From Malacoraja senta (taxonomy: Eukaryota), in assembly GCA_038087875.1 (NCBI GenBank), contig CM075994.1, positions 11,038,001-11,102,000 of the forward strand: a stretch of 64,000 nucleotides of DNA. The letters are read 5' to 3'. The position numbers and the translations under genes were made by a program. The notes under the pieces were generated by a model that was not told where the DNA came from, did no database searches, and was given only the letters and a program-made list of their open reading frames with translations. Below are positions 1-64,000 of this stretch, piece by piece (position 1 is the stretch's first letter; each line of letters begins with the position of its first letter).

Positions 1-159
1 CCCCGCTGCGGACCCTCGCCTCTCCCCCCCTCCGCCGCGGACCCTCGCCTCTCCCGCCCCCCTCCGCCGCCGCGGGCCTTCCAATGTTGCGTGGGAGGGA
101 GAAAGGAGAAAGCAAATATGCGTCAAGCCGATAGCCTAATCGTTAAAGAGTTAAAAGAT

Positions 160-1475
160 AGCCTAATCGCTAAAGAGCTGAGAAGAGGAATCAGAGCTGC
201 CAAGAAAAGGTACTCTGAGAAGTTGAGGTGCAAGTTCTCAGCCAGTGACTCTTCTTCAGTTTGGAAGGGCATGCAAGAAATCACCAGCTATAAGAGGAAA
301 GCCCCCCGCTCTTTGGATAATTGTCAGCTGACCAACGACCTGAATGAGTTTTACTGCAGGTTTGAAAATTAGAAACGTAACCCTGGTACCACCTCCCCAA
401 CAAACACAGCCAGATCCCAGTCTGCAAAGAATGGACCCTTCTACACCCACCTCACTCCAATCACTTCACACCCAATTACCCACTACCTCCTTGCTGAACA
501 ACGTCACTTAATCAATAATTGAAATAGAGGAGGTGGAGAGGCTTTTCAGAAGACAGAAAAGCCGGAAATCTCACAGACATTTTTTACCAGTCCCTGCAAA
601 CATGTACTGTCCCTGCCTGCTTCAAAGTCCCCACTATTGTCCCTGCACCCAAAAAGGCAAGGATTGCTTGTCTTAATGACTACAGGCCTGACGCACTGAC
701 CTCTGTAGTCATGAAGACACTCGAAAGGCTTGTGCTGGCCAAGCTGAAAAATATCTCAATCCCCCTGCAGTTTGCATATTGGCCCAATAGATCTGTGGAT
801 GACGCAGTCAATCTGGGCCTGCACTTCATCCTCCAGCACCTAGAACGCCAGGGGACCTATGCGAGGATTTAATTTGTTGATATTAACTCTGCATTGTGCC
901 AGAGCTACTACGCTCCAAACTTTCCGAGTTGACTGTGCCTGAACCCCTCTGTCGGTGGATCACCAACTTCCTGACAGACAGGAAGCAGCATGTGAGGCTG
1001 GGAAAGCACATATCGGACCCGCAAACGCTCAGCATAGGAGCACCGCAAGGCTGCGTATTCTCCCCTCTCCTTTACTCTCTCTACACCAATGACTGCATCT
1101 CCACAGACACCTCTGTCAAGCTTATCAAGTTTGCGGACGACATATAACCCTGATTGGACTGATCCAGGATGGGGAGGAATCTGCCTACAGACAGGAAGTG
1201 TCATAACTGGCGTCCTAGTGCCGTAGCAACAACCTGGAGCTCAATGCTCTTAAGACAGTGGAATTGATTGTAGACTTTAGGAGAGCTCCCCCTCCCCTCG
1301 CCCCACTCCCCCTCAACAACACCACAGTCACATCTGTGGAGTCTTTTAAGTTCCTGGGAACCATCATTTCCAATGACCTTAAGTGGGGGGCTACCTTTGA
1401 CTCCACAGTCAAAAAGGCACAACAGAGGATGTTCTTCCTACGGCAGCTGAGGAAGCACAATCTGCCACAATGTGC
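160..1475 (+). mobile_element. Rex1/Babar-type non-LTR retrotransposon fragment (RT region, degenerate)
   Basis: Fragmented frames give [38 protein letters not shown] and GAPQGCV.SPLLYSLYTNDC..KFADD, with in-frame stops. Confidence 0.85.
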
Positions 1476-1499
1476 CAGGCAGCATCTCTGGAGAACATG

Positions 1500-3600
1500 G
1501 ATAGTCATAGCGTGACACAGTGTGGAAACAGGCCATTTGGCCCAACTTGCCCACACCGGCTAACAATGTCCCAACTACACTAATTCCACTTGCCTGCGTT
1601 TGGTCCATATCCCTCCAAACCTGTCCTATCCGTGTACCTGCCTAACTGTTTCTTAAACCATGGGATAGTCCCAACCTCAACTACCTCCTCTGGCAGCTCG
1701 TTCCACACACCCACCACCCTTTGTGTGAAAAAGTTACCCTTCGGATTCCTATTACATCTCTTCCCCTTTACCTTTAACCTATGTTCTCTGGTCCTCGATT
1801 CCCCTACTCTGGGCAAAAGACTGCATCTACCCGAACTATTCCTCTTATGATTTTGTACACCTCTATAAGATTTCCCCTCATCCTCCTGCGCTCCATGGAA
1901 TAGAGTCCCAACTTACTCAAACTCTCCCTATAGCTCACACCCTCTAGTCCTGGCAACATCCTCATAAATCGTCTCTGTACTCCTTCCAGTTTGACATCTT
2001 TCCTATAACATGGTGGCCAGAACTGAACAAAATATTCTAAATGCGGTCTCACGAACGTCTTATACAACTGCAACATGACCTCCCAACCTCTTTACTCAAT
2101 GCTCTGACTGATGAAGGCCAAAGTTCCAAAATACTTTTTGACCACCTGATGTACCTGCGACTCGACCTTCAAGGAACCATGCAACCATCAACCATTCCTC
2201 TGCCCAGTTGGCTAATTGATCCAGATCCTGCTGCAATCTTTCACAACCACATCCACTATCTGCAAAACCACTCACTTCTGTATCATCAGCAAACTTGTTA
2301 ATCTTGCCCTGTTCTGTGATGTTTCGCAGAGTGCTGGAGTAACTCAGCGGGTCAGGCTGAGTATAGAAGTTGGAGGTCATGTTGCATTTGGATAAGAAGT
2401 TGGTGAGGCCGCATTCAGAGTATTGTGTTCAGTTCTGGGCACCATGTTATAGGAATTATGTCATCAAACTGGAAAGGGTACAGTGAAGATTTACGAGGAT
2501 GTTGCAAGGACTAGAGGGCCAGAGCTATAGGGAGAGGATGAGTAGGTTGGGACTCTATTTCATGGAGCACAGGAGAATGAGGGATGATCTAATAGAGGTG
2601 TATAAAATCATGATTTGAATAGATCAGGTTGACTCCATACATCTATTTAACGGAGCACAGGAGGATGAGGGATGATCTAATAGAGGTGTTTAAAATCATT
2701 ATTTAAATAGATCAGGTCCGGGCCATACTCTCATCTCCCCACTGCCTTCAGGTAGAAGGTACAGGAGCCTGAAGACTGCAACGACCAGGTTCAGGAACAG
2801 CTACTTCCCCACAGCCATCAGGCTATTAAACTCGGCTCGGACAAAACTCTGAACATTAATAGCCAATAATCTGTTTATTTGCACTTTATCAGTTTAATTA
2901 TTCATGTGTGTATATATTTATGCAATTGTATATGGACACACTGATCTGTTCAGTATTCGTGCCTACTATGTTCTGGTGTGCTAAAGCAAAGCAAGCATTT
3001 CATTGTCCTATCAGGGACACATGACAATAAAACTCTCTTGAACTCTCTTGAGTCTTTTGCCCAGAGTAGGTGAATCGAGGAGCAGAGGATATAAGTTCAA
3101 GATGAAGGGGAAAAGATTTAATAGGAATCTGAGGGGTATATTTTTCACACAAAGGGTGGTAGGTGTATGCAACAAGCTGCCAGATGAGGTAATTGAGGCA
3201 GGGACTACCGCAACATTTAAGAAACAGTTAGGCAGGTGCATGGATAGGACAGGTTTGGAGGGATATGGATCAAACGTGGGCAGGTGGGACTAGTGTAGAT
3301 GGGACATGCTGGACCGAAGTGCCTGTTTCCACACTGTATCACTCTATGACTATATATCTTTCCCTCTCAAACCCATTCTCCTGCCCTCCCCATTACCTCT
3401 GACACCCGTATCAATCACGAATCTATCAAACTCCTTCTGAAAAATGTCCACTTGCCTCCACAGCTGTCTGTGGCAATGAATTCCACAGTTCACCACCCTC
3501 TGCCCATATCCTTCCTAAAGGAACGTCTTTTAATTCTGAGGCTGTGGCCACTGGTCCTAGACTCTCCCACTCGTGGAAACATCCTCTCCACATCCACTCC
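1500..3600. mobile_element. Cluster of CR1/HER1-like LINE 3' fragments in both orientations
   Basis: Translations LYKTFVRPHLEY, RRRMRGNLIEVYKII and FFTQRVVGVWNELPEEVVE match the CR1 ORF2 C-terminus. Minus strand ~1500..2310, plus strand ~2355..3350. Confidence 0.85.
2719..3050 (+). mobile_element. Rex1-type LINE 3' end nested in a CR1 fragment
   Basis: Encodes GHTLISPLPSGRRYRSLKTATTRFRNSYFPTAIRLLN*, then a UTR ending in a small hairpin, AATAAA and a (CTCTCTTGAA) tail. Paralogue at ~46886..47220. Confidence 0.8.
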
Positions 3601-3789
3601 ATCCAGGCTTTTACCAGGCTGGGACAGACTGCAACAGCTTCACACCATGTCCCAAAGCTCGTGTCCTGTCCTGCATCACCCAAGGCAGCAGAGACGTTGT
3701 AGGAAAGGGCAAGCACCGTCAGAAAGTAGTTCACGATGGTTTGGGTAACATGCAGGAATGTCTATGCATGTCACATCATGCATATTACT

Positions 3790-4006
3790 GAAGAAGGGGC
3801 TTGACTCGAAATATAATCTAAACCTTTTCCCAGAGATTCTGCCTGACCCACTGAGTTATTCCAGCACTCTGACATGTCACCTATTCATGTTCTCCAGATA
3901 TGCTGCCTGAACCGCTGAGTTACTCCAGCACTCCATGAAACATTACCTATCCATGTTCTCCACAGATGCAGCCTGACCCACTGAGTTACTCCAGCACTTT
4001 GTGTCT
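3790..4006 (+). repeat. Tandem short Penelope-associated repeat units (CCAGAGATGCTGCCTGACCCGCTGAGTTACTCCAGCA)
   Basis: Three ~60-bp units here and two in copy B (47950..48105). The same motif is dispersed at ~2325, 10190, 24170 and 59665. Penelope assignment is from family recall. Confidence 0.6.
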
Positions 4007-4154
4007 ATTTTCCCTTTACCCATCTGCCCAAGTCCACCCTCCCCCTCCTTTCCTATGTTCCTTTCCACCCATAAACCTCTCTCTGCCTTTACATTTCACT
4101 CCTCTTTCAAATCTGCTCTATTTATCTACATGCATTTTGTTCCTTAACTTTTTA

Positions 4155-4402
4155 GTCATAGAGTGGTGCAGTGTGGAAACAGGCCCTTCAGCCTAACTTG
4201 CCCACACCGACCAACATGTCCCATCTACACTAGACCCACTCACACGCTTTTGGCCTATATCCATCTAAACCTGTCCTATCCATGTACGTGTCCAAATGTC
4301 TCTTAAACATTAGGATAGTCCCAGCCTTAACTACCTCCTCTGGCAGCTCGTTCCATACACCCACCACCCTTTGTGAGTAAAGGCTACCTCTCAGATTCCT
4401 GT
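4155..4402 (-). mobile_element. CR1/HER1-like LINE 3' end
   Basis: RNLRGSLYSQRVVGVWNELPEEVVKAGT, plus the 3' tail GGCTGAAGGGCCTGTTTCCACACTG on the minus strand. Confidence 0.8.
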
Positions 4403-4643
4403 AAATTTCTGAAATATTGGTCATAGATTTGCTGCATAAATGCTCCAAAATAAGGCTCAGGATGCATCAGAGAGCATCTAACACCCCTGAGCTTCCTGGG
4501 CCCTTAAGCGGGCCTTGGACCCTGGCTTCGAGGGACTTCACGCTTCGCGCTCGTGATGTGCGCAGCGCACACATTATTTCACATTAATTTTTTTGTAATC
4601 CTGTCATGCCACCCCCCATTTTGTAAAGCTTCGTACGGGCCTG
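4403..4643. mobile_element. Possible non-autonomous DNA transposon remnant (one terminus only)
   Basis: GC-rich, hairpin-prone segment ending ...CTTCGTACGGGCCTG (CAGG start on the minus strand). No partner TIR seen. Confidence 0.3.
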
Positions 4644-6347
4644 TTTACACAACCTATTCTTTGCTTCATACTAGTTTAGGAGTCGCAGGTTGTTAAACTA
4701 TACAATTGCCACCTTCATTCAGATAGTACGGTGATGATCAAGTAACAAATGTGCTGATCTGGATTGGAAACAGTAAATGCTGGAGAACCATTATCTGTGG
4801 GACGAGCAACAGTCAACGTTCCGGTGGAGAAATATATAAGGTTTTAGCTTCCACGTTTTTCTTTTATTCCATCACAGTAATTTGCACTTTCCTTTCCGGC
4901 AACTGTGCAAACATTTAATGATGTTGTAGCAGGGTAACAAAAGATTATTTACCTATTATGGATCATATCAAGGTATGAAGTGCACTTAGAACTCATTGAA
5001 TGAATAAGGATTATAGTGGTCAAAAGAGGAGATTGATTAGCCAGAACGCGGTGCATATTTGAAAGTCTTTGCCACAAATGGCTGTAGAGGTCAGAACATA
5101 TGGTACTTTATAAACCGATAACTGATTATAAATGCCCTTGATCAGTAAGGACGTCCAAAGCTACCGAGAGAATGAAGGAGAATGCGGTTGAGAAGGAAAG
5201 AAAATTCGCCATGATCGACTGGCAGAGTCGACGGGTCGAATAACTTAATTGTGCTCCAATGTCTGAAAGTCTTATGGTCCAAGGAGCGTTAAATCTGAAT
5301 CAATGTCTCATCAGGTATAGTCAGCACGTAATTGTGCGTGGGAACACTTCACAAATATTGCGGCATTTAATAATATGGATGAAGGCAGTGAACAATGCCT
5401 AAATGAATTTTATTGAGGCAAGTGTCAAGATCTCACTATGTAGAGCAGGCCAGTAGTCTAATTCACAGGGAGATCAATGCAATGTTGTCATTTTTGTGAT
5501 AAGGCCCCGGGGTGGTGGTGGAAGATTTATTATCTCATTAGAAAATATGCGGCCACCGGTGGACTTTAGATCGGTGATGGATCTTTGCTTTTTTTTCATA
5601 TAATTGCTAATTCGGTGCGTATGTTGCATATATGATTAGCGAATTTGAGGATGACAGGAAAACATGGGTGTTGTGGACCGCGAGGTAAATTACATGAGCC
5701 TGCAGCTGAATATCGAACAGATAGAAACCTTGACGGAACATTGCACGTGAATTTTATACCGAGATATGAGAAGTGAGGAATTTTGCGAAAGCAAATACTT
5801 GTGGGTAAAGAAGGCAAATGCATTGCGGCAAGGGATGCCGAGAAATTGGAAAACCGGGACGAACTGATACAGTTATATGAAATTATAAGAGGCACGTGCA
5901 GAATTGAAAGGCAAAAAGAAGAGGAACTGTGTTTAAGGTTGGATGATATCGTTGTTAAAAGTTTACATCAGCTCAGTGGGAAGGAACATCATTTAAATTT
6001 TCAGTTACCCTTGGCGTCCGTCAGGCCACAAAACGTTATTTTTAAATTCCGTCTGTCTTTAATTCCGCCCGGTTTATAATAAACCATATTATACTGACTT
6101 GAACGATTTCCTGTTTCTGATGATAGACAATGGACTTCAAACTAAGTTGTCGTCATAAATGGGATGAGTAAATGGAAACAAATATACTATTTCAATGACC
6201 GTACATTATATTTCAAAAATATCACTTTGGTTTAGTATTGGTTCATGGTAACTAAATAGGGAAACAAAATCCCAAGAAATTGTGGAAAGGTATACCACGA
6301 CAAATCCTATTACATGTTACAGATATATATGTGTGCCTCGCAAATTA

Positions 6348-7294
6348 TCACTTGATTACATATTTGGATAAATTTAGTTTTGTGTTCAAAAGTTTGAATA
6401 TATTAGCAATGGCAAGAAAGGGACGTGAAATTACATTCTTCAGTTCCTCTCTGAAGTGTCTCTGAGAAACTGCATAAATGAAAGTGTTTGTGCAAGTACT
6501 CAAATACCTCAGCATAAAGCCACTTTTTTCCGCAATGCTGAACGAGTCGATGTAATCTGTTTCCAAAAATTGAGAATCTGTCAACTGTACACAGATGAAG
6601 CACACAAGGTTTACCATCCATAAGAAAATAAAGTTGCCTGATATTGCAACGAGTAAAATGATCGATTTCCTTCTGTTCTCAGTCTCTTGATCAGTCTGAC
6701 ACGCCTCTCTATTACTCCCTCGGAGCTTGCTCCTGACTCTGTTGGCCATGATAATATGCTTTATGGTCAAGGTATTAAGCAGAAGAATCAACACAAATGG
6801 CGCAAATGGGGTTAAGAGTGTTTCAACCCATAAAAGCGCGACCCAGGTGGGTGATGTGTAGAAACTTGAGTTTACATAACAGGACCATGGTACATCATTA
6901 ATTACTTCACGAGGTTCAAACATAAAGTAGACTGGAATATTTTGTAAAATACTTAACATAAACACCACTGTTATTACCTTCAATGCAGTCTTCATGGTAC
7001 AATATTTTGAACGCAACGACTGGCAACATATAACAACAAATCGATCGAATGTAAAAGTGACAGTCAGCCAGACGGAACAATCGAGCGAAATATAAATCAG
7101 TACAAAAATAAAACTGCAAATGGGGGTGTAATTGAGGAATGAATGCGGAAAATATGCCTCTTTAACCTCATAGAGAATTATACTGAAAACCAGTACCATT
7201 AGATCAGCTACCGCCATTGATTTCAGATACTGGATGACACATCTAGTGAGCCCGCACTTTCCAGACGACAGGATAAGGATTGCCACCAAATTTG
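6348..7294 (-). CDS. GPR139/GPR142-like class A GPCR, copy A, exon 2 (TM1 end to C-terminus)
   Basis: Open frame with ANLVAILIL, MAVADL, FTFDRFVVIC (DRY-like) and TNTFIY (NPxxY-like), with hydrophobic helices. Polypyrimidine acceptor TTTTCTTCTTTTGGTTGCAG lies immediately 5' of 7294. Confidence 0.93.
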
Positions 7295-7859
7295 CTGCAA
7301 CCAAAAGAAGAAAATTGAATTACGAACGAGAAATAACCCGCGAAATATATATTAATTTGCTTCAATTTGTCATGCGTGTACGAGTTTTTCTTGCCTTTAA
7401 GACTTTGGAATAACAAACTATATTGCACAGGTTTACGGTTGGACCCCTTTCAATTCAGCAGGTCTGATGCTCCACTAAAATAAAAATATTTGGTCATCGA
7501 GCGAGACATTCCTATGGTAAAAAATACTTCAAATTGAAAAGCCCTCGTGTTTACTGCTCCTTGCAAAATATAAAGTTTCTTAATAAATATAGTCGAAATA
7601 CCCCAGGTTCACATTGCGTTGTTGTCAAATAAACCTGGAGGCAATGACATCATGTTGCTCATAGAGATAATGGCGTACGGTAATGGTAAAAGCAATAGAA
7701 AATGTAACACCGACTGCAAATTCAGTTTGAGGAATTGCAAAAAAAAATCACTAAGTAACAATAACGAGATAAAAGAATGACGGTGTGTTAAGAGTAACGG
7801 TATCTGACGCTGCCTCGCTGAAAGTGGTGTGAAATTCATGATTGGTTAAGGAGATTGAT

Positions 7860-8555
7860 AGCAGTGGAGCAGAATCTTCCTTTAAATATGGACGTTCCAG
7901 AAGGTTAACAGAATGGTCTGGGCGGCAGCCATCTTGCATTCGCGTTGGACTGGGTAGAAGAAAACGGCTATTCTGTGATAGATAATTCAGTGTTTCTCCG
8001 CCCTCTGCATCATCAGGCGGTTACGGACTGTGAAGTGGCCGTTCCTGCCTGATAACCACTCCGTCGAAATTCTTTGTACAGCGAAATTCTTTGTACAGCG
8101 CATCTGGTTTGCAAAAAATCCTCGAGGACATGTCGAAGATTCTGAGACTTCTAATAAAGTGAACACACTGATGCGCTTTGTTGTTATCGCATCTCCGTGA
8201 AGGGACGAGCTATGGTTCTGTTGATATTGATGCCACATAACACGAAATGTTGATCACATTTAGAGATGAGATGGGGCCGTGTTTGTCCTCTCCGCTTCCT
8301 TTGGTTCACACGCAACTGTGTCGTCCAGATATTAACGTCTAGATAGTGTCCTGACTCATTGACAATATGTACCGGATTTCCTTCCTTTACTTCGTCTCAT
8401 CATTCTTGTCGAAGTGCCCGTCAGCAGTGGCATCATCGGCATACATAAAGACGAGTTACTGTTGTACGTGGTCAAACACACATGGGTGTATTTGGAGTAG
8501 AGCATGGACTAAGCACACAGCTCCGAGCAGTAGCAGTGTTGTCGGCTAGCCTTGT
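7860..8555 (-). mobile_element. Old, highly degenerate Rex-type LINE RT remnant in the GPCR intron
   Basis: The copy-B counterpart translates LYSKYTHVC..VFMYADDATVDG..NDETK, an RT YADD region. Confidence 0.6.
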
Positions 8556-11030
8556 TTCAGATTTTCAGATTTTATTTTCACGTGTTTGGAACTCATGTTA
8601 CCTTTTAATTGTCACGTGTTTGGCATTCATGTTATCTCATGGAAACCGTTGCACTCGCGCCTCCCCACTGATAATCACACAGATGTAATTTTCGTAGCTT
8701 ATCTGCAAATGTGACGTTTAGATCTCACAGCAGCATGTAAATTGTTGCCCCCCTATGCAGATACACTTCTCACATTTCTAAGTTTGTTCTTCTACTGTAA
8801 TAAATTAGCATAGGACAATATTTAACATTTTATGGCAGTCTGTTGTCCATTTCTCTCCCCTTGGAGTCCAAGTACACACATTATTTTCCGATAGGGCGGA
8901 CCAAGCAGGCTGACGTCTGATATCCGCTACAGAAGCTGTGCGGCGGATACGATTCACACCTTAATTCGCACACATATCATGGACCGAGGTAAGGATTTTC
9001 GAAAAGCCAGACAACCTTTGATACTCAACAATTATCGCCAGCTTTATTTGTGAAATATCTCCACATGGCTCAAGGCAAGCTAGAAATTATTGGAATAGAT
9101 TATAGAATATATTGGAACACAGCAAATAATGAAAAACTTCAGCAATAAAACCACCGATTAAATTTAAACATCTGAAGCACCTGCCAAAGAATTCAAACTT
9201 ACTGAGAAATGGAAGGGCAATCGCTTGCTTTAATTACTACCGCCACGTCGACCAGGACCATATTCAAATAATTTTGTCACGCTACCTTTTGTTATCTGCC
9301 GTCACAGCATTAAATTGGTTGCGGACACAAATTGTGCTCATACTCACTATACGTAGTTCCAATTCTAAACACACGTGTGCTTCCGATACAGAGGTGAACG
9401 ACAGAAAGGCCGGCATCAGTCCGCCAGCTCCCCTCGGTGGTGTCTTGACGTTTTGAAATTCAGTCAATCACAGATGGTAGACAGTTTCTCCAGAGCCAAC
9501 AAAAAACAGACAACACAACTCAACGGCAGAGGCACAACCTGTCGATAAGTTCACAGCTCCAACCGTCATGATCGGCTTTCAACACATGTACATCCCGACC
9601 CGCTCTACTGACTGACAGGTTAGCATTCTCCTGCTAAAAAATTGCAGTTTGCAAACCACTAAATGCGTGGGATCGTTGTCTATCCTGCAAGACGGATTCA
9701 TTGGGAAACATAAATGTAAGACCCATCCGCTAGAGGTCTGCGTGCGCATCCCCGGAATAACCCTATTGGCCGTGTGACAATACGTGTTGAAGGGCTCTAG
9801 GAAGAGGTTTAATTCCGGTTTGATAATCTCGAACACTTGCAAATATGTAACCATTTAAAGAAGCAACACGATGCAATTTCTCGAGCTGTGACTGCTGTAG
9901 GTCTGATGGGTTAAATGCGAACATACGACATCTCAGCTCAATAATGTCGAGGTACCGCATCTAATACACTTTTGGTGATAAGCAACATCATGAGTAAAGA
10001 GAGAGCGTGCTCTTGGAAGTGATTAGGCGTAGTCTCGACCCAAACTACTAAACCTGGAGCATGCCATAATCTCCGCTACACAACTCATCGCAGTTTGCAG
10101 ATGGATCCTCAACACTTTAATCACCTCTCGGCGATAAGAACAAAAATGTTAGCGATTAAATCTGGCAAAACAGTCTAAAAGCAACAGATGACCCAAACGT
10201 CACCCATTCCTTCTCTCCAGAGATGCTGCCTGTCCCGCTGAGTTACTCCAGCATTTTGTGTCTAAAAGCAACAAGTGTTTTACCTTTCTTCTGAATGTCT
10301 GCTGAATGTAAAAATTAAATCTTCCTGAAATGCATCGGCGAATTATATTTTTCCTGCTGTCAAATCTAGGTCAAATCAGGACCATTAGACAGTTTCACTT
10401 TGTGCAACTTGTATTTAAATGTTACAATGCTTTAAAAGAAACCACGTTGCTCAGCCTTAGTAAACCGTGAGCTAATTTAGCTGAGCATTCACAATGGAAA
10501 TAAAAAGACGTGTGTTTTATGGAAACTCACCGACAGCATCCCTCGACTTGCATGTTTTATTTCGCGGTAAGTTATCAGACGTATGAGGCACCTGCGATCA
10601 TAGCATGCACACGGACTCGCACACAGGACTGACATTCTTTAGCGGGAGTTACAGAATACAGAGAACAGCGTCCATCAAACCGTTGTTTTTTTTATTTTGG
10701 CAGTGAAGTCTAAAGTTAAAATCTGGTATGATCGATAATGCTCAGCAGCAAGCTGCCGTACGTTTACTTGTTCTTCGTATAATGAAGCTATGCAAAATCA
10801 ACTGCATGGAATGAAAATAGAAAGAGCTTGAACCATCGCGTTCATATGCAGACCCCTCTTTGGAAGCGTTGAATCGGCCATTGTTCAGGTGTACTGTGTA
10901 TGAGGTGGAGAAGGAGGGCTTGTTGTGTCCAGTGGGCTTGACTAATATAAAATATATAGAATATTATATTACTTATAAAACGTTTATATATAATTTTACC
11001 GTCAGAGAAATTCAATCATTTTTCCACATG

Positions 11031-14000
11031 AATAGTAAGATTAAACGAGAACTTACCTAAGTTTGAAGTTTGATCTTTATTTTATGAGGAGTTACGTAGG
11101 TGATTACGTGAAGAAGCCCGTCAGTGCGCCTGCGCGTCAATCTTCAAAGCAGCGGTGTGAAATCACAAAAACAAGAACCGAAGTAATATAGTCTCATACT
11201 AAAACGAGTAATACAAGAACTTCCATCTGACCTTTATGATAGAGGGTAGGGTCGTGGCGGGCACGTAATCACCTACGTAACTCCTCATAAAATAAAGATC
11301 AAACTTCAAACTTAGGTAAGTTCTCGTTTAATCTTACTATTTTACTTCGGAGTCACGTGAGTGACTACGTGAAGATTTTAAAGCTTTGTGATTTCATGCC
11401 GTGGATCAATCCCGGCTTCTCACTGCATAGATTGACTCGGAACGAGAATAATCAATCATGCATTCATAATAACATTTGTACCACAAATGCAGTAATTCAT
11501 TTCAAGAATGAAATGAATCAGATCCCCTTTAAACCAGAGGAATTTACACAGAACTTAAAATAGTTTCTGCAAACAACCCCGCATTAACAATAGGCCGATG
11601 GTAAAAATGTTGAAACATCAACTCATTGGACCACCCGGCGGCTGCGAGGATATGGTCGACGGGGCCGTCTTTTGCCCTGGCCGCCGACATTTCTGCTGCC
11701 CTAGCCGAGTGAGACGTAAAAACATAAGTGTTAATACCAGCAGTTGTTAAGACTTCTTTTATCCATCTGGAAATAGTCTGTATTGAAACTCTCTTGTGTG
11801 GTTTCTTGTGTGTGATCAAAAACCCAGTTTCCGTATTCTCAAATTCTTTGTGACCTCAATGTATTATAATAAATATGTCTTAATACAAAGACCTGGATCA
11901 TTTGGATATGCTGCCAGCATAATTTTAAATCCTGTCACACCTGGCCTAATTTCCTTTATTAGGTCATAGATATAGAATGTAACCTCGTCTTCAGTTACTT
12001 CCATACTATCTATTTGTAATTTTCCAAGTGTTTGCACTCGTTGTGCTGTCACTCATGCCATAAACATGAATACTTTCATACTGAGCTTGACCAAAGGTAA
12101 AGACACACTTGATAACCATCACGAAGTAGTTTCAGTACCACACTTACATCCCAGATTGTCACGTACCTAGGTTTCGGTGGTTTGGAATTAAAGATTCCTT
12201 TCATTATTCTGAAAACAATTGGGTGTGACCCAATTGAGTTTCTTTCTGAATCCAGAACCAAATATGAGGACAATGCACTTCTGGCTGAATTAATTACACT
12301 ACAACTCAGACCTTCATCATAATAAAGTTTTGACAGAAATTCTAAACATTTGAAATATCTGCAGTACTTTATTGCACATTCTTTTGTACCCAGAACTTTT
12401 CCCATTTCTTAATATAAGAAAGGTACTGTTTTTGAGTGCTCTTCCTCCAGGCTGCCGTAAGCATGTCCACAGTATGCTCAGACAGTCCTCGTCCCAGAAA
12501 AGGCATTCTTAAAACCTGCAAATCAACAAATCCAAACGATCATATAATGGATGTTGTTCCCCTGTACAGGGAGCAGCAATAAATTACTCTTTTTTGGGAC
12601 TTTCATCAACATTTGTGTTGTTAATTCTAATATCAACGGATACCATGGCTGTGTAGGCCAATCTGGTAGTACCAATACCCTTGAAGCAGCATCTTGCCTG
12701 ATTTTAAGCAAACATTGGCTTATGAGGCAGAAAGGTGGAAATATATATGAAAACATACCACCCCAATGTAGCGAGAAAGCATCAATCGCCACTGCTCCTG
12801 GATCTGGTTTCCATGAGACATATCTCGATAGCTGATGATTCAAGTCGATGTCGGTCATTCCAAATCTGATGACTATATCCTTGAATACCTCTTGATTCAA
12901 CATCCATTCTTTATTATCATGGAACTTTTCGTGACTTGGTGTCTGCTATCGTTCATTCTACCTGGTAGATAGATAGCTGAAATCCAAATGTTCTTTTCAA
13001 TACACCAAGCCCAAAATTGATTAACCATTTTGTCACAAGACACCGACTTAATTCCATATCATTAATATAAACAACTACTGTTGTGTTATCAATTTGAACT
13101 TGAACATGCTTATTAGTTGTGTTAGAACAATAAGCTTGGAGCCCATAGAAACATCCTAGCAGCTCCAAATAGTTAATTCCCCATGTCTGCAGTAACAATG
13201 ACTCTTCCTGATTCCATCTGCCTCCTCAGCTAGACGTTAAGTCAGTTGCACCCCATCCTGGTGCACTGGCATCAGTTTGTAATATCATGGAAGGTTGTTC
13301 AATCAGCACTTTGCTGGAACTGCTTGAGACATGTAGAATCCACCACTGCAGACCAGAAACAGCATTTGTTGTTAGTTGCATGGTTCTATCAAAATGACCA
13401 ACATGCATTCTCGGTGCCTGTTCTTTAAGTCTCTGCAGCTGTTGATAATGTAATGGTCCAAATTGGACTGCTGGGAATGCTGCTACTAATTTTCCCAGTA
13501 CACGAGCCACCTGTCTAATTGAAGGTTTTTGCTCGTTTAGGAGATTACTGCAATCTATAATCAAATCCACCCTTTTCCCTGGGCAAAGTGATATTCATTT
13601 GGACTGAATCAATTGTGAACCCCAAATAATTAATAGAGGTACATGGTGTTAACCTAGATTTCTGTGGATGAATTAGAAACCCCAACTTTTCAAAAGTTGA
13701 TTTCACAACTGCAACAGATACTTCTGTTGACTGTTTTGTCTTTCCTATAATCAAGACATCATCCAAATATGCCATTAGTACATGCCCCTGGCTACTCAGC
13801 AAGCCCAGAATTGGTTTTAACAATTTTTGTGAATATTCTGAGTGCAGATATTAACCCATTAGGCAGAGCTTTGAACTGCCACAACTGGTTCATCCATTAA
13901 ATTTAAGATACTTCCTATCTTGTGAATGAACAGACACTGAATAATATGCATCTTTCAAGTCTATAGTTGCCATATAACATGCTTCTGAAATAAGCTGTTT

Positions 14001-15824
14001 GGCAATCACAAATGTTTCCATTTTAAAATGTCTAAATTGCACAAAAGGATTCAGATTTATCAAATCTACAAGAATCCTACATCCTCCATCCTTTTTTGAT
14101 CGAGGGAATATTTTTGACACAAATTGGTGACTTTGGTAGACTGATTTTTCAATAACCCCTTTTTTTTATATAGGGTTTCAATTGCAACCTGAACCTCCAT
14201 CACTTCTTTTTGTACAAAGTGCAGAGTTCGGCTAGGAACATGCTGAACAGGCAAATCATAATTTGGATTGAATTCAATTCGAAATCCTTGTATATTATTC
14301 AGGATTACCACATCTGAAGTAATTTTCTTCCAATTATTATAGAAGAAATGTAACCTGCCTCCAACTTTTGGACTTAATCCAGTTAGTATGTTCCCATGAG
14401 AACCAGGTCCACCTACCTCTTGAGTCATTTCAGTACCCTGAGATTCCTGGGTTCTCCCGGAAGCACGCCCACTGGTTCTTGCTCCCGCTGCAGGCCGCCA
14501 ACTACGTCCCTGCGTTGATGAGCGACTTGGTCCAGGATCCGTATGATGTCTGAAAGGATACTTCCTCTTTACAGACTTCACAACCATTGATGTCTTCATC
14601 AATCCTGTTTTCGCTTCATCTTCCAACTCTTTAATATGTCTCCCGAGATCTCTCCAAAGAGTAAGTTGGGAAATTTGTATATTGCTTGGTTTGCAGAGTG
14701 CTGCGAATTTCGGATTCATAGTAGACCGTATAGCACTTCTCGAAGTGGGTGCTGCATAGCAACCCCAGTGCTTGCTGATGCAACTTCGTCATCTTTTGGT
14801 TGTTACCTGCTATTCTGGTAAAAGCAGTTATTTCAGAACCCAGCAGCTTTAATATTCTCTGCAACTGATTCCAGATACTCTTGCAGTCTCATCCATTTCA
14901 TGCTGTTCCAGCTAATGGTGAACCAAGTAATTTATTAAGGAGGCCAGTTCTTCCTAATGGCTCTCCTGACCCTGACGGGGCAGCGAATCCTACTACCAGG
15001 GTTGGAACATCTGGCAGCTGCCTTTCATCGCCTTGTACAGCCTCACCGTCAGAGTCGGGGTCTGAAATCTCATGACCCGTAGCACGCTCCTCATTCCTGA
15101 GGGTGCATTCCATCAGCCCTGAGCCAGGTGCTGTTAAGCTGCTCCTGCAGCTTGGATTACAGTACACTCCTTCCTGAGTGAACTTTTGCTCCAACAACCT
15201 ATGAAAAAGGCTTCTATTTGGGCAATACGCTCGAAAGCAGTATCTAGCCCTGTACCAGGAGCTGTTTGAGCTGTTTCCAGCAGCTTGGCTTTCAGAACAC
15301 TCCTCACTGAGTGAACGTTGCTCCAACAGCCTGTGTAAAAGGCTTTCTATTTGGGCAATACGCTTTAAAGCAGTATCTAGCCCTGGAGCTTCTTCATTGC
15401 CTGGGACTCCCTCCGTTGGGATTTAAACTTTGTCTTTTGCCCGACAGGCACTGACTGTGTTTTCACCAGCCCCCAGGTCCACAGTCGCTATGCTCACCGC
15501 TGGCGACTGTACCGGGGTTTAGAGGCGGTTGGTCTCTAACCGCGGACTCCCGACTTTCCCGACTTCTGTCGGCTATGTCGCTCGCCTCTTCCCCCTGTCC
15601 GTTTTTTCCCATGGCGTCTGTGGAAAAAATCGCCATAGACCCACAGTAAACGGACCTGGAAAACCTGTAAAAAAGTTTTTACTTACCTTGTAGTTGAAAA
15701 ACTACAAACCACTCGAGGAGCACTGCTCCTCACGTCCGTTTGCGTCAAGGCGTCTGACGTAATGACGCGCAGGCGCACTGACGGGCTTCTTCACGTAGTC
15801 ACTCACGTGACTCCGAAGTAAAAT
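11031..15824 (-). mobile_element. Full-length DIRS1-type tyrosine-recombinase retrotransposon (gag, RT, RNase H, DNA adenine methyltransferase-like, YR), coding region frameshifted
   Basis: RT (IDLKDAYYSV, AYLDDVLI), RNase H (LQTDASAPGWG, NYLEL, QIDNTT), MT-like (IDAFSLHW..YIFPPF) and YR (TAQRVQTL, HSARAA, AGW). Perfect 35-bp inverted repeat 11105..11139 / 15763..15797. Internal complementary region at 11262..11375. Absent from copy B (empty site ~60507). Confidence 0.95.
11262..11375. repeat. DIRS internal complementary region (ICR)
   Basis: 11262..11341 is the reverse complement of 11031..11110, and ~11339..11375 is the reverse complement of 15788..15824. Confidence 0.95.
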
Positions 15825-15996
15825 TTTAGATCCAGTACACAAGTGAGATCAGCACGATACTTTGTTTTTGACAGCACTTTGCAATAATAATTTCATATAA
15901 ATCTGTAATGTTTTCAGATATGTTTGCCATGATGTTCAATATCGTCTGTCAAGCACATCAACGTACATCTGTAAAACCATTCTCTGGCTCACCTAC

Positions 15997-16066
15997 CTGG
16001 GACTCCAATGATTGCAAGAATAGGATAGTAAATACTCTCGGTCTTCAGGAGTGCAGGCTTGTTCAT
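15997..16066 (-). CDS. GPCR copy A, coding exon 1 (MNKPALLKTESIYYPILAIIGVP+G)
   Basis: ATG at 16066 and donor CCAG|GTAGGT at 15997/15996. 70 nt (phase 1) + 947 nt = 1017 nt, giving 338 aa and restoring TM1 as YYPILAIIGVPAN. Conserved in copy B. Confidence 0.9.
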
Positions 16067-17940
16067 AGTTAGTTGGAAGATGCCTTTCTAGTCAGTTCAA
16101 TAGGCTCACGGATCTCCCGATTTCAAAGTTACCTCGTACTTATACTTTACAGAAACCTCAAGGGTGGAATGAACACGCTATGAGATTGGTATTATTCAAT
16201 CACGATCACGTTAATTAGGTTGTTTGTTTCATGCCCTTCATCACTGTTAAAATGGTAGTCTGTAGAGACATGTTTCTGCTGTTGAAATCGTCAATACATC
16301 AAACATCGGTTATCAGCTTAAATATTTTGGTAAACGCTTTAATGCGGTTTCTTTCGAATTTTCTCCATTAGCTGCACCAATAAATTGCAATATGCACCCT
16401 CTCTTATGTTTTACAAGTATCATGTGCAATTAAAATCTGAGGAGATATCTATGATTATGCGAACAATCAAATTTACCGAGACTATGAATGAGTCTGAAGA
16501 TGTGACAGAAATATTGCACAACACATAACAAAAAAGTGGCTGTTAAGGCAATAGACAATAGGTGCACGAGTAGGCCATTCGACCCTTCGATCCAGCAACG
16601 CCATTTAATGTGATCATGGCTGATCATCCACAATCAGTACCCCGTTCCTGCCTTCTCCCCATATCCCCTAACTCCGCTATCTTTAAGAACCCTATCTAGC
16701 TCTCTGTTGAAAGTATCCAGAAAACCGGCTTCCACAGACTCACAACACTCTGTGTGAAATAATTGTTTCCTTATCTCCATTCTAAACTGCTTACCCCTTA
16801 TTCTTAAACAGTGCCCCCTGGTTCTGGAGTCCCCCAACATCGGGAATATGTTTCCTGCCTCTAGCGTGTCCAAACCCTTAATAATCTTATATGTTTCAAT
16901 AAGATCCCCTCTCACCCTTCTAAATTCCAGAATATACAAGCCCAGCCGTTCCATTCTCTTAGCATATGACAGTCCCACCACCCCGGGAATTAATCATGTG
17001 AACTGATTACTTACTGCGTGCTTACTTTCATTGACTGATGAACAAGGACCCCCGGATCCCGTTGTACTTCCAGTTTTCACAATTTGACACCATTTAGAGA
17101 ATAATCTGCCTTCCTATTTTGCTACCAAAGAAGGATAATTTATTTATCCAAATTAAACTGCATCTGCCATGCCATCTGCCCACTCAACCAACCTGTCCAA
17201 GTCACCCTCCATTCTCATAGCATCCTCCTCACAGCTGCCACCCAGCTTTGTGTCATGTGCAAATTTGCTAATGTTACCTGTAATCCATTCATCTGAATTA
17301 ATAATATCTGTCATTATACTAAAAGTCTCATCTTGACCATTTCCTCTCTAAGTAGTTAATTGATTTTTAGAAAAAACGCTACCCTATATCGCTATGATTT
17401 TTGCCATCTTACTCACAGTCCTCCTCCGCTGCAGCAGCCCCAAGGATTTTTCCGATCGCTGAAAAATAAAAGAATATGAATGTTTAAAAAATCGTGAGAT
17501 TAGCTGATTGGTCCTCTAACCATGGTGAAGGCAACGCCTCTTCCGGGGGGGCGCGTGTATTTAGCCCCGGATGCCGGACGTGAGTCACTCACTCTGGAAA
17601 ATTGTGAGGGAGAGTCCCCAACTGTGATTCTAAGCTGTGATTCAACTGAACTGAGAGTCTGCAATGTATTGGCAATAAATAATTTGTTAGCCCAAAGTGA
17701 AAATGCAATGAGTTGTTTGGCCTGCCCTGTGTTTGAAACTGCAATGGAAATGGAAATTAAATGAAACTGCAATGAGTAGTTTAGCCAGCCCTGTGCTTGA
17801 AACTTCAATGGAAATGGAAATGAAATGAAAATGCAATGACTTGTTTGACCTGCCCTGTGCTTTTGCTTTTGCTTTGCTTGGCCTGAAATGAAAGCAAATG
17901 GATTGTATTGTTGACTGGCCCCGCCTTCCCTGAGCTTTTT

Positions 17941-18800
17941 CGGAATTCCGGAAGTGGCGGCGCTGTCGTACAGCAGCGGCTCGCCTGCAGTCCGTCTGTT
18001 TTTACTTTTTTTGTTGTTTTCTTTTGTCCTGTTTCAGTTAAATTTTAGTTTATTGGGTTGTGTATGTGTGGGGTGGGGGGGTGAAACATGACTTTTGTCT
18101 CTTCCTTCGGGGGAATGCAACTTTTTCTTGTCGTGTTCCCCTTCTCTGCCTCCGTCTGCGCCGAGGCCAAAATGGCGGAGCTGCCGGCCTCCAACTCCAA
18201 CTGCGACCGACCGACCTCGAGGCTCCGGAGGCAGAGCCAGGACTTACCAGCGCGAGGCTGGCCAACTTCGGGGCTGCGGTGGCGTTCCGGCGGTGGCGAC
18301 CGAGGACACTGGTGGCGACCTGAATCCGGAGGCTCGGCCGCGGGCCCAGTGGACGACATCGTCGGGAGCGCGCAGGTCACAGGTTGGTGACCTGTTTTTC
18401 TGGGGCTCCCGCAACTACAGCTGCGTCCGCTGGACTGGAGGGCGGCAGCTTCGGCAGCTTCGACCACCCCGGGCCGCGGAGTTTGAGCCGGCCCGTCGCG
18501 GAGCACGGATTCGGCCGCTGGACTGGCTTACCGTCGCCCGGCGGGGTCACAGCATCAGAAGCCTGGATCGCCTCAGCGCAGAGGGAGAAGAAAGCGGGAA
18601 GAGACAGAGACTTTAAGACTTTTGCCTCCATCACAGTGAGGAGGTGTCTGGTGAACTCACTGTGGTGGATGTTAATTTGTGTTTATTGTGTGTTTTGTCA
18701 TTTATTATTATATGTATGACTGCAGGCAACGAAATTTCGTTCAGACCGAAAGGTCTGAATGACAAATAAAGGAATCTCTAATCTCTCTAATCTCTAATCT
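17941..18800 (+). mobile_element. GC-rich non-coding SINE-like retroelement with Rex-type 3' tail, nested in the Helitron (copy A only)
   Basis: Absent at the equivalent B site (~62805). Ends in hairpin TTCAGACC-GAAA-GGTCTGAA, AATAAA and a (CTCTAAT)n tail. A second, 5'-truncated copy lies at 40355..40655. Confidence 0.8.
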
Positions 18801-20160
18801 CTTTTGCCTTTGCTTTGCTTGGCCTGAAATGAAAGCAAATTGATTGCATTGTTGGCTGGCCCCGTCTGCCCTGTGCTTTTGGTTTGCTTTGCCTTTGCTT
18901 TGCTTGACCTTAAATGAAAGCAAAATGATTGTATTGTTGACTGGCCCCGCCTGCCCTGTGCTTTTTCCTTTGCTTTGCTTGACCTTAAATGAAAGCAAAT
19001 GGACTGTATTGTTGGCCCCGCCTGCCCCGTGCTTGGCTTAGCTTTACTTGACTTGACTTGACTTGAAATGGATTGACCTGACTTGACTTGACATGACTTG
19101 AAATCGATTTACTTGACTTGACTTGACTTGACTTGACTTGACTTGACTTGAAATAGATTGACCTGACTTGACTTGACTTGACTTGACTTTAAATCGATTG
19201 ACTTAACTTGACTTGACGATTTGCTTTGCTTGACCTGAAATGATAGCAAATGGATTGTATTGTTGGTTGCCCCCGCCTGCGCTGTGCTTTTGCTTTTGCT
19301 TTGCCTTTGATTTGCTTGTCCTGAAATGAGAGCAAATGAATTGCATTGTTGGCTGGCCCCGCCTGCCCTCTGCTTTTGCTTTTGCTTTGCCTTTGCTTTG
19401 CTTGACCTGAAATGAAAGCAAATGGATTTTATTGTTGTCCCCGCCTGCCCTGTGTTTGGCTTGGCTTTACCTGACTTGACCTGGCTTGACTTGAATTGCC
19501 TTGGATGACTTGGATTGACTCGGATTGCCTTGGATTGACTTGGATTGACTTGGATTGACTTGACTTGACTTGACTTGAATTGACTTGGATTGACTTGACT
19601 TGGATTGACTTGGAGTGACGTGGAGTGACTAGGAGAGAATTGGAGTGACTTGGAGTGAACTGGATTCACTTTGATTGACGTGGATTGTCATGGATTGACT
19701 TGGATTGACTTGAAATGGATTGACTTGACTTGATTTGAAATGGCTGGACGACTTGACTTGACTTGACTTGACCTGAAATGGATTGACTTGACTTGAAATG
19801 GATTGACTTGACTTGACTTTACTTGAAATGGATTGTCTTGACTTGAAATGGATTGACTTTGTTGGCAAATGGATTGTGTTGTTGGCCCCGCTTGCGATGT
19901 GCTTGGCTTTACTTGACTTGACTTGGCTTGGCTTGGATTGCCTTGGATTGCCTTGGATTGACTTGGAGTGACTTGGATTGACTTGGATTGACTTGACTTG
20001 AAATGGATTGACTTGACTTGACTGGACTTGATGTGAAATGAATTGACATGACTTGACTTGAAATGGATTGACTTGACTTGACTTGAAATGGATTGTTGGC
20101 ACTGCACTCACTGTGCTTGACTTGACTTGACTTTACTTGATTTGACTTGACTTGACTTGT
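18801..20160. repeat. Compound satellite: ~70-90-bp minisatellite units with (TTGAC)n and (TTGGATTGAC)n arrays
   Basis: Direct inspection. Source of the KSSQV/VNPSQ pseudo-ORFs. Paralogue at ~62720..63440. Confidence 0.95.
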
Positions 20161-20277
20161 TGGCCCTGCCCTCCGGTTGATCCAAATGTCCCGCTCATTC
20201 CGGAAGTCCCGCTCGATGGAGAGGCCGTGCTCAGCCGCGTGAGTAGATTCAAGAGATTTTACTGTCGTATATATCTT

Positions 20278-20495
20278 GTGTCTGTTTGAGTGAATGTGTG
20301 TGAGTCAGTGTGTGTGAGATGGAGGGTGGCTGAGTGTGCCTGTGAGTGTGTGATGGATATTGTGTGTGTGTGAGTGTGGCTGTGTGTGTATGTATGAATG
20401 TGTGTGTGTGTGATGGAGGGTGTCTGTGTGCGTGTGATGGATTGTGTGTGTGAGGTGGAGGGTATGTGTGTGTGATGGAGGGTGTGTGTGTGAGC
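20278..20495. repeat. Degenerate (TG)n microsatellite inside the Helitron
   Basis: Direct inspection. Confidence 0.9.
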
Positions 20496-21007
20496 CCGCC
20501 AGCCGTGAGTCAACTGCCAGCCCACCAGCCGCGAGTGAGTGGCTCACATGACTGCCCACCTTTGGCCAACCTAAAACCACTCATTTCGGTCCACAAGGCC
20601 CCTATTCGCCCAGAAACGAGTCCCTTTTGCCGAAAATGACCGTATTAGCCCAGGATGAGTATTTTGGCCCAAATGGCATGTGCCAGGCCTGGACAATTCA
20701 AGAAAAAGTGCCTTTAACTGAGATTTCACTCTGATTTATTTAAAGAGTACATTCGGCACATCATGCCTGTAATAGCCCAGAAGAAGTTCCTTCGGCCCAT
20801 CTGTAAGTATTCCCCCTGTAAGTATTAAACCTCACCCCAGTATGTTTCTCCCTCCCATCATTGGCTCACAGTGGGATCCACTCCAGGTCAGACTTTCCTC
20901 CTTCATTGCTGTGATCTGATGAAAAATGTCTAAAGTTGATTCTCCACCCTCTCCCTCTACTCTCTCACAGAGTCTCTCACCTGATTTGAGCAGAATTTCT
21001 GGCAGTT

Positions 21008-21182
21008 TCTGAGCTGCCAGCCCACCAGCCCTGAGCTGCCAGCCCACCAGCTCTGTGTGAATGAGCTGCCAGCCCACCAGGCCTGAGCTGCCAGCCCGCC
21101 AGGCCTGAGTGACTGAACTGCCAGGCCTGAGTGACTGAACTGCCAGAGCTGAGTGACTGAGTGACTGAACTGCCAGCCCAGG
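21008..21182. repeat. ~22-bp GAGCTGCCAGCCCACCAG / GAGTGACTGAACTGCCAG tandem repeats inside the Helitron
   Basis: Direct inspection. Confidence 0.85.
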
Positions 21183-24100
21183 AATCAATTCGGCCCACAA
21201 TGTCCATACTAGCCCTCTGGAAACCAGTCCCTTCGGCCCACAACACTCATGCTAGCGCTCCAGAAAGACCACCTCCCCAATTGGCCACCAATATTGGAAT
21301 TGGTGGAGAGGTGGAATATTGCGTTTGGGGACCATCCCCCCGTGTGTACCTGGGACCCAAAGGATCCCACTTAGTCTAGTTTATTGTAAATAGCTGCGGT
21401 CCCAGCACAGACCCTTGCGGTACCCCACTAGTCACCGCCTGTCATTCTCAAAGGGACCCGTTAATCCCTACACTTTGTTTCCTGCCTGCCAACCAATTTT
21501 CTATCCATGTCAGTTCTTTACCCCAATACCATGTGCCCTAATGTTGTCCTCTAATCTCCTATGAGGGACCTTATCAAATGCTTTCTGAAAGTCCAAGTAC
21601 ACTACATCCACTGGCTTTCTCTTGTCCATTTTCCAAGTTACATCCTCAAAAAATTCCATAAATTTAGTCAACTATGATTTCCCCTTCATAAATCCATGCT
21701 GACTCGGACCGATCCTGCTACTGCTATCCAAGGGTGCCGCTATTTGATCTTTTGCAATTCACTCCAGTATCTTCCGCACCACCGATGTCAGGCTAACTGG
21801 TCTATCATTTCATGTTTTTTCTTTCCCGCTTTTTTTTTTAAAGTGGGATAACATTAGCTACCCTCTAATCCACGTGAACTGATCCTGAATCTATAGAACA
21901 TTGGAAAATTATTACCAATGTATCCACGATTTCCAGCGCCACCTGCTTGAGTACCCTGGGATGCAGACCATCACGCCTTGGGGATTTATCAGTCTTCAGT
22001 CTCATCTATCTACCCAATACCATGTCCTGCCTAATGTGCATTTCATCAGATCCTCCATCACCCTAGATCCTATGGCCACTATTACACCAGGGAGATTGTT
22101 TGTGTCCTCCTTAGTGAAGACGGTTCCATAGTACCTGTTTACCTCGTCTGCCATTTCCTTGTTCCCCATAATAAATTCACCATTTTCAGTCTTCAATTCT
22201 CCAAATTTGGTCTTAACTATTTGTTTCCTCTTCTCATACCTAAAGAAGTTTTTACTATCCTCCTTTATATTCGTAGCTAGCTTATCCGCGTACCTCATAT
22301 TTTCTTCTCGTATTGCCTTTTTAGTTATATTCTGTTGCTCTTTAAAAGTTACCCAATTCTCTGGCTTCCCGCTCACCTATGCTATGTTATAATTCTTCTC
22401 TTTTAATTTATACTGTCCCTGACTTCACTTGTCAGCCACGGCCGCCCTTTACTCCCCTTAGAATCTGACTTTCTCTTTGGAATGAACCTTCTGTACACCT
22501 TCTGTATTATTCCCAGAAATACCTGTCATCTTTGGTCCACTCCCATCCCTACTAGGGTATCTTTCCAGTCAACTTTGGCCAGCTCCTCCCTCATGGCACC
22601 ATAGTCCCCTTTGTTCAACTATAATACTGACACCTCCGATTTACCCTTCTCCCTCTCAAATTGTAGATCAAAACTTGTCATATTTTGCTCACTTCCTCGT
22701 AATGTCTCCATTACCTCGAGTTCACTTATCAAACCCGATTCCTTACACAACACTAAATCGAAGATTGCCTTCTCCCTGGTAGGCTCCAATACAAGCTGCT
22801 CTAATAAACCATCACGGAGGCACTCCTCAAACTCCCTTTCTTGGGGTCCAGTACCAACCTGATTTTCCCAGTCTACTGCATGTTGAAATCTCAAATAACA
22901 ACCGTTGCATTATCTTTATGACATGCCAATTTTAACTCTTGATTCAACTTGCACCCTATATCCAGCTACTGTTTGGGGGCCTGTTGATAACTCCCATTAG
23001 GGTCGTTTTACCCTTACAATTACTCAGATCTATCCATACTGACACATCTCCTGAATCTATGTCACCCCTCGCAAGGAACTGAATTACATTTCTCACCAAC
23101 AGCTACCACACCCACTCTGTGCACCGGTCTGTCTTCGATAAGACGTCTACCCTTGAATGTTCAGTTGAATTTATAATTACAATTTATAAATACTGTAATG
23201 TTCCGTTTATAATTACTGCGATCCAATGCACTCGCACACGTGTGAATCGTTAATTTTGTACCATCGTTAACAAATCGTCATTGTTTTAGTATTTCTGCAT
23301 CGGATTGAATTATGGTTTTTCAAGTGATACCTTGTGAGATAGTGGACCGAATGATGACTTTTGCAATTTCATGTGATTCTCATTCCCGTGCTCTCTTCTC
23401 ACACATCTGCCTGCCTACCTAGTTTCTAACTCAGCACTATTGATGCAGATTGATTCATGCACTCCACCTCTTCTTAAGTCCAATTCCTAGCTCTTTCGTC
23501 TTTCAGACACGAGGGAAGAGGCTGTTGCATTCACATCATGCTACGGAGATCTCAATCTCCTTGTAAGATCCGGCTGACCACGGTGTATTTATCTACAAAC
23601 CTGTAAATGTAGTTGGAGCAAGAACTGGTCACACAGCAGTAAGTGTACAGGGAGAGAGTGAGATGCGGACGACGCGGCTTTTCTGTGCGCCGATGTTGAA
23701 AATGATCGCGGACGATGATTTGTCGCTTACCCTTTCTGATTTTGTGTGCGAGTCAGGGAGTCCGTGGCAGAGGGCGTGATGTCTGCAAGTTACAGGAATA
23801 TGGAGATGGGTTTGGTTAGGATTGTGATCCTGATTGTGGATCTGTAGACAAACAATAGGAGGCCTTCTTCTCCAGATGTTCTGGAGATGACTGTACCGTG
23901 GCGCCATAGAGATGCCGTCCGAAGAATTGTCCGAGAACGGTAGGCAAAATGTAATGTGTCAAGGGTGATTCTGAGGCTGGACTAATGTGCACCATGATCA
24001 CCGGCTCTAGACTCGTTATGATTGTGGATGCCAGAGACACTGCACTCCAGCCACATGATTGACATCTGTGTTATTTCCTCTTTTCCAATATATTGAAGCA

Positions 24101-25406
24101 GAAAGAGAAACATGGGCTTAAATTCTCTCAAGTAATGCTTCTTTTTCAGAAACGCGGAGATCAGTATGTTTGAAGAAGGGTCTCCACCCGAAACGTCACC
24201 CATTCCTTCTCTCCAGAGATGCTGCCTGTCCCGCTGAGTTACTCCAGCATTTTGTGTCTGTCTTCTGTATGTTTTAAGCAACTTGTGAATTTCAAACAAC
24301 TGTACGTTTGCGTTTACAAGCTTTTATCATACGGACCAAAAGCGAATGTTATGATGTTGCTTCTCAGTAAATGCTGCCGGCGTAGCCCTCCAGTTTGTGC
24401 AGCGGGATTAGACGAAACAAACTTCCACCCGATATTCATACCAGAATTGATTCTTAAATGTTCAGTTTGTTATCGGTAGATTGCGGAGAGGTGTAACGCC
24501 TGGGTTTTCCAGGTGGCTGCATTTGTCAGTGAACTTTTCAGGATTATGGTAAAGACATAGCAACATAGAAAATAGGTGCAGGAGGAGGCCATTCGGACGT
24601 TCGATACAGCACCGCCATTCATTGTGATCATGGCTGATCATCCACAATCAGATGAGTGCCTTCTCCCCATAGCCCTTGATTCCGCCAGCTCCACGAGCTC
24701 TATCTTATTCTAAATTCATCCAGTGAATTGGCCTCCACTGCCTTCCGTGGCAGAGAATTTCTCAACTTTCTCGATGCAAAACCTTTTTCACATCTCAGTT
24801 CAAAATGGCCTCACAATATTCTTAGACTGTGGCCCCTGGTTCTGGACTTCCCCAACATTGGGAACATTTTTCCTGCATCTAGCTCGTCCAGTCCTTTTAT
24901 AATTTTATATGTTTCTACAAGATACCCCCTCATCCTTCTAAATTCCAGTCAATACAAGCCCAGTCTTTCCAATCTTTCCACTTATGACAGTCCCGCCACC
25001 CCCGGGAATAACCTTGTGAACCTACGCTCTACTCCTTCAATAGCAAGGATGTCCTTCCTCAAATTAGGAGACCAAATGTGCACACAATACTCCAGATGTG
25101 GTTTCAGTACGGCGCTGTAAAACTGCAGAAGGACCTATACTCAAATCCTCTCATTATGACGGCCAACATGCCATTAGCTTTCTTCGCAGCCTGCGGTAAA
25201 TGCAAGTTTAGTTTCAATGACTGGTGTACAAGGAAACACAGGTCCCGTTGCACTTCCCTTTTTCCTAATCTGACACCATTGATATAATAATCTGCCTCTT
25301 TGTTCTTGCCTCCAAAGTGGATAACCTCACATGTATCTACATTATACTGCATCTGCCATGCATCTGCCCTCTCACTCAACCTGTCCAGGTCACCCTGCAA
25401 CTTCCT

Positions 25407-26080
25407 TTTTTTTTCTTTTTTTTTCTTTTTTTTTTCTTCTTTTTTTTCAAGGCAATCAAAACTTTATTTCAGCGTCAAATACAGTGAATACTGGGAGCAA
25501 TCTTGGAGATTGCTCAACAAACAACGATTCATCTACTTATATATAGAATTTTTCTTTGATGTGTTGTTTATTGTGTAAGGCACTTAAGCATTTTTCCTTC
25601 CTCCGAATAATTTTACAACAATTGAAAACCATGCACCTCCAAAAGAGACAACACAGCTCAATTCCACCTTATTTTATTGTTCTACGATTGTCATTTGTCC
25701 TTTGACAACAGAGAACAGAATCGGACTAAAGTATACTGCAGTAAGTGTCATAAGCACTCTACCTATCCCTTACTGTCTTCTTGAAGCTTTGCAATTTATT
25801 TTTGACGTGTCAGTGAAATTCTTTATTTTGCATACTATACACAAGGTACCACCTATATGGTGCAGGCAAAGTATTCATTACAATCCCCAATGGTTCCTCT
25901 TTGTTGTCGGTGCCCCTACGCCAGAGCTCTCTTTGTTCTAACTCTCGTATCTGAGATCAGCGTGCAAATGGACATGATGAAGGTTCAGTAATATTGGTAT
26001 CCATGGTATCCAGTGGCTCTGACTATACATTCAGATGATCTAGCAATCAATTATATAAGACCTGATTCCATGATGTAATG
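25407..26080 (-). other. Putative L1 3'-transduced flanking sequence with a second poly(A) tail
   Basis: ~630 bp with no match elsewhere in the window, between the L1 tail and a second poly(A) (25407..25447). AATAAA at 25463..25468. TSD ACCCTGCAACTTCCT (25392..25406) / ACCTTGCAACTTCCT (29050..29064). Confidence 0.8.
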
Positions 26081-29049
26081 TTTTTTTGTTGTTGTTTTTA
26101 ATATTTTTTTATTGGAGATACGTACACAACCTAGTTACATCATTACAGTCTTACATTTTTAAATTGATAATATTGTCAATTATTATTACATTGTCTCCAA
26201 TACCTTTTGCCTTTTAAAAAAAAAAACTAAATAGAACTAAAGAGAAAGATGAAGTAAAGAAAGAAAAGAAAGAGAAGAAAAACAAAAAATAAATAAATAA
26301 ATAAAGAAAAAAGAAAAAAGATAGTTAAAGAAGAATGGAAAAATTTATTAAAATAGAAAACTTCATTCGAGATATATTCGTACATTTCTAAATATAGCAT
26401 TTCATCCATTCTTTAGCCCGGGTGCTAGTCAGGTTCCTGTGCTGAACTGTTCTGACCCTTTAAGTAATCAATAAAAGGAGACCATGTTCCAACTAATAAT
26501 TCCTGTTTGTCCAACAGGGAGAATCTGATTCTTTCCACGTTTAATGTCTCCGTCATTTCTATAATCCACATTTTGATTGTGGGGGTCGTAGGGCCTTTCC
26601 AAAATTTTAGAATTAATTTTTTTCCTGTTATTAAACTATAATCAATAAAGTTTCTTTGTGTTGTTCTAAATGTTTGATTTAATTCTAATATTCCAAGTAT
26701 TATTAATTTTGGATCTGGGTCCAATTGTGTGCTGGTTACTTTAGATATTATACTGAAAATATTTACCCAGAATGTTTTAATTTTTATACAGTTTGCAAAC
26801 ATATGAGATAAGGTAGCTTCTAAATGTTGACATTTATCACATATAGGTGAGATATGTTGAAAATTTTTATGTAGTTTTGTTTTTGAATAATGTAACCTAT
26901 GTATTACTTTAAATTGTATTAGAGAATGTCTGGCGTTTAATGAACATTGATGTATGTGTTGCAAACTTTCTTCCCAAGTATCTTTGGTTATTATTTGATT
27001 TAATTCTTTTTCCCATGTTTGTCTGTGTAAGTCCGTCGATGGAATGTCACTGTCTAATAAGATATTATATATATAAGATATTAATTTTTCTGTATTAGGA
27101 TGTTTGTTCCAACATTCATCAAGAATTTCTGAATTTCTAATTCGAAAATTTTGAGTATTCGATTTTACATAATCTCTAAATTGAAGATATCTGAAATAAT
27201 CATTTCCTCGAAGTCCATAAGTCTGTTGCAACTCCTGAAATGTCAGAAAAGTGCCTTCCTTGTAAAGTTGTCCCATATTTTTAATTCCATAATTCTTCCA
27301 TTGTGTAAAACCCCCGTCCAACCATGAAGGCTTAAACAAAGGGTTATTCACAATTGGAAGAAAAAGTGATAAATTATCTAATTTTAATGTCTTTTTTAAT
27401 TGTTTCCAAATTCGTATAGCACTAAATATTATAGGGTTTTCCCTATAAATTTTTTTGTTTAATTTAGACGTAGCAAATAATATCGAACCGATATCAAAAG
27501 GTAAACAATCTTCCTTTTCCATTTTTAACCAGTCTGGTTGATGATCTATTTCTTCCAACCAGAAATTCATATTTTTAATATTAACTGCCCAGAAATAAAA
27601 CAAAAAGTTGGGTAAAACCAAGCCTCCATTTATTTTTGATTTACACAAATGTCTTTTGTTTATCCTATGATTCTTATAATCCCAGATAAAATCATTAACA
27701 ATAGAGTCCAGTTTAAAAAAAAAGTTTTTTGCCAGATATATCGGAATTGTCTGAAAAAGGTATAATATTTGCGGTAAAAAAATCATTTTTATGGCATTAA
27801 TTTTGCCAACCATTGAGATAGGAAGTGTTTTCCAGTATTTAATATTCTTATGTAGTTTATTCAGTAATGGTGGAAAATTTGCTTTAAATAATGATGTATA
27901 TATCTTAGTTACATAAATACCTAGATATTTAAATTTTTCCTTTACTATTTTAAATGGAAATTGTTGTATTATCTGTTTGTTATGTTCCCTTATTGGCATA
28001 ATTGCACTTTTATTCCAATTTATTCTGTATCCTGAAAGTGAACCAAATTGGGTTATTAGCTTTAATAAGTTTGGAATACTAATTTCTGGTTTTGCAATGT
28101 AAATTAATACATCATCTGCGTATAGAGAAATTTTATTCACTGTGTCCTTTGTGTTATATCCGTGTATTTCCGGATGCCCCCTGACTCTTTCTGCAAGTGG
28201 CTCAATAGCAAGCGCAAATAATAATGGAGATAACGGGCATCCTTGTCTACAACCTCTAGATAGGCTAAATTTAGATGACAACCTTTGGTTTGTAAATATT
28301 CTAGCCGTGGGATTTGTATATAACAGTTTTATCCATGTACAGAATTTCTCCCCTAGCTGCATATTTTCCATCACCGAAAATAAATAAGACCATTCGACCT
28401 GATCAAATGCTTTTTCAGCGTCAAGTGAGATTATTGCTAGATCTTCATTAATAATTCTCTTGGAATATATAATATTAAATAATCTTCTTAGATTATAATA
28501 TGAGTACCGTTTCAGAATAAAGCCTGTTTGGTCAGGGTGTATTAATTTATTCATCACTGTACTTAATCTATGCGCTAGTATTTTAGTTAATATTTTCTGA
28601 TCTGTATTTAAAAGTGCAATTGCTCTATATGATCCCGGGTCTTCCGGATCTTTATCAGCTTTAGGAATAAGTGTTATTATAGATTCATTTAAAGTGTCTG
28701 GAAGTTTCTGTTGAGTATAGATATACTCATACAGTCTTTGTAAACGTGGCCAAAGCAAATCATAATTTTTTAAATAAAATTCAGAGCCTAAACCATCTGG
28801 TCCTACTGCTTTACCATTTTTTAAAGAGCCAATAGACTCCTCAATATCTTTTATGGTAATCTCCCTTTCTAATAATTCTCTATCGTTTGAATCTAAACAT
28901 TTTAAATTACATTTTAGTAAAAAATCTGCTATTCCTTCTGATTGTCCTTCGGTTTTAGTTGAATAAAGGTTATGATAGTATTGGAGAAATCTATCATTTT
29001 TGTCCTTGGGCATTTTTAATAATTCTCCTGTCTCTGTTCTAATTTTATG
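26081..29049 (-). mobile_element. 5'-truncated L1 (ORF2 RT plus C-terminal CCHC region open to the stop at 26425; 3' UTR; A-rich tail)
   Basis: KAVGPDG, YRAIALLN, LDAEKAFD, RQGCPLSPLLF, LYADDV and CDKC..HMFANC. AATAAA at 26108..26113 (minus) followed by an A-rich tail at 26081..26107. Confidence 0.95.
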
Positions 29050-31709
29050 ACCTTGCAACTTCCTAGCACCCTCTTCGCATTTCACACTGCCACCTAGCTT
29101 TGTGTCATCTGCAAATTTGCTGATGTTACTTTTAATTCCATAATCCAATTCATTAATGTACATTGTAAATAGCTGTGGCCCCAGCAACGAGCCTTGCGGC
29201 ACTCCTCTCGCACTGTCTGCCATTCTGACAGGGACCCGTTAATTCCTACTCTTTGTTTCCTGCCTGCCAACCAATTCTCAATCCATGGCTTACCCTACCC
29301 TCAATACCAAGTGCTCCAATTTTGCCCACTATTCTCCTGTGTAGGACCTTATCAAATGCGTTTTGAAAGTCCAGATACACTGCATTCACTGGCTCTCCTT
29401 CATCCATTTTACTTGTCACATCTTCAAAAAATTCCGGAAGATTAGTCAAGCAGGATTTCCCCTTCATATATCCATGCTGACTTCGACCAACCCTATTACT
29501 ATCATCCTAATGCGCCGTTATTACTTTTTAAATAATTGACTCCAGCTTCACCCCCAACCACCGATGTCAGGCTAACTGGTCTATAATTCCCCGTTTTCTC
29601 TCTCGCTCCTTTCTTGAAAATGGTGATAATTTTAGCAACCCTCCATCAACAGGAACAGTTCCTGAATCAAAAGAAAATGGGGAAACGATCACCAATGCGT
29701 CAACGATTTCTGGAGCCACCTACTTGAGTACCGTGGGATGCCCAGACCATCAGGCCCTGGGCATTTTACAGCCTTCAGTCTCATCAGTCTACCCAATATT
29801 ATTTCTCGTCTAATGCACATTTATTTATGTTCCTCTGTCTTCCTAGATCCTCTGTCATCTAGTACATCTGGGAGATTGTTGGTGTCTTCCTTATTGAAGA
29901 CAGAACCAAAGTCCCTGTTCAACTCTTCTGCCATTTCCTTGTTCCCCATAATAATTTCACCTGTTTCTGTCTTCAAGGGACCCACATTTGTCTGTACTAA
30001 TCTTTTTCGCTTAACACACCTAAATACGCTTTTTACTATCCTTCTTTATATTATTGGCAAACCTAACTTCGTACTTCATCTTTTCACCCCGTATTGCCCT
30101 TTTAGTTACCTTCTGATATCCTTTGAAAGTTTCCAAATCCTCTGGCTTTCCTCTACTCTTTGCGATATTATACTTCTTTTCTTTGAGTTTTCTACCGTCC
30201 CTAACTTCCCTTGTCAGCCACGGTTGCCTATTACTCCCCATTAGAATCTTTCTTCCTCTTTGGAATGAAATGATCCTGCATCTTCTGGATTATGCCCAGA
30301 AATACCTGCCATTGCTGTTCCATCGTCATTCCTGCTAGGATCCTTTTCAAGCCGACCTTGGTCAGTTCCTCTCTCATGCCTTCATAGTCCCATTTGTTCA
30401 AATACAACACTGACAATTCTGATTTAACCTTTTCCCTCTCGAATTGCAGATACAACTTATCATATTAGGGTCACTACCCGCGAGCGATTCCTTTACCTTG
30501 AGTTCCCTTATTAAATCTGGCTCATTAGACAACACTAAATCCAGAATTGCCTTCTCTCAGATAGGCTCCAAAACAAGCTGCTCTAAGAACCCATCTCGGA
30601 GGCACTCTACAAACTCCCTTTCTTGGGGTCCAGACTCAACCTGATATTCCCAGTCTGCATATTGATATCTCCCATAACCAAAGTGGCATTACCTTTGTCA
30701 CATGACATTTTTAACTCCTGCTGCAACTTGTACCCTATACCCCGGCTACTGCGTGGGGGCCTGTAAATAGCTCCCATTAGTGTCTTCTTACCTTTACAAT
30801 TCCTCATTTCCAGTCCCTATGTCGTCCCTCGCAAGGGTCTACTTTTCATCCCTCACCAACAGAGCTACCCCACCTCCTCTGCCCACCCGCCTGTCCTTTC
30901 TGAAGGACGTATAACCCTGAATACTCAGTTCACAACCCTAGTCCTCCTGCAGCCATGTATCTGTAATCCCCACAATGTCATATATACCAATCTCTAACTG
31001 AGCCTCGTTCATCCACTTTATTTCTTATACATCGCGTATTCATATATAATGCTTTTAAACCAGAAAACTGTTAATCAGTCTGCAGTCTTATAGGGATTGA
31101 ATAGTCAAGTTTCTCGTCTATATTTCGGGTGACATTACTGATGAGGAATATCGTGATACACACTTCCCTAGAAACATCTATAAGATTACCATGCTTCCTC
31201 AGCTAATGATATCTCTCGGCATTCATGGCCTTAATGTCGATTCATTAATTTGTATCACAACAATCACCTGCATTGTCGCCAAAAAATGGCCACACAATAT
31301 CACGTATCCATGATGACTGTGAAGGATACTCAAATAAAAATCCTGGCAGGAATTCTCTTTCCACCTTTATATGGAACGTGATTATTTTGGTTTCTGAAGG
31401 GCAGCCAACTGCAATTCCCAGCAACGGCACAGTAAGATTTAATTTTCACGTTATCTGAATTATTTATTTTGCTTGCAACAATTGTCATTGCCGATAGTAC
31501 TCCGCACGCACGCAATATGATAAATTCGAAAGTAACAGCGCAGTAAGCGGATTATGGTGTACTGTCTATTTTTGTGTTCAATGTTTCGAGGACAAATGTT
31601 TCAGAAAACACAGACACCGGAGATTAAGATTGAGTTTGGAGATTGACGGATCGAGATCCTTCATCCGGACTGAGATTGCACGAGTGCAGATCAAGTGAAA
31701 TCAGTCTAA

Positions 31710-31870
31710 GCATAGAAACATAGACAATATATACAGGAGTAGGCCATTAAGCCCTTTGAGCCAACACCGCCATTCAATACAAATATGGCTGATCATCCAG
31801 AATCAGTACCCCGTTCCTGCTTTCCCCTCCATATCCCTTGATTCAGTTAGCCCTAAGAGCTATATCTAAA
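31710..31870 (-). mobile_element. CR1-like 3' end fragment
   Basis: CATAGAAACATAG tail and GGCCATT..GCACCGCCATTCAAT-like motif shared with 16550 and 24560. Confidence 0.75.
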
Positions 31871-33948
31871 TGGTGAGACGGGATATGAGATTGCGAAATT
31901 CCGATTTATCTATTTCTTAAAACCATTCAATTATTTTCAAAAATGTAGTTGTTCCTACAGTGAATGTTGTTCTTTTTGCAATAATAATGTTATATCTAAC
32001 TGATTACTGATATCCGACCAATTTCGGGTCAACCAGCATCTGGGGATGGAGTTGACGTTTCGGGTAGAGACTCTTCTTCAGATAGTTTGAAGAATGATCC
32101 CGACCCGAAATGTCAATATGTCTGCGTCCTTTAGCGTTTTTCTAATTATCCATTAGTTGCCCGGTCAAATTACATTTACTTTTAAAAAAAACTTTTAAGA
32201 AGATTATCTCCGTCGTCCTTGTTCTATGCGCGTAAGAGGCGTTTTCTGAATTACAATCCGTATTTTAATAAACCAAACAAATTGGATCGCCGACTCTGTG
32301 CGAATATCGTTGCACTTCACATTTCGGGAGTGATGTAAACATTTATATCCAAATTCCAAATATATCCATAATGTCTTTTAATAGGCAGGCTAACAGGAAG
32401 GTCAAGGATTTGAATCTAGAACGGCAAATATTTTTTTAAGCGGGATCCTGTGCGGATCCTTCAGTCGGACAAAATCTATTTTCTGCTTAAATTTAGCAAA
32501 CACCCCAGTCACCTACTGAAGTCTAATAATATCTCATGGAAACCTTAATGCTGCTATGAGCATTGCAAAAGAAAGGAATTATGAGTGGTTTCTTTTTAAT
32601 GTAATATTTTGTCGTTATTCTTATGGATAACTGTCGTTAACACATTTTGCAATCAACTTAAAACGAGAAGCAATACATTATGTTTTAGTTATTTCCCCAC
32701 AAAGCATTCTTGGCTAAGACATTCACTAATTTCTTGTGAACTCTTATTCCCTTCTTTAGTTGAACAACTGTTGCTCTTCATTCGTTTTTGCTAATTGAGA
32801 TACGGAGGTTTAAACATACATCTGAAATCTATAATGATTCAGATATGTTGAAACTGTGCTACGTTGGTAAATAACAGACTGATTGAGATGCTTGGAATAT
32901 TGTACCAGTGTTATTGTAGTTGTGAATATGTGCAATGTATTCGTATTGAAATCCTAAATTCTGCATCTGTTGAGATGTACAATGGTGAGTTCGGCTCAGG
33001 AAACTATTAGGACCAGGGCAAACCTACACGCCTCCCGATGCAGAGCAACACAATCTAAACAATAACAACGTGTTAATTGGAAATCTGAAATAGTGACAGA
33101 AAATGGTGCAATAGAAGTAGCTAATATTTCGTGTCCGATACCCTTGGCCCAGTTCCCCAGAACTGCGGAAAAAAAGAAGGGATATTTGTCTCTGTAGTAG
33201 AGTTGAAACGTGATGGCAATGAGTGTAATAAAATAGCCTTATCTGTTAATGTGAAGTAATGCAACCATCAGGATCAGTTATGGCAGAGATCAAACTGGAT
33301 TAAGTGAACAAGTACAAGTACCTGGTCCTTCACAGAAGCAACAATTGTGCGTTACCTTTACGCATAATCTGCTAATTTTACCGAAATAACTTGGAACTCT
33401 GTCTATGATGAGAAGCATCTGGGCATCGCGTTCTTCGCAGTGTTGCCATCACCGATGGTCGGTGCGCTCAGGATGGGTCGACTGACGTGCTTCTGTGTTG
33501 TATGTGCCCATGGCCCCCGTGACACATAATAATTCCAATCTCTCAATTACCTTTACGGGAAATCCTGTTCCCGACATCAATTGCCTCCCGAACACAGTTA
33601 AAATTCAACGATCTTCCACTGCCAGTATCTTTTGAAGTCAAGAAAATAGAAAAACCTCTAAATATACATGTCCCGAAACCATCTTGATGTTCAGGGAACG
33701 TGACTTAGAAAAAAAAGGGTTACTTCGCTCCATCTTCCTCACACAGCGACATTTCAGAAGCGCATAATAAACAAACAACACTCGGCTGATGGTAACGAGA
33801 AAAATTAAACCTTGCATCAAACAGATCCCTATCAATCCCAACCATCCCTTTCGACATCCCCGCAGAGACAACGTACTCCTCCTATTATCATCTTGTTTCA
33901 TGCATCTTGGCTGCCTCTTGACGAATTCGGTCAGCCAGATTGATAATT

Positions 33949-34608
33949 CGTCGCGGAGCTGCGAGCTCTCGCCGGGGGTCGCAGGAGAGAAGCGCTCCGA
34001 TCGCTGGCCCGCGGCAGCCTGAAGCCGCGGTCTGCAGAGCTCCAGCCGGCGCGGCGTCCTGGGCCTGGGATCCCTTGTTGGGGACCCGGGAGGAGAGGAG
34101 CTCCGACCGCCGGCCCGCGGCCAACTTCTACCGCGGGCGCGGCGTGGACTTACCATCAGGAGCGAGGTCCCTCGCCGGGGACCCCTGGAGCGGAGCTCCG
34201 ACCGCGGACCATGCGGTCTGCGGTGCTTCCTCATGCGGTGCGGCGTGGACTTTTGATCTTCGACCGCCGGCCTGCGGCCTACACCAACCTGAGGCCGCGG
34301 TCTCCGTTAGCGAAGCACCGATTTAGGACTTACCTGAACATTACATTGTCTACACATATGGACGCCCGCAGCGGCGACTGTGGAGGGATGAGGTCCCGAC
34401 CACGGGGGAAATGGAGGAGGACTGGACAATTTTGTGCCTTCCACCACAGTGATGAATGTTTATGTTATGGATGGATGTGGTGGATGTTTATGTTAACATT
34501 TTATTGTGTTTTTATGTGTTCTTTTTTCATCGTACCGCTGTTGGCAAATTCATTTCACTTGCACTTTATGTGCAAGTGGCGAATAAAACTGATTGTATTG
34601 TATTGTTA
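33949..34608 (+). mobile_element. GC-rich non-coding SINE-like retroelement (5'-truncated) with hairpin, AATAAA and (TTGTA)n tail
   Basis: Core homologous to the reverse complement of 36440..36720. 3' hairpin CACTTGCAC-TTTAT-GTGCAAGTG (34556..34578). Confidence 0.7.
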
Positions 34609-34610
34609 CA

Positions 34611-34900
34611 TCTATATTACTAAAACTAAGGTCTTGACCACTTTCGTCTCTCTGTTTCGCGATTTCCGAGAGAACGCCGCCATTTACGGCCGTTATTTTT
34701 GGCCACCACGCTCAGACTCCCCCTCCGCCCGATTGGACTGGAGGATTTTTCCCATCGATGAAAAATAGAGACTTATTAATGTTTTAAAAAATATCGCCAT
34801 TCTTTCTGCGGCCCCCGCTGGCGGCAGGGGGGAGGGACTATAAAACCCGGAAGATAGCGAGGTACGGCTCCCGTTAAAATTGCGAATTTGCCCGATCTGT
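34611..34900 (+). mobile_element. 5' fragment of a related Helitron-like element
   Basis: A|TCTATATTACTAAAA..TCTTGACCA..GAGGATTTTTCCCATCGATGAAAAAT parallels the 5' end at 17307. No 3' CTAG or hairpin found. Confidence 0.6.
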
Positions 34901-35254
34901 TGAAATTTCACAGTAATGTACCAATGATCTCAATTCTGTATTGGTTTGAACGGAATAGGTCAATCCTATGCAACCAAATTAATTTGATAAGAGACAAATT
35001 ATCCATATGTATCTTGTTCCCCATATTTGTTACATGCACAAATCTTGCGATGAAATGGGATATTTTGAACATTCGAGACAATTTGGATGTCTCTACAACT
35101 TCAATGTTGAAACCTGTTGTGATCAATGCACTGCGAATGCATTTACGGTGGCGTGAAGATGATCAGGCAATCATGTAGTACCTTCTCCAAGGTCTGTGAT
35201 ATGTGCCGCCGCTTTGTGTGGATTACCCATTGTATCCTTAATAACATCTGAATA

Positions 35255-35645
35255 GACAAAATACAATAGACAATAGCCAATCGGCCCTTCGAGCCAGCAC
35301 CGCCATTCAATGTGATCATGGCTGATCATAGCCAATCAGTACCCCGTTGCTGCCGTCTCCCCATATCCCCTATCTTTAAGAGCCCTATCAAGCTCTCTCT
35401 TGAAAGTATCTGGAGCACCGGCCTCAACCGCCCTCTGAGGCCGAGAATTCCACAGACTCACAACTCTCTGTGTGAAAAAGTATTTCCACACGTTCCAAAT
35501 GGCTTACGCCTTATTCTTAAGCTGTGGCCCCTGGCTCTGGACACCCAATATCGGGAACATTTCGCGTCTCTAGCATGTCCAAACCCTTAATAATCTTATA
35601 TGCTTCAATTAGATCCTCTCTTATCCTTCTAAATCCCAGAGTATA
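35255..35645 (-). mobile_element. CR1-like 3' fragment
   Basis: Homologous to 16550..16940. Confidence 0.8.
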
Positions 35646-36311
35646 CGTCAGAATATTTCAAAGGAGCAGCAAAATTGAGCTCTTCAAATGACCGGAATAT
35701 TTCTCACGGCAGGAGTAATTTTCCATGCAATCAACTCAGCATGGTGAATATTAAAAGCAAGAGTCGGCCATCTGGCTGCTTGTCTATTCATCAGGATGAT
35801 GTCTGATTTTGGATGTCAGCTCCACCCATCCGTTACTTCCCTCATATTTCATAATTACGTAAAACGCCGAGATTATAGTTGGTTTTAATGCCACGCTGGC
35901 CATTATTTCAGTAATGTTCAAGCAGTAGCGCGGGGATCAGCTTCTTGGAATGATTTTAATCAGTTTCTTTGCAAGCTAATTTGGTTAACACGGTTTAACA
36001 GCTGACATCCCAATAGCGCAGAAGGCAGAGTCACTGATTTTCAGAGTCAGAGCGGGCATCTCTGGATGTCAAACCGGATGGCATCACCCTGCTGCGGACT
36101 TCTGCTGACTCAAACGCAAGAGGAAGAAGTCATCCGGAGACGTTGTCTGACCATCTAACATATTCCGATACATTGTATCTTTTTTTGGTAATATCGCATC
36201 CGCAATTCCTCGTATCTGCAAATTTTATGTGTACTTGATGGGCTCAAAGGCTCGTGTTAGTGTTGCATCCCAATTATATTTGACTCAGTGTGCCACCCCA
36301 CCATTTAATAT

Positions 36312-37010
36312 GTTATATTATAGCCGTTCCCGCAACTAACCTACAGCAGAGAGGTATTAAGAAAAGTAGAAAAAAACAGAAGGGGAAGGAACAGGAAAAG
36401 GATTTTAGTGCAACATAGAAGATATTATGGGAACGAAGATTTAAAGTCCCCGCCGCGCCGCAGCCAGAAGCACCGCAGACCGCAGGGCCGGCGGTCGGAG
36501 CTCCCCTCCTGGGGCGAGGGTAAGTCCACGCCGGGCCCGCGGTAGATGTTGGCCGCGGGCCGACGGTCAGAGCTTCTTCTCCTCCCGGGTCCCCACGAGG
36601 GATCCCAGGCTCCGCACGCCGAGCTCCGCAGACCGCGACTTCAGGCTGCCGGCTGCCGCGGGCCAGCGTAACGGAGCGCTCACCTCCGGCGAGCCCTGGT
36701 GAGGGCTCGCCCGGTCCACGCCGAGAGTCCGCGCTGCGCCCGCCGCTGAAGCCCCGGGCGCGTCTCCGGGAAAGGCCGCCCAATCCTCGATGTTAGGCCA
36801 CGGGGGAGGCGAGCTGGAAAAAGTCGCCTCTCCGTGGAGGAGGCGACCGAAACGGTTTCCCTGCTTACCACCTCACCCCCACACCACTCCCCACACAAGA
36901 CACACAAAGAAACATTAAAAACATACATTAAAACACACTTAAAATAAGAAACAAAAGTTGAAAAGACTACCAAGCTGCTGACAGGGTTGCCGGCTTGCAG
37001 CGCCCCCACC
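36312..37010 (-). mobile_element. GC-rich non-coding retroelement related to 33949..34608
   Basis: Shared core (GGAGCTCCGACCGC..GCGGTCTGCGGTGCTTC). Its 5' part resembles the start of 17941 (GG(C/G)GGCGCTG then a T-rich tract). Confidence 0.65.
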
Positions 37011-37454
37011 GATAAAGTTTATCATGTCGATAAAGTCAACGAAGGTAGGGAATAGTCCCACATACACCTATTTGTTTTGTGTCATAAAAGTGTATTTTGC
37101 TGCGCTCAAAACGAGATGGACGTTATTCCCTAATGAGCAGTGTCGACGTTAAATGGGGAGATTTACTGGATGCGATTAATTTCGTCAAGCATTTTATTTC
37201 AAATGCTAACCATTCAGCTTAATTGCCCTGAATACGGAAGCTATCCTTTTGGCACTGATTTGTAGTTCCAGTTTGACGAAACATAGATATAATATACAAT
37301 GTAATATTACTGTTTGACACAGATCTGCAAAAATTACTGCCAGAAATGCAAAAGGTTTTTGAATTATTGGGGAATCGATTGCAGGATAAAAAAAATACAA
37401 CAAACTATTTTTGGTGTCAAAATCACAACTGTCATTTTATCACGATCAAATAAA

Positions 37455-38572
37455 AGGAGTGATCAATATTAATCAATATTTTAAATATTTTCAAATCCGT
37501 GACTATTTGAAAAAATATACACAAGAATATCAAAATTTGTCTCCAGACCTATTAGACGAAGCAATGAATATAAAGGCGGAATCAACTAATTTAATATCAT
37601 ACTTGTATAATATCATCCTAAATATAGAAATGCCATCATCCGATAGAATTAGAAGAGATTGGGAACAAGAACTAGCTATAAAAATCTCGAAAGAGAGTTG
37701 GGATAAACACTTGCTATATGTGCACAAATGCTCGATCAATGTAAGACATATTCTAATCCAATTTAAAACTTTACATAGACTATATTACTCAAAAACTACA
37801 AGAAGTAACTTTTTTCCAAATGTCTCCCCCATCTGTGATATATGTCTATCCCAAGAAGTAACTATAGCACATTCCATTCTTTTTTGTATAAAAATCCAAA
37901 CATTTTGGAATTAAATCTTTGAAATGTTAAAAAAATTATTTAAAATAAAACTGAACCCGAACGCAGAATTTTTTATTTTTGGAACAATGGAAGCCAGCTT
38001 TGATCTGACTTCGTTCCAAAAGAGCTTCCTTAATTACGGCTTAATAATGGAAAAAAAGACATACTTAAATTCTGGAAAAACGCTCCCACACCAACGATAA
38101 ACATGTGGATTTCAAATATGTCCGAAATGTTACACCTGGAAGACATGAGATTCCTCCTAGCAGGCAAATCAGACCATTTCCAAAAGATTTGGTCTCCATT
38201 TATCGACTTATTACAAGCATAGGGTGCAACATAACTTTGAAAATAAATGGTTTCAGGATCTGGTGAGGGGTGTGTAAAGATACGAAGTAGGTACATCCCT
38301 TTTGTCTTATGTTACTTTCTTATATCTTCTGTTCTCTATTTCTCTCTTTCTTTTTCTTTGGTTTTCTTTTTAACTCTTTCTCGTGTTTTACGTTTCCACG
38401 GGTTTCTCCTGATCACTCTTTCACGCACTTACTATCTTATCTAACTCTCTATTTTTCTTATTTTTTAAGTTTAAAACAAGAAGTGGTACAGGGAATGTAT
38501 TATGTTATTTTTTGGCTTATATCACTGTAATGTACATTACTTCTAATAAATAAAATATTTAAAAAAAAGAGA
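37455..38572 (+). mobile_element. 5'-truncated L1 (ORF2 C-terminus, 3' UTR, poly(A)), related to the L1 at 49738..55782
   Basis: NQYFKYFQIRDYLKKYT..RRDWEQELAIKISKESW..CDICLSQ. AATAAA and A-tail at ~38545..38570. Possible TSD ATCAAATAAA (37445..37454 / 38573..38582). Confidence 0.9.
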
Positions 38573-39308
38573 ATCAAATAAATTTCTCCATGGCGAAATT
38601 TAAGGGGTTTTTTTCAAATACGGCCACCGTTATCTGGTAATATCAGCGACGGCGGACATCAATGCTGTGATAACCATGTAACCTTACATTCACTGAGCAC
38701 ATTTCTCACACTTATTTCTCGATTATACTTGCATAATTCAAAGGCCTCCATAACGATTTGTTGTACAGCAATTGTTTGGTTTCTGTTAAGAAAACATACC
38801 TGGTAGTTGTTACTGTATTATAACAAAGTGAGAACATACCAGGATAGTTTAAGCATAAAAATAATCTGGTAATAAATATAAACGATAGTATAATATTTTC
38901 TGAAACCCGCAGCTTTAACGTCTGAAATTAATCTGCAGCTATATCACAACGTGACCTGTGATCGAAATTCTTAATGCGTACCGACCACTGTCCTTATCAA
39001 TCTAATCATTCTCACAGTTGAATCACGCCAGCACAGTTATTGTTGCTCCAGAGGAAATTTGAAAGATAACGAAAAATCCCTAATAGCGTTGGTTACTCTA
39101 ATATCCATTTCGTGCATTTCGTGTATGCCCCATTTAGTGCATAAATTATGGATAATAGGCAAGAGATAGAAACCGTATCCTGATTATTATTCATTCCATA
39201 GATTGAATTAAAAAACTGTGGATAAATGAGCAATGGAAATAATGCAACATGTGGAAGAAAGACAATTTACAAGATACGTTTTAATGCAATTCCCTTTATT
39301 CTTTGCAG

Positions 39309-40202
39309 CTAATATATTGACAATCTCCATCCTGTCCACCGGAAAGTGTGGGCTCTCCATATGGATCACCCGGTATCTAGTATGGATGGCGGCAGCTAAC
39401 CTATCGCATCTGATATTTGGTCCAATACTTTTTGAGATTAATGATGCGTTTTTCCACGTTCAGTCCTAGATTACACTCCAATCTGCCGTCTCAATATGAC
39501 CTTGATTTATATTGTTATTGATTGTTCCGATTGTGTCGTTTACCTTTGATCGATTTGTTTCTATTTGTGGTCAGTCGTTAAAAACTAAGTACTGCACTGA
39601 AAAAAATCAACAACGGTTATAACGATCGTTTGTTTATTATGCATTGTCGAAAATATGCCGGTTTTCTTCTTACTTGAACCACGTGAAGTAATTGACAATG
39701 TGCCCCGATACTGCACTGCAAAATCAAGCTTCTATAATTTACCTATTTGGGCTGCATTCTTATAGTTAGAGACCATCTTAACACTATTTCTACCATTTGT
39801 GTTGATCTTCCTGTTCAACGCCTTAACAATAAGTCATATTATACGGGCGAACAGAATCAGAAACAAATTACGGGGAAACGAAAGTGAGAAGTGCCGGATG
39901 GATTAAGAAATTGAGAACCGACGGAAATCGATCATTTTACTACTCGCGATATCTGGTCGTTTCCTTCTATTGTGGACGGTAAATTTTGCTTGCTTTGATG
40001 CTCTACATTTTACCGATAATCAACTGATGAAATCTGATTACAGAGATCATTCGCCGTTGCAGAAGAAACTGGATTCCAGTTAAGAGTTTTAAGCACTTGT
40101 CCAAACACGTTCATTTATGCTGCGTCCCAACGAAACTTCAGAGATGAAATGAAGAAAATGATTAAACGGCCTCTTGTTTTACTTTCTAAATTATTGAAGT
40201 GA
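39309..40202 (+). pseudogene. GPR139-like GPCR paralogue, exon 2, frameshifted pseudogene
   Basis: Acceptor CTTTGCAG|CT AAT at the same phase-1 site. ANILTISILSTGKCGLS, FDRFVSIC, ENRRKSIILLLAISG and NTFIYAASQRNFRDE. Frameshifts (~39455, ~39530) and in-frame stops (~39763, ~39904). Exon 1 not found. Confidence 0.9.
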
Positions 40203-40354
40203 AAGACACAGCTTGACAAACTCAGGGGACATATGCACATTCAAATGGAATTTTAATTTACGATGCACAGGACTAAATTTGTAATGGGTAATACATTAGC
40301 GTTTTTCCTGTTTACATCGCTGCCATACATATTCGTATCCCGAAAAAGCATATC

Positions 40355-40655
40355 CCCCGTCGCGGAGCGGAGCACGGATTCAGCCGCGGGACTGATTTGC
40401 CATCACCCGGCGGGGTCACAGCGTCAGAAGCCTGGATCGCCTCAGCGCAGAAGGAGAACAAAGAGGGAAGAGACAGAGACTTTAATACTTTTGCCTCCAT
40501 CACAGTGAGGAGGTGCCTGGTGAACTCACTGTGGTGGATGTTAATTTGTGTTTATTGTGTGTTTTGTTATTTATTATATGTATGACTGCAGGCAACGAAA
40601 TTTCGTTCAGACCGAAAGGTCTGAATGACAATTAAGGAATCTAAGTCATAAGTCA
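40355..40655 (+). mobile_element. 5'-truncated copy of the 17941..18800 element
   Basis: Near-identical to 18492..18780, including the GAAA hairpin. Confidence 0.9.
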
Positions 40656-41364
40656 AATCACAGGCACTATTTCGCGATTTGTTTCACTTGAAATAAATAT
40701 TTCTGAAAATTGTTGCTTATTTTAACACAAAGTATTTTTCACACCAACTTAAAATGTGTTAGTCCGTTTGTGTGCGAGTGTGAGAGCGGGGGTTTGGGAA
40801 GTGGACGTGTTCGTCCAATTTTCAGTGGGAACACTGGTTCTTGAGTGAAAAGGGAACCACTGAGAATACTCGCATGTCATGCAATATCCGAGGAGAGTGC
40901 ATCAGAGAAAGCGTTTCAGGTCAAAGAAATCTCATTGGAACATCTGCATATTTGCAGTTCCATAGTGGACTGAATGACCGAATCTACTAAGCGGAGAGAG
41001 CTTATGGTAGAATGAGGAGCAGGGGAGACTCACGGGCGGACGTGGTATTGGTATCGGATGTCGAGGGTGCTTTAGACTTGCGCGTCACGGCTCATCTGAT
41101 TGGAGATAGAAGCAGGTGGAAATGAATATGGAAAAGGGAACGAGGAAATGTTATTAATGGTGTATGGCGAGATGTCACCTTAATATGCCCGCAGTACGTT
41201 CAAATTGAAAGGGAACTCCTGACATCTTTGGAAAGCCTGGCAAAACCTGTCGATACTGTAAAGGTATAGAGAATGAAAAGGGAGATGGATATTTACATAG
41301 CCTGGCTCGTTCCAATATGTCTACGCGACATTCAGTAGTTTGCGCAGAGTGGGTGAGCTGAGTA

Positions 41365-41625
41365 ATGGGCGGAAGAGAGTTGCTGCCTCACCGAGCTCTT
41401 GACCCAAGTTTGACATTCACCTCGGATGATATCTGTCTGGAATTTGCACATTCTCAATGTGACTGCATTTTCCACTGGATGCTCCGACTTCTTCCCACAT
41501 CACAAAGACTTTCAAGTTGGTAGGTTAATTGGCATCTGTAAGTTGCCTCTTGTTTGTGGCATCTGAATGGACAAAGTGGGACAACACAGAGCAAGTTTGC
41601 CAGGTTGATCGATGGTTGGTGTGGA
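41365..41625 (+). mobile_element. Degenerate V-SINE (HE1-like)
   Basis: AGAGTTGCTGCCTCAC..TTTGCACATTCTC..TCCCACATCACAAAGAC..GTAGGTTAATTGG, homologous to the reverse complement of 43222..43539. Confidence 0.7.
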
Positions 41626-41934
41626 GGCGGTGGGAGACGTCATACGGTGAAAAATATTATGCAGATGATCGTCATCAGATCAAATGTTACAGAGCGTAAT
41701 TAATGGGGGAATATATAGAAAGCTGTGAAGTACGTTCAAGATTACTGTGGAAATCGGGGTGCAACAATCCTATTACCCGAGAGAGACGGGGGATGAAAAA
41801 AGCGGAAGATCAATTGTCGTGTACGTTGAAAATCATCAGGGAAGGTGGTGCTATATCTGGATTCGTTTAACACGGGCTAACAACTAATCCAATACGTTCA
41901 CACATATGAAGACACAAGAAACTGCAGATATTGT

Positions 41935-42920
41935 AGACACAAATTGCTGGTGTAATTTACAGCGTCATACAGTACCTTTGGGGAACATGGTTCGTTAACT
42001 CTTCTGGTCAGGGAATTCTTCATACTGATTGTGCTTGTTCCTGTGTAGATAGAGGGAAGAGAGTTGAGATTGGGACAAAGTCTGGCATGGTAGGTGGATA
42101 GGTGAAGGGGGTTGATCGGCGGATGGTTTCACGTGGATAGAGGGAAGGGAGACACGAGTGCGAAGGCAGTTGGGGCAAATCGCAGGGGGGGGGTAGAGGG
42201 TGGGGGTCGAAGGGGGGAGTAGTAGTTTCGGTTAGTTACCAAATATTGAAGGGTTCAGTGCTCATACCGTTAATTTGTAAAATATTCAAGCGGAATATGA
42301 GATGGTGTTCCAACACTTACGTGTGGCATTACTCTAACAATGAAGGAGGCCAAATACACGAATGCATGTGGGAATGGGTAATCGAGTTTTAATGTTTAAT
42401 AACCGGAATATGGTGTACCACCTCCCCGACCGAGAGCAACTATTCGGTGAGATGGTCGCCTCGTCAACGCTTGGTCTTGCCGAAGTAAAGAGTCCACATC
42501 GGACGCACCAAAACCAGCAGATGACGTCAGTGGACGTGCATGCGAACCTCTCTCTCCCGTAGAAGGACTACTGGTGGCATTGGACGGATGTAAGGCATGA
42601 TGGCAGGTGTTACATCTCCTGTGCTGTAGCGGGTGGTACCTGGGGAGAGGGTGGTTAGGCTGCAAACGGATAAGGGAGAGCGGTCTTTATGGAAGCCGAG
42701 AAGTAGTGGGGATGGGAAGATGTGTGGGGTAGATATGGAGAATAATGTGTTGGATAAGGAGGCAGGTGGCTGAAATTTAAGGACCTGGGGAACCATTTCG
42801 TAGTTCCGTGCGGAGGCAAGGGGAGCGAGAGCAGAACTGCAAGACCCAGAGGAGATGTGGGTGATGATGCACCCATCATAGCAGCGGGGAAACTACGGTT
42901 ACTCAAGAAAGGGGACGTCC
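41935..42920 (-). mobile_element. Degenerate Penelope-like element (GIY-YIG endonuclease remnant)
   Basis: Minus strand near 42460..42550 reads RFACTSTDVICWFWCVRCGL, resembling the Penelope FTCxSxNLIYCIxCxxCGLxYIG motif. A degenerate copy of the short repeat lies at ~41935..42030. Confidence 0.6.
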
Positions 42921-43221
42921 ATCATAAGCACAACTTTTCCTTTCTCCTTGCTGCAAACATTATGTTACAGATTTCAGAACGTATGCTAACATTTTTTACA
43001 ATGATCCTTCCCTTGGAAATATATTCAATTTTGAACAATCATTTCGATTTTTAATACCTTTATACGAAACAACAAGTATCGTCTGCAAGAAACGCATGTG
43101 GCATTTCGCTTAAAATACCTTCTTGCATTGCCCCAGAGTAATAATCATATTGTTGCATAATAATACATGAAGCGAATGGTGTGTGTTATTGAAATATAGA
43201 TTCTTTTTTTAATTTGTACAG

Positions 43222-43539
43222 TTTAGTTTTAGAGAAACAGCGCGGAAACAGGCCCTTCGGCCCGCCGGGTTCGTGCCAACTAGCGATCCCCGCACATGAA
43301 CACTATCCTACACCGACAAGGGTCAATTTAAAAAAAACATTTACCAAGCCAATTAACCTACAAACCTGTACGTCTTTGGGGTGTGGGAGGAAACCCGAAT
43401 AAATCGGAGAAAACCCACGCAGGTCACGGAGAGAACGTACAAACTCCGTACAAACAGCGCCCTTAGTCGGGATCGAACCCGTGTCCCCGGCGCTGCATTC
43501 GCTGTAAGGCAGCAACTCTGTCGCAGACCAACCGTGACC
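43222..43539 (-). mobile_element. tRNA-derived V-SINE (HE1-like)
   Basis: Minus strand has B-box GGTTCGATCC, V-domain-like GGGTTTTCTCCG..GGTTTCCTCCCACA, and a CR1-like tail GGGCCGAAGGGCCTGTTTCCGCGCTGT. Confidence 0.85.
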
Positions 43540-43961
43540 GTCCGAACCTTTCATCCAACCTTTCAATCAAGATTGATTCATGTCGATACTTGTAAACTTT
43601 TGTGAGATAAAATATCTACCGCCATAACCACATGAAACGGACCTTTGGAGTTATTATAATGAAAATATATATCATTGTACATTAGAGCGAACAGAAACTT
43701 CTTAATGAATAAGATGTTCACGGATAATAAAAAACAGATGATAGCATATACGACAATGCGTCATTTGAATACACTTTTCTTTCTATTGTTCTGTTTGTTC
43801 CCTGTAATATTCCGACAACCAGACACCTTCCGGTCAACAGTAGAATCATCAGAGGCAGTAACTTAAAACTCGCAGTGAAAGAAAATATAGCCCGCAACAA
43901 TAGACACTGGGCACACGCCATCTTCCGCCCACGTCAACCCCCACCCCCGTCACGGATCGTC

Positions 43962-44195
43962 GCTTCTCCCCCGCCGCGGACACTCGCCTCTCACCCCCCC
44001 CCCCCCCCCGCCGCGGACACTCGCCTCTCCCCCCCCCCCCCCCCGCGGACACTCGCCTCTCCCCCTCACGCGGACCCTCGCCTCTCCTTCCGCCCCCGCC
44101 GCGGAGCCTCGCCTCTCCCCCCCCTCGCTGCGGACCCTCGCCTCTCCACCCCTGTGCCGCGGACCCTCGCCTCTCCCTCCCCTCCGCCGCCGCGG
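43962..44195. repeat. GC-rich ~25-30-bp minisatellite (CCGCGGACCCTCGCCTCTCCCCC)n; also at 1..75
   Basis: Direct inspection. Confidence 0.9.
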
Positions 44196-44284
44196 GCCTT
44201 CCAACGTTGCTTGGGAGGGAGAAAGGAGAAAGCAAATATGCGTCAAGGCGATAGCCTAATCGTTAAAGTTAAAAGATTGCCTAA

Positions 44285-45725
44285 CCGATAAAGAGCTGAG
44301 AAGCGGAATCAGAGCTGCCAAGAAAATGTACTCTGAGAAGTTGAGGTGCAAGTTCTCAGCCAGTGACTCTTCTTCAGTTTGGAAGAGCATGCAAGAAATC
44401 ACCAGCTATTAGAGGAAAGCCTCCCGCTCTTTGGATAATCGTCAGCTGACCAACGATCTGAATGAATTTTACTGCAGGTTTGAAAATCAGAAACGTAACC
44501 CTGGTACCCCCTCCCCAACAAACACAGCCAGACCCAGTCTGCAAAGAATGGACCCTGCACCATCTCCTTCCAATTCACCACTTCACACCTACATAAGGCA
44601 AGACTCCAGCATGAAAAGACTGGACCCTTTCCCACTCCAACCAACACTTCACACCCACTCACAGCCTGACCTCAGTCTGCAAAGACTGGACCCTTCTACA
44701 CCCACCCCACTCCAATCACTACTTCACACCCAATTACCCACTCCCTCCTTGCTGAACAACATCACTTCATCAACAATAAAAATAGAGGAGGTGGAGAGGC
44801 TTTTCAGAAGACAGAAAAGCCGGAAATCTCACAGACAATTTTTACCTGTCCCTGCAAACATGTACTGTCCCTGCCTGTTTCAAAGTCCCCACTATTGTCC
44901 CTGTACCCAAAAAGGCAAGGATTACTTGTCTTAATGACTACAGGCCTGTCGCACTGACCTCTGTAGTCATGAAGACACTCGAAAGGCTTGTGCTGGCCAA
45001 GCTGAAAAATATCACAATCCCCCTGCAGTTTGCATATTGGCCCAATAGATCTGTGGATGACGCAGTCAATCTGGGCCTGCACTTCATCCTCCAGCACCTA
45101 GAACGCCAGGGGACCTTTGCGAGGATTTTATTTGTTGATATTAGCTCTGCATTGTGCCAGAGCTACTACACTCCAAACTTTCCGAGTTGACTGTGCCTGA
45201 ACCCCTCTGTCGGTGGATCACCAACTTTCTGACAGACAGGAAGCAGCGTGTGAGGCTGGGAAAGCACATATCGGACCCGCAAACGCTCAGCATAGGATCA
45301 CCGCAAGGCTACGTACTCCCCCCTCTCCTCTACTCTCTCTGCACCAATGACTGCATCTCCACAGACACCTCTGTCAAGCTTATCAAGTTTGCGGACGACA
45401 CAACCCTGATTGGACTGATCCAGGATGGGGAGGAATCTGCCTACAGACAGGAAGTGTCACAGCTGGCGTCCTAGCGCCGTAGCAACAACCTGGAGCTCAA
45501 TGCTCTTAAGACAGTGGAATTGATTGCAGACTTTAGGAGAGGTTCCCCTCCCCTCGCCCCACTCACCCTCAACAACACCACAGTCACATCTGTGGAGTCT
45601 TTTATATTCCTGGGAACCATCATCTCCAATGACCTTAAGTGGGGGGCTACCTTTGACTCCACAGTCAAAAAGGCACAACAGATGATGTTCTTCCTACAGC
45701 AGCTGAGGAACCACAATCTGCCGCA
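44285..45725 (+). mobile_element. Rex1/Babar fragment, copy B
   Basis: Paralogue of 160..1475. Reads KLIKFADDTTLIGLI. Confidence 0.85.
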
Positions 45726-48700
45726 ATGGGTCAGGCAGCATCAATGGAGAACATGGATAGTCATAGAGTGACACAGTGTGGAAACAGGCCCTTTGGCCCA
45801 ACTTGCCCACACCGGCTAACAATGTCCCAACTACACTAATTCCACTTGCCTGCGGTTGGTCATATCCCTCCAATCCTGTCCTATCCATGTACCTGCCTAA
45901 CTGTTTCTTAAACGATGGGATAGTCCCAACCTCAACTACCTCCTCTGGCAGCTCATTCCACACACCCACCACTCTTTGTGTGAAAAAGTTACCGTTCGGA
46001 TTCCTATTTAATCTTTACCGCTTTACCTTGAACCTATGTTATCTGGTCCTCGATTCCCCTACTCTGGGCAAAAGACTGTGCATCTACCCGAACTATTCCT
46101 CTAATGATTTTGTACACCTCTATAAGATACCCCCTCATCCTCCTGCGCTCCATGGAATAGAGTCCCAACTTACTCAAACTCTCCCGATAGCTCACACCCT
46201 CTAGTCCTGGCAACATCCTCATAAATCTTTCCTGTACTCCTTCCAGTTTGACTTCTCTCTATAACATGATGCCCAGAACTGAACACAATATTCTAAATGC
46301 GGTCTCACGAACGTCTTATAAAACTGCAACATGACCTCCCAACCTCTTTACTCAATACTCTGACTGATGAAGGCCAAAGTGCCAAAATACTTTTTGACCA
46401 CCTGATATACCTGCGACTCGACCTTCAAGGAACCATGCAACCATCAACCATTCCTCTGCCCACCTGGCTAATTGATCCAGATCCTGCTGCAATCTTTCAC
46501 AACCACATCCACTACCTGCAAAACCACTCACTTCTGTATCATCAGCAAACTTGTTAATCTTGCCCTGTTCTGTGATGTTTCGCAGAGTGCTGGAGTAACT
46601 CAGCGGGTCAGGCTGAGTATAGAAGTTGGAGGTCATGTTGCATTTGGATAAGAAGTTGGTAAGGCCGCATTCAGAGTATTGTGTTCAGTTCTGGGCACCA
46701 TGTTATAGGAAATATGTCATCAAACTGGAAAGGGTACAGTGAAGATTTACGAGGATGTTGCAAGGACTAGAGGGCCAGAGCTATAGGGAGAGGATGAGTA
46801 GGCTGGGACTCTATTTCATGGAGCACAGGAGGATGAGGGGTGATCTAATAGAGGTGTATAAAATCATTATTTAAATAGATCAGGTCCGGGCCATACACTC
46901 ATCTCCCCACTACCTTCAGGTAGAAGGTACAGGAGCCTGAAAACTGCAACGACCAGGTTCAGGAACAGCTACTTCCCCACAGCCATCAGGCTCTTAAACT
47001 CGGCTCGGACAAAACTCTGAACATTAATAGCCAATAATCTGTTTATTTGCACTGTATCAGTTTAATTATTCATGTGTGTATATATTTATGCAATTGTATA
47101 TGGACACACTGATCTGTTCAGTATTCGTGCCTACTATGTTCTGGTGTGCTAAAGCAAAGCAAGCATTTCATTGTCCTATCAGGGACACATGACAATAAAA
47201 CTCTCTTGAACTCTCTTGAGTCTTTTGCCCAGAGTAGGTGAATCGAGGAGCAGAGGATATAAGTTTAAGATGGAGGGGAAAGATTTAATAGGAATCTGAG
47301 GGGTATATTTTTCACACAAAGTGTGGTAGGTGTATGCAACAAGCTGCCAGATGAGGTAATTGAGGCAGGGACTACCGCAACATTAAAGAAACAGTTAGTG
47401 CATGGATAGGACAGGTTTGGAGGGATATGGATCAAACGTGGGCAGGTGGGACTAGTGTAGATCGGACATGCTGGGTCGAAGGGCCTGTATCCACACTGTA
47501 TCACTCTATGACTAAATACCTTTCCCTCTCAAACCCATTCTCCTGCCCTCCCCATTACCTCTGAATCCCGTATCAATCACGAATCTATCAATCTCCTTCT
47601 GAAAAATGTCCACTTGCCTCCACAGCTGTCTGTGGCAATGAATTCCACAGTTCACCACCCTCTGCTCATATCCTTCCTAAAGGAACGTCTTTTAATTCTG
47701 AGGCTGTGGCCACTGGTCCTAGACTCTCCCACTCGTGGAAACATCCTCTCCACATCCACTCCATCCAGGCTTTTACCAGGCTGGGACAGACTGCAACAGC
47801 TTCACACCATGTCCCAAAGCTCGTGTCCTGTCCTGCATCACCCAAGGCAGCAGAGACGTTGTAGGAAAGGGCAAGCACCGTCACAAAGTAGTTCACGATG
47901 GTTTGGGTGACATGCAGGAATGTCTATGCATGTCACATCATGCATATTACTGAAGAAGGGGCTTAACTCGAAATATAATCTATACCTTTTCTCCAGAGAT
48001 GCTGCCTGACCCACTGAGTTACTCCAGCACTCCGTGAAACGTCACCCATCCATGTTCTCCACAGATGCTGCCTGACCCACTGAGTTACTCCAGCACTTTG
48101 CGTCTATTTTCCGTTCATCTATCTGCCCAAGCCCACCCTCCCCTCCTTTCCTATGTTCCTTTCCACCCATAAACCTCTCTCTGCCTTTACATTTCACTTT
48201 CAAATCTGCTCTACTTATCTACATGCATTTTTCTTCTTAACTTTTTAGTCATAGAGTGGTGCAGTGTGGAAACAGGCCCTTCAGCCTAACTTGCCCACAC
48301 TGACCAACATGTCCCATCTACACTAGACCCACTCACACGCGTTTGGACAATATCTATCTAAACCTGTCCTATCCATGTACGTGTCAAAATGTCTCTTAAA
48401 TATTAGGATAGTCCCAGCCTTAACTACCTCCTCTGGCAGCTCGTTCCATACACCCACCACCCTTTGTGTGAAAAAGCTACCTCTCAGATTCCTGTAAATT
48501 TCTGAAATATTGGTCATAGATTTGCTGCAAAAAGCTCCAAAATAAGGCTCAGGATGCATCAGAGAGCATCAAAAACCCCTGAGCTTCATGGGCCCTTAAG
48601 CGGGCCCTGGACCCTGGCATCGAGGGACTTCACGCTTCGCGCTCGTGATGTGCGCAGCGCGCACATTATTTTACATTAATTTTTTTGTAATCCTGTCATG

Positions 48701-50108
48701 CCACCCCCCATTTTGTAAAGCTTCGTACGGGCCTGTTTACACAACCTATTCTTTGCTTCATACTAGTTTAGGAGTCGCAGGTTGTTAAACTATACAATTG
48801 CCACCTTCATTCAGATAGTAAGGTGAAGATCAAGTAACAAATGTGCTGATCTGAACTGGAAACAGTAAATGCTGGAGAACCATTATCTGTGGGACGAGCA
48901 ACAGTCAACGTTCCGGTGGAGAAATATAAAAGGTTTTAGCTTCCACGTTTTTCTATTATTCCATCCCAGTAATTTGCACTTTCCTTTGCGGCAACTGTGC
49001 AAACATTTAATGATGTTGTAGCAGGGTAACAAAAGTTTATTTACCTATTATGGATCATATCAAGGTATGGAGTGCACTTAGAAGTCATTGAATGAATAAG
49101 GATTATAGTGGTCAAAAGAGGAGATTGTTTAGCCAGAACGCGGTGCATATTTGAAAGTCTTTGCCACAAATGGCTGTAGAGGTCAGAACATATGGTACTT
49201 TATAAACCGATAACCGATACAAATGCCCTTGATCAGTAAGGACGTCCAAAGCTACCGAGAGAATGAAGGAGATTGCGGTTGAGAAGGAAAGACAATTCGC
49301 CATGATCGACTGGCAGAGTCGACGGGTCGAATAACTTAATTGTGCTCCAATTTCTGAAAGTCTTATGATCCAAGGAGCGTTAAATCTGAAGCAATGTCTC
49401 ATCGGGTATAGTCAGCATGTAATTGTGCGTGGGAACACTTCACAAATATTACGGCATTTAATAATATGGATGAAGGCAGTGAACAATGCCTAAATGAATT
49501 TTATTCAGGCATTTGTCAAGATCTCACAATGTAGAGCAGGCCAGTAGTCTAATTCACAGGGAGATCAATGCAATGTTGTCATTTTTGTGATAAGGCCCCG
49601 GGGTGGTGGTTGAAGATTTATTATCTCCTTAGAAAATATGCGGCCACCGGTGGAGTTTAGATCGGTGATGGATCTTTGCTTTTTTTCATAAAATTGCTAA
49701 TTCGGTGCGTATGTTGGATATATGATTAGCGAGTTTGTATTTTATTAGAAGTACATTATATTACAACCACATAAAATTAGTACTTGTCATTTATATCTTC
49801 TTACAATTAATGTACTCCATTTATTTTTTACACTAGAAAAGGAAAAGATGGAAAGAAAGAAGAAAGTGAAGGAAAAAGTGAAAGTGTAGGAAATGTGACA
49901 ACAAAAAAGGACGAAGACCCTATAAGAGCAAAATTAAAAACAAAAGAAAAAGAGTTAAGAAATAGACCCTAGGAAAGAAAGAAAGAGAGAAAGAGGAAAA
50001 AGAGAGAAACAAATATTTTTATGAGCATTACGTAAATGGGACATACCAACTCTTCAACTATCATCCCCCCTTACCTGACCTCAATTTTTTTTTAAGTACT
50101 TTTGCACC

Positions 50109-53100
50109 CTATGTTTGTAATAATTCTATAAATGCAGACCACGTCAGGTGGAAGTGATCTGGTTTACCTGCTAGGAGGAGTCTTATCTCTTCTAGGTGTA
50201 ATGTTTCAAACATATTTGAAATCCACATATTTATAGTTGGTATTGGAGCCTTCTTCCAAAATTTTAGAATTAGCTTTTTTCCAGTTATTAACCCATAGTC
50301 CATTAGTTTCTTTTGAAACACATTTAGTTCTGCACCATCTTCCGGTATACCGAAGATAATCCATTCTGCTTTGGGTATCAGTCTTGTTTTAAATAACATT
50401 GTAAAGATTTCAAAAATGTCATTCCAAAATTTTTGAATTTTTGTACAAGAAACGAATGAGTGCGTTATGGTAGCTTCTTGGGATTGACATTTATCACAAA
50501 TAGATGATACATTTGGGAAAATTTTATGAATTTTAGTTTTCGAATTATATAATCTATGTAAAATTTTAAATTGTATTAAAGTGTGTCTTACATTAATCGA
50601 GCATTTATGCACGTGTAATAAGTATTCATTCCAACTTTCCTTTGAAATTTTAATAGCTAACTCTTGTTCCCAGTCTCTTCTGATACCCTCCGTAGATGGT
50701 ATTTGTGCATTTAAGATAATATTATACAAATATGATATTAAGTTTGCTGATTCCGCTTTTATCTGCATTGCCTCATCCAGTACATCTGCTGGGTTATTAT
50801 GATGATCTTTTGTATATTTTTTCAAATAGTCGCATATTTGAAAATATTTAAAATATTGATTATTTCCGAGTTTATATTTTATTTGTAATTGTTGAAATGA
50901 AAGTAATTTTCCAGTTTCATACAAGTCACCAAGCGTTTTAATTCCTAATCTATCCCATTGTGTATAAGCTTTATCTATAATAGAAGGATTAAACGAAGGG
51001 TTATTGACTATAGGTAATAAAAGTGATAAATTTCTTAATTTTAAATTTTGTTTTATTTGTTTCCAAATTCGGATTGTACTATGAATATTTGGGTTCTTAT
51101 TATAATTTATGTTATTCAATTTCATTGGAGAGAGGAGGATCGCTCCAATGTTTCTAGAGGAGCAATCCTCTTTCTCCATTACAATCCAGTCCGCTTGCTG
51201 GGCCGAGTTATCCATCAGTTGAATCATATTTTTAATATTTACTGACCAATAATAATACATAAAATTAGGTAGTGCTAAACCCCCTAATACTTTAGGTTTA
51301 TTCAGATGAGTTTTTTGTATTCTATGTGATTTATAGTCCCATATAAAATTAGTGATATCTGAGTCGAGTTTTTTAAAAAACTTCTTTGGTAAGTATATAG
51401 GAATTGATTGAAATAGGTATAAAATTTGTGGTAAAAAGATCATTTTTATTGCGTTTATTCGGCCTATTAAAGACATCGGGAGCGTTTTCCAGAATTTAAT
51501 TAGTGTGTTTAATTTATTAAGTAAGGGGTCAAAATTTGCCCTAAACATACCTTGATATGATCTGGTAATTTCGATTCCCAAATATTTAAATTTTTCTGTA
51601 GCTATTTTAAAAGGGAATTTTAAAAGATGTGTTGAATCTTTCGGTTTTATTGACATAATGTCACTTTTATTCCAATTTATTCTATATCCAGAAAAAGATC
51701 CAAAATCTTCAATTAAATTTAATATATTTGGTATAGTGATTTGAGATTTTGTAATGTACAGTAATATATCATCCGCGTATAAAGATATTTTATTATATGA
51801 ATCTTTAGTATTATATCCATGGATATCAGGGTGTATTCTATTTTTTTCTGCTAGCGGTTCAATAATGAGAGCAAACAGCTGTGGTGATAATGAGCATCCT
51901 TGTCTATTTCCCCTTGATAGTTGGAATTTCGAGGATAATATGATATTAGTTAGTATTCTAGCTGTAGGTTTGTTATATAGTAACTTGATCCATAGAATAA
52001 AATTCACCCCCAGTTGAAATTTTTGTAATACTTTGTCCATATAATTCCATTCTACTTGATCAAATGCTTTTTCAGCATCCAGCGAAATAATTGATAATTC
52101 TTCATCTTCAGATTTGTGTGAGTGCATTATGTTGAGTAGACGTCTCATATTGTTAGACGAGTATCTCTTAGGGATAAACCTCGTCTGATCTGGGTTTATT
52201 AATTTACTAATGTATTTACTTAATCTTGAGATTTGTGCACCCAGTTCCTCTTGTTCCTTCAGTTCTAACTTTGGAAGATTACAGGTATCCAAGAACTTTG
52301 TGATATTATTGGAATCAATTGTCGTTTTAGATGTATAGAAATTCTCATAAAATTGCGCAAATCTATTATTAATATCCTTTGGTGTTGTTAATAATTCCCC
52401 TTTATCTGATTTGATCTTTGGTATAGTATGTTCCTTTTCTCGTTTTTTTAGCTGGCGAGCCAAAAGTTTATGCGGTTTATCCCCAAATTCAAAGTGCTCT
52501 TGTTTTGTAATTTGAAAAAGTCTTATAAGTTTGGCAGATAATAATTTATTTAATTTAAATTTCAAAATTATTATTTTATTATGTTTATCTATTGATGGAT
52601 CTTTAGCATTATCTATATCCATTAGTCTAATAAGTTCTTCTAACTGTCTTTGTTCATTCTTATTCTTTTTATTTTGAAAAACTTGATATGAAATTATAAT
52701 ACCCCTAATGTATGCTTTAAAAGATTCCCATAATACAGTAGGCGATATATCTGGAGTATCATTTATTTGAAAAAAGACCTCCATTTGTTCTTTTAAATAT
52801 ATACTCGCTTGTGGATCTTTTAGAATTTGAGAATTAAATCTCCAAAACGTTTTATTCTTAGACAATCCTTCCAGTTTTAAAAAGAAAGTTAGTGGAGAAT
52901 GGTCTGAAATCGAGTTTGTGTGGTATATTGCATTAGATGTTTGGGGGATTAATTTTGTATCCAGCAGAAAGTAGTCTATACGTGAGTATGTCTTATGTAC
53001 CATTGAATAAAACGAGTATTCCCTGCCAGTTGGATTAACAATTCTCCAAACATCTGCTATATTAGTGTTGTTTATATAGGTATTGAGAAGTTCCCCAGTT

Positions 53101-53615
53101 TTCGATTTCATATTCCCTCTCTGTTTTTGACTTGATTTATCTAAGTACGGATCTAAAACACAGTTAAAGTCTCCTCCTATTATAACATTTTGATAGTTTG
53201 ACTCTGCAATTATGTTGAAAATTTTATTGAAAAAGTGGGGGTTATCAAAGTTAGGGGCATATATATTTACCAAAGTAAGTGGAGTATCATGGATTTCTCC
53301 ATTAACTTTTAGGTATCTCCCTTCTATATCTGTTATAATATTCTTTGCTTTAAATGGTATACCTTTTCTTATGATGATTGATGTGCCTCTAGACTTTGAA
53401 GTAAATGAAGAATGATATGTTTGACCTATCCATTTCGCCCTCAACCTAACTTGATCCTGAGATTTTAGGTGTGTTTCTTGTAGGAAGATAATGTCGGAGT
53501 TGTACAATTTCAGCTGAGCTAGTATTGTACCCCTTTTAATAGGTTCGTTAATACCTCTTATATTCCAACTACAAAATGAGATTCTTCCTAGGTTCTTTTG
53601 TGTGGTGTCATGCAT
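50109..53615 (-). CDS. L1 ORF2p (APE endonuclease + RT + CCHC), open but with an in-frame internal deletion
   Basis: SWNIRG, LQETH, GGDFN, SRIDY, SDHSP; LDAEKAFD, YADD; CDKC..HSFVSC. Lacks the GPDG..YR.I.LLN segment. Confidence 0.93.
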   Translation of the reverse strand: MHDTTQKNLGRISFCSWNIRGINEPIKRGTILAQLKLYNSDIIFLQETHLKSQDQVRLRAKWIGQTYHSSFTSKSRGTSIIIRKGIPFKAKNIITDIEGRYLKVNGEIHDTPLTLVNIYAPNFDNPHFFNKIFNIIAESNYQNVIIGGDFNCVLDPYLDKSSQKQRGNMKSKTGELLNTYINNTNIADVWRIVNPTGREYSFYSMVHKTYSRIDYFLLDTKLIPQTSNAIYHTNSISDHSPLTFFLKLEGLSKNKTFWRFNSQILKDPQASIYLKEQMEVFFQINDTPDISPTVLWESFKAYIRGIIISYQVFQNKKNKNEQRQLEELIRLMDIDNAKDPSIDKHNKIIILKFKLNKLLSAKLIRLFQITKQEHFEFGDKPHKLLARQLKKREKEHTIPKIKSDKGELLTTPKDINNRFAQFYENFYTSKTTIDSNNITKFLDTCNLPKLELKEQEELGAQISRLSKYISKLINPDQTRFIPKRYSSNNMRRLLNIMHSHKSEDEELSIISLDAEKAFDQVEWNYMDKVLQKFQLGVNFILWIKLLYNKPTARILTNIILSSKFQLSRGNRQGCSLSPQLFALIIEPLAEKNRIHPDIHGYNTKDSYNKISLYADDILLYITKSQITIPNILNLIEDFGSFSGYRINWNKSDIMSIKPKDSTHLLKFPFKIATEKFKYLGIEITRSYQGMFRANFDPLLNKLNTLIKFWKTLPMSLIGRINAIKMIFLPQILYLFQSIPIYLPKKFFKKLDSDITNFIWDYKSHRIQKTHLNKPKVLGGLALPNFMYYYWSVNIKNMIQLMDNSAQQADWIVMEKEDCSSRNIGAILLSPMKLNNINYNKNPNIHSTIRIWKQIKQNLKLRNLSLLLPIVNNPSFNPSIIDKAYTQWDRLGIKTLGDLYETGKLLSFQQLQIKYKLGNNQYFKYFQICDYLKKYTKDHHNNPADVLDEAMQIKAESANLISYLYNIILNAQIPSTEGIRRDWEQELAIKISKESWNEYLLHVHKCSINVRHTLIQFKILHRLYNSKTKIHKIFPNVSSICDKCQSQEATITHSFVSCTKIQKFWNDIFEIFTMLFKTRLIPKAEWIIFGIPEDGAELNVFQKKLMDYGLITGKKLILKFWKKAPIPTINMWISNMFETLHLEEIRLLLAGKPDHFHLTWSAFIELLQT

Positions 53616-54441
53616 TTTGAATAATTATAGTACCTTTAAATCTTGTGGTGCATCCAAATCCCAGGTCTTTAGGTATTGGGGGAGCTTTTGAGTTTTTAAG
53701 TTTTGCTGTTATGTCCATTTTACGCTTATCACTAAACACAAAACACAAACAAGTGATTTCATGTGATAAAAAAAAAACTAAAAAAGTGAAGATACAGTGT
53801 CTGATATAGTCGGCACTGTAGCGAGTGTCCCACCTGTAGGTGGGAAAAAACCTTGTTTTGACTTCCATTGCGTTGTTACACAAATAGCTCCGCTCTCTTG
53901 GTTAATCATAACATATTATAATATTAAAACGGGGCCTCACATTCAGATATATAATACACTTTTACCCTGTATGTTTCATTGTAACATATATATATATCGG
54001 AATTTTAATTACTGATTATTAAACCGATACTTTTGACTTCAATAAGAATCAACTGATGGTTGAAGGGGTTAACGAGACGTGCCCCTGGACCTAAGCCAGT
54101 TGCTCGTTTCTCATCCCCTCCTCCCACTTATAGATAAGGTTTCAGTTTATTAAAAATTCATATTAGTATGTTAGTTCGTTATTTTTTATTTTTGTTTTTA
54201 TTAGTATTCTAATCTAACAAGCATAACTTATTAAGTTGTTAATAGGATAAGTTCTTACAATTGGTTATAATATTATAATCTAATAAGCAATTATATGCTT
54301 TCTGGTATATACCATTGCCATCTGTTCAGTTGTTTACTCGTTTTGAACAAAAAGTGTCCTTGATTCAACATTCCGAAGATAACAGTGTAACTATCCCCAG
54401 ACAAAGCATTGCTTAAAATGGTTCAGATCTCCCTTTCCTTT

Positions 54442-55589
54442 CTATTTTTCAACGATAGTTTGAGCATATTTAAACGCTTCTTCAGGCTTAACAAATGACT
54501 TTTCAAGACCCTTAAAGGAAATACGCATTTTCGCGGGATAAAAAATCCCAAATCTGATCCCTTCTCTCCCTCTTAAAAGATCTTTAACCTTCTCAAATTT
54601 GTTTCTTTTTTGCACAATTTCATACGGGTAGTCCCTGAATATCTTAATAGTATCATTGTCCAGCCGCAGTTGCACACCGTATTTGATTTTACTCATAACA
54701 TCTTCCAGTTCTAAAATGTCCCGAAATTTCACAATAATATGTCGTGGATAAGTTTTTCCCGCACCAGATCTTTGTTTAAATCTTGGGACACGATGAGCCA
54801 CTTCGATTTTCGGTTCTTTGGAAAGATTCAGCAGTTGTTTAAGCAAGCCCATGGCAAACTCACGTACATCCTCCCCTTCGGCTCCCTCTGAAACTCCAAG
54901 AATTCTCAAATTCTGGCGTCTAGAGCGAGCTTCCAGGTCCAGGCATTTGACTGAGACTTTCTCCAGTTGAGTCACCATCTGTAGTGAAGTTTGTTCGTTT
55001 TCTCGCCTCATTTGCTCATGTTCTTGCCTCATTTTCGCCATGTCTTTAACCATTCGAGCCGTGTTTTTCTCCAATTCCGTAATTGTGCGCATACTTGCAG
55101 CTACTGTTTCAAGCACAGCCGTGAACTTATCCGTATTAGTTTGATCCATCTTGCCCATTCTCTCTGATAGTCCATCTTTCACCTCATCAATTCGTTTATT
55201 CATAATGTCCAGTGAATCAATCATATTCTTCTGGTTACCAGCATTTAATTCCCTCATCATCTTCTCCATTCCTTCCATCATTTTTGCCATATTTCCTTCA
55301 TTTCCTTCTTATCTTCCTTCATATTTTCTTTCATTTCCTTTTTATCTTCCTTCATATTTTCCTTCATATTTTCCATCATAATTTTATTTTCATCCAAAAT
55401 CTCATCTTTCATATTTTTCACTGATTTCTTCAAGTCATCAAACTCTTTCTTAGATCTTGTATCCATTTCTGCAGCCACTTCAGAGACTTCAGAGACTTCA
55501 GAGGTAACTTCTGCTTCAGATTTCTTCTGGTCTTTCAGCAGCTTTTTCACTGTTCTCTGAGGGCTCACAGCTGGAGACAGTTTTCTCAT
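54442..55589 (-). CDS. L1 ORF1p (coiled coil + RRM + CTD), split by a 1-nt frameshift near 55292
   Basis: DLEARSRRQNLRILGV, AHRV, PRHIIVKF and YPAKMRI. N-terminal ENMKEDKKEMK repeats lie in the upstream frame. Confidence 0.88.
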
Positions 55590-56454
55590 TTAAAGGGCTT
55601 CAAACCACCGTTTAAAACATCGCGCTTAGTGATGACGTCATCAGCGCGGCGACCAGAAGCTCCGGTAAGGTTTTTAAAAACAATCCCGATTTTTGGACCC
55701 GTTTTACACGATAAATCGTGAAATTTTTCGGGAGAGGAGCTAGGTGCACGTCTGTTAGTCCAACATGGCGCCACCGGAAGTCGACCGCGAGGAAAATTAA
55801 CTGAGCCTGCAGCTGAATATCGAACAGATAGAAAGCTTGACGGAACATTGCACGTTAATTTTATCCCAAGATGTGAGAAGTGAGAAATTTTGCGAAAGCA
55901 AATACTTGTGGGTAAAGAAGGCAAATGCATTGCGGCAAGGGTTGCCGAGAAATGGGAAAACAGGGACGAACTGATACAGTTATATGAAATTCTAAGAGGC
56001 ACGTGCAGAATTGAAAGGCAAAAAGAAGAGGAACTGTGTTTAAGGTTGGATGATATCGTTGTTAAAAGTTTACATCAGCTCAGTGGGAAGGAACATCATT
56101 TACATTTTCAGTTACCCTTGGCGTCCGTCAGGCCACAAAACGTTATTTTTAAATTCCGTCTATCTTTAATTCCGCCCGGTTTATAATAAACCATATTATA
56201 CTGACTTGAACGATTTTCTGTTACTGATGACAGACAATGGACTTCAAACTAAGTTGTCGTCATAAATGGGATGAGTAAATGTAAACAAATATGCTATTTC
56301 AATGACCGTACATTATATTTCAAAAATATCACTTTGGTTTAGTATTGGTTCATGGAAACTAAATAGGGAAACAAAATCCCAAGAAATTGTGGAAAGGGAT
56401 ACCACGACAAATCCTATTACATGTTACAGATATATATGTGTGCGTCGCAAATTA

Positions 56455-57401
56455 TCACTTGATTACATATTTGGATAAAGTTAGTTTTGTGTTCAAACGT
56501 TTGAATATATTAGCAATGGCAAGGAAGGGACGTGAAATTACATTCTTCAGTTCCTCTCTGAAGTGTCTCTGAGAAACTGCATAAATGAAAGTGTTTGTGC
56601 AAGTACTCATACACCTCAGCATAAAGCCACTTCTTTCCACAATGGTGAACGAGTCGATGTAATCTGTTTCCATAAATTGAAAATCTGTAAACTGTACACA
56701 GATGAAGAACACAAGGTTTACCATCCATAAGAAAATAAAGTTGCCAGATATTGCAACGAGTAAAATGATCGATTTCCTTCTGTTCTCAGTCTCTTGATCA
56801 GTCTGACACGCCTCTCTATTACTCCCTCGGAGCTTGCTCCTGACTCTGTTGGCCATGATAATATGCTTTATGGTCAAGGTATTAAGCAGAAGAATCAACA
56901 CAAATGGCGCAAATGGGGTTAAGAGTGTTTCAAACCATAAATACACGACCCAGGTGGGTAATGTGTAGAAACTTGATTTTACATAACAGGACCATGGTAC
57001 ATCATTAATTACTTTGCGTGGTTCAAATATAAAGTAGAGTGGAATATTTTCTAAAATACTCAACATAAACACCGCTGTTATTACTTTCAATGCCGTCTGC
57101 ATGGTACAATATTTTGAACGCAACGACTGGCAACATATAGCAACAAATCGATCGAATGTAAAAGTGACAGTCAGCCAGACGGAACAATCGAGCGAAATAT
57201 AACTCAGTGTAATAACAAAACGGCAAATGGGCGTGTAATTGAGGAATGAATGCGGAAAATATGCCTCTTTAATCTCATAGAGTATTACATTGGAAACCAG
57301 TACCATTAGATCAGCTACCGCCATTGATTTCAGATACTGGATGACACATGTAGTGAGGCCGCACTTTCCAGACGACAGGATAAGGATTGCCACCAAATTT
57401 G
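56455..57401 (-). CDS. GPR139/GPR142-like GPCR, copy B, exon 2
   Basis: Open 947-nt exon with the same acceptor. FTFDRFVAIC and TNTFIY. Confidence 0.93.
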
Positions 57402-60400
57402 CTGCAACCAAAAGAAGAAAATTGAATTACGAACGAGCAATAACCCGCGAAATATATATTCATTTGCTTCAATTTGTCATGCGTGTACGAGTTTTTCTTG
57501 CCTATAACACTTTGGAATAGCAAACTATATTACACAGGTTTACGGTTGGACCCCTTTTAATTCTCAGACTTCTCATAAAGTGAACACACTGTTGCGCTTT
57601 GTTGTTATCGCATCTCCGTGAAGGGACCAGCTATTGTGTTGGTGATATTAATGCCACATAACACGAAATATTGATCACATATAGAGATGAGATGGGGCGG
57701 TGTTTGTCCTCTCCGCTTCCTTTAGTTCACACGCAACTGTGTCGCCGAGATGTTAACGGCTAGATAGTGTCCTGACTTAATGACACTATGTACCGGATTT
57801 CCTTCCTCTATTTCGTCTCATCATTCTTGTCGAAGTGCCCGTCAACAGTGGCATCATCGGCATACATAAACACCGAGTTACCGTTGTACGTGGTCAAACA
57901 CACATGGGTGTATTTGGAGTAGAGCATGGACTGAGCACACAGCTCCGAGCAGTAGCAGTATTGTGGGCTATCCTTGTGGAGACGGTAAAACCAATTCCAC
58001 GTGATAGGAGCCTGCCTGGCCTGAAGTCCAAAGCCCATTTGCAGCTGGATACCCGTCGGCCAAGGATGTTTAGAGATGCTTATTAATTTCAGATTTGATT
58101 TGTCACGTGTTTGGCACTCATGTTACCTTAGTTTATCTCGTGGAAACCGCGCCTCCCCACTGATAATCACACAGATTTAATTTTCGCAGCTTATCTGCAA
58201 ATGTGACATTTAGAGCTCACAGCAGCATGTACATTGTTGCCCCCCTCTGCATACACACTTCTCACATTCCTCATTCTGTGCCTCTACTGTAATAAATTAG
58301 CAGGGGGCAATCATTAACATTTTCATGGCAACCTGCTGTCCATTTCTCTCCCCTTAGAGTCCACGTACACACATTAATTTCCGATATGGCTGACCAAGCA
58401 GGCTGACGTCTGATATCCGCTACAGAGGCTGTGCGGCGGATGCGATTCACACATGAATTCGGCACACATATCATGGACCGAGGTCCAGACTTTCGAAAAG
58501 CCAGATAACCTTTGATACTTAACATTTATCGCCAGTTTCATTTGTGAAACATCTCCAATGGCTCAAGGCAAGCTAGAAAATATTGGAATTGATTTAACAC
58601 ACTAAATAATGAAACACTTCAGCATTAAAACAACCGATTTAATTTAAACATCTGAAGCATCTTCCAAAGAATTCAAACTTACTGAGAAATGGAAGGGCAA
58701 TCACTTGCTTTAATTACTACCGCCACGTCGACCAGGACCATATTCAAATGATTTTGTCACGCTACCTTTTGTTATCTGCCGTCACGGCATTAAATTGGTT
58801 GCGGACACAAATTGTGCTCATACTCACTATACGCAGTTCCAATTCTAAACACACGTGTGCTTCCGATACGGTGGTGAACGACAGAAAGGCCGGCATCAGT
58901 CCGCCAGCTCCCCTCGGTGGTGTCTTGGCGCTTTGAAATTCAGTCAATCACAGATGGTAGACCGTTGCTCCAGAGCCAAGAAAAACCGGGCAACACAACT
59001 CAACGGCAGAGGCACAACCTGTCGATAAGTTCACTGCTTCAACCGTCATGATCGGCTTTCAACACAAGTACATCCCGACCCGCTCTACTGACTGACAGGT
59101 TGGCATTTTCCTGCTAAAAATGTGCAGTTTGCAAACCGCTAAATGCGTGGGATCGTTGTCTATCCTACAAGACGAATTCATTGGGAAACATAAATGTAAG
59201 ACCCATGCGCTAGAAGTATGCGTGCGCAACCCCGGAATAACCCTGTTGGCCGTGTGACAATACGTGTTGAAGGGCTCCAGGAAGAGGTTGAATTCCGGTT
59301 TGATAATCTCGAACACTTGCAAATATGTAACCATTTAAAGAAGCAACACGATGCAATTTCTCGAGCTGTGACTGCTGTAGGTCTGATGGGTTAAATGCGA
59401 ACATACGACATCTCAGCTCAATAATGTCTAGGTACCGCATCTAATACACTTTTGGTGATAAGCAACATCATAACTAAAGAGAGAGCGTGCTCTTGGAAGT
59501 GATTAGGCGTAGTCTCGACCCAAACTACTAAACTTGGAGCATGCCATAATCTCCGCTACACAACCCATCGCAGTTTGCAGATGGATCCTCAACACTTTAA
59601 TCACCGGCGATAAGAACAAAAATATTAGCGATTAAATCTGGCAAAACAGTCTAAAAGCAACAGGTGACCCAAAACGTCACCCATTCCTTCTCTCCAGAGA
59701 TGCTGCCTGTCCCGCTGAGTTACTCCAGCATTTTGTGTATAAAAGCAATAAGTGTTTTACCTTTCTTCTGAATGTCTGCTGAATATAAAATTAAATCTTC
59801 CTGAAATGCAACGGCGAATTTTATTTTTCCTGCTGTCAAATCTAGGTCACATCAGGACCATTAGACAGTTTCACTTTGTGCAACTTGTATTTAAATGTTA
59901 CAATGCTTTAAAAGAAACCACGTTGCTCAGCCTTAGTAAACCGTGAGCTAATTTAGCTGAGCATTCACAATGGAAATAAAAAGACGTGTGTTTTATGGAA
60001 ACTCACCGACAGCATCCCTCGACTTGCATGTTTTATTTCGCGGTAAGTTATCAGACAGATGAGGCACCTGCGATCATAACATGCGCACGGACTCGCACAC
60101 ATGACTGACATTCTTTAGCGAGAGTTACAGAATACAGAGAACAGCATCCATCAAACCGTTTTTTTTTTAATTTCGGCCGTGAAGTCTAAAGTTAAAATCA
60201 GTTATGATCGATAATGCTCAGCAGCAAGCCGCCGTACGTTTACTTGTTCTTCGTATAATGAAGCTATGCAAAATCAACTGCATGGAATGAAAATAGAAAG
60301 AGCTTGAAACATCGCGTTTATATGCAGACCCCTCTTTGGATGCGTTGAATCGGCCATTGTTCAGGTGGACTGTGTATGAGGTGGAGAAGGAGGGCTTGTT

Positions 60401-60685
60401 GTGTCCAGTGGGCTTGACTAATATAAAATATATAGAATATTATATTACTTATAAAACGTTTATATATAATTTTACGGTCAGAGAAATTCAATCATTTTTC
60501 CAGATGATTTTTAGATCCAGTACACAAGTGAGATCAGCACGATACTTTGTTTTTGACAGCACTTTGTTTGCAATAATAATTTCATAGAAATCTGTAATGT
60601 TTTCAGATATGTTTGCCATGATGTTCAATATCGTCTGTCAATCACATCAACGTACATCTGTAAAACCATTCTCTGGCTCACCTAC

Positions 60686-60755
60686 CTGGGACTCCAATGA
60701 TTGCAAGAATAGGATAGTAAATACTCTCGGTGGTCGGGAGTGCATGCCTGTTCAT
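60686..60755 (-). CDS. GPCR copy B, coding exon 1 (MNRHALPTTESIYYPILAIIGVP+G)
   Basis: ATG at 60755, donor CCAG|GTAGGT, 70 nt. Confidence 0.9.
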
Positions 60756-61236
60756 ATTTAGTTGGAAGATGCCTTTCTAGTCAGTTCAATAGGCTCACGG
60801 ATCTCCCGATTTCAAAGTTAGCTCGTACTTATACTTTACAGAAACCTCAAGGGTGGAATCAACACGCTATGAGATTGGTATTATTCAATCACGATCACGT
60901 TAATTAGGTTGTTTGTTTCATGCCCTTCATCACTGTTAAAATAGTAGTCTGTAGAGACATGTTTCTGCTGTTGAAATCGTCAATACATCAAACATCGGTT
61001 ATCAGCTTAAATATTTTTGTAAACGCTTTAATGCGGTTTCTTTTGAATTTTCTCCATTAGCTGCACCAACAAATTGCAATATGCACACTCTCTTATGTTT
61101 TACAAGTATCATGTGCAATTAAAATCTGAGGAGATATCTATGATTATGCGAACAATCAAATTTACCGAGACTCTGAATGAGTTTGAAGATGTGACAGAAA
61201 TATTGCACAACACATAACAAAAAAGTGGCTGTTTAG

Positions 61237-62178
61237 GCAATAGACAATAGGTGCATGAGTAGGCCATTCGTCCCTTCGAGCCAGCAACGCCATTTAATGT
61301 GATCATGGCTGATCATCCACAATCAGTACCCCGTTCCTGCCTTCTCCCCATATCCCCTAACTCCGCTATCTTTAAGAACCCTATCTAGCTCTCTGTTGAA
61401 AGTATCCAGAAAACCGGCTTCCACACACTCACAACTCTCCGTGTGAAATAATTGTTTCCTTATCTCCGTTCTAAACTGCTTACCCCTTATTCTTAAACAG
61501 TGCCCCCCTGGTTCTGGAGTCCCCCAACATCGGGAATATGTTTCCTGCCTCTAGCGTGTCCAAACCCTTAATAATCTTATATGTTTCAATAAGATCCCCT
61601 CTCACCCGTCTAAATTCCAGAATATACAAGCCCAGCCGTTCCATTCTCTTAGCATATGACAGTCCCACCATCCCGGGAATTAATCCTGTGAACCTACGCT
61701 ACACTCCCTCAATAGCAAGATTGTCGTTCCTCAAATTTGGAGATCAAAACATCACACAATACTCAGGTGTGATCTCACTAGGGGCCTGTACAACTGCAGA
61801 AGGACCTATCTGCTCCTATACTCGACTCCTCTTGTATGAAGGCCAACATGCCATTCGCATTCTTCACTGCCTGCTGCACCTGCGTGCTTACTTTCATTGA
61901 CTGATGAACAAGGACCTCGGGATCCCGTTGTACTTCCAGTTTTCACAATATGACATCATTTAGAGAATAATCTGCCTTCCTATTTTGCTACCAATGAAGG
62001 ATAATGTATTTATCCAAATTAAACTGCATCTGCGATGCCATCTGCCCACTCAACCAACCTGTCCAAGTCACCCTCCATTCTCATAGCATCCTCCTCACAG
62101 TTCACACTGCCACCCAGCTTTGTGTCATGTGCAAATTTGCTAATGTTACCTGTAATCCATTCATCTGAATTAATAATA
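61237..62178 (-). mobile_element. CR1 3' part, copy B
   Basis: Paralogue of 16547..17306. Retains ~185 bp (61695..61880) that A lacks. Confidence 0.88.
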
Positions 62179-63440
62179 TCTGTCATTATACTAAAAGTCT
62201 CATCTTGACCATTTCCTCTCTGTAGTTAATTGATTTTTAGAAAAAACGGTACCCTATATCGCTATGAATTTTGCCATCTTACTCACAGTCCTCCTCCACT
62301 GCAGCAGCCCCAAAGATTTTTCCGATCGCTGAAAAATAAAAAAATATGAATGTTTAAAAAATCGTGAGATTAGCTGATTGGTCCTCTCACCATGGTGAAG
62401 GCAACGCCCCTTCCGGGGGGCGGGAGTATTTAGCCCCGGATGCCGGACGTGAGTCACTCACTCTGGAAAATTGTGAGGGAGAGTCCCTAACTGTGATTCT
62501 AAGCTGTGATTCAACTGAACTGAGAGTCTGCAATGTATTGGCAATAAATAATTTGTTAGCCCAAAGTGAAAATGTAATGAGTTGTTTGGCCAGCCCTGTG
62601 CTTGAAACTGCAATGGAAATGGAAATTAAATGAAAATGCAATGAGTAATTTAGCCAGCCCTGTGCTTGAAACTTCAATGGAAATGGAAATGAAATGAAAA
62701 TGCAATGACTTGTTTGACCTGCCCTGTCTTTTTGCTTTTGCTTTGCTTGACCTGAAATGAAAGCAAATGGATTGTATTGTTGGCTGGCACCGCCTTCCCT
62801 GTGCTTTTGCTTTTGCTTTGCCTTTGCTTTGCTTGGCCTGAAATGAAAGCAAATTGATTGCATTGTTGGCTGGCCCCGTCTGCCCTGTGCTTTTGATTTG
62901 CTTTGCCTTTGTTTTGCTTGACCTTAAATGAAAGCAAAATGATTGTATTGTTGACTGGCCCCGCCTGCCCTGTGCTTTTTCGTTTGCTTTGCCTTTGCTT
63001 TGCTTGACCTTAAATGAAAGCAAATGGATTGTATTGTTGGCCCCGCCTGCCCCGTGCTTGGCTTGGCTTTACTTGACTTGGCTTGGCTTGACTTGGTTTG
63101 ACTTGGATTGACTTGGATTGACCTGGATTGACTTGACTTGACTTGACTTGAAATGGATTGACCTGACTTGACTTGACTTGACTTGAAATCTATTTAATTG
63201 ACTTGACTTGACTTGAAATGGATAGACCTGACTTGACTTGTCTTGACTTGACTTTAAATCGATTGACTTGACTTGACTTGAAAGGGATTGACTTAACTTG
63301 ACTTGACTTGATATGCTTTGCTTGACCTGAAATGATAGCAAATGGATTGTATTGTTGGCTGGCCCCGCCTGCCATGTGATTTTGCTTTTGCTTTGTCTTT
63401 GCTTTGCTTGACCTGAAACGAAAGCAAATGGATTGTATTG
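62179..63440 (+). mobile_element. Helitron-like element, copy B (5' part)
   Basis: Same A|TC junction and internal satellites as 17307. Confidence 0.85.
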
Positions 63441-64000
63441 ATTGATTGATTTTTTACTTTATTAATCCCCTTATTCAGGGGAAATTCTGATGTCCTTGCA
63501 GCACACTAATAAAAATACAACATAGCATTAAGAAGTTTAACATTAAACATAAAAACATCCCCCCACAATGGTTCCCACTGTGGGGGAAGGCACAAAGTCC
63601 AGTCCCCATCCCCATGTCCACCCATAGTCGGGCCTATTGAGGCCTCCACGGTCGCCACTACGGAGGCTCGATGTTCCTGGCCGTTCTCGCCGGGTGATGG
63701 TACTCCGGCGTCGGGAGAACCCTCTCAGCGGCTTGGGGTGCCAGGAACGGCCGCCTTCTTACTGGAGACCGCGGCTTTCAAGCCAACAGGCCGCTCTGGA
63801 CGGAGCTGCACATACTGGCGATCTCGGCGAAAGATCCCAGGCCCCGCGATGTTAAAGTCAGCGCCCCCACCCGCAGCTGGCCGCTCCACAGACCCGCGAT
63901 GTTTTTATCGGCGGTCCCCGCAGCTGGCCGCTCCACAGACCCGCGATGTATTTATCGGCGGTCCCCGCAGCTGGCCGCTCCACAGACCCGCGGCTCCGCG
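63441..64000 (-). mobile_element. GC-rich retroelement 3' end inserted in the copy-B Helitron, with a 47-bp tandem repeat (63871..63990)
   Basis: (ATTG)n tail, then TTTATTAATCCCC..GGGGAAATT. Repeat units start at 63871, 63918 and 63965. Absent in copy A. Confidence 0.7.

Follow-up and report, generated by a model that had tools for sequence, protein, structure and literature searches.

The closest described relatives of the genes considered here are GPR139, GPR142 and an orphan receptor that has been called GPR210. GPR139 binds tryptophan and phenylalanine, and the agonist pocket of the human receptor, as modelled and mutated, comprises positions 3.29, 3.32, 3.33, 5.43, 6.48, 6.51 and 7.38/7.39 (PMC5430874, accessible text); relatives of GPR139 and GPR142 have been described as grouping with invertebrate receptors for MIP/allatostatin-B, proctolin and FMRFamide peptides (PMC12208981). 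In one 2019 paper GPR210 is listed as having three subtypes, found in coelacanth, gar and fishes; its survey is without cartilaginous fish, neither "shark" nor "cartilag" occurring in the accessible text, where no expansion is reported (PMC6504862).

Placement beside GPR139

The window analysed here, 64,000 nucleotides of the Malacoraja senta genome, holds two intact genes, A and B, and the remnant of a third, C, from a family with at least 1,065 motif-bearing copies in the genome, pseudogenes and possible haplotigs included. On the evidence of a tree and of a shared intron position this family is assigned to the wider GPR139/GPR142/GPR210 clade. In the tree (38 rows, with GPR142 left out and unnamed invertebrate proteins as outgroups) three vertebrate clades stand beside GPR139, namely L110 with anchovy and bichir, L072 with coelacanth and silverside, and an amphibian gene with the elasmobranch expansion; the supports for the expansion are 91/93 with the amphibian gene, 99.8/100 with L072/coelacanth and 81/90 with GPR139. 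By this topology an amphibian/sturgeon receptor is the sister of the expansion, and both fall within an orphan group that is itself sister to GPR139 and is likely to match GPR210, the three subtypes of which agree with the three clades seen here, the Ensembl identifiers being unmatched to these proteins (PMC6504862, accessible text).

The family shares with GPR139 the position of its intron, with a phase-1 acceptor before the TM1 asparagine in all six genes tested, and W6.48 is kept, but it has C3.25 and an ECL2 cysteine for which GPR139 has no aligned counterpart. The best solved relative by family profile is GPR139 (E 1.6e-17 vs 7e-13 for the next), yet identity to the genome's own GPR139, a single gene on C5 outside the expansion clade, is 21%. 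At positions aligned to E3.32, F3.33, H5.43, W6.48, R6.51 and N7.38/39 gene A has I, Y, E/T, W, N and F. Orthology with GPR139 is rejected on that identity, on the position outside the clade and on the absence of the pocket residues E3.32 and R6.51; a search of the genome with exon 2 of GPR139 did not find GPR142. The label "GPR139-like", given in an earlier note on this DNA, stands at the level of the sister group, but the low identity and the separate GPR139 tell against anything closer.

Genes A and B, their duplication and their family

A and B are two-exon genes encoding 338 amino acids each, with GT..AG introns in phase 1 (Table 1). They are class A (rhodopsin-like) GPCRs by their 7tm_1 domain (69 bits against a curated cut-off of 30.5, and the only Pfam domain above cut-off), by an AlphaFold model with a 7TM fold (pLDDT 87.5, ECL2 a beta-hairpin) and by the activation motifs N1.50, D2.50, DRF, P5.50, W6.48, N7.49 and Y7.53; P6.50 and P7.50 are replaced by V and T. 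Against class A structures the model has a Z of ~25, with best matches mostly to peptide receptors, among which no single relative stands out and GPR139 is tied with others.

Table 1. Coordinates of features within the window
Feature	Position	Strand	Remarks
Gene A exon 1	15997..16066	-	N-terminus and outer TM1, 23 codons + 1 nt, donor GTAGGT
Gene A exon 2	6348..7294	-	TM1 to C-terminus and stop; Pfam 7tm_1 E 5e-19
Gene B exon 1	60686..60755	-	
Gene B exon 2	56455..57401	-	Pfam 7tm_1 E 1e-18
Insertion of ~4.8 kb in gene A intron, absent from B	11032..15823	-	
Pseudogene C, exon 2 remnant	about 39310..40202	+	several stops and frameshifts
Duplicated unit 1, gene A and flanking repeats	1..19437	.	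self-BLAST
Duplicated unit 2, gene B, same orientation as unit 1	44122..63444	.	self-BLAST

A and B sit in a tandem segmental duplication, the units of which are 93-97% identical across their main blocks by self-BLAST. The insertion in the intron of A carries broken reverse-transcriptase and tyrosine-recombinase pieces and is presumably a DIRS-like element. The third paralogue is dead as had been claimed, but it lies outside the A/B duplication and belongs to another subfamily, at ~61% to A as measured via its intact relative P0047; a motif scan of the window found no exon 1 for it. In X7, an RNA run from another organism (6% read), no splice joint was found, with some reads in the intron and, over part of exon 2, a depth of 3-5; the read sets X1, X4 and X6 behave as genomic contigs spanning the intron, and the Logan proteins are unspliced read-throughs.

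The two proteins differ at 37 residues and their coding sequences at 50 nucleotides, which NG86 divides into 39.5 non-synonymous and 10.5 synonymous changes (dN 0.053, dS 0.046), confirming the about 37 residues and the roughly 40 and 10 changes counted by hand in the earlier note, all of whose quoted motifs were found where it placed them. The clustering of changes on the outer side is also upheld, as 31 of the 37 differences fall among the 141 residues, out of 338, that make up the N-terminus and the outer half (Fisher p 5e-8). In exon 1 five nucleotides do differ, but they amount to four amino-acid changes and, since two share one codon, the statement that all five are non-synonymous depends on the path taken. 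The identical block of ~75 residues is one of 74 (181-254), with one synonymous change between A and B, but it is neither purely intracellular nor fixed across the family, residue 181 (5.42) taking five amino acids and residue 252 (6.51) four among 40 distinct coding sequences. Gene conversion is not needed to account for it, with one synonymous change against ~2.6 expected and a normal family-wide synonymous variation in the block (0.27 per site vs 0.32 gene-wide).

That this is a birth-and-death family, as had been proposed, is borne out by its copy number, its tandem copies and its many pseudogenes; it is not a family of a few members. Of 44 close copies ~30% lay within 3 nt of another and could be alleles or haplotigs; removal of this redundancy left 31. 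Among the best 120 of 1,134 database matches all 110 named hits were elasmobranch proteins, 48-70% identical, and none of the named hits was a chimaera protein; with a second-subfamily query included there were 2,505 hits. In RefSeq and UniRef such proteins carry the automatic names "probable/putative G-protein coupled receptor 139", "sex peptide receptor-like" and "neuropeptides capa receptor-like". The expansion is elasmobranch-wide, and the earlier description of a lineage-specific repertoire applies to the young subfamily of ~56 copies but not to the family as a whole. Literature searches and term look-ups (PMC10620051, PMC10115646, PMC11979771, PMC8455134, PMC12361510, PMC12294341, PMC13113109 and bioRxiv 10.1101/2025.06.08.657570) returned no family-level account of the expansion and no selection test, although the family may be listed in the supplement of the catshark paper, in the tandem-cluster tables on bioRxiv or in the white shark paper.

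Diversification of the predicted ligand pocket

The overall dN/dS of the A/B pair, ~1.16, is uninformative and the whole family was therefore tested. The main set comprised 31 non-redundant close paralogues, with 26 pocket positions defined beforehand and numbered from motif anchors and a list of positions, not from measured contacts. Non-synonymous variants per site were 0.75 in the pocket, 0.48 in the outer half and 0.14 in the inner half, against 0.32 synonymous variants per site and 0.30-0.33 in non-coding flanks. Relative to the synonymous rate amino-acid variants stand at 2.3x, 1.5x and 0.44x (rate-ratio p 4e-5, 0.005 and 3e-6), so that selection is diversifying where the protein faces the ligand and purifying where it faces the cytoplasm, and the ratio is not spread uniformly along the protein. 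All 15 sites with at least four amino acids lie on the outer half. A first, uncalibrated null gave 16 such sites because it held 337 variants against 265 in the data; calibrated to the synonymous count it gave ~4, and the observed counts were reached by none of 450 calibrated simulations of a neutral outer half, 300 of them with gene conversion.

The seven copies on the C18 contig alone gave 3.55, 2.57 and 0.47 for pocket, outer and inner half, and the 38 copies of the second subfamily 4.59, 3.24 and 0.33. The C15 cluster, 12 copies of a third subfamily, showed no pocket diversification (0.44, 0.64 and 0.26), and the notion of a diversifying repertoire holds for the main set and the second subfamily but not there. 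Codon models M2a/M8 put 11-12% of sites at an omega of 4.7-4.8, with an M0 omega of 0.98. Their likelihood ratio of 86.5 is inflated by gene conversion and was rejected as sole proof, since gene-conversion nulls gave ratios of 12-39 when over-diverged and 2-67 when calibrated; 18% of informative site pairs are incompatible, and recombination did not reach significance in a distance-based test (p 0.17).

The diversifying pocket positions are 2.57, 2.61, 3.29, 3.32, 5.38, 5.42, 6.51, 7.35/7.36, 7.39 and 7.43, and conserved are the DRF motif, the TM3-ECL2 cysteines and inner TM2, TM3, TM6 and TM7. A caveat is that many copies have residue 61 in a CpG context, which applies in part to the C-terminal site 330 as well. 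In the amphibian/sturgeon sister receptor nine of 12 diversifying positions are invariant among 19 sequences, the other three showing conservative V/I or M/I exchanges. We are highly confident that the pocket diversification is selected, and its focus demonstrates that strong pressure acts on at least two subfamilies and that these are functional.

Possible roles and comparison with known repertoires

As the residues predicted to bind the ligand are those that change most rapidly, the family is likely to be a set of detectors, so far undescribed, for molecules that are foreign or change fast. The account that we favour, and of which we are about half persuaded, is that the family to which the intact genes A and B belong, with its thousand or more copies and a predicted pocket evolving faster than neutral in young subfamilies, would act in surveillance for foreign peptide-like molecules; on the non-self role taken by itself our judgement is evenly balanced. 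New copies arise with their flanks by segmental duplication and are lost through stops and frameshifts, the pocket positions diversifying while the cytoplasmic face stays. Each copy would have a different ligand range and, to judge from conservation, all would signal alike via a shared G-protein pathway. The ligands would be foreign, fast-evolving peptides or peptide-like molecules, as suggested by peptide-receptor ancestry and the modelled ECL2 hairpin, and the cells would most probably be those of the immune system or of barriers (gut, gill, skin, leukocytes), since selection of this strength among copies only ~4% apart suggests an arms race.

An unrecognised chemosensory repertoire, placed in olfactory, taste or solitary chemosensory cells, sensing peptides or derivatives of amino acids in the water and offsetting the small known odorant-receptor set of sharks and rays, is possible, if appreciably less probable. 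The same selection pattern in both diversifying subfamilies would suit it, and large birth-and-death families with pocket diversification are a feature of chemosensory repertoires that is seen here except in the C15 cluster. It would also fit with a main olfactory family of only 32 canonical v2r genes in catshark (PMC11979771), the description of cartilaginous fishes as poor in GPCRs and olfactory receptors (PMC8455134) and the ligands of GPR139 (PMC5430874), each as given in the accessible text; a slight point against it is that "GPR" does not occur in the main text of the catshark sensory-organ paper (PMC11979771). Co-evolution with an endogenous peptide multigene family, for reproductive, pheromonal or sperm-egg signals, seems unlikely. 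We know of no matching expanded ligand family, and more than a thousand copies is far above known hormone systems, although a predicted peptide-receptor-like fold and the invertebrate peptide receptors with which GPR139/142 relatives group (PMC12208981, accessible text) speak in its favour. We give very little credence to an outer face that escapes pathogen proteins or toxins with the true ligand unchanged; loop sites vary too (149, 164, 171, 264 and 271), but the most variable sites include the deep helix positions 3.32, 5.42, 6.51 and 7.43, where the changes in charge and size would alter ligand binding. It is equally improbable that these are passengers of segmental duplication with a merely relaxed outer half and a pattern produced by gene conversion or mutation hot spots, as the pair's dN/dS, the M0 omega, the incompatible site pairs and the pseudogenes might suggest, for shuffling of variants between copies does not alter the tree-free count, the calibrated null fell short, synonymous variants are few at pocket codons (4 of 18 sites, 0 on C18), the C15 cluster yields no signal by the same method, and 44 of 56 close copies keep the full exon 2 frame in a search that favours intact copies.

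Whether in surveillance or in chemosensation, we think it rather probable that sharks and rays have an undescribed class A GPCR system, with one to three thousand genes about as large as the odorant receptors of mammals, derived from one conserved gnathostome orphan, innate immune or chemosensory in role and with a pocket still diversifying under strong selection. That this genome has one orphan class A family in more than a thousand copies, masked by the automatic name "probable GPR139", stands against the GPCR-poor view of these fishes (PMC8455134, accessible text), and a giant receptor repertoire would have originated independently from a peptide-receptor lineage. Copies that are 96% identical and a handful of pocket residues apart are direct test material, and the conserved amphibian counterpart, Xenopus included, could be deorphanised first.

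OR, TAAR, V1R, V2R, T2R, FPR and MRGPR are all birth-and-death receptor repertoires. The present family resembles them in its tandem clusters, its pseudogenes and its subfamily-specific pocket diversification, but differs in its separate origin within the sister group of GPR139, in its two-exon gene and in having 7tm_1 as its only Pfam domain above cut-off.

Genes A and B and their surroundings

Six-frame translation of the window located the motifs quoted in the earlier note in two long minus-strand frames, both matching Pfam 7tm_1, which belong to the two-exon class A GPCR genes A and B. As noted earlier, the products are intact paralogues of 338 aa that differ at 37 aa (50 nt), and the hand count of about 40 non-synonymous and 10 synonymous changes agrees with NG86 values of 39.5 and 10.5 (dN 0.053, dS 0.046); as the non-coding flanks of the pair diverge by 1-5%, dS is close to neutral. 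The block of about 75 aa reported as identical comprises residues 181-254, the same in both proteins, with one silent change. The third paralogue, C, is indeed dead but is a member of another subfamily than A and B.

Self-BLAST of the window places A and B within a direct segmental duplication, with main blocks 93-97% identical and repeats carried along. A compound satellite, in which an 86-bp unit passes gradually into 5-bp CTTGA repeats, lies upstream of both genes and belongs to the duplicated unit. The intron of A alone has an insertion that holds a reverse transcriptase in fragments (PF00078) and, under the cut-off, a weak hit to tyrosine recombinase (PF00589); from its architecture we take the insertion to be a DIRS-like retroelement.

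Receptor genes, duplicated units and elements in the window
Feature	Position	Strand	Remarks
Duplicated unit 1	~1-19.4 kb		holds gene A
Gene A, exon 2	7294-6348	-	
Insertion in intron of A	11032-15823		
Gene A, exon 1	16066-15997	-	70 nt
Compound satellite	18800-20160		
Second LINE frame	26428-29238	-	937 aa
Dead copy C	~39.3-40.2 kb	+	stops and frameshifts
Duplicated unit 2	44.1-63.4 kb		holds gene B
LINE	50112-55308	-	1,171-aa endonuclease and reverse-transcriptase frame, 288-aa frame upstream; between duplicated blocks of unit 2
Gene B, exon 2	57401-56455	-	
Gene B, exon 1	60755-60686	-	70 nt
Compound satellite	62730-63440		

Size and spread of the family

Searching the skate's own genome gave 3,405 candidates, of which 127 were scored and 70 of these compared; 56 have at least 90% DNA identity to exon 2 of A, 44 with a full frame, eight with only the tail changed and four broken early. 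Collapsing copies no more than 3 nt apart left 31, and the window's contig has seven close copies inside ~0.5 Mb. Copies arise by duplication with their flanks and die by mutation.

Two family motifs have 973 and 1,065 matches in the genome, where the reversed control motifs matched 0 and 1 times; the birth-and-death family of the earlier note is thus large, and not one of a few members genome-wide. On contigs C1-C16 the second motif is also present at 26 of 49 first-motif matches, from which a rough total of 2,000-3,300 loci, pseudogenes included, can be extrapolated. Beyond C16 lie 92-95% of the matches, often on small contigs, which could be haplotigs. Many copies of a second subfamily lie 1-3 kb from contig ends in the match lists, a sign that assembly probably fails in the receptor arrays and that copies may be overcounted as well as undercounted. 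An array on contig C15 (11.03-11.12 Mb) has twenty family copies spaced 2-9 kb; dead copies with one common internal deletion recur there and are pseudogenes amplified together with the array.

The best database matches are elasmobranch proteins automatically named "probable GPR139" (all 110 that carry names among the best 120), and therefore the family, rather than being lineage-specific as proposed, spans sharks and rays; a second-subfamily query gave 2,505 matches.

Selection by receptor region

Our own codon models, run on the 31 non-redundant copies, gave likelihood ratios of 86.5 (M2a over M1a) and 85.7 (M8 over M8a, the type of site model the earlier note had proposed), with omega 4.7-4.8 at 11-12% of sites, and posteriors above 0.9 at residues 61 (2.57), 90 (3.32), 145, 171, 177 (5.38), 181 (5.42), 264, 280 (7.36), 287 (7.43) and tail site 330. 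Residue 61 lies in a CpG context in a good many copies, residue 330 in part. Because gene conversion inflates this statistic, with nulls reaching up to 67, we counted distinct variants at each site, a measure that needs no tree. The pocket was defined in advance as 26 positions given in the GPCR literature and numbered by motif anchors.

Among the 31 copies the pocket has 0.75 non-synonymous variants per site, the outer half 0.48 and the inner half 0.14, against 0.32 at synonymous sites (a rate that is high in ECL2) and 0.30-0.33 in the flanks. Relative to synonymous, these are 2.32 (p 4e-5), 1.49 (p 0.005) and 0.44 (p 3e-6), far from a uniform spread. In 450 simulations that kept the outer half neutral, with synonymous variation adjusted to the real level and, in the runs with conversion, site conflict as well, no run attained any of the real counts, namely 133 variants in the outer half, 41 in the pocket and 15 sites with at least four residues. 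The seven copies on the window's contig alone give 3.55, 2.57 and 0.47 (pocket, outer, inner), and the A/B pair by itself 3.35, 2.48 and 0.36, in keeping with the concentration of changes on the ligand side noticed earlier. The second subfamily (38 of 40 copies after collapsing; the protein search that picked them favours intact frames) gives 4.59, 3.24 and 0.33, with 6-8 residues at 6.51, 3.29, 7.35, 2.61, 7.36, 3.33, 3.32 and 2.65. A third subfamily, the C15 cluster, has no diversification (0.44, 0.64 and 0.26; 12 of 20 copies usable), and thus the method does not by itself generate the signal.

In loci L112-L141, the stretch directly before exon 1 (of 200 bases examined ahead of the start codon) and the first 100 bases of the intron hold 0.10-0.13 variants per site, against 0.2-0.58 further out. 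This suggests a conserved promoter or 5' UTR, although the copies had been chosen for similarity to this very region, which biases the densities.

Possible role and relatives

The family is real and under strong pocket-directed selection, a birth-and-death receptor repertoire. The cytoplasmic half and activation motifs are conserved and the pocket diversifies; paralogues would then differ in ligand range yet share signalling, and their ligands would be foreign, peptide-like and fast-changing. The predicted structure folds as a 7TM bundle in which ECL2 forms a hairpin, its closest folds being peptide receptors with none standing out. We give immune or barrier surveillance about an even chance and favour it over a chemosensory role, which is less likely; both would fit the sequences. 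One RNA run from another organism had few reads, unspliced. V2Rs are given as the main olfactory family of the catshark in PMC11979771, and cartilaginous fishes are called poor in GPCRs in PMC8455134; in the openly readable shark-genome and chemosensory papers and supplements, no description of the expansion was found.

The earlier label "GPR139-like" holds only at the level of a sister group. Human GPR139 ranks first when the family profile is compared with solved structures, but A is 21% identical to the skate's GPR139, a single gene on contig C5, which falls outside the expansion's clade. Among 1.84 billion representatives searched with a profile, and in cluster look-ups, the nearest non-shark relatives were proteins of salamander, coelacanth, teleost, bichir and amphioxus. 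In the skate itself the coelacanth protein is closely matched by one gene (L072, C5:32.54 Mb, 62%) and the anchovy protein by another (L110, contig C5114, 50%); both seem to be single-copy, conserved orphan receptors within this wider group. In a tree of 38 rows, without GPR142 and rooted on unnamed invertebrate proteins, the salamander gene is sister to the expansion (91/93), both join the L072/coelacanth clade (99.8/100), and the L110 clade and amphioxus join next, with GPR139 outside them all. Membership of the clade is firmer than the choice of closest sister, since by raw similarity A has 33% identity with the coelacanth protein and slightly less, 29%, with the salamander one. A splice acceptor before the TM1 asparagine is common to the six genes tested, GPR139 among them. 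The salamander gene is listed as one 90% cluster per species in 20 amphibians and one in sturgeon, a tally of clusters and not of genes in genomes. Of 12 positions that vary among the skate copies, 9 do not change in 19 of these sequences (two partials left out).

The wider group is likely that of "GPR210", described in PMC6504862, a survey that includes no shark, as an orphan receptor with three subtypes close to GPR139/142. In GPR139 itself, positions matching the pocket bind Trp, Phe and synthetic agonists (PMC5430874), and the GPR139 lineage groups with the receptors for MIP and FMRFamide of invertebrates (PMC12208981).

Follow-up and report, generated by a model that had tools for sequence, protein, structure and literature searches.

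A 5'-truncated L1 with two A tails and a 633-bp segment inside a decayed CR1 of Malacoraja senta: a probable partnered 3' transduction

The capture of flanking DNA by L1 3' transduction is well known in mammals; for the partnered form of LINE-1 3' transduction in primates, Pickeral et al. (2000) is reportedly the work cited. Target-primed reverse transcription is established knowledge, and A-rich tails are targets of the L1 endonuclease. In the available sections of a study of three primates (the TIGER study, PMC4862182), a partnered event is laid out as target-site duplication (TSD), 5'-truncated L1, internal A tract, distal sequence, AATAAA, new poly(A) and TSD; the transduced stretches span 51-1,570 bp, and 3' transductions occur in 2.5-8.8% of non-reference L1 insertions. 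The accessible text of PMC6425141 gives a figure of ~20% for new human germline insertions. The locus described here has the primate order of parts, and its 633 bp falls within the primate range. It differs in its cartilaginous-fish host, in a fish-type L1 with a T-rich UTR, in a source that is only inferred and in a target other than TT/AAAA. LINE-1 chimeras formed by template switching or RNA ligation, as described in part of a preprint (bioRxiv 10.1101/2025.02.02.635956), likewise hold two RNAs in one orientation within one TSD, but there the foreign part is 5' and the L1 3', whereas here the L1 is 5' and its tail intact. Processed pseudogenes and gene retrocopies share with this locus low-copy sequence, a poly(A) signal, a tail and L1 machinery; unlike them, the present segment has no coding match (0 Pfam families in 6/6 frames) and no separate TSD, and is fused to an L1 tail. 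Searching titles and the opening lines of abstracts, in an incomplete library with few subscription papers and with the primed term unsearchable, returned no report of L1 3' transduction in fish or cartilaginous fish, and the word "transduction" occurs 0 times in PMC5381603 and PMC2881922.

The window analysed is the whole 64,000-nucleotide stretch of DNA, and all features below lie on its minus strand. A single TSD encloses the L1, its A-rich tail (tail 1), the 633-bp segment and a second poly(A) tail (tail 2). The two copies of this repeat, 29064..29050 on the 5' side and 25406..25392 on the 3' side, agree at 14/15 positions, and the mismatch can be placed in the 5' copy because the base in the 3' copy is that of both CR1 paralogs in the window. 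Among other 15-mers of the 64 kb, the minus strand holds none at 12/15 and the plus strand reaches at best 12/15, in two places. Outside the repeat lies a decayed CR1. Its part 5' of the insertion (29065..30930, RT region) matches 21383-23166 (76.6%, 1,800 columns) and 62081-62160; on the 3' side (24556..25391), 24565-25399 matches 61240-62077 (73.9% over 863 columns), and 24556-24705 also matches 31711-31867. With the block removed, the empty site forms one open CR1 RT frame across the junction and aligns to 62160..61888 (78.5%, 279 columns) and 17288..17022 (77.3%). Over its joined length the host CR1 carries 47-66 stops per frame. The insertion target, CT/AGGAAG, is purine-rich and differs from the canonical TT/AAAA, which counts against a transduction.

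The L1 piece comprises 874 stop-free codons of ORF2 (29049..26428) and a stop codon, ending at 26425. It matches RVT_1 (Pfam, E 2e-39) and, weakly, zf-RVT (E 0.0024), and begins near residue 396-401 of full-length ORF2 homologs (n=4); it keeps the RT and the C-terminal zinc-knuckle region, and the endonuclease is missing. The closest ORF2 proteins that span most of the piece match it at 48-53%, all named matches being from ray-finned fishes. The match to the longer L1 of the window, which has an endonuclease domain and ORF1, is 52.6%. The window contains no other L1 of the same family, another L1 being 67.6% alike. The 3' UTR (26424..26114) is T-rich (48% T over 26427..26114) and has an AATAAA of its own inside it, at 26349; PMC5381506, in the part consulted, describes UTRs rich in T for the L1s of zebrafish. 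It is followed by the L1's own AATAAA (26113..26108), a motif similar to that in which the two other L1s of the window finish, with G+T of just 30% behind it, and by tail 1 (26107..26081; 27 nt, 78% A, CAA units). An L1-type RT, a zinc knuckle, a T-rich UTR, AATAAA and an A tail together identify the element, as judged from its sequence, as a non-LTR retrotransposon of the L1 clade. The inserted copy itself is dead, as promoter, ORF1 and endonuclease are all absent.

Between the two A tails lies the segment (26080..25448; 633 bp, 37% GC). Its 5' part (26080..25910, 171 bp) is low-copy by contig depth, while its 3' part (25909..25448, 462 bp) is made of one or more decayed copies of older repeats, as judged from depth and diverged pieces, and carries five sense-strand AATAAA. 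The last of these (25468..25463), the poly(A) signal apparently used, stands 15 nt before tail 2 (25447..25407; 41 nt, 90% A, four G interruptions). The other four, at 25827, 25800, 25678 and 25572, were passed over, and this counts against a transduction; behind the one at 25678, G+T reaches 75%. The first-pass annotation had described the truncated ORF2, UTR, signal and A-rich tail, the second signal and tail, the direct repeat around the whole block and the collinear CR1 RT left by its removal, and had cautioned that several AATAAA were apparently read through. All of this holds at the coordinates given, the read-through sites being the four in the segment and that at 26349 in the L1 UTR. 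One point of the description can be refined, in that the segment is not unique throughout: in the pieces listed, its 3' ~460 bp is ~82-87% alike to a repeat family of greater age. Being only this similar and present in all three organisms compared, these family matches are old. The segment encodes nothing recognisable. No second copy was found in the window (best other match 21 nt, E 0.033), no Rfam family matched 24000-30000 at E up to 1, and a 24-base exact pattern had 0 matches among metagenome contigs.

We compared 966 bases with contigs from public sequencing runs; the comparison passed over both A tails, and the 966 bases include neither the L1 body nor the 5' junction nor the empty site. 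Four of 24 runs were used: X1 and X2 from organism A, X3 from organism B and X4 from organism C. Runs X5-X23, with small word shares, and X24 were left out, and organisms D-H are thus unused. Over the L1 3' end (26141-26206) the summed contig depth was 91,184-138,019 in X1 and 206,946-331,051 in X2. Over the 5' part of the segment it was 18.2 in X1 (one contig with 0 differences) and 137-218 in X2, giving ratios of 5,010-7,583 and 1,384-2,214, respectively. The perfect match in X1 is not independent, since X1 is possibly the window's own sample. The 3' part of the segment showed depth peaks and diverged pieces in 4/4 runs. The first-pass annotation had named presence of the segment at the 3' end of most family copies, as an ordinary UTR, as a finding that would speak against its reading. 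More broadly, the 633 bp might be the usual 3' UTR of the whole L1 family or of some large subfamily, or else an independent SINE-like element of recent origin. A multi-copy family is indeed matched by the 3' ~460 bp, but the 5' part lies more than 1,000-fold below the L1 end, the family matches are old, the low-copy part is linked to the repeat part in organism C (see below), and Rfam gave no match up to E 1. A depth ~1,400 to 7,600 times below that of the L1 3' end shows that nearly all 3' ends of the family lack the segment, which is thus no normal 3' UTR, and we regard this whole explanation as scarcely credible.

Homologs of the segment in organisms B and C are ~94-95% alike. In X4, record 32 spans 25779-26074, from which it differs by 14 substitutions and 16 gap letters; it joins the low-copy part to the repeat part and continues 196 letters beyond 26074, and these letters cannot be the end of this L1, because X4 has no depth at 26174-26215. 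In X3, record 23 spans 25452-25802 and shows 21 substitutions as well as 8 gap letters; the run lacks cover at 25943-26074 and 26108-26215, which proves no absence there. Past the 3' end of the segment, X3 record 23 runs on for 479 letters and organism C record 30 for 177, the letters themselves not being shown. No pieces of the CR1 flank are listed for the organism B and C contigs, though pieces so long would be listed. These contigs apparently continue into other sequence at both ends, as expected of ordinary genomic DNA, so that tail 2 and the attachment of the segment to L1 and CR1 appear specific to organism A. Taken with the depth data, the contigs point to the segment being older, pre-existing genomic DNA with a low-copy 5' part and decayed repeats. 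They also bear on a capture at the DNA level, whereby a break in or beside the L1 tail was patched with 633 bp from elsewhere, or gene conversion from an adjoining L1 took place. Repair-mediated duplications do occur in vertebrates, according to the part of PMC2671141 consulted. Here, however, an AATAAA stands exactly 15 nt before the end of the segment, and the 41-nt A tail that follows lies directly against the TSD; this arrangement is the signature of RNA processing, and the homologous contigs run straight through that end for 177 and 479 letters. We consider DNA-level capture very improbable.

A partnered L1 3' transduction is the probable explanation of the insertion. A full-length L1 of the same family would have landed in a short run of A's immediately 5' of the 633-bp stretch elsewhere in the genome, where an active source L1 may lie beside the original of the segment. 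Judging by the anatomy, transcription of the source read through the L1's own AATAAA, behind which no G/T-rich element lies; the RNA was then cut 15 nt beyond the AATAAA at 25468 and polyadenylated. ORF2p would then have nicked the purine-rich site in the old CR1 and started synthesis from the new poly(A). It would have copied the 633-nt flank, then the earlier A tail and the UTR, and finally 2.6 kb of ORF2 before stopping, leaving the 15-bp duplication. The transduction proposed in the first-pass annotation is supported in part, by its one TSD, two tails and non-UTR segment, but template switching and a nested retrocopy, two rivals that it does not name, yield the same anatomy. The unbroken ORF2 also has to be weighed. 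Were the cargo to have diverged by 1-2% since the jump, an unbroken frame would have a simulated probability of 0.28-0.08 with substitutions only and 0.04-0.002 with 10% indels; an unbroken ORF2 beside cargo so diverged is unlikely and counts against the transduction.

Tails 1 and 2 share a 7-A suffix, and this observation is relevant to a history of two successive insertions, in which an L1 with its 15-bp TSD came first and a 5'-truncated retrocopy (633 nt plus poly(A)) later entered its A tail. The duplication made by such a nested retrocopy would be invisible because it would consist of A's. The A-rich L1 tail would be a suitable target for the L1 endonuclease, and retrocopies resemble transductions in having a TSD, poly(A) and unique sequence; they were miscalled as such twice in the portion of PMC4862182 available. 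Against this, a low-copy RNA would have had to strike a ~30-nt target inside a young L1, and 7 A's would make a short duplication when the outer TSD measures 15 bp. At the segment boundaries no further inner direct repeat was found (the best is an 8-mer inside the segment). An independent TSD for the segment had been the other result named at first pass as adverse; only the seven shared A's were found, and an all-A duplication would look alike. We judge two successive insertions distinctly improbable.

A one-step chimera would give the same two tails and single TSD. Here, ORF2p would have primed on a separate host or repeat RNA ending at 25448, copied 633 nt and jumped at four A's to the L1 poly(A), by template switching or RNA joining. 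The segment does resemble an RNA 3' end: five sense AATAAA were seen vs 0.62 expected (at least 5 in 2/5,000 simulations; 0 on the other strand), an excess noticed post hoc. Old retroposon 3' ends within the segment also account for it. Further, the contig of X2 record 16 stops 10 letters past 26074, following four A's that may have served as microhomology, and there is a native-like variant copy. Known human chimeras, in the portion of the preprint available (bioRxiv 10.1101/2025.02.02.635956), have foreign RNA 5' and L1 3', an arrangement tied to cis preference; the order here is reversed. We consider the chimera unlikely. Because of its stop after four A's, X2 record 16 also suggests that at least one copy of the segment may have a different upstream flank; X1 record 8 extends 36 letters beyond 26074, by coordinates 30 letters into tail 1. 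Given record 16 and the native-like variant, the native segment locus may lack the L1 in the X2 individual, a point against the transduction; an empty allele would explain it, and the rival readings would explain it equally well.

Returning to the transduction, the low-copy part stands at 4.4x (X1, n=12) and 4.5x (X2, n=19) the median depth of hand-picked diverged contigs. This excess hints at a second locus or more than one copy, depth being no copy number. X2 record 14 is a variant of the segment with 4 differences in 115 (depth 35.9, the window type having 113.6) and shares its letter at 25909 with organisms B and C. Contig ends were considered too weak a basis for reading off junction letters or exact copy numbers, since graph simplification can drop short paths between repeats. 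The depth hints at several near-identical tag copies in organism A, in which respect the locus would resemble a human L1 transduction family of 14 members (described in the sections of PMC6425141 available). These copies may equally be segmental duplicates, given that the window represents a tandem duplication of ~44 kb. That the insertion belongs to a transduction family of germline L1s in a skate-like fish is a tentative and rather doubtful extension. An intermediate full-length L1 bearing the 633-bp tag and part of tail 2 as an inherited, extended 3' end would have kept transposing, and the original locus would have lost, or never fixed, the founder L1. Such a family would explain the approximately three window-type copy-equivalents plus one older variant in X2, the G-interrupted tail 2, and the presence of an unbroken ORF2 beside a tag already different from its native counterpart. 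A family of this kind would also represent a traceable source lineage in a group for which no such report was found.

The mechanism is a known one, and the locus offers at most a new lineage for it, with non-coding cargo. If the transduction is true, capture of flanks by read-through extends beyond mammalian L1 to fish-type L1 in cartilaginous fishes, which is expected rather than surprising. The segment would then serve as a bar code for one recently active source element in a very large L1 family, and would let one test whether the L1 sources of non-mammals have short lives and remain unfixed. With non-coding cargo and a dead CR1 as the landing site, the event implies no new function, and the insertion is probably harmless.

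A decayed GPCR in one frame of the segment was considered and rejected, as 0 Pfam families were detected in 6/6 frames (E up to 1) and neither of two local GPCRs gave a tblastn match. For the GPCR that neighbours the insertion, 111 of the 120 homologs listed are named, and every one of these comes from a shark, ray or skate, as befits a cartilaginous-fish host; a skate protein at 71% ranks highest among them.

The CR1 reverse transcriptase region was found to be broken after position 29050 (minus strand) by 2,622 bases of L1 ORF2, comprising 874 stop-free codons with an RVT_1 domain (Pfam, E 2e-39). On the same strand, ORF2 is followed by a T-rich UTR, by an AATAAA at 26113 and by an A-rich tail of 27 nt (26107..26081). 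Directly 3' of this tail lies a 633-bp segment (25448..26080), in which a distal AATAAA at 25468 precedes by 15 nt a second tail of 41 nt (25447..25407; 90% A); the second copy of a 15-bp direct repeat then follows. The repeat copies around the block are identical at 14 of 15 positions, with 12 of 15 the highest score anywhere else in the 64 kb. Upon removal of the block and one repeat in silico, the CR1 frame was open across the joint, which is collinear with two paralogs (77-78%). The first-pass annotation had proposed L1-mediated 3' transduction at 25392..29064, and the layout it described, two A tails and one TSD around an L1 with extra DNA inside a CR1, is present there. Compared with full-length ORF2 homologs, the L1 piece begins at approximately residue 400 and thus lacks the promoter, ORF1 and endonuclease. 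The homologs of this piece that carry names come from ray-finned fishes. For the neighbouring GPCR, 111 of the 120 matches listed carry names, all of sharks, rays or skates, and by this sequence similarity the host is placed among the cartilaginous fishes.

No second copy of the segment was present in the window, and it matched neither Pfam (six frames) nor Rfam. Among the 24 public runs listed, two of organism A contained 0.78 and 0.41 of the sampled words. The comparison with 25250-26215, at 85% likeness, drew on four runs: X1 and X2 from organism A, X3 from organism B and X4 from organism C. Assembled contigs were used throughout, and both A tails were skipped. Summed contig depth at the L1 3' end was 91,184-138,019 in X1 and 206,946-331,051 in X2; over the 5' part of the segment it was 18.2 and about 150, giving ratios of 1,384-7,583 (depth is not a copy number). 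With depth over this 5' part three orders below the L1 3' end, an ordinary family UTR is ruled out, and the wider reading of the segment as an ordinary UTR or SINE retains next to no probability. The 3' ~460 bp (25448..25909) shows depth peaks and has pieces about 82-87% alike in organisms A, B and C, and therefore holds decayed older repeats. In the consensus of the loose ends of 48 contigs at 25811, one of these terminates in an AATAAA of its own, an end that may resemble those of Rex1/Babar type. Positions 25790-25850 (minus strand) are the 3' end, now decayed, of a multi-copy retroposon, and X2 contigs depart from the window sequence at 25811 (48 contigs) and 25848 (49). Sense AATAAA occurs five times in the segment against 0.62 expected, probably because of the older repeats therein.

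Within organism A, X1 contigs 8 and 5 are identical to the window over 298 and 270 bases, respectively, and continue for 36 and 33 letters into the skipped tails, which is what two real junctions would give; this perfect match is not independent, since X1 may be the source sample. A bubble in X2 at 25879-25993 comprises the window type (depth 113.6) and a variant with four differences (depth 35.9), which by depth arithmetic carries at 25909 the letter of organisms B and C. X2 contig 16 stops four A's upstream of the segment, which suggests a native-like copy with a different upstream flank; such an end would equally result if an L1-linked copy had a shorter A run or if the graph had been pruned there. 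Total depth on the low-copy part was 4.4x (X1) and 4.5x (X2) the median of 12 and 19 hand-picked diverged contigs, corresponding to two loci on a haploid-level background and to about four on a diploid-level one. Any extra copies could be a source, sister transductions or segmental duplicates.

For the homologs in organisms B and C, minus-strand pieces were read in the direction of their own contig because the alternative puts three contig ends exactly at the skipped-tail edge. X4 contig 32 (488 nt) links the low-copy part (25910..26080) to the repeat part; it spans 25779-26074 and differs there by 14 substitutions and 16 gap letters. It has 196 more letters upstream of its segment match and, as X4 is without depth at 26174-26215, these are not this L1 end. 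X3 contig 23 (822 nt) matches 25452-25802 apart from 21 substitutions and a single 8-base gap, and continues 479 letters past the segment; X4 contig 30 continues 177. No CR1-flank piece is listed for either, and pieces of 479 or 177 letters would sit among the longest listed. Being confined to the repeat part, X3 contig 23 could be a close paralog. On the simplest reading of these alignments, the 633 bp would be part of an old locus common to related species, and their junction with L1, poly(A) and CR1 would belong to organism A only. Within 25531-25544, an 8-base gap is seen in both organism B (25537) and organism C (25531), so the window copy may have a derived 8-base gain.

The best-supported account, in which we place considerable confidence, is that transcription of a source L1 read through into flanking DNA, that the RNA would have been cleaved 15 nt past the AATAAA at 25468 and polyadenylated, and that target-primed insertion with 5' truncation would have followed. 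The insertion has a single TSD and two tails, its tag is rare at the 3' ends of the family, and older homologs of the tag have different flanks; a putative source L1 and its read-through RNA would lie behind these features. Of six defining features of partnered L1 3' transduction, four are found here, and the other two, a distal original that continues without the poly(A) and a source L1 directly upstream of it, are putative. The insertion behaves like, and probably belongs to, this class. Against transduction, no source L1 was seen in the contigs of the four runs (A tails skipped), four internal AATAAA were bypassed, one of them followed by a stretch of 75% G+T, and the target site is non-canonical. 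A template-switch chimera is unlikely, the human cases described in a preprint (bioRxiv 10.1101/2025.02.02.635956) showing the reverse order. We regard a retrocopy nested in the L1 A tail, with an all-A duplication, as decidedly unlikely, and repair capture of the segment as very improbable. Returning to transduction, the chance of an unbroken ORF2 after 1-2% neutral change is 0.28-0.08 without indels and 0.04-0.002 with them; any real divergence of the tag therefore predates the last jump, and must be an allelic difference or reflect passage through an active intermediate.

Reported rates of 3' transduction, in 2.5-8.8% of non-reference L1 insertions of three primates (PMC4862182) and about 20% of those newly arisen in the human germline (PMC6425141), give a prior that favours it here. 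One comparative study connects transduction with the weak signal of mammals and describes L1 ends in AATAAA and poly(A) across all the species it compared (PMC5381506); in another, retrocopy numbers outside mammals are related to L1 copy numbers (PMC3136929). PMC5131818 gave nothing further here. As a weak negative, no report of L1 3' transduction in fishes or cartilaginous fishes was found in a literature search of incomplete coverage. The insertion is real and clean, probably a case of an already known kind in a little-studied lineage, with a putative source L1 and non-coding cargo; that it belongs to a transduction family with a traceable founder is a tentative suggestion.

The window also contains a tandem segmental duplication (1-19350 and 44123-63440; period ~44 kb) with long blocks about 92-97% identical. 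The insertion sits in the once-seen part, and a filled or empty paralogous site may therefore adjoin the window, outside it. A cluster of rhodopsin-type GPCRs, of a group annotated 'probable GPR139' in cartilaginous fishes, lies at 6348-7319 (minus), 56455-57426 (minus) and about 39280-40170 (plus); two of the copies are open and 89.8% alike, and the third is broken by stops and frameshifts. Open frames of 159-240 codons at 14066-14788, 14898-15422, 33638-34306 and 36313-36792 (minus) matched nothing in Pfam at E up to 1. At about 49740-55780 (minus), in one duplication unit only, is a near full-length L1 of a different family (ORF1 288 aa; ORF2 frame 1,171 aa, apparently deleted internally). 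It has neither poly(A) nor TSD, and about 28 bases present at the paralogous site (~5650-5675) are missing here, suggesting insertion with target deletion. A third L1, a short 5'-truncated fragment at about 37430-38570 (plus), is 75% alike to it and terminates in AATAAA and a short A run. In both duplication units, at 18803-20160 and 62731-63440, an 86-bp unit recurs in arrays, alongside long repeats of 5 bp (CTTGA type).
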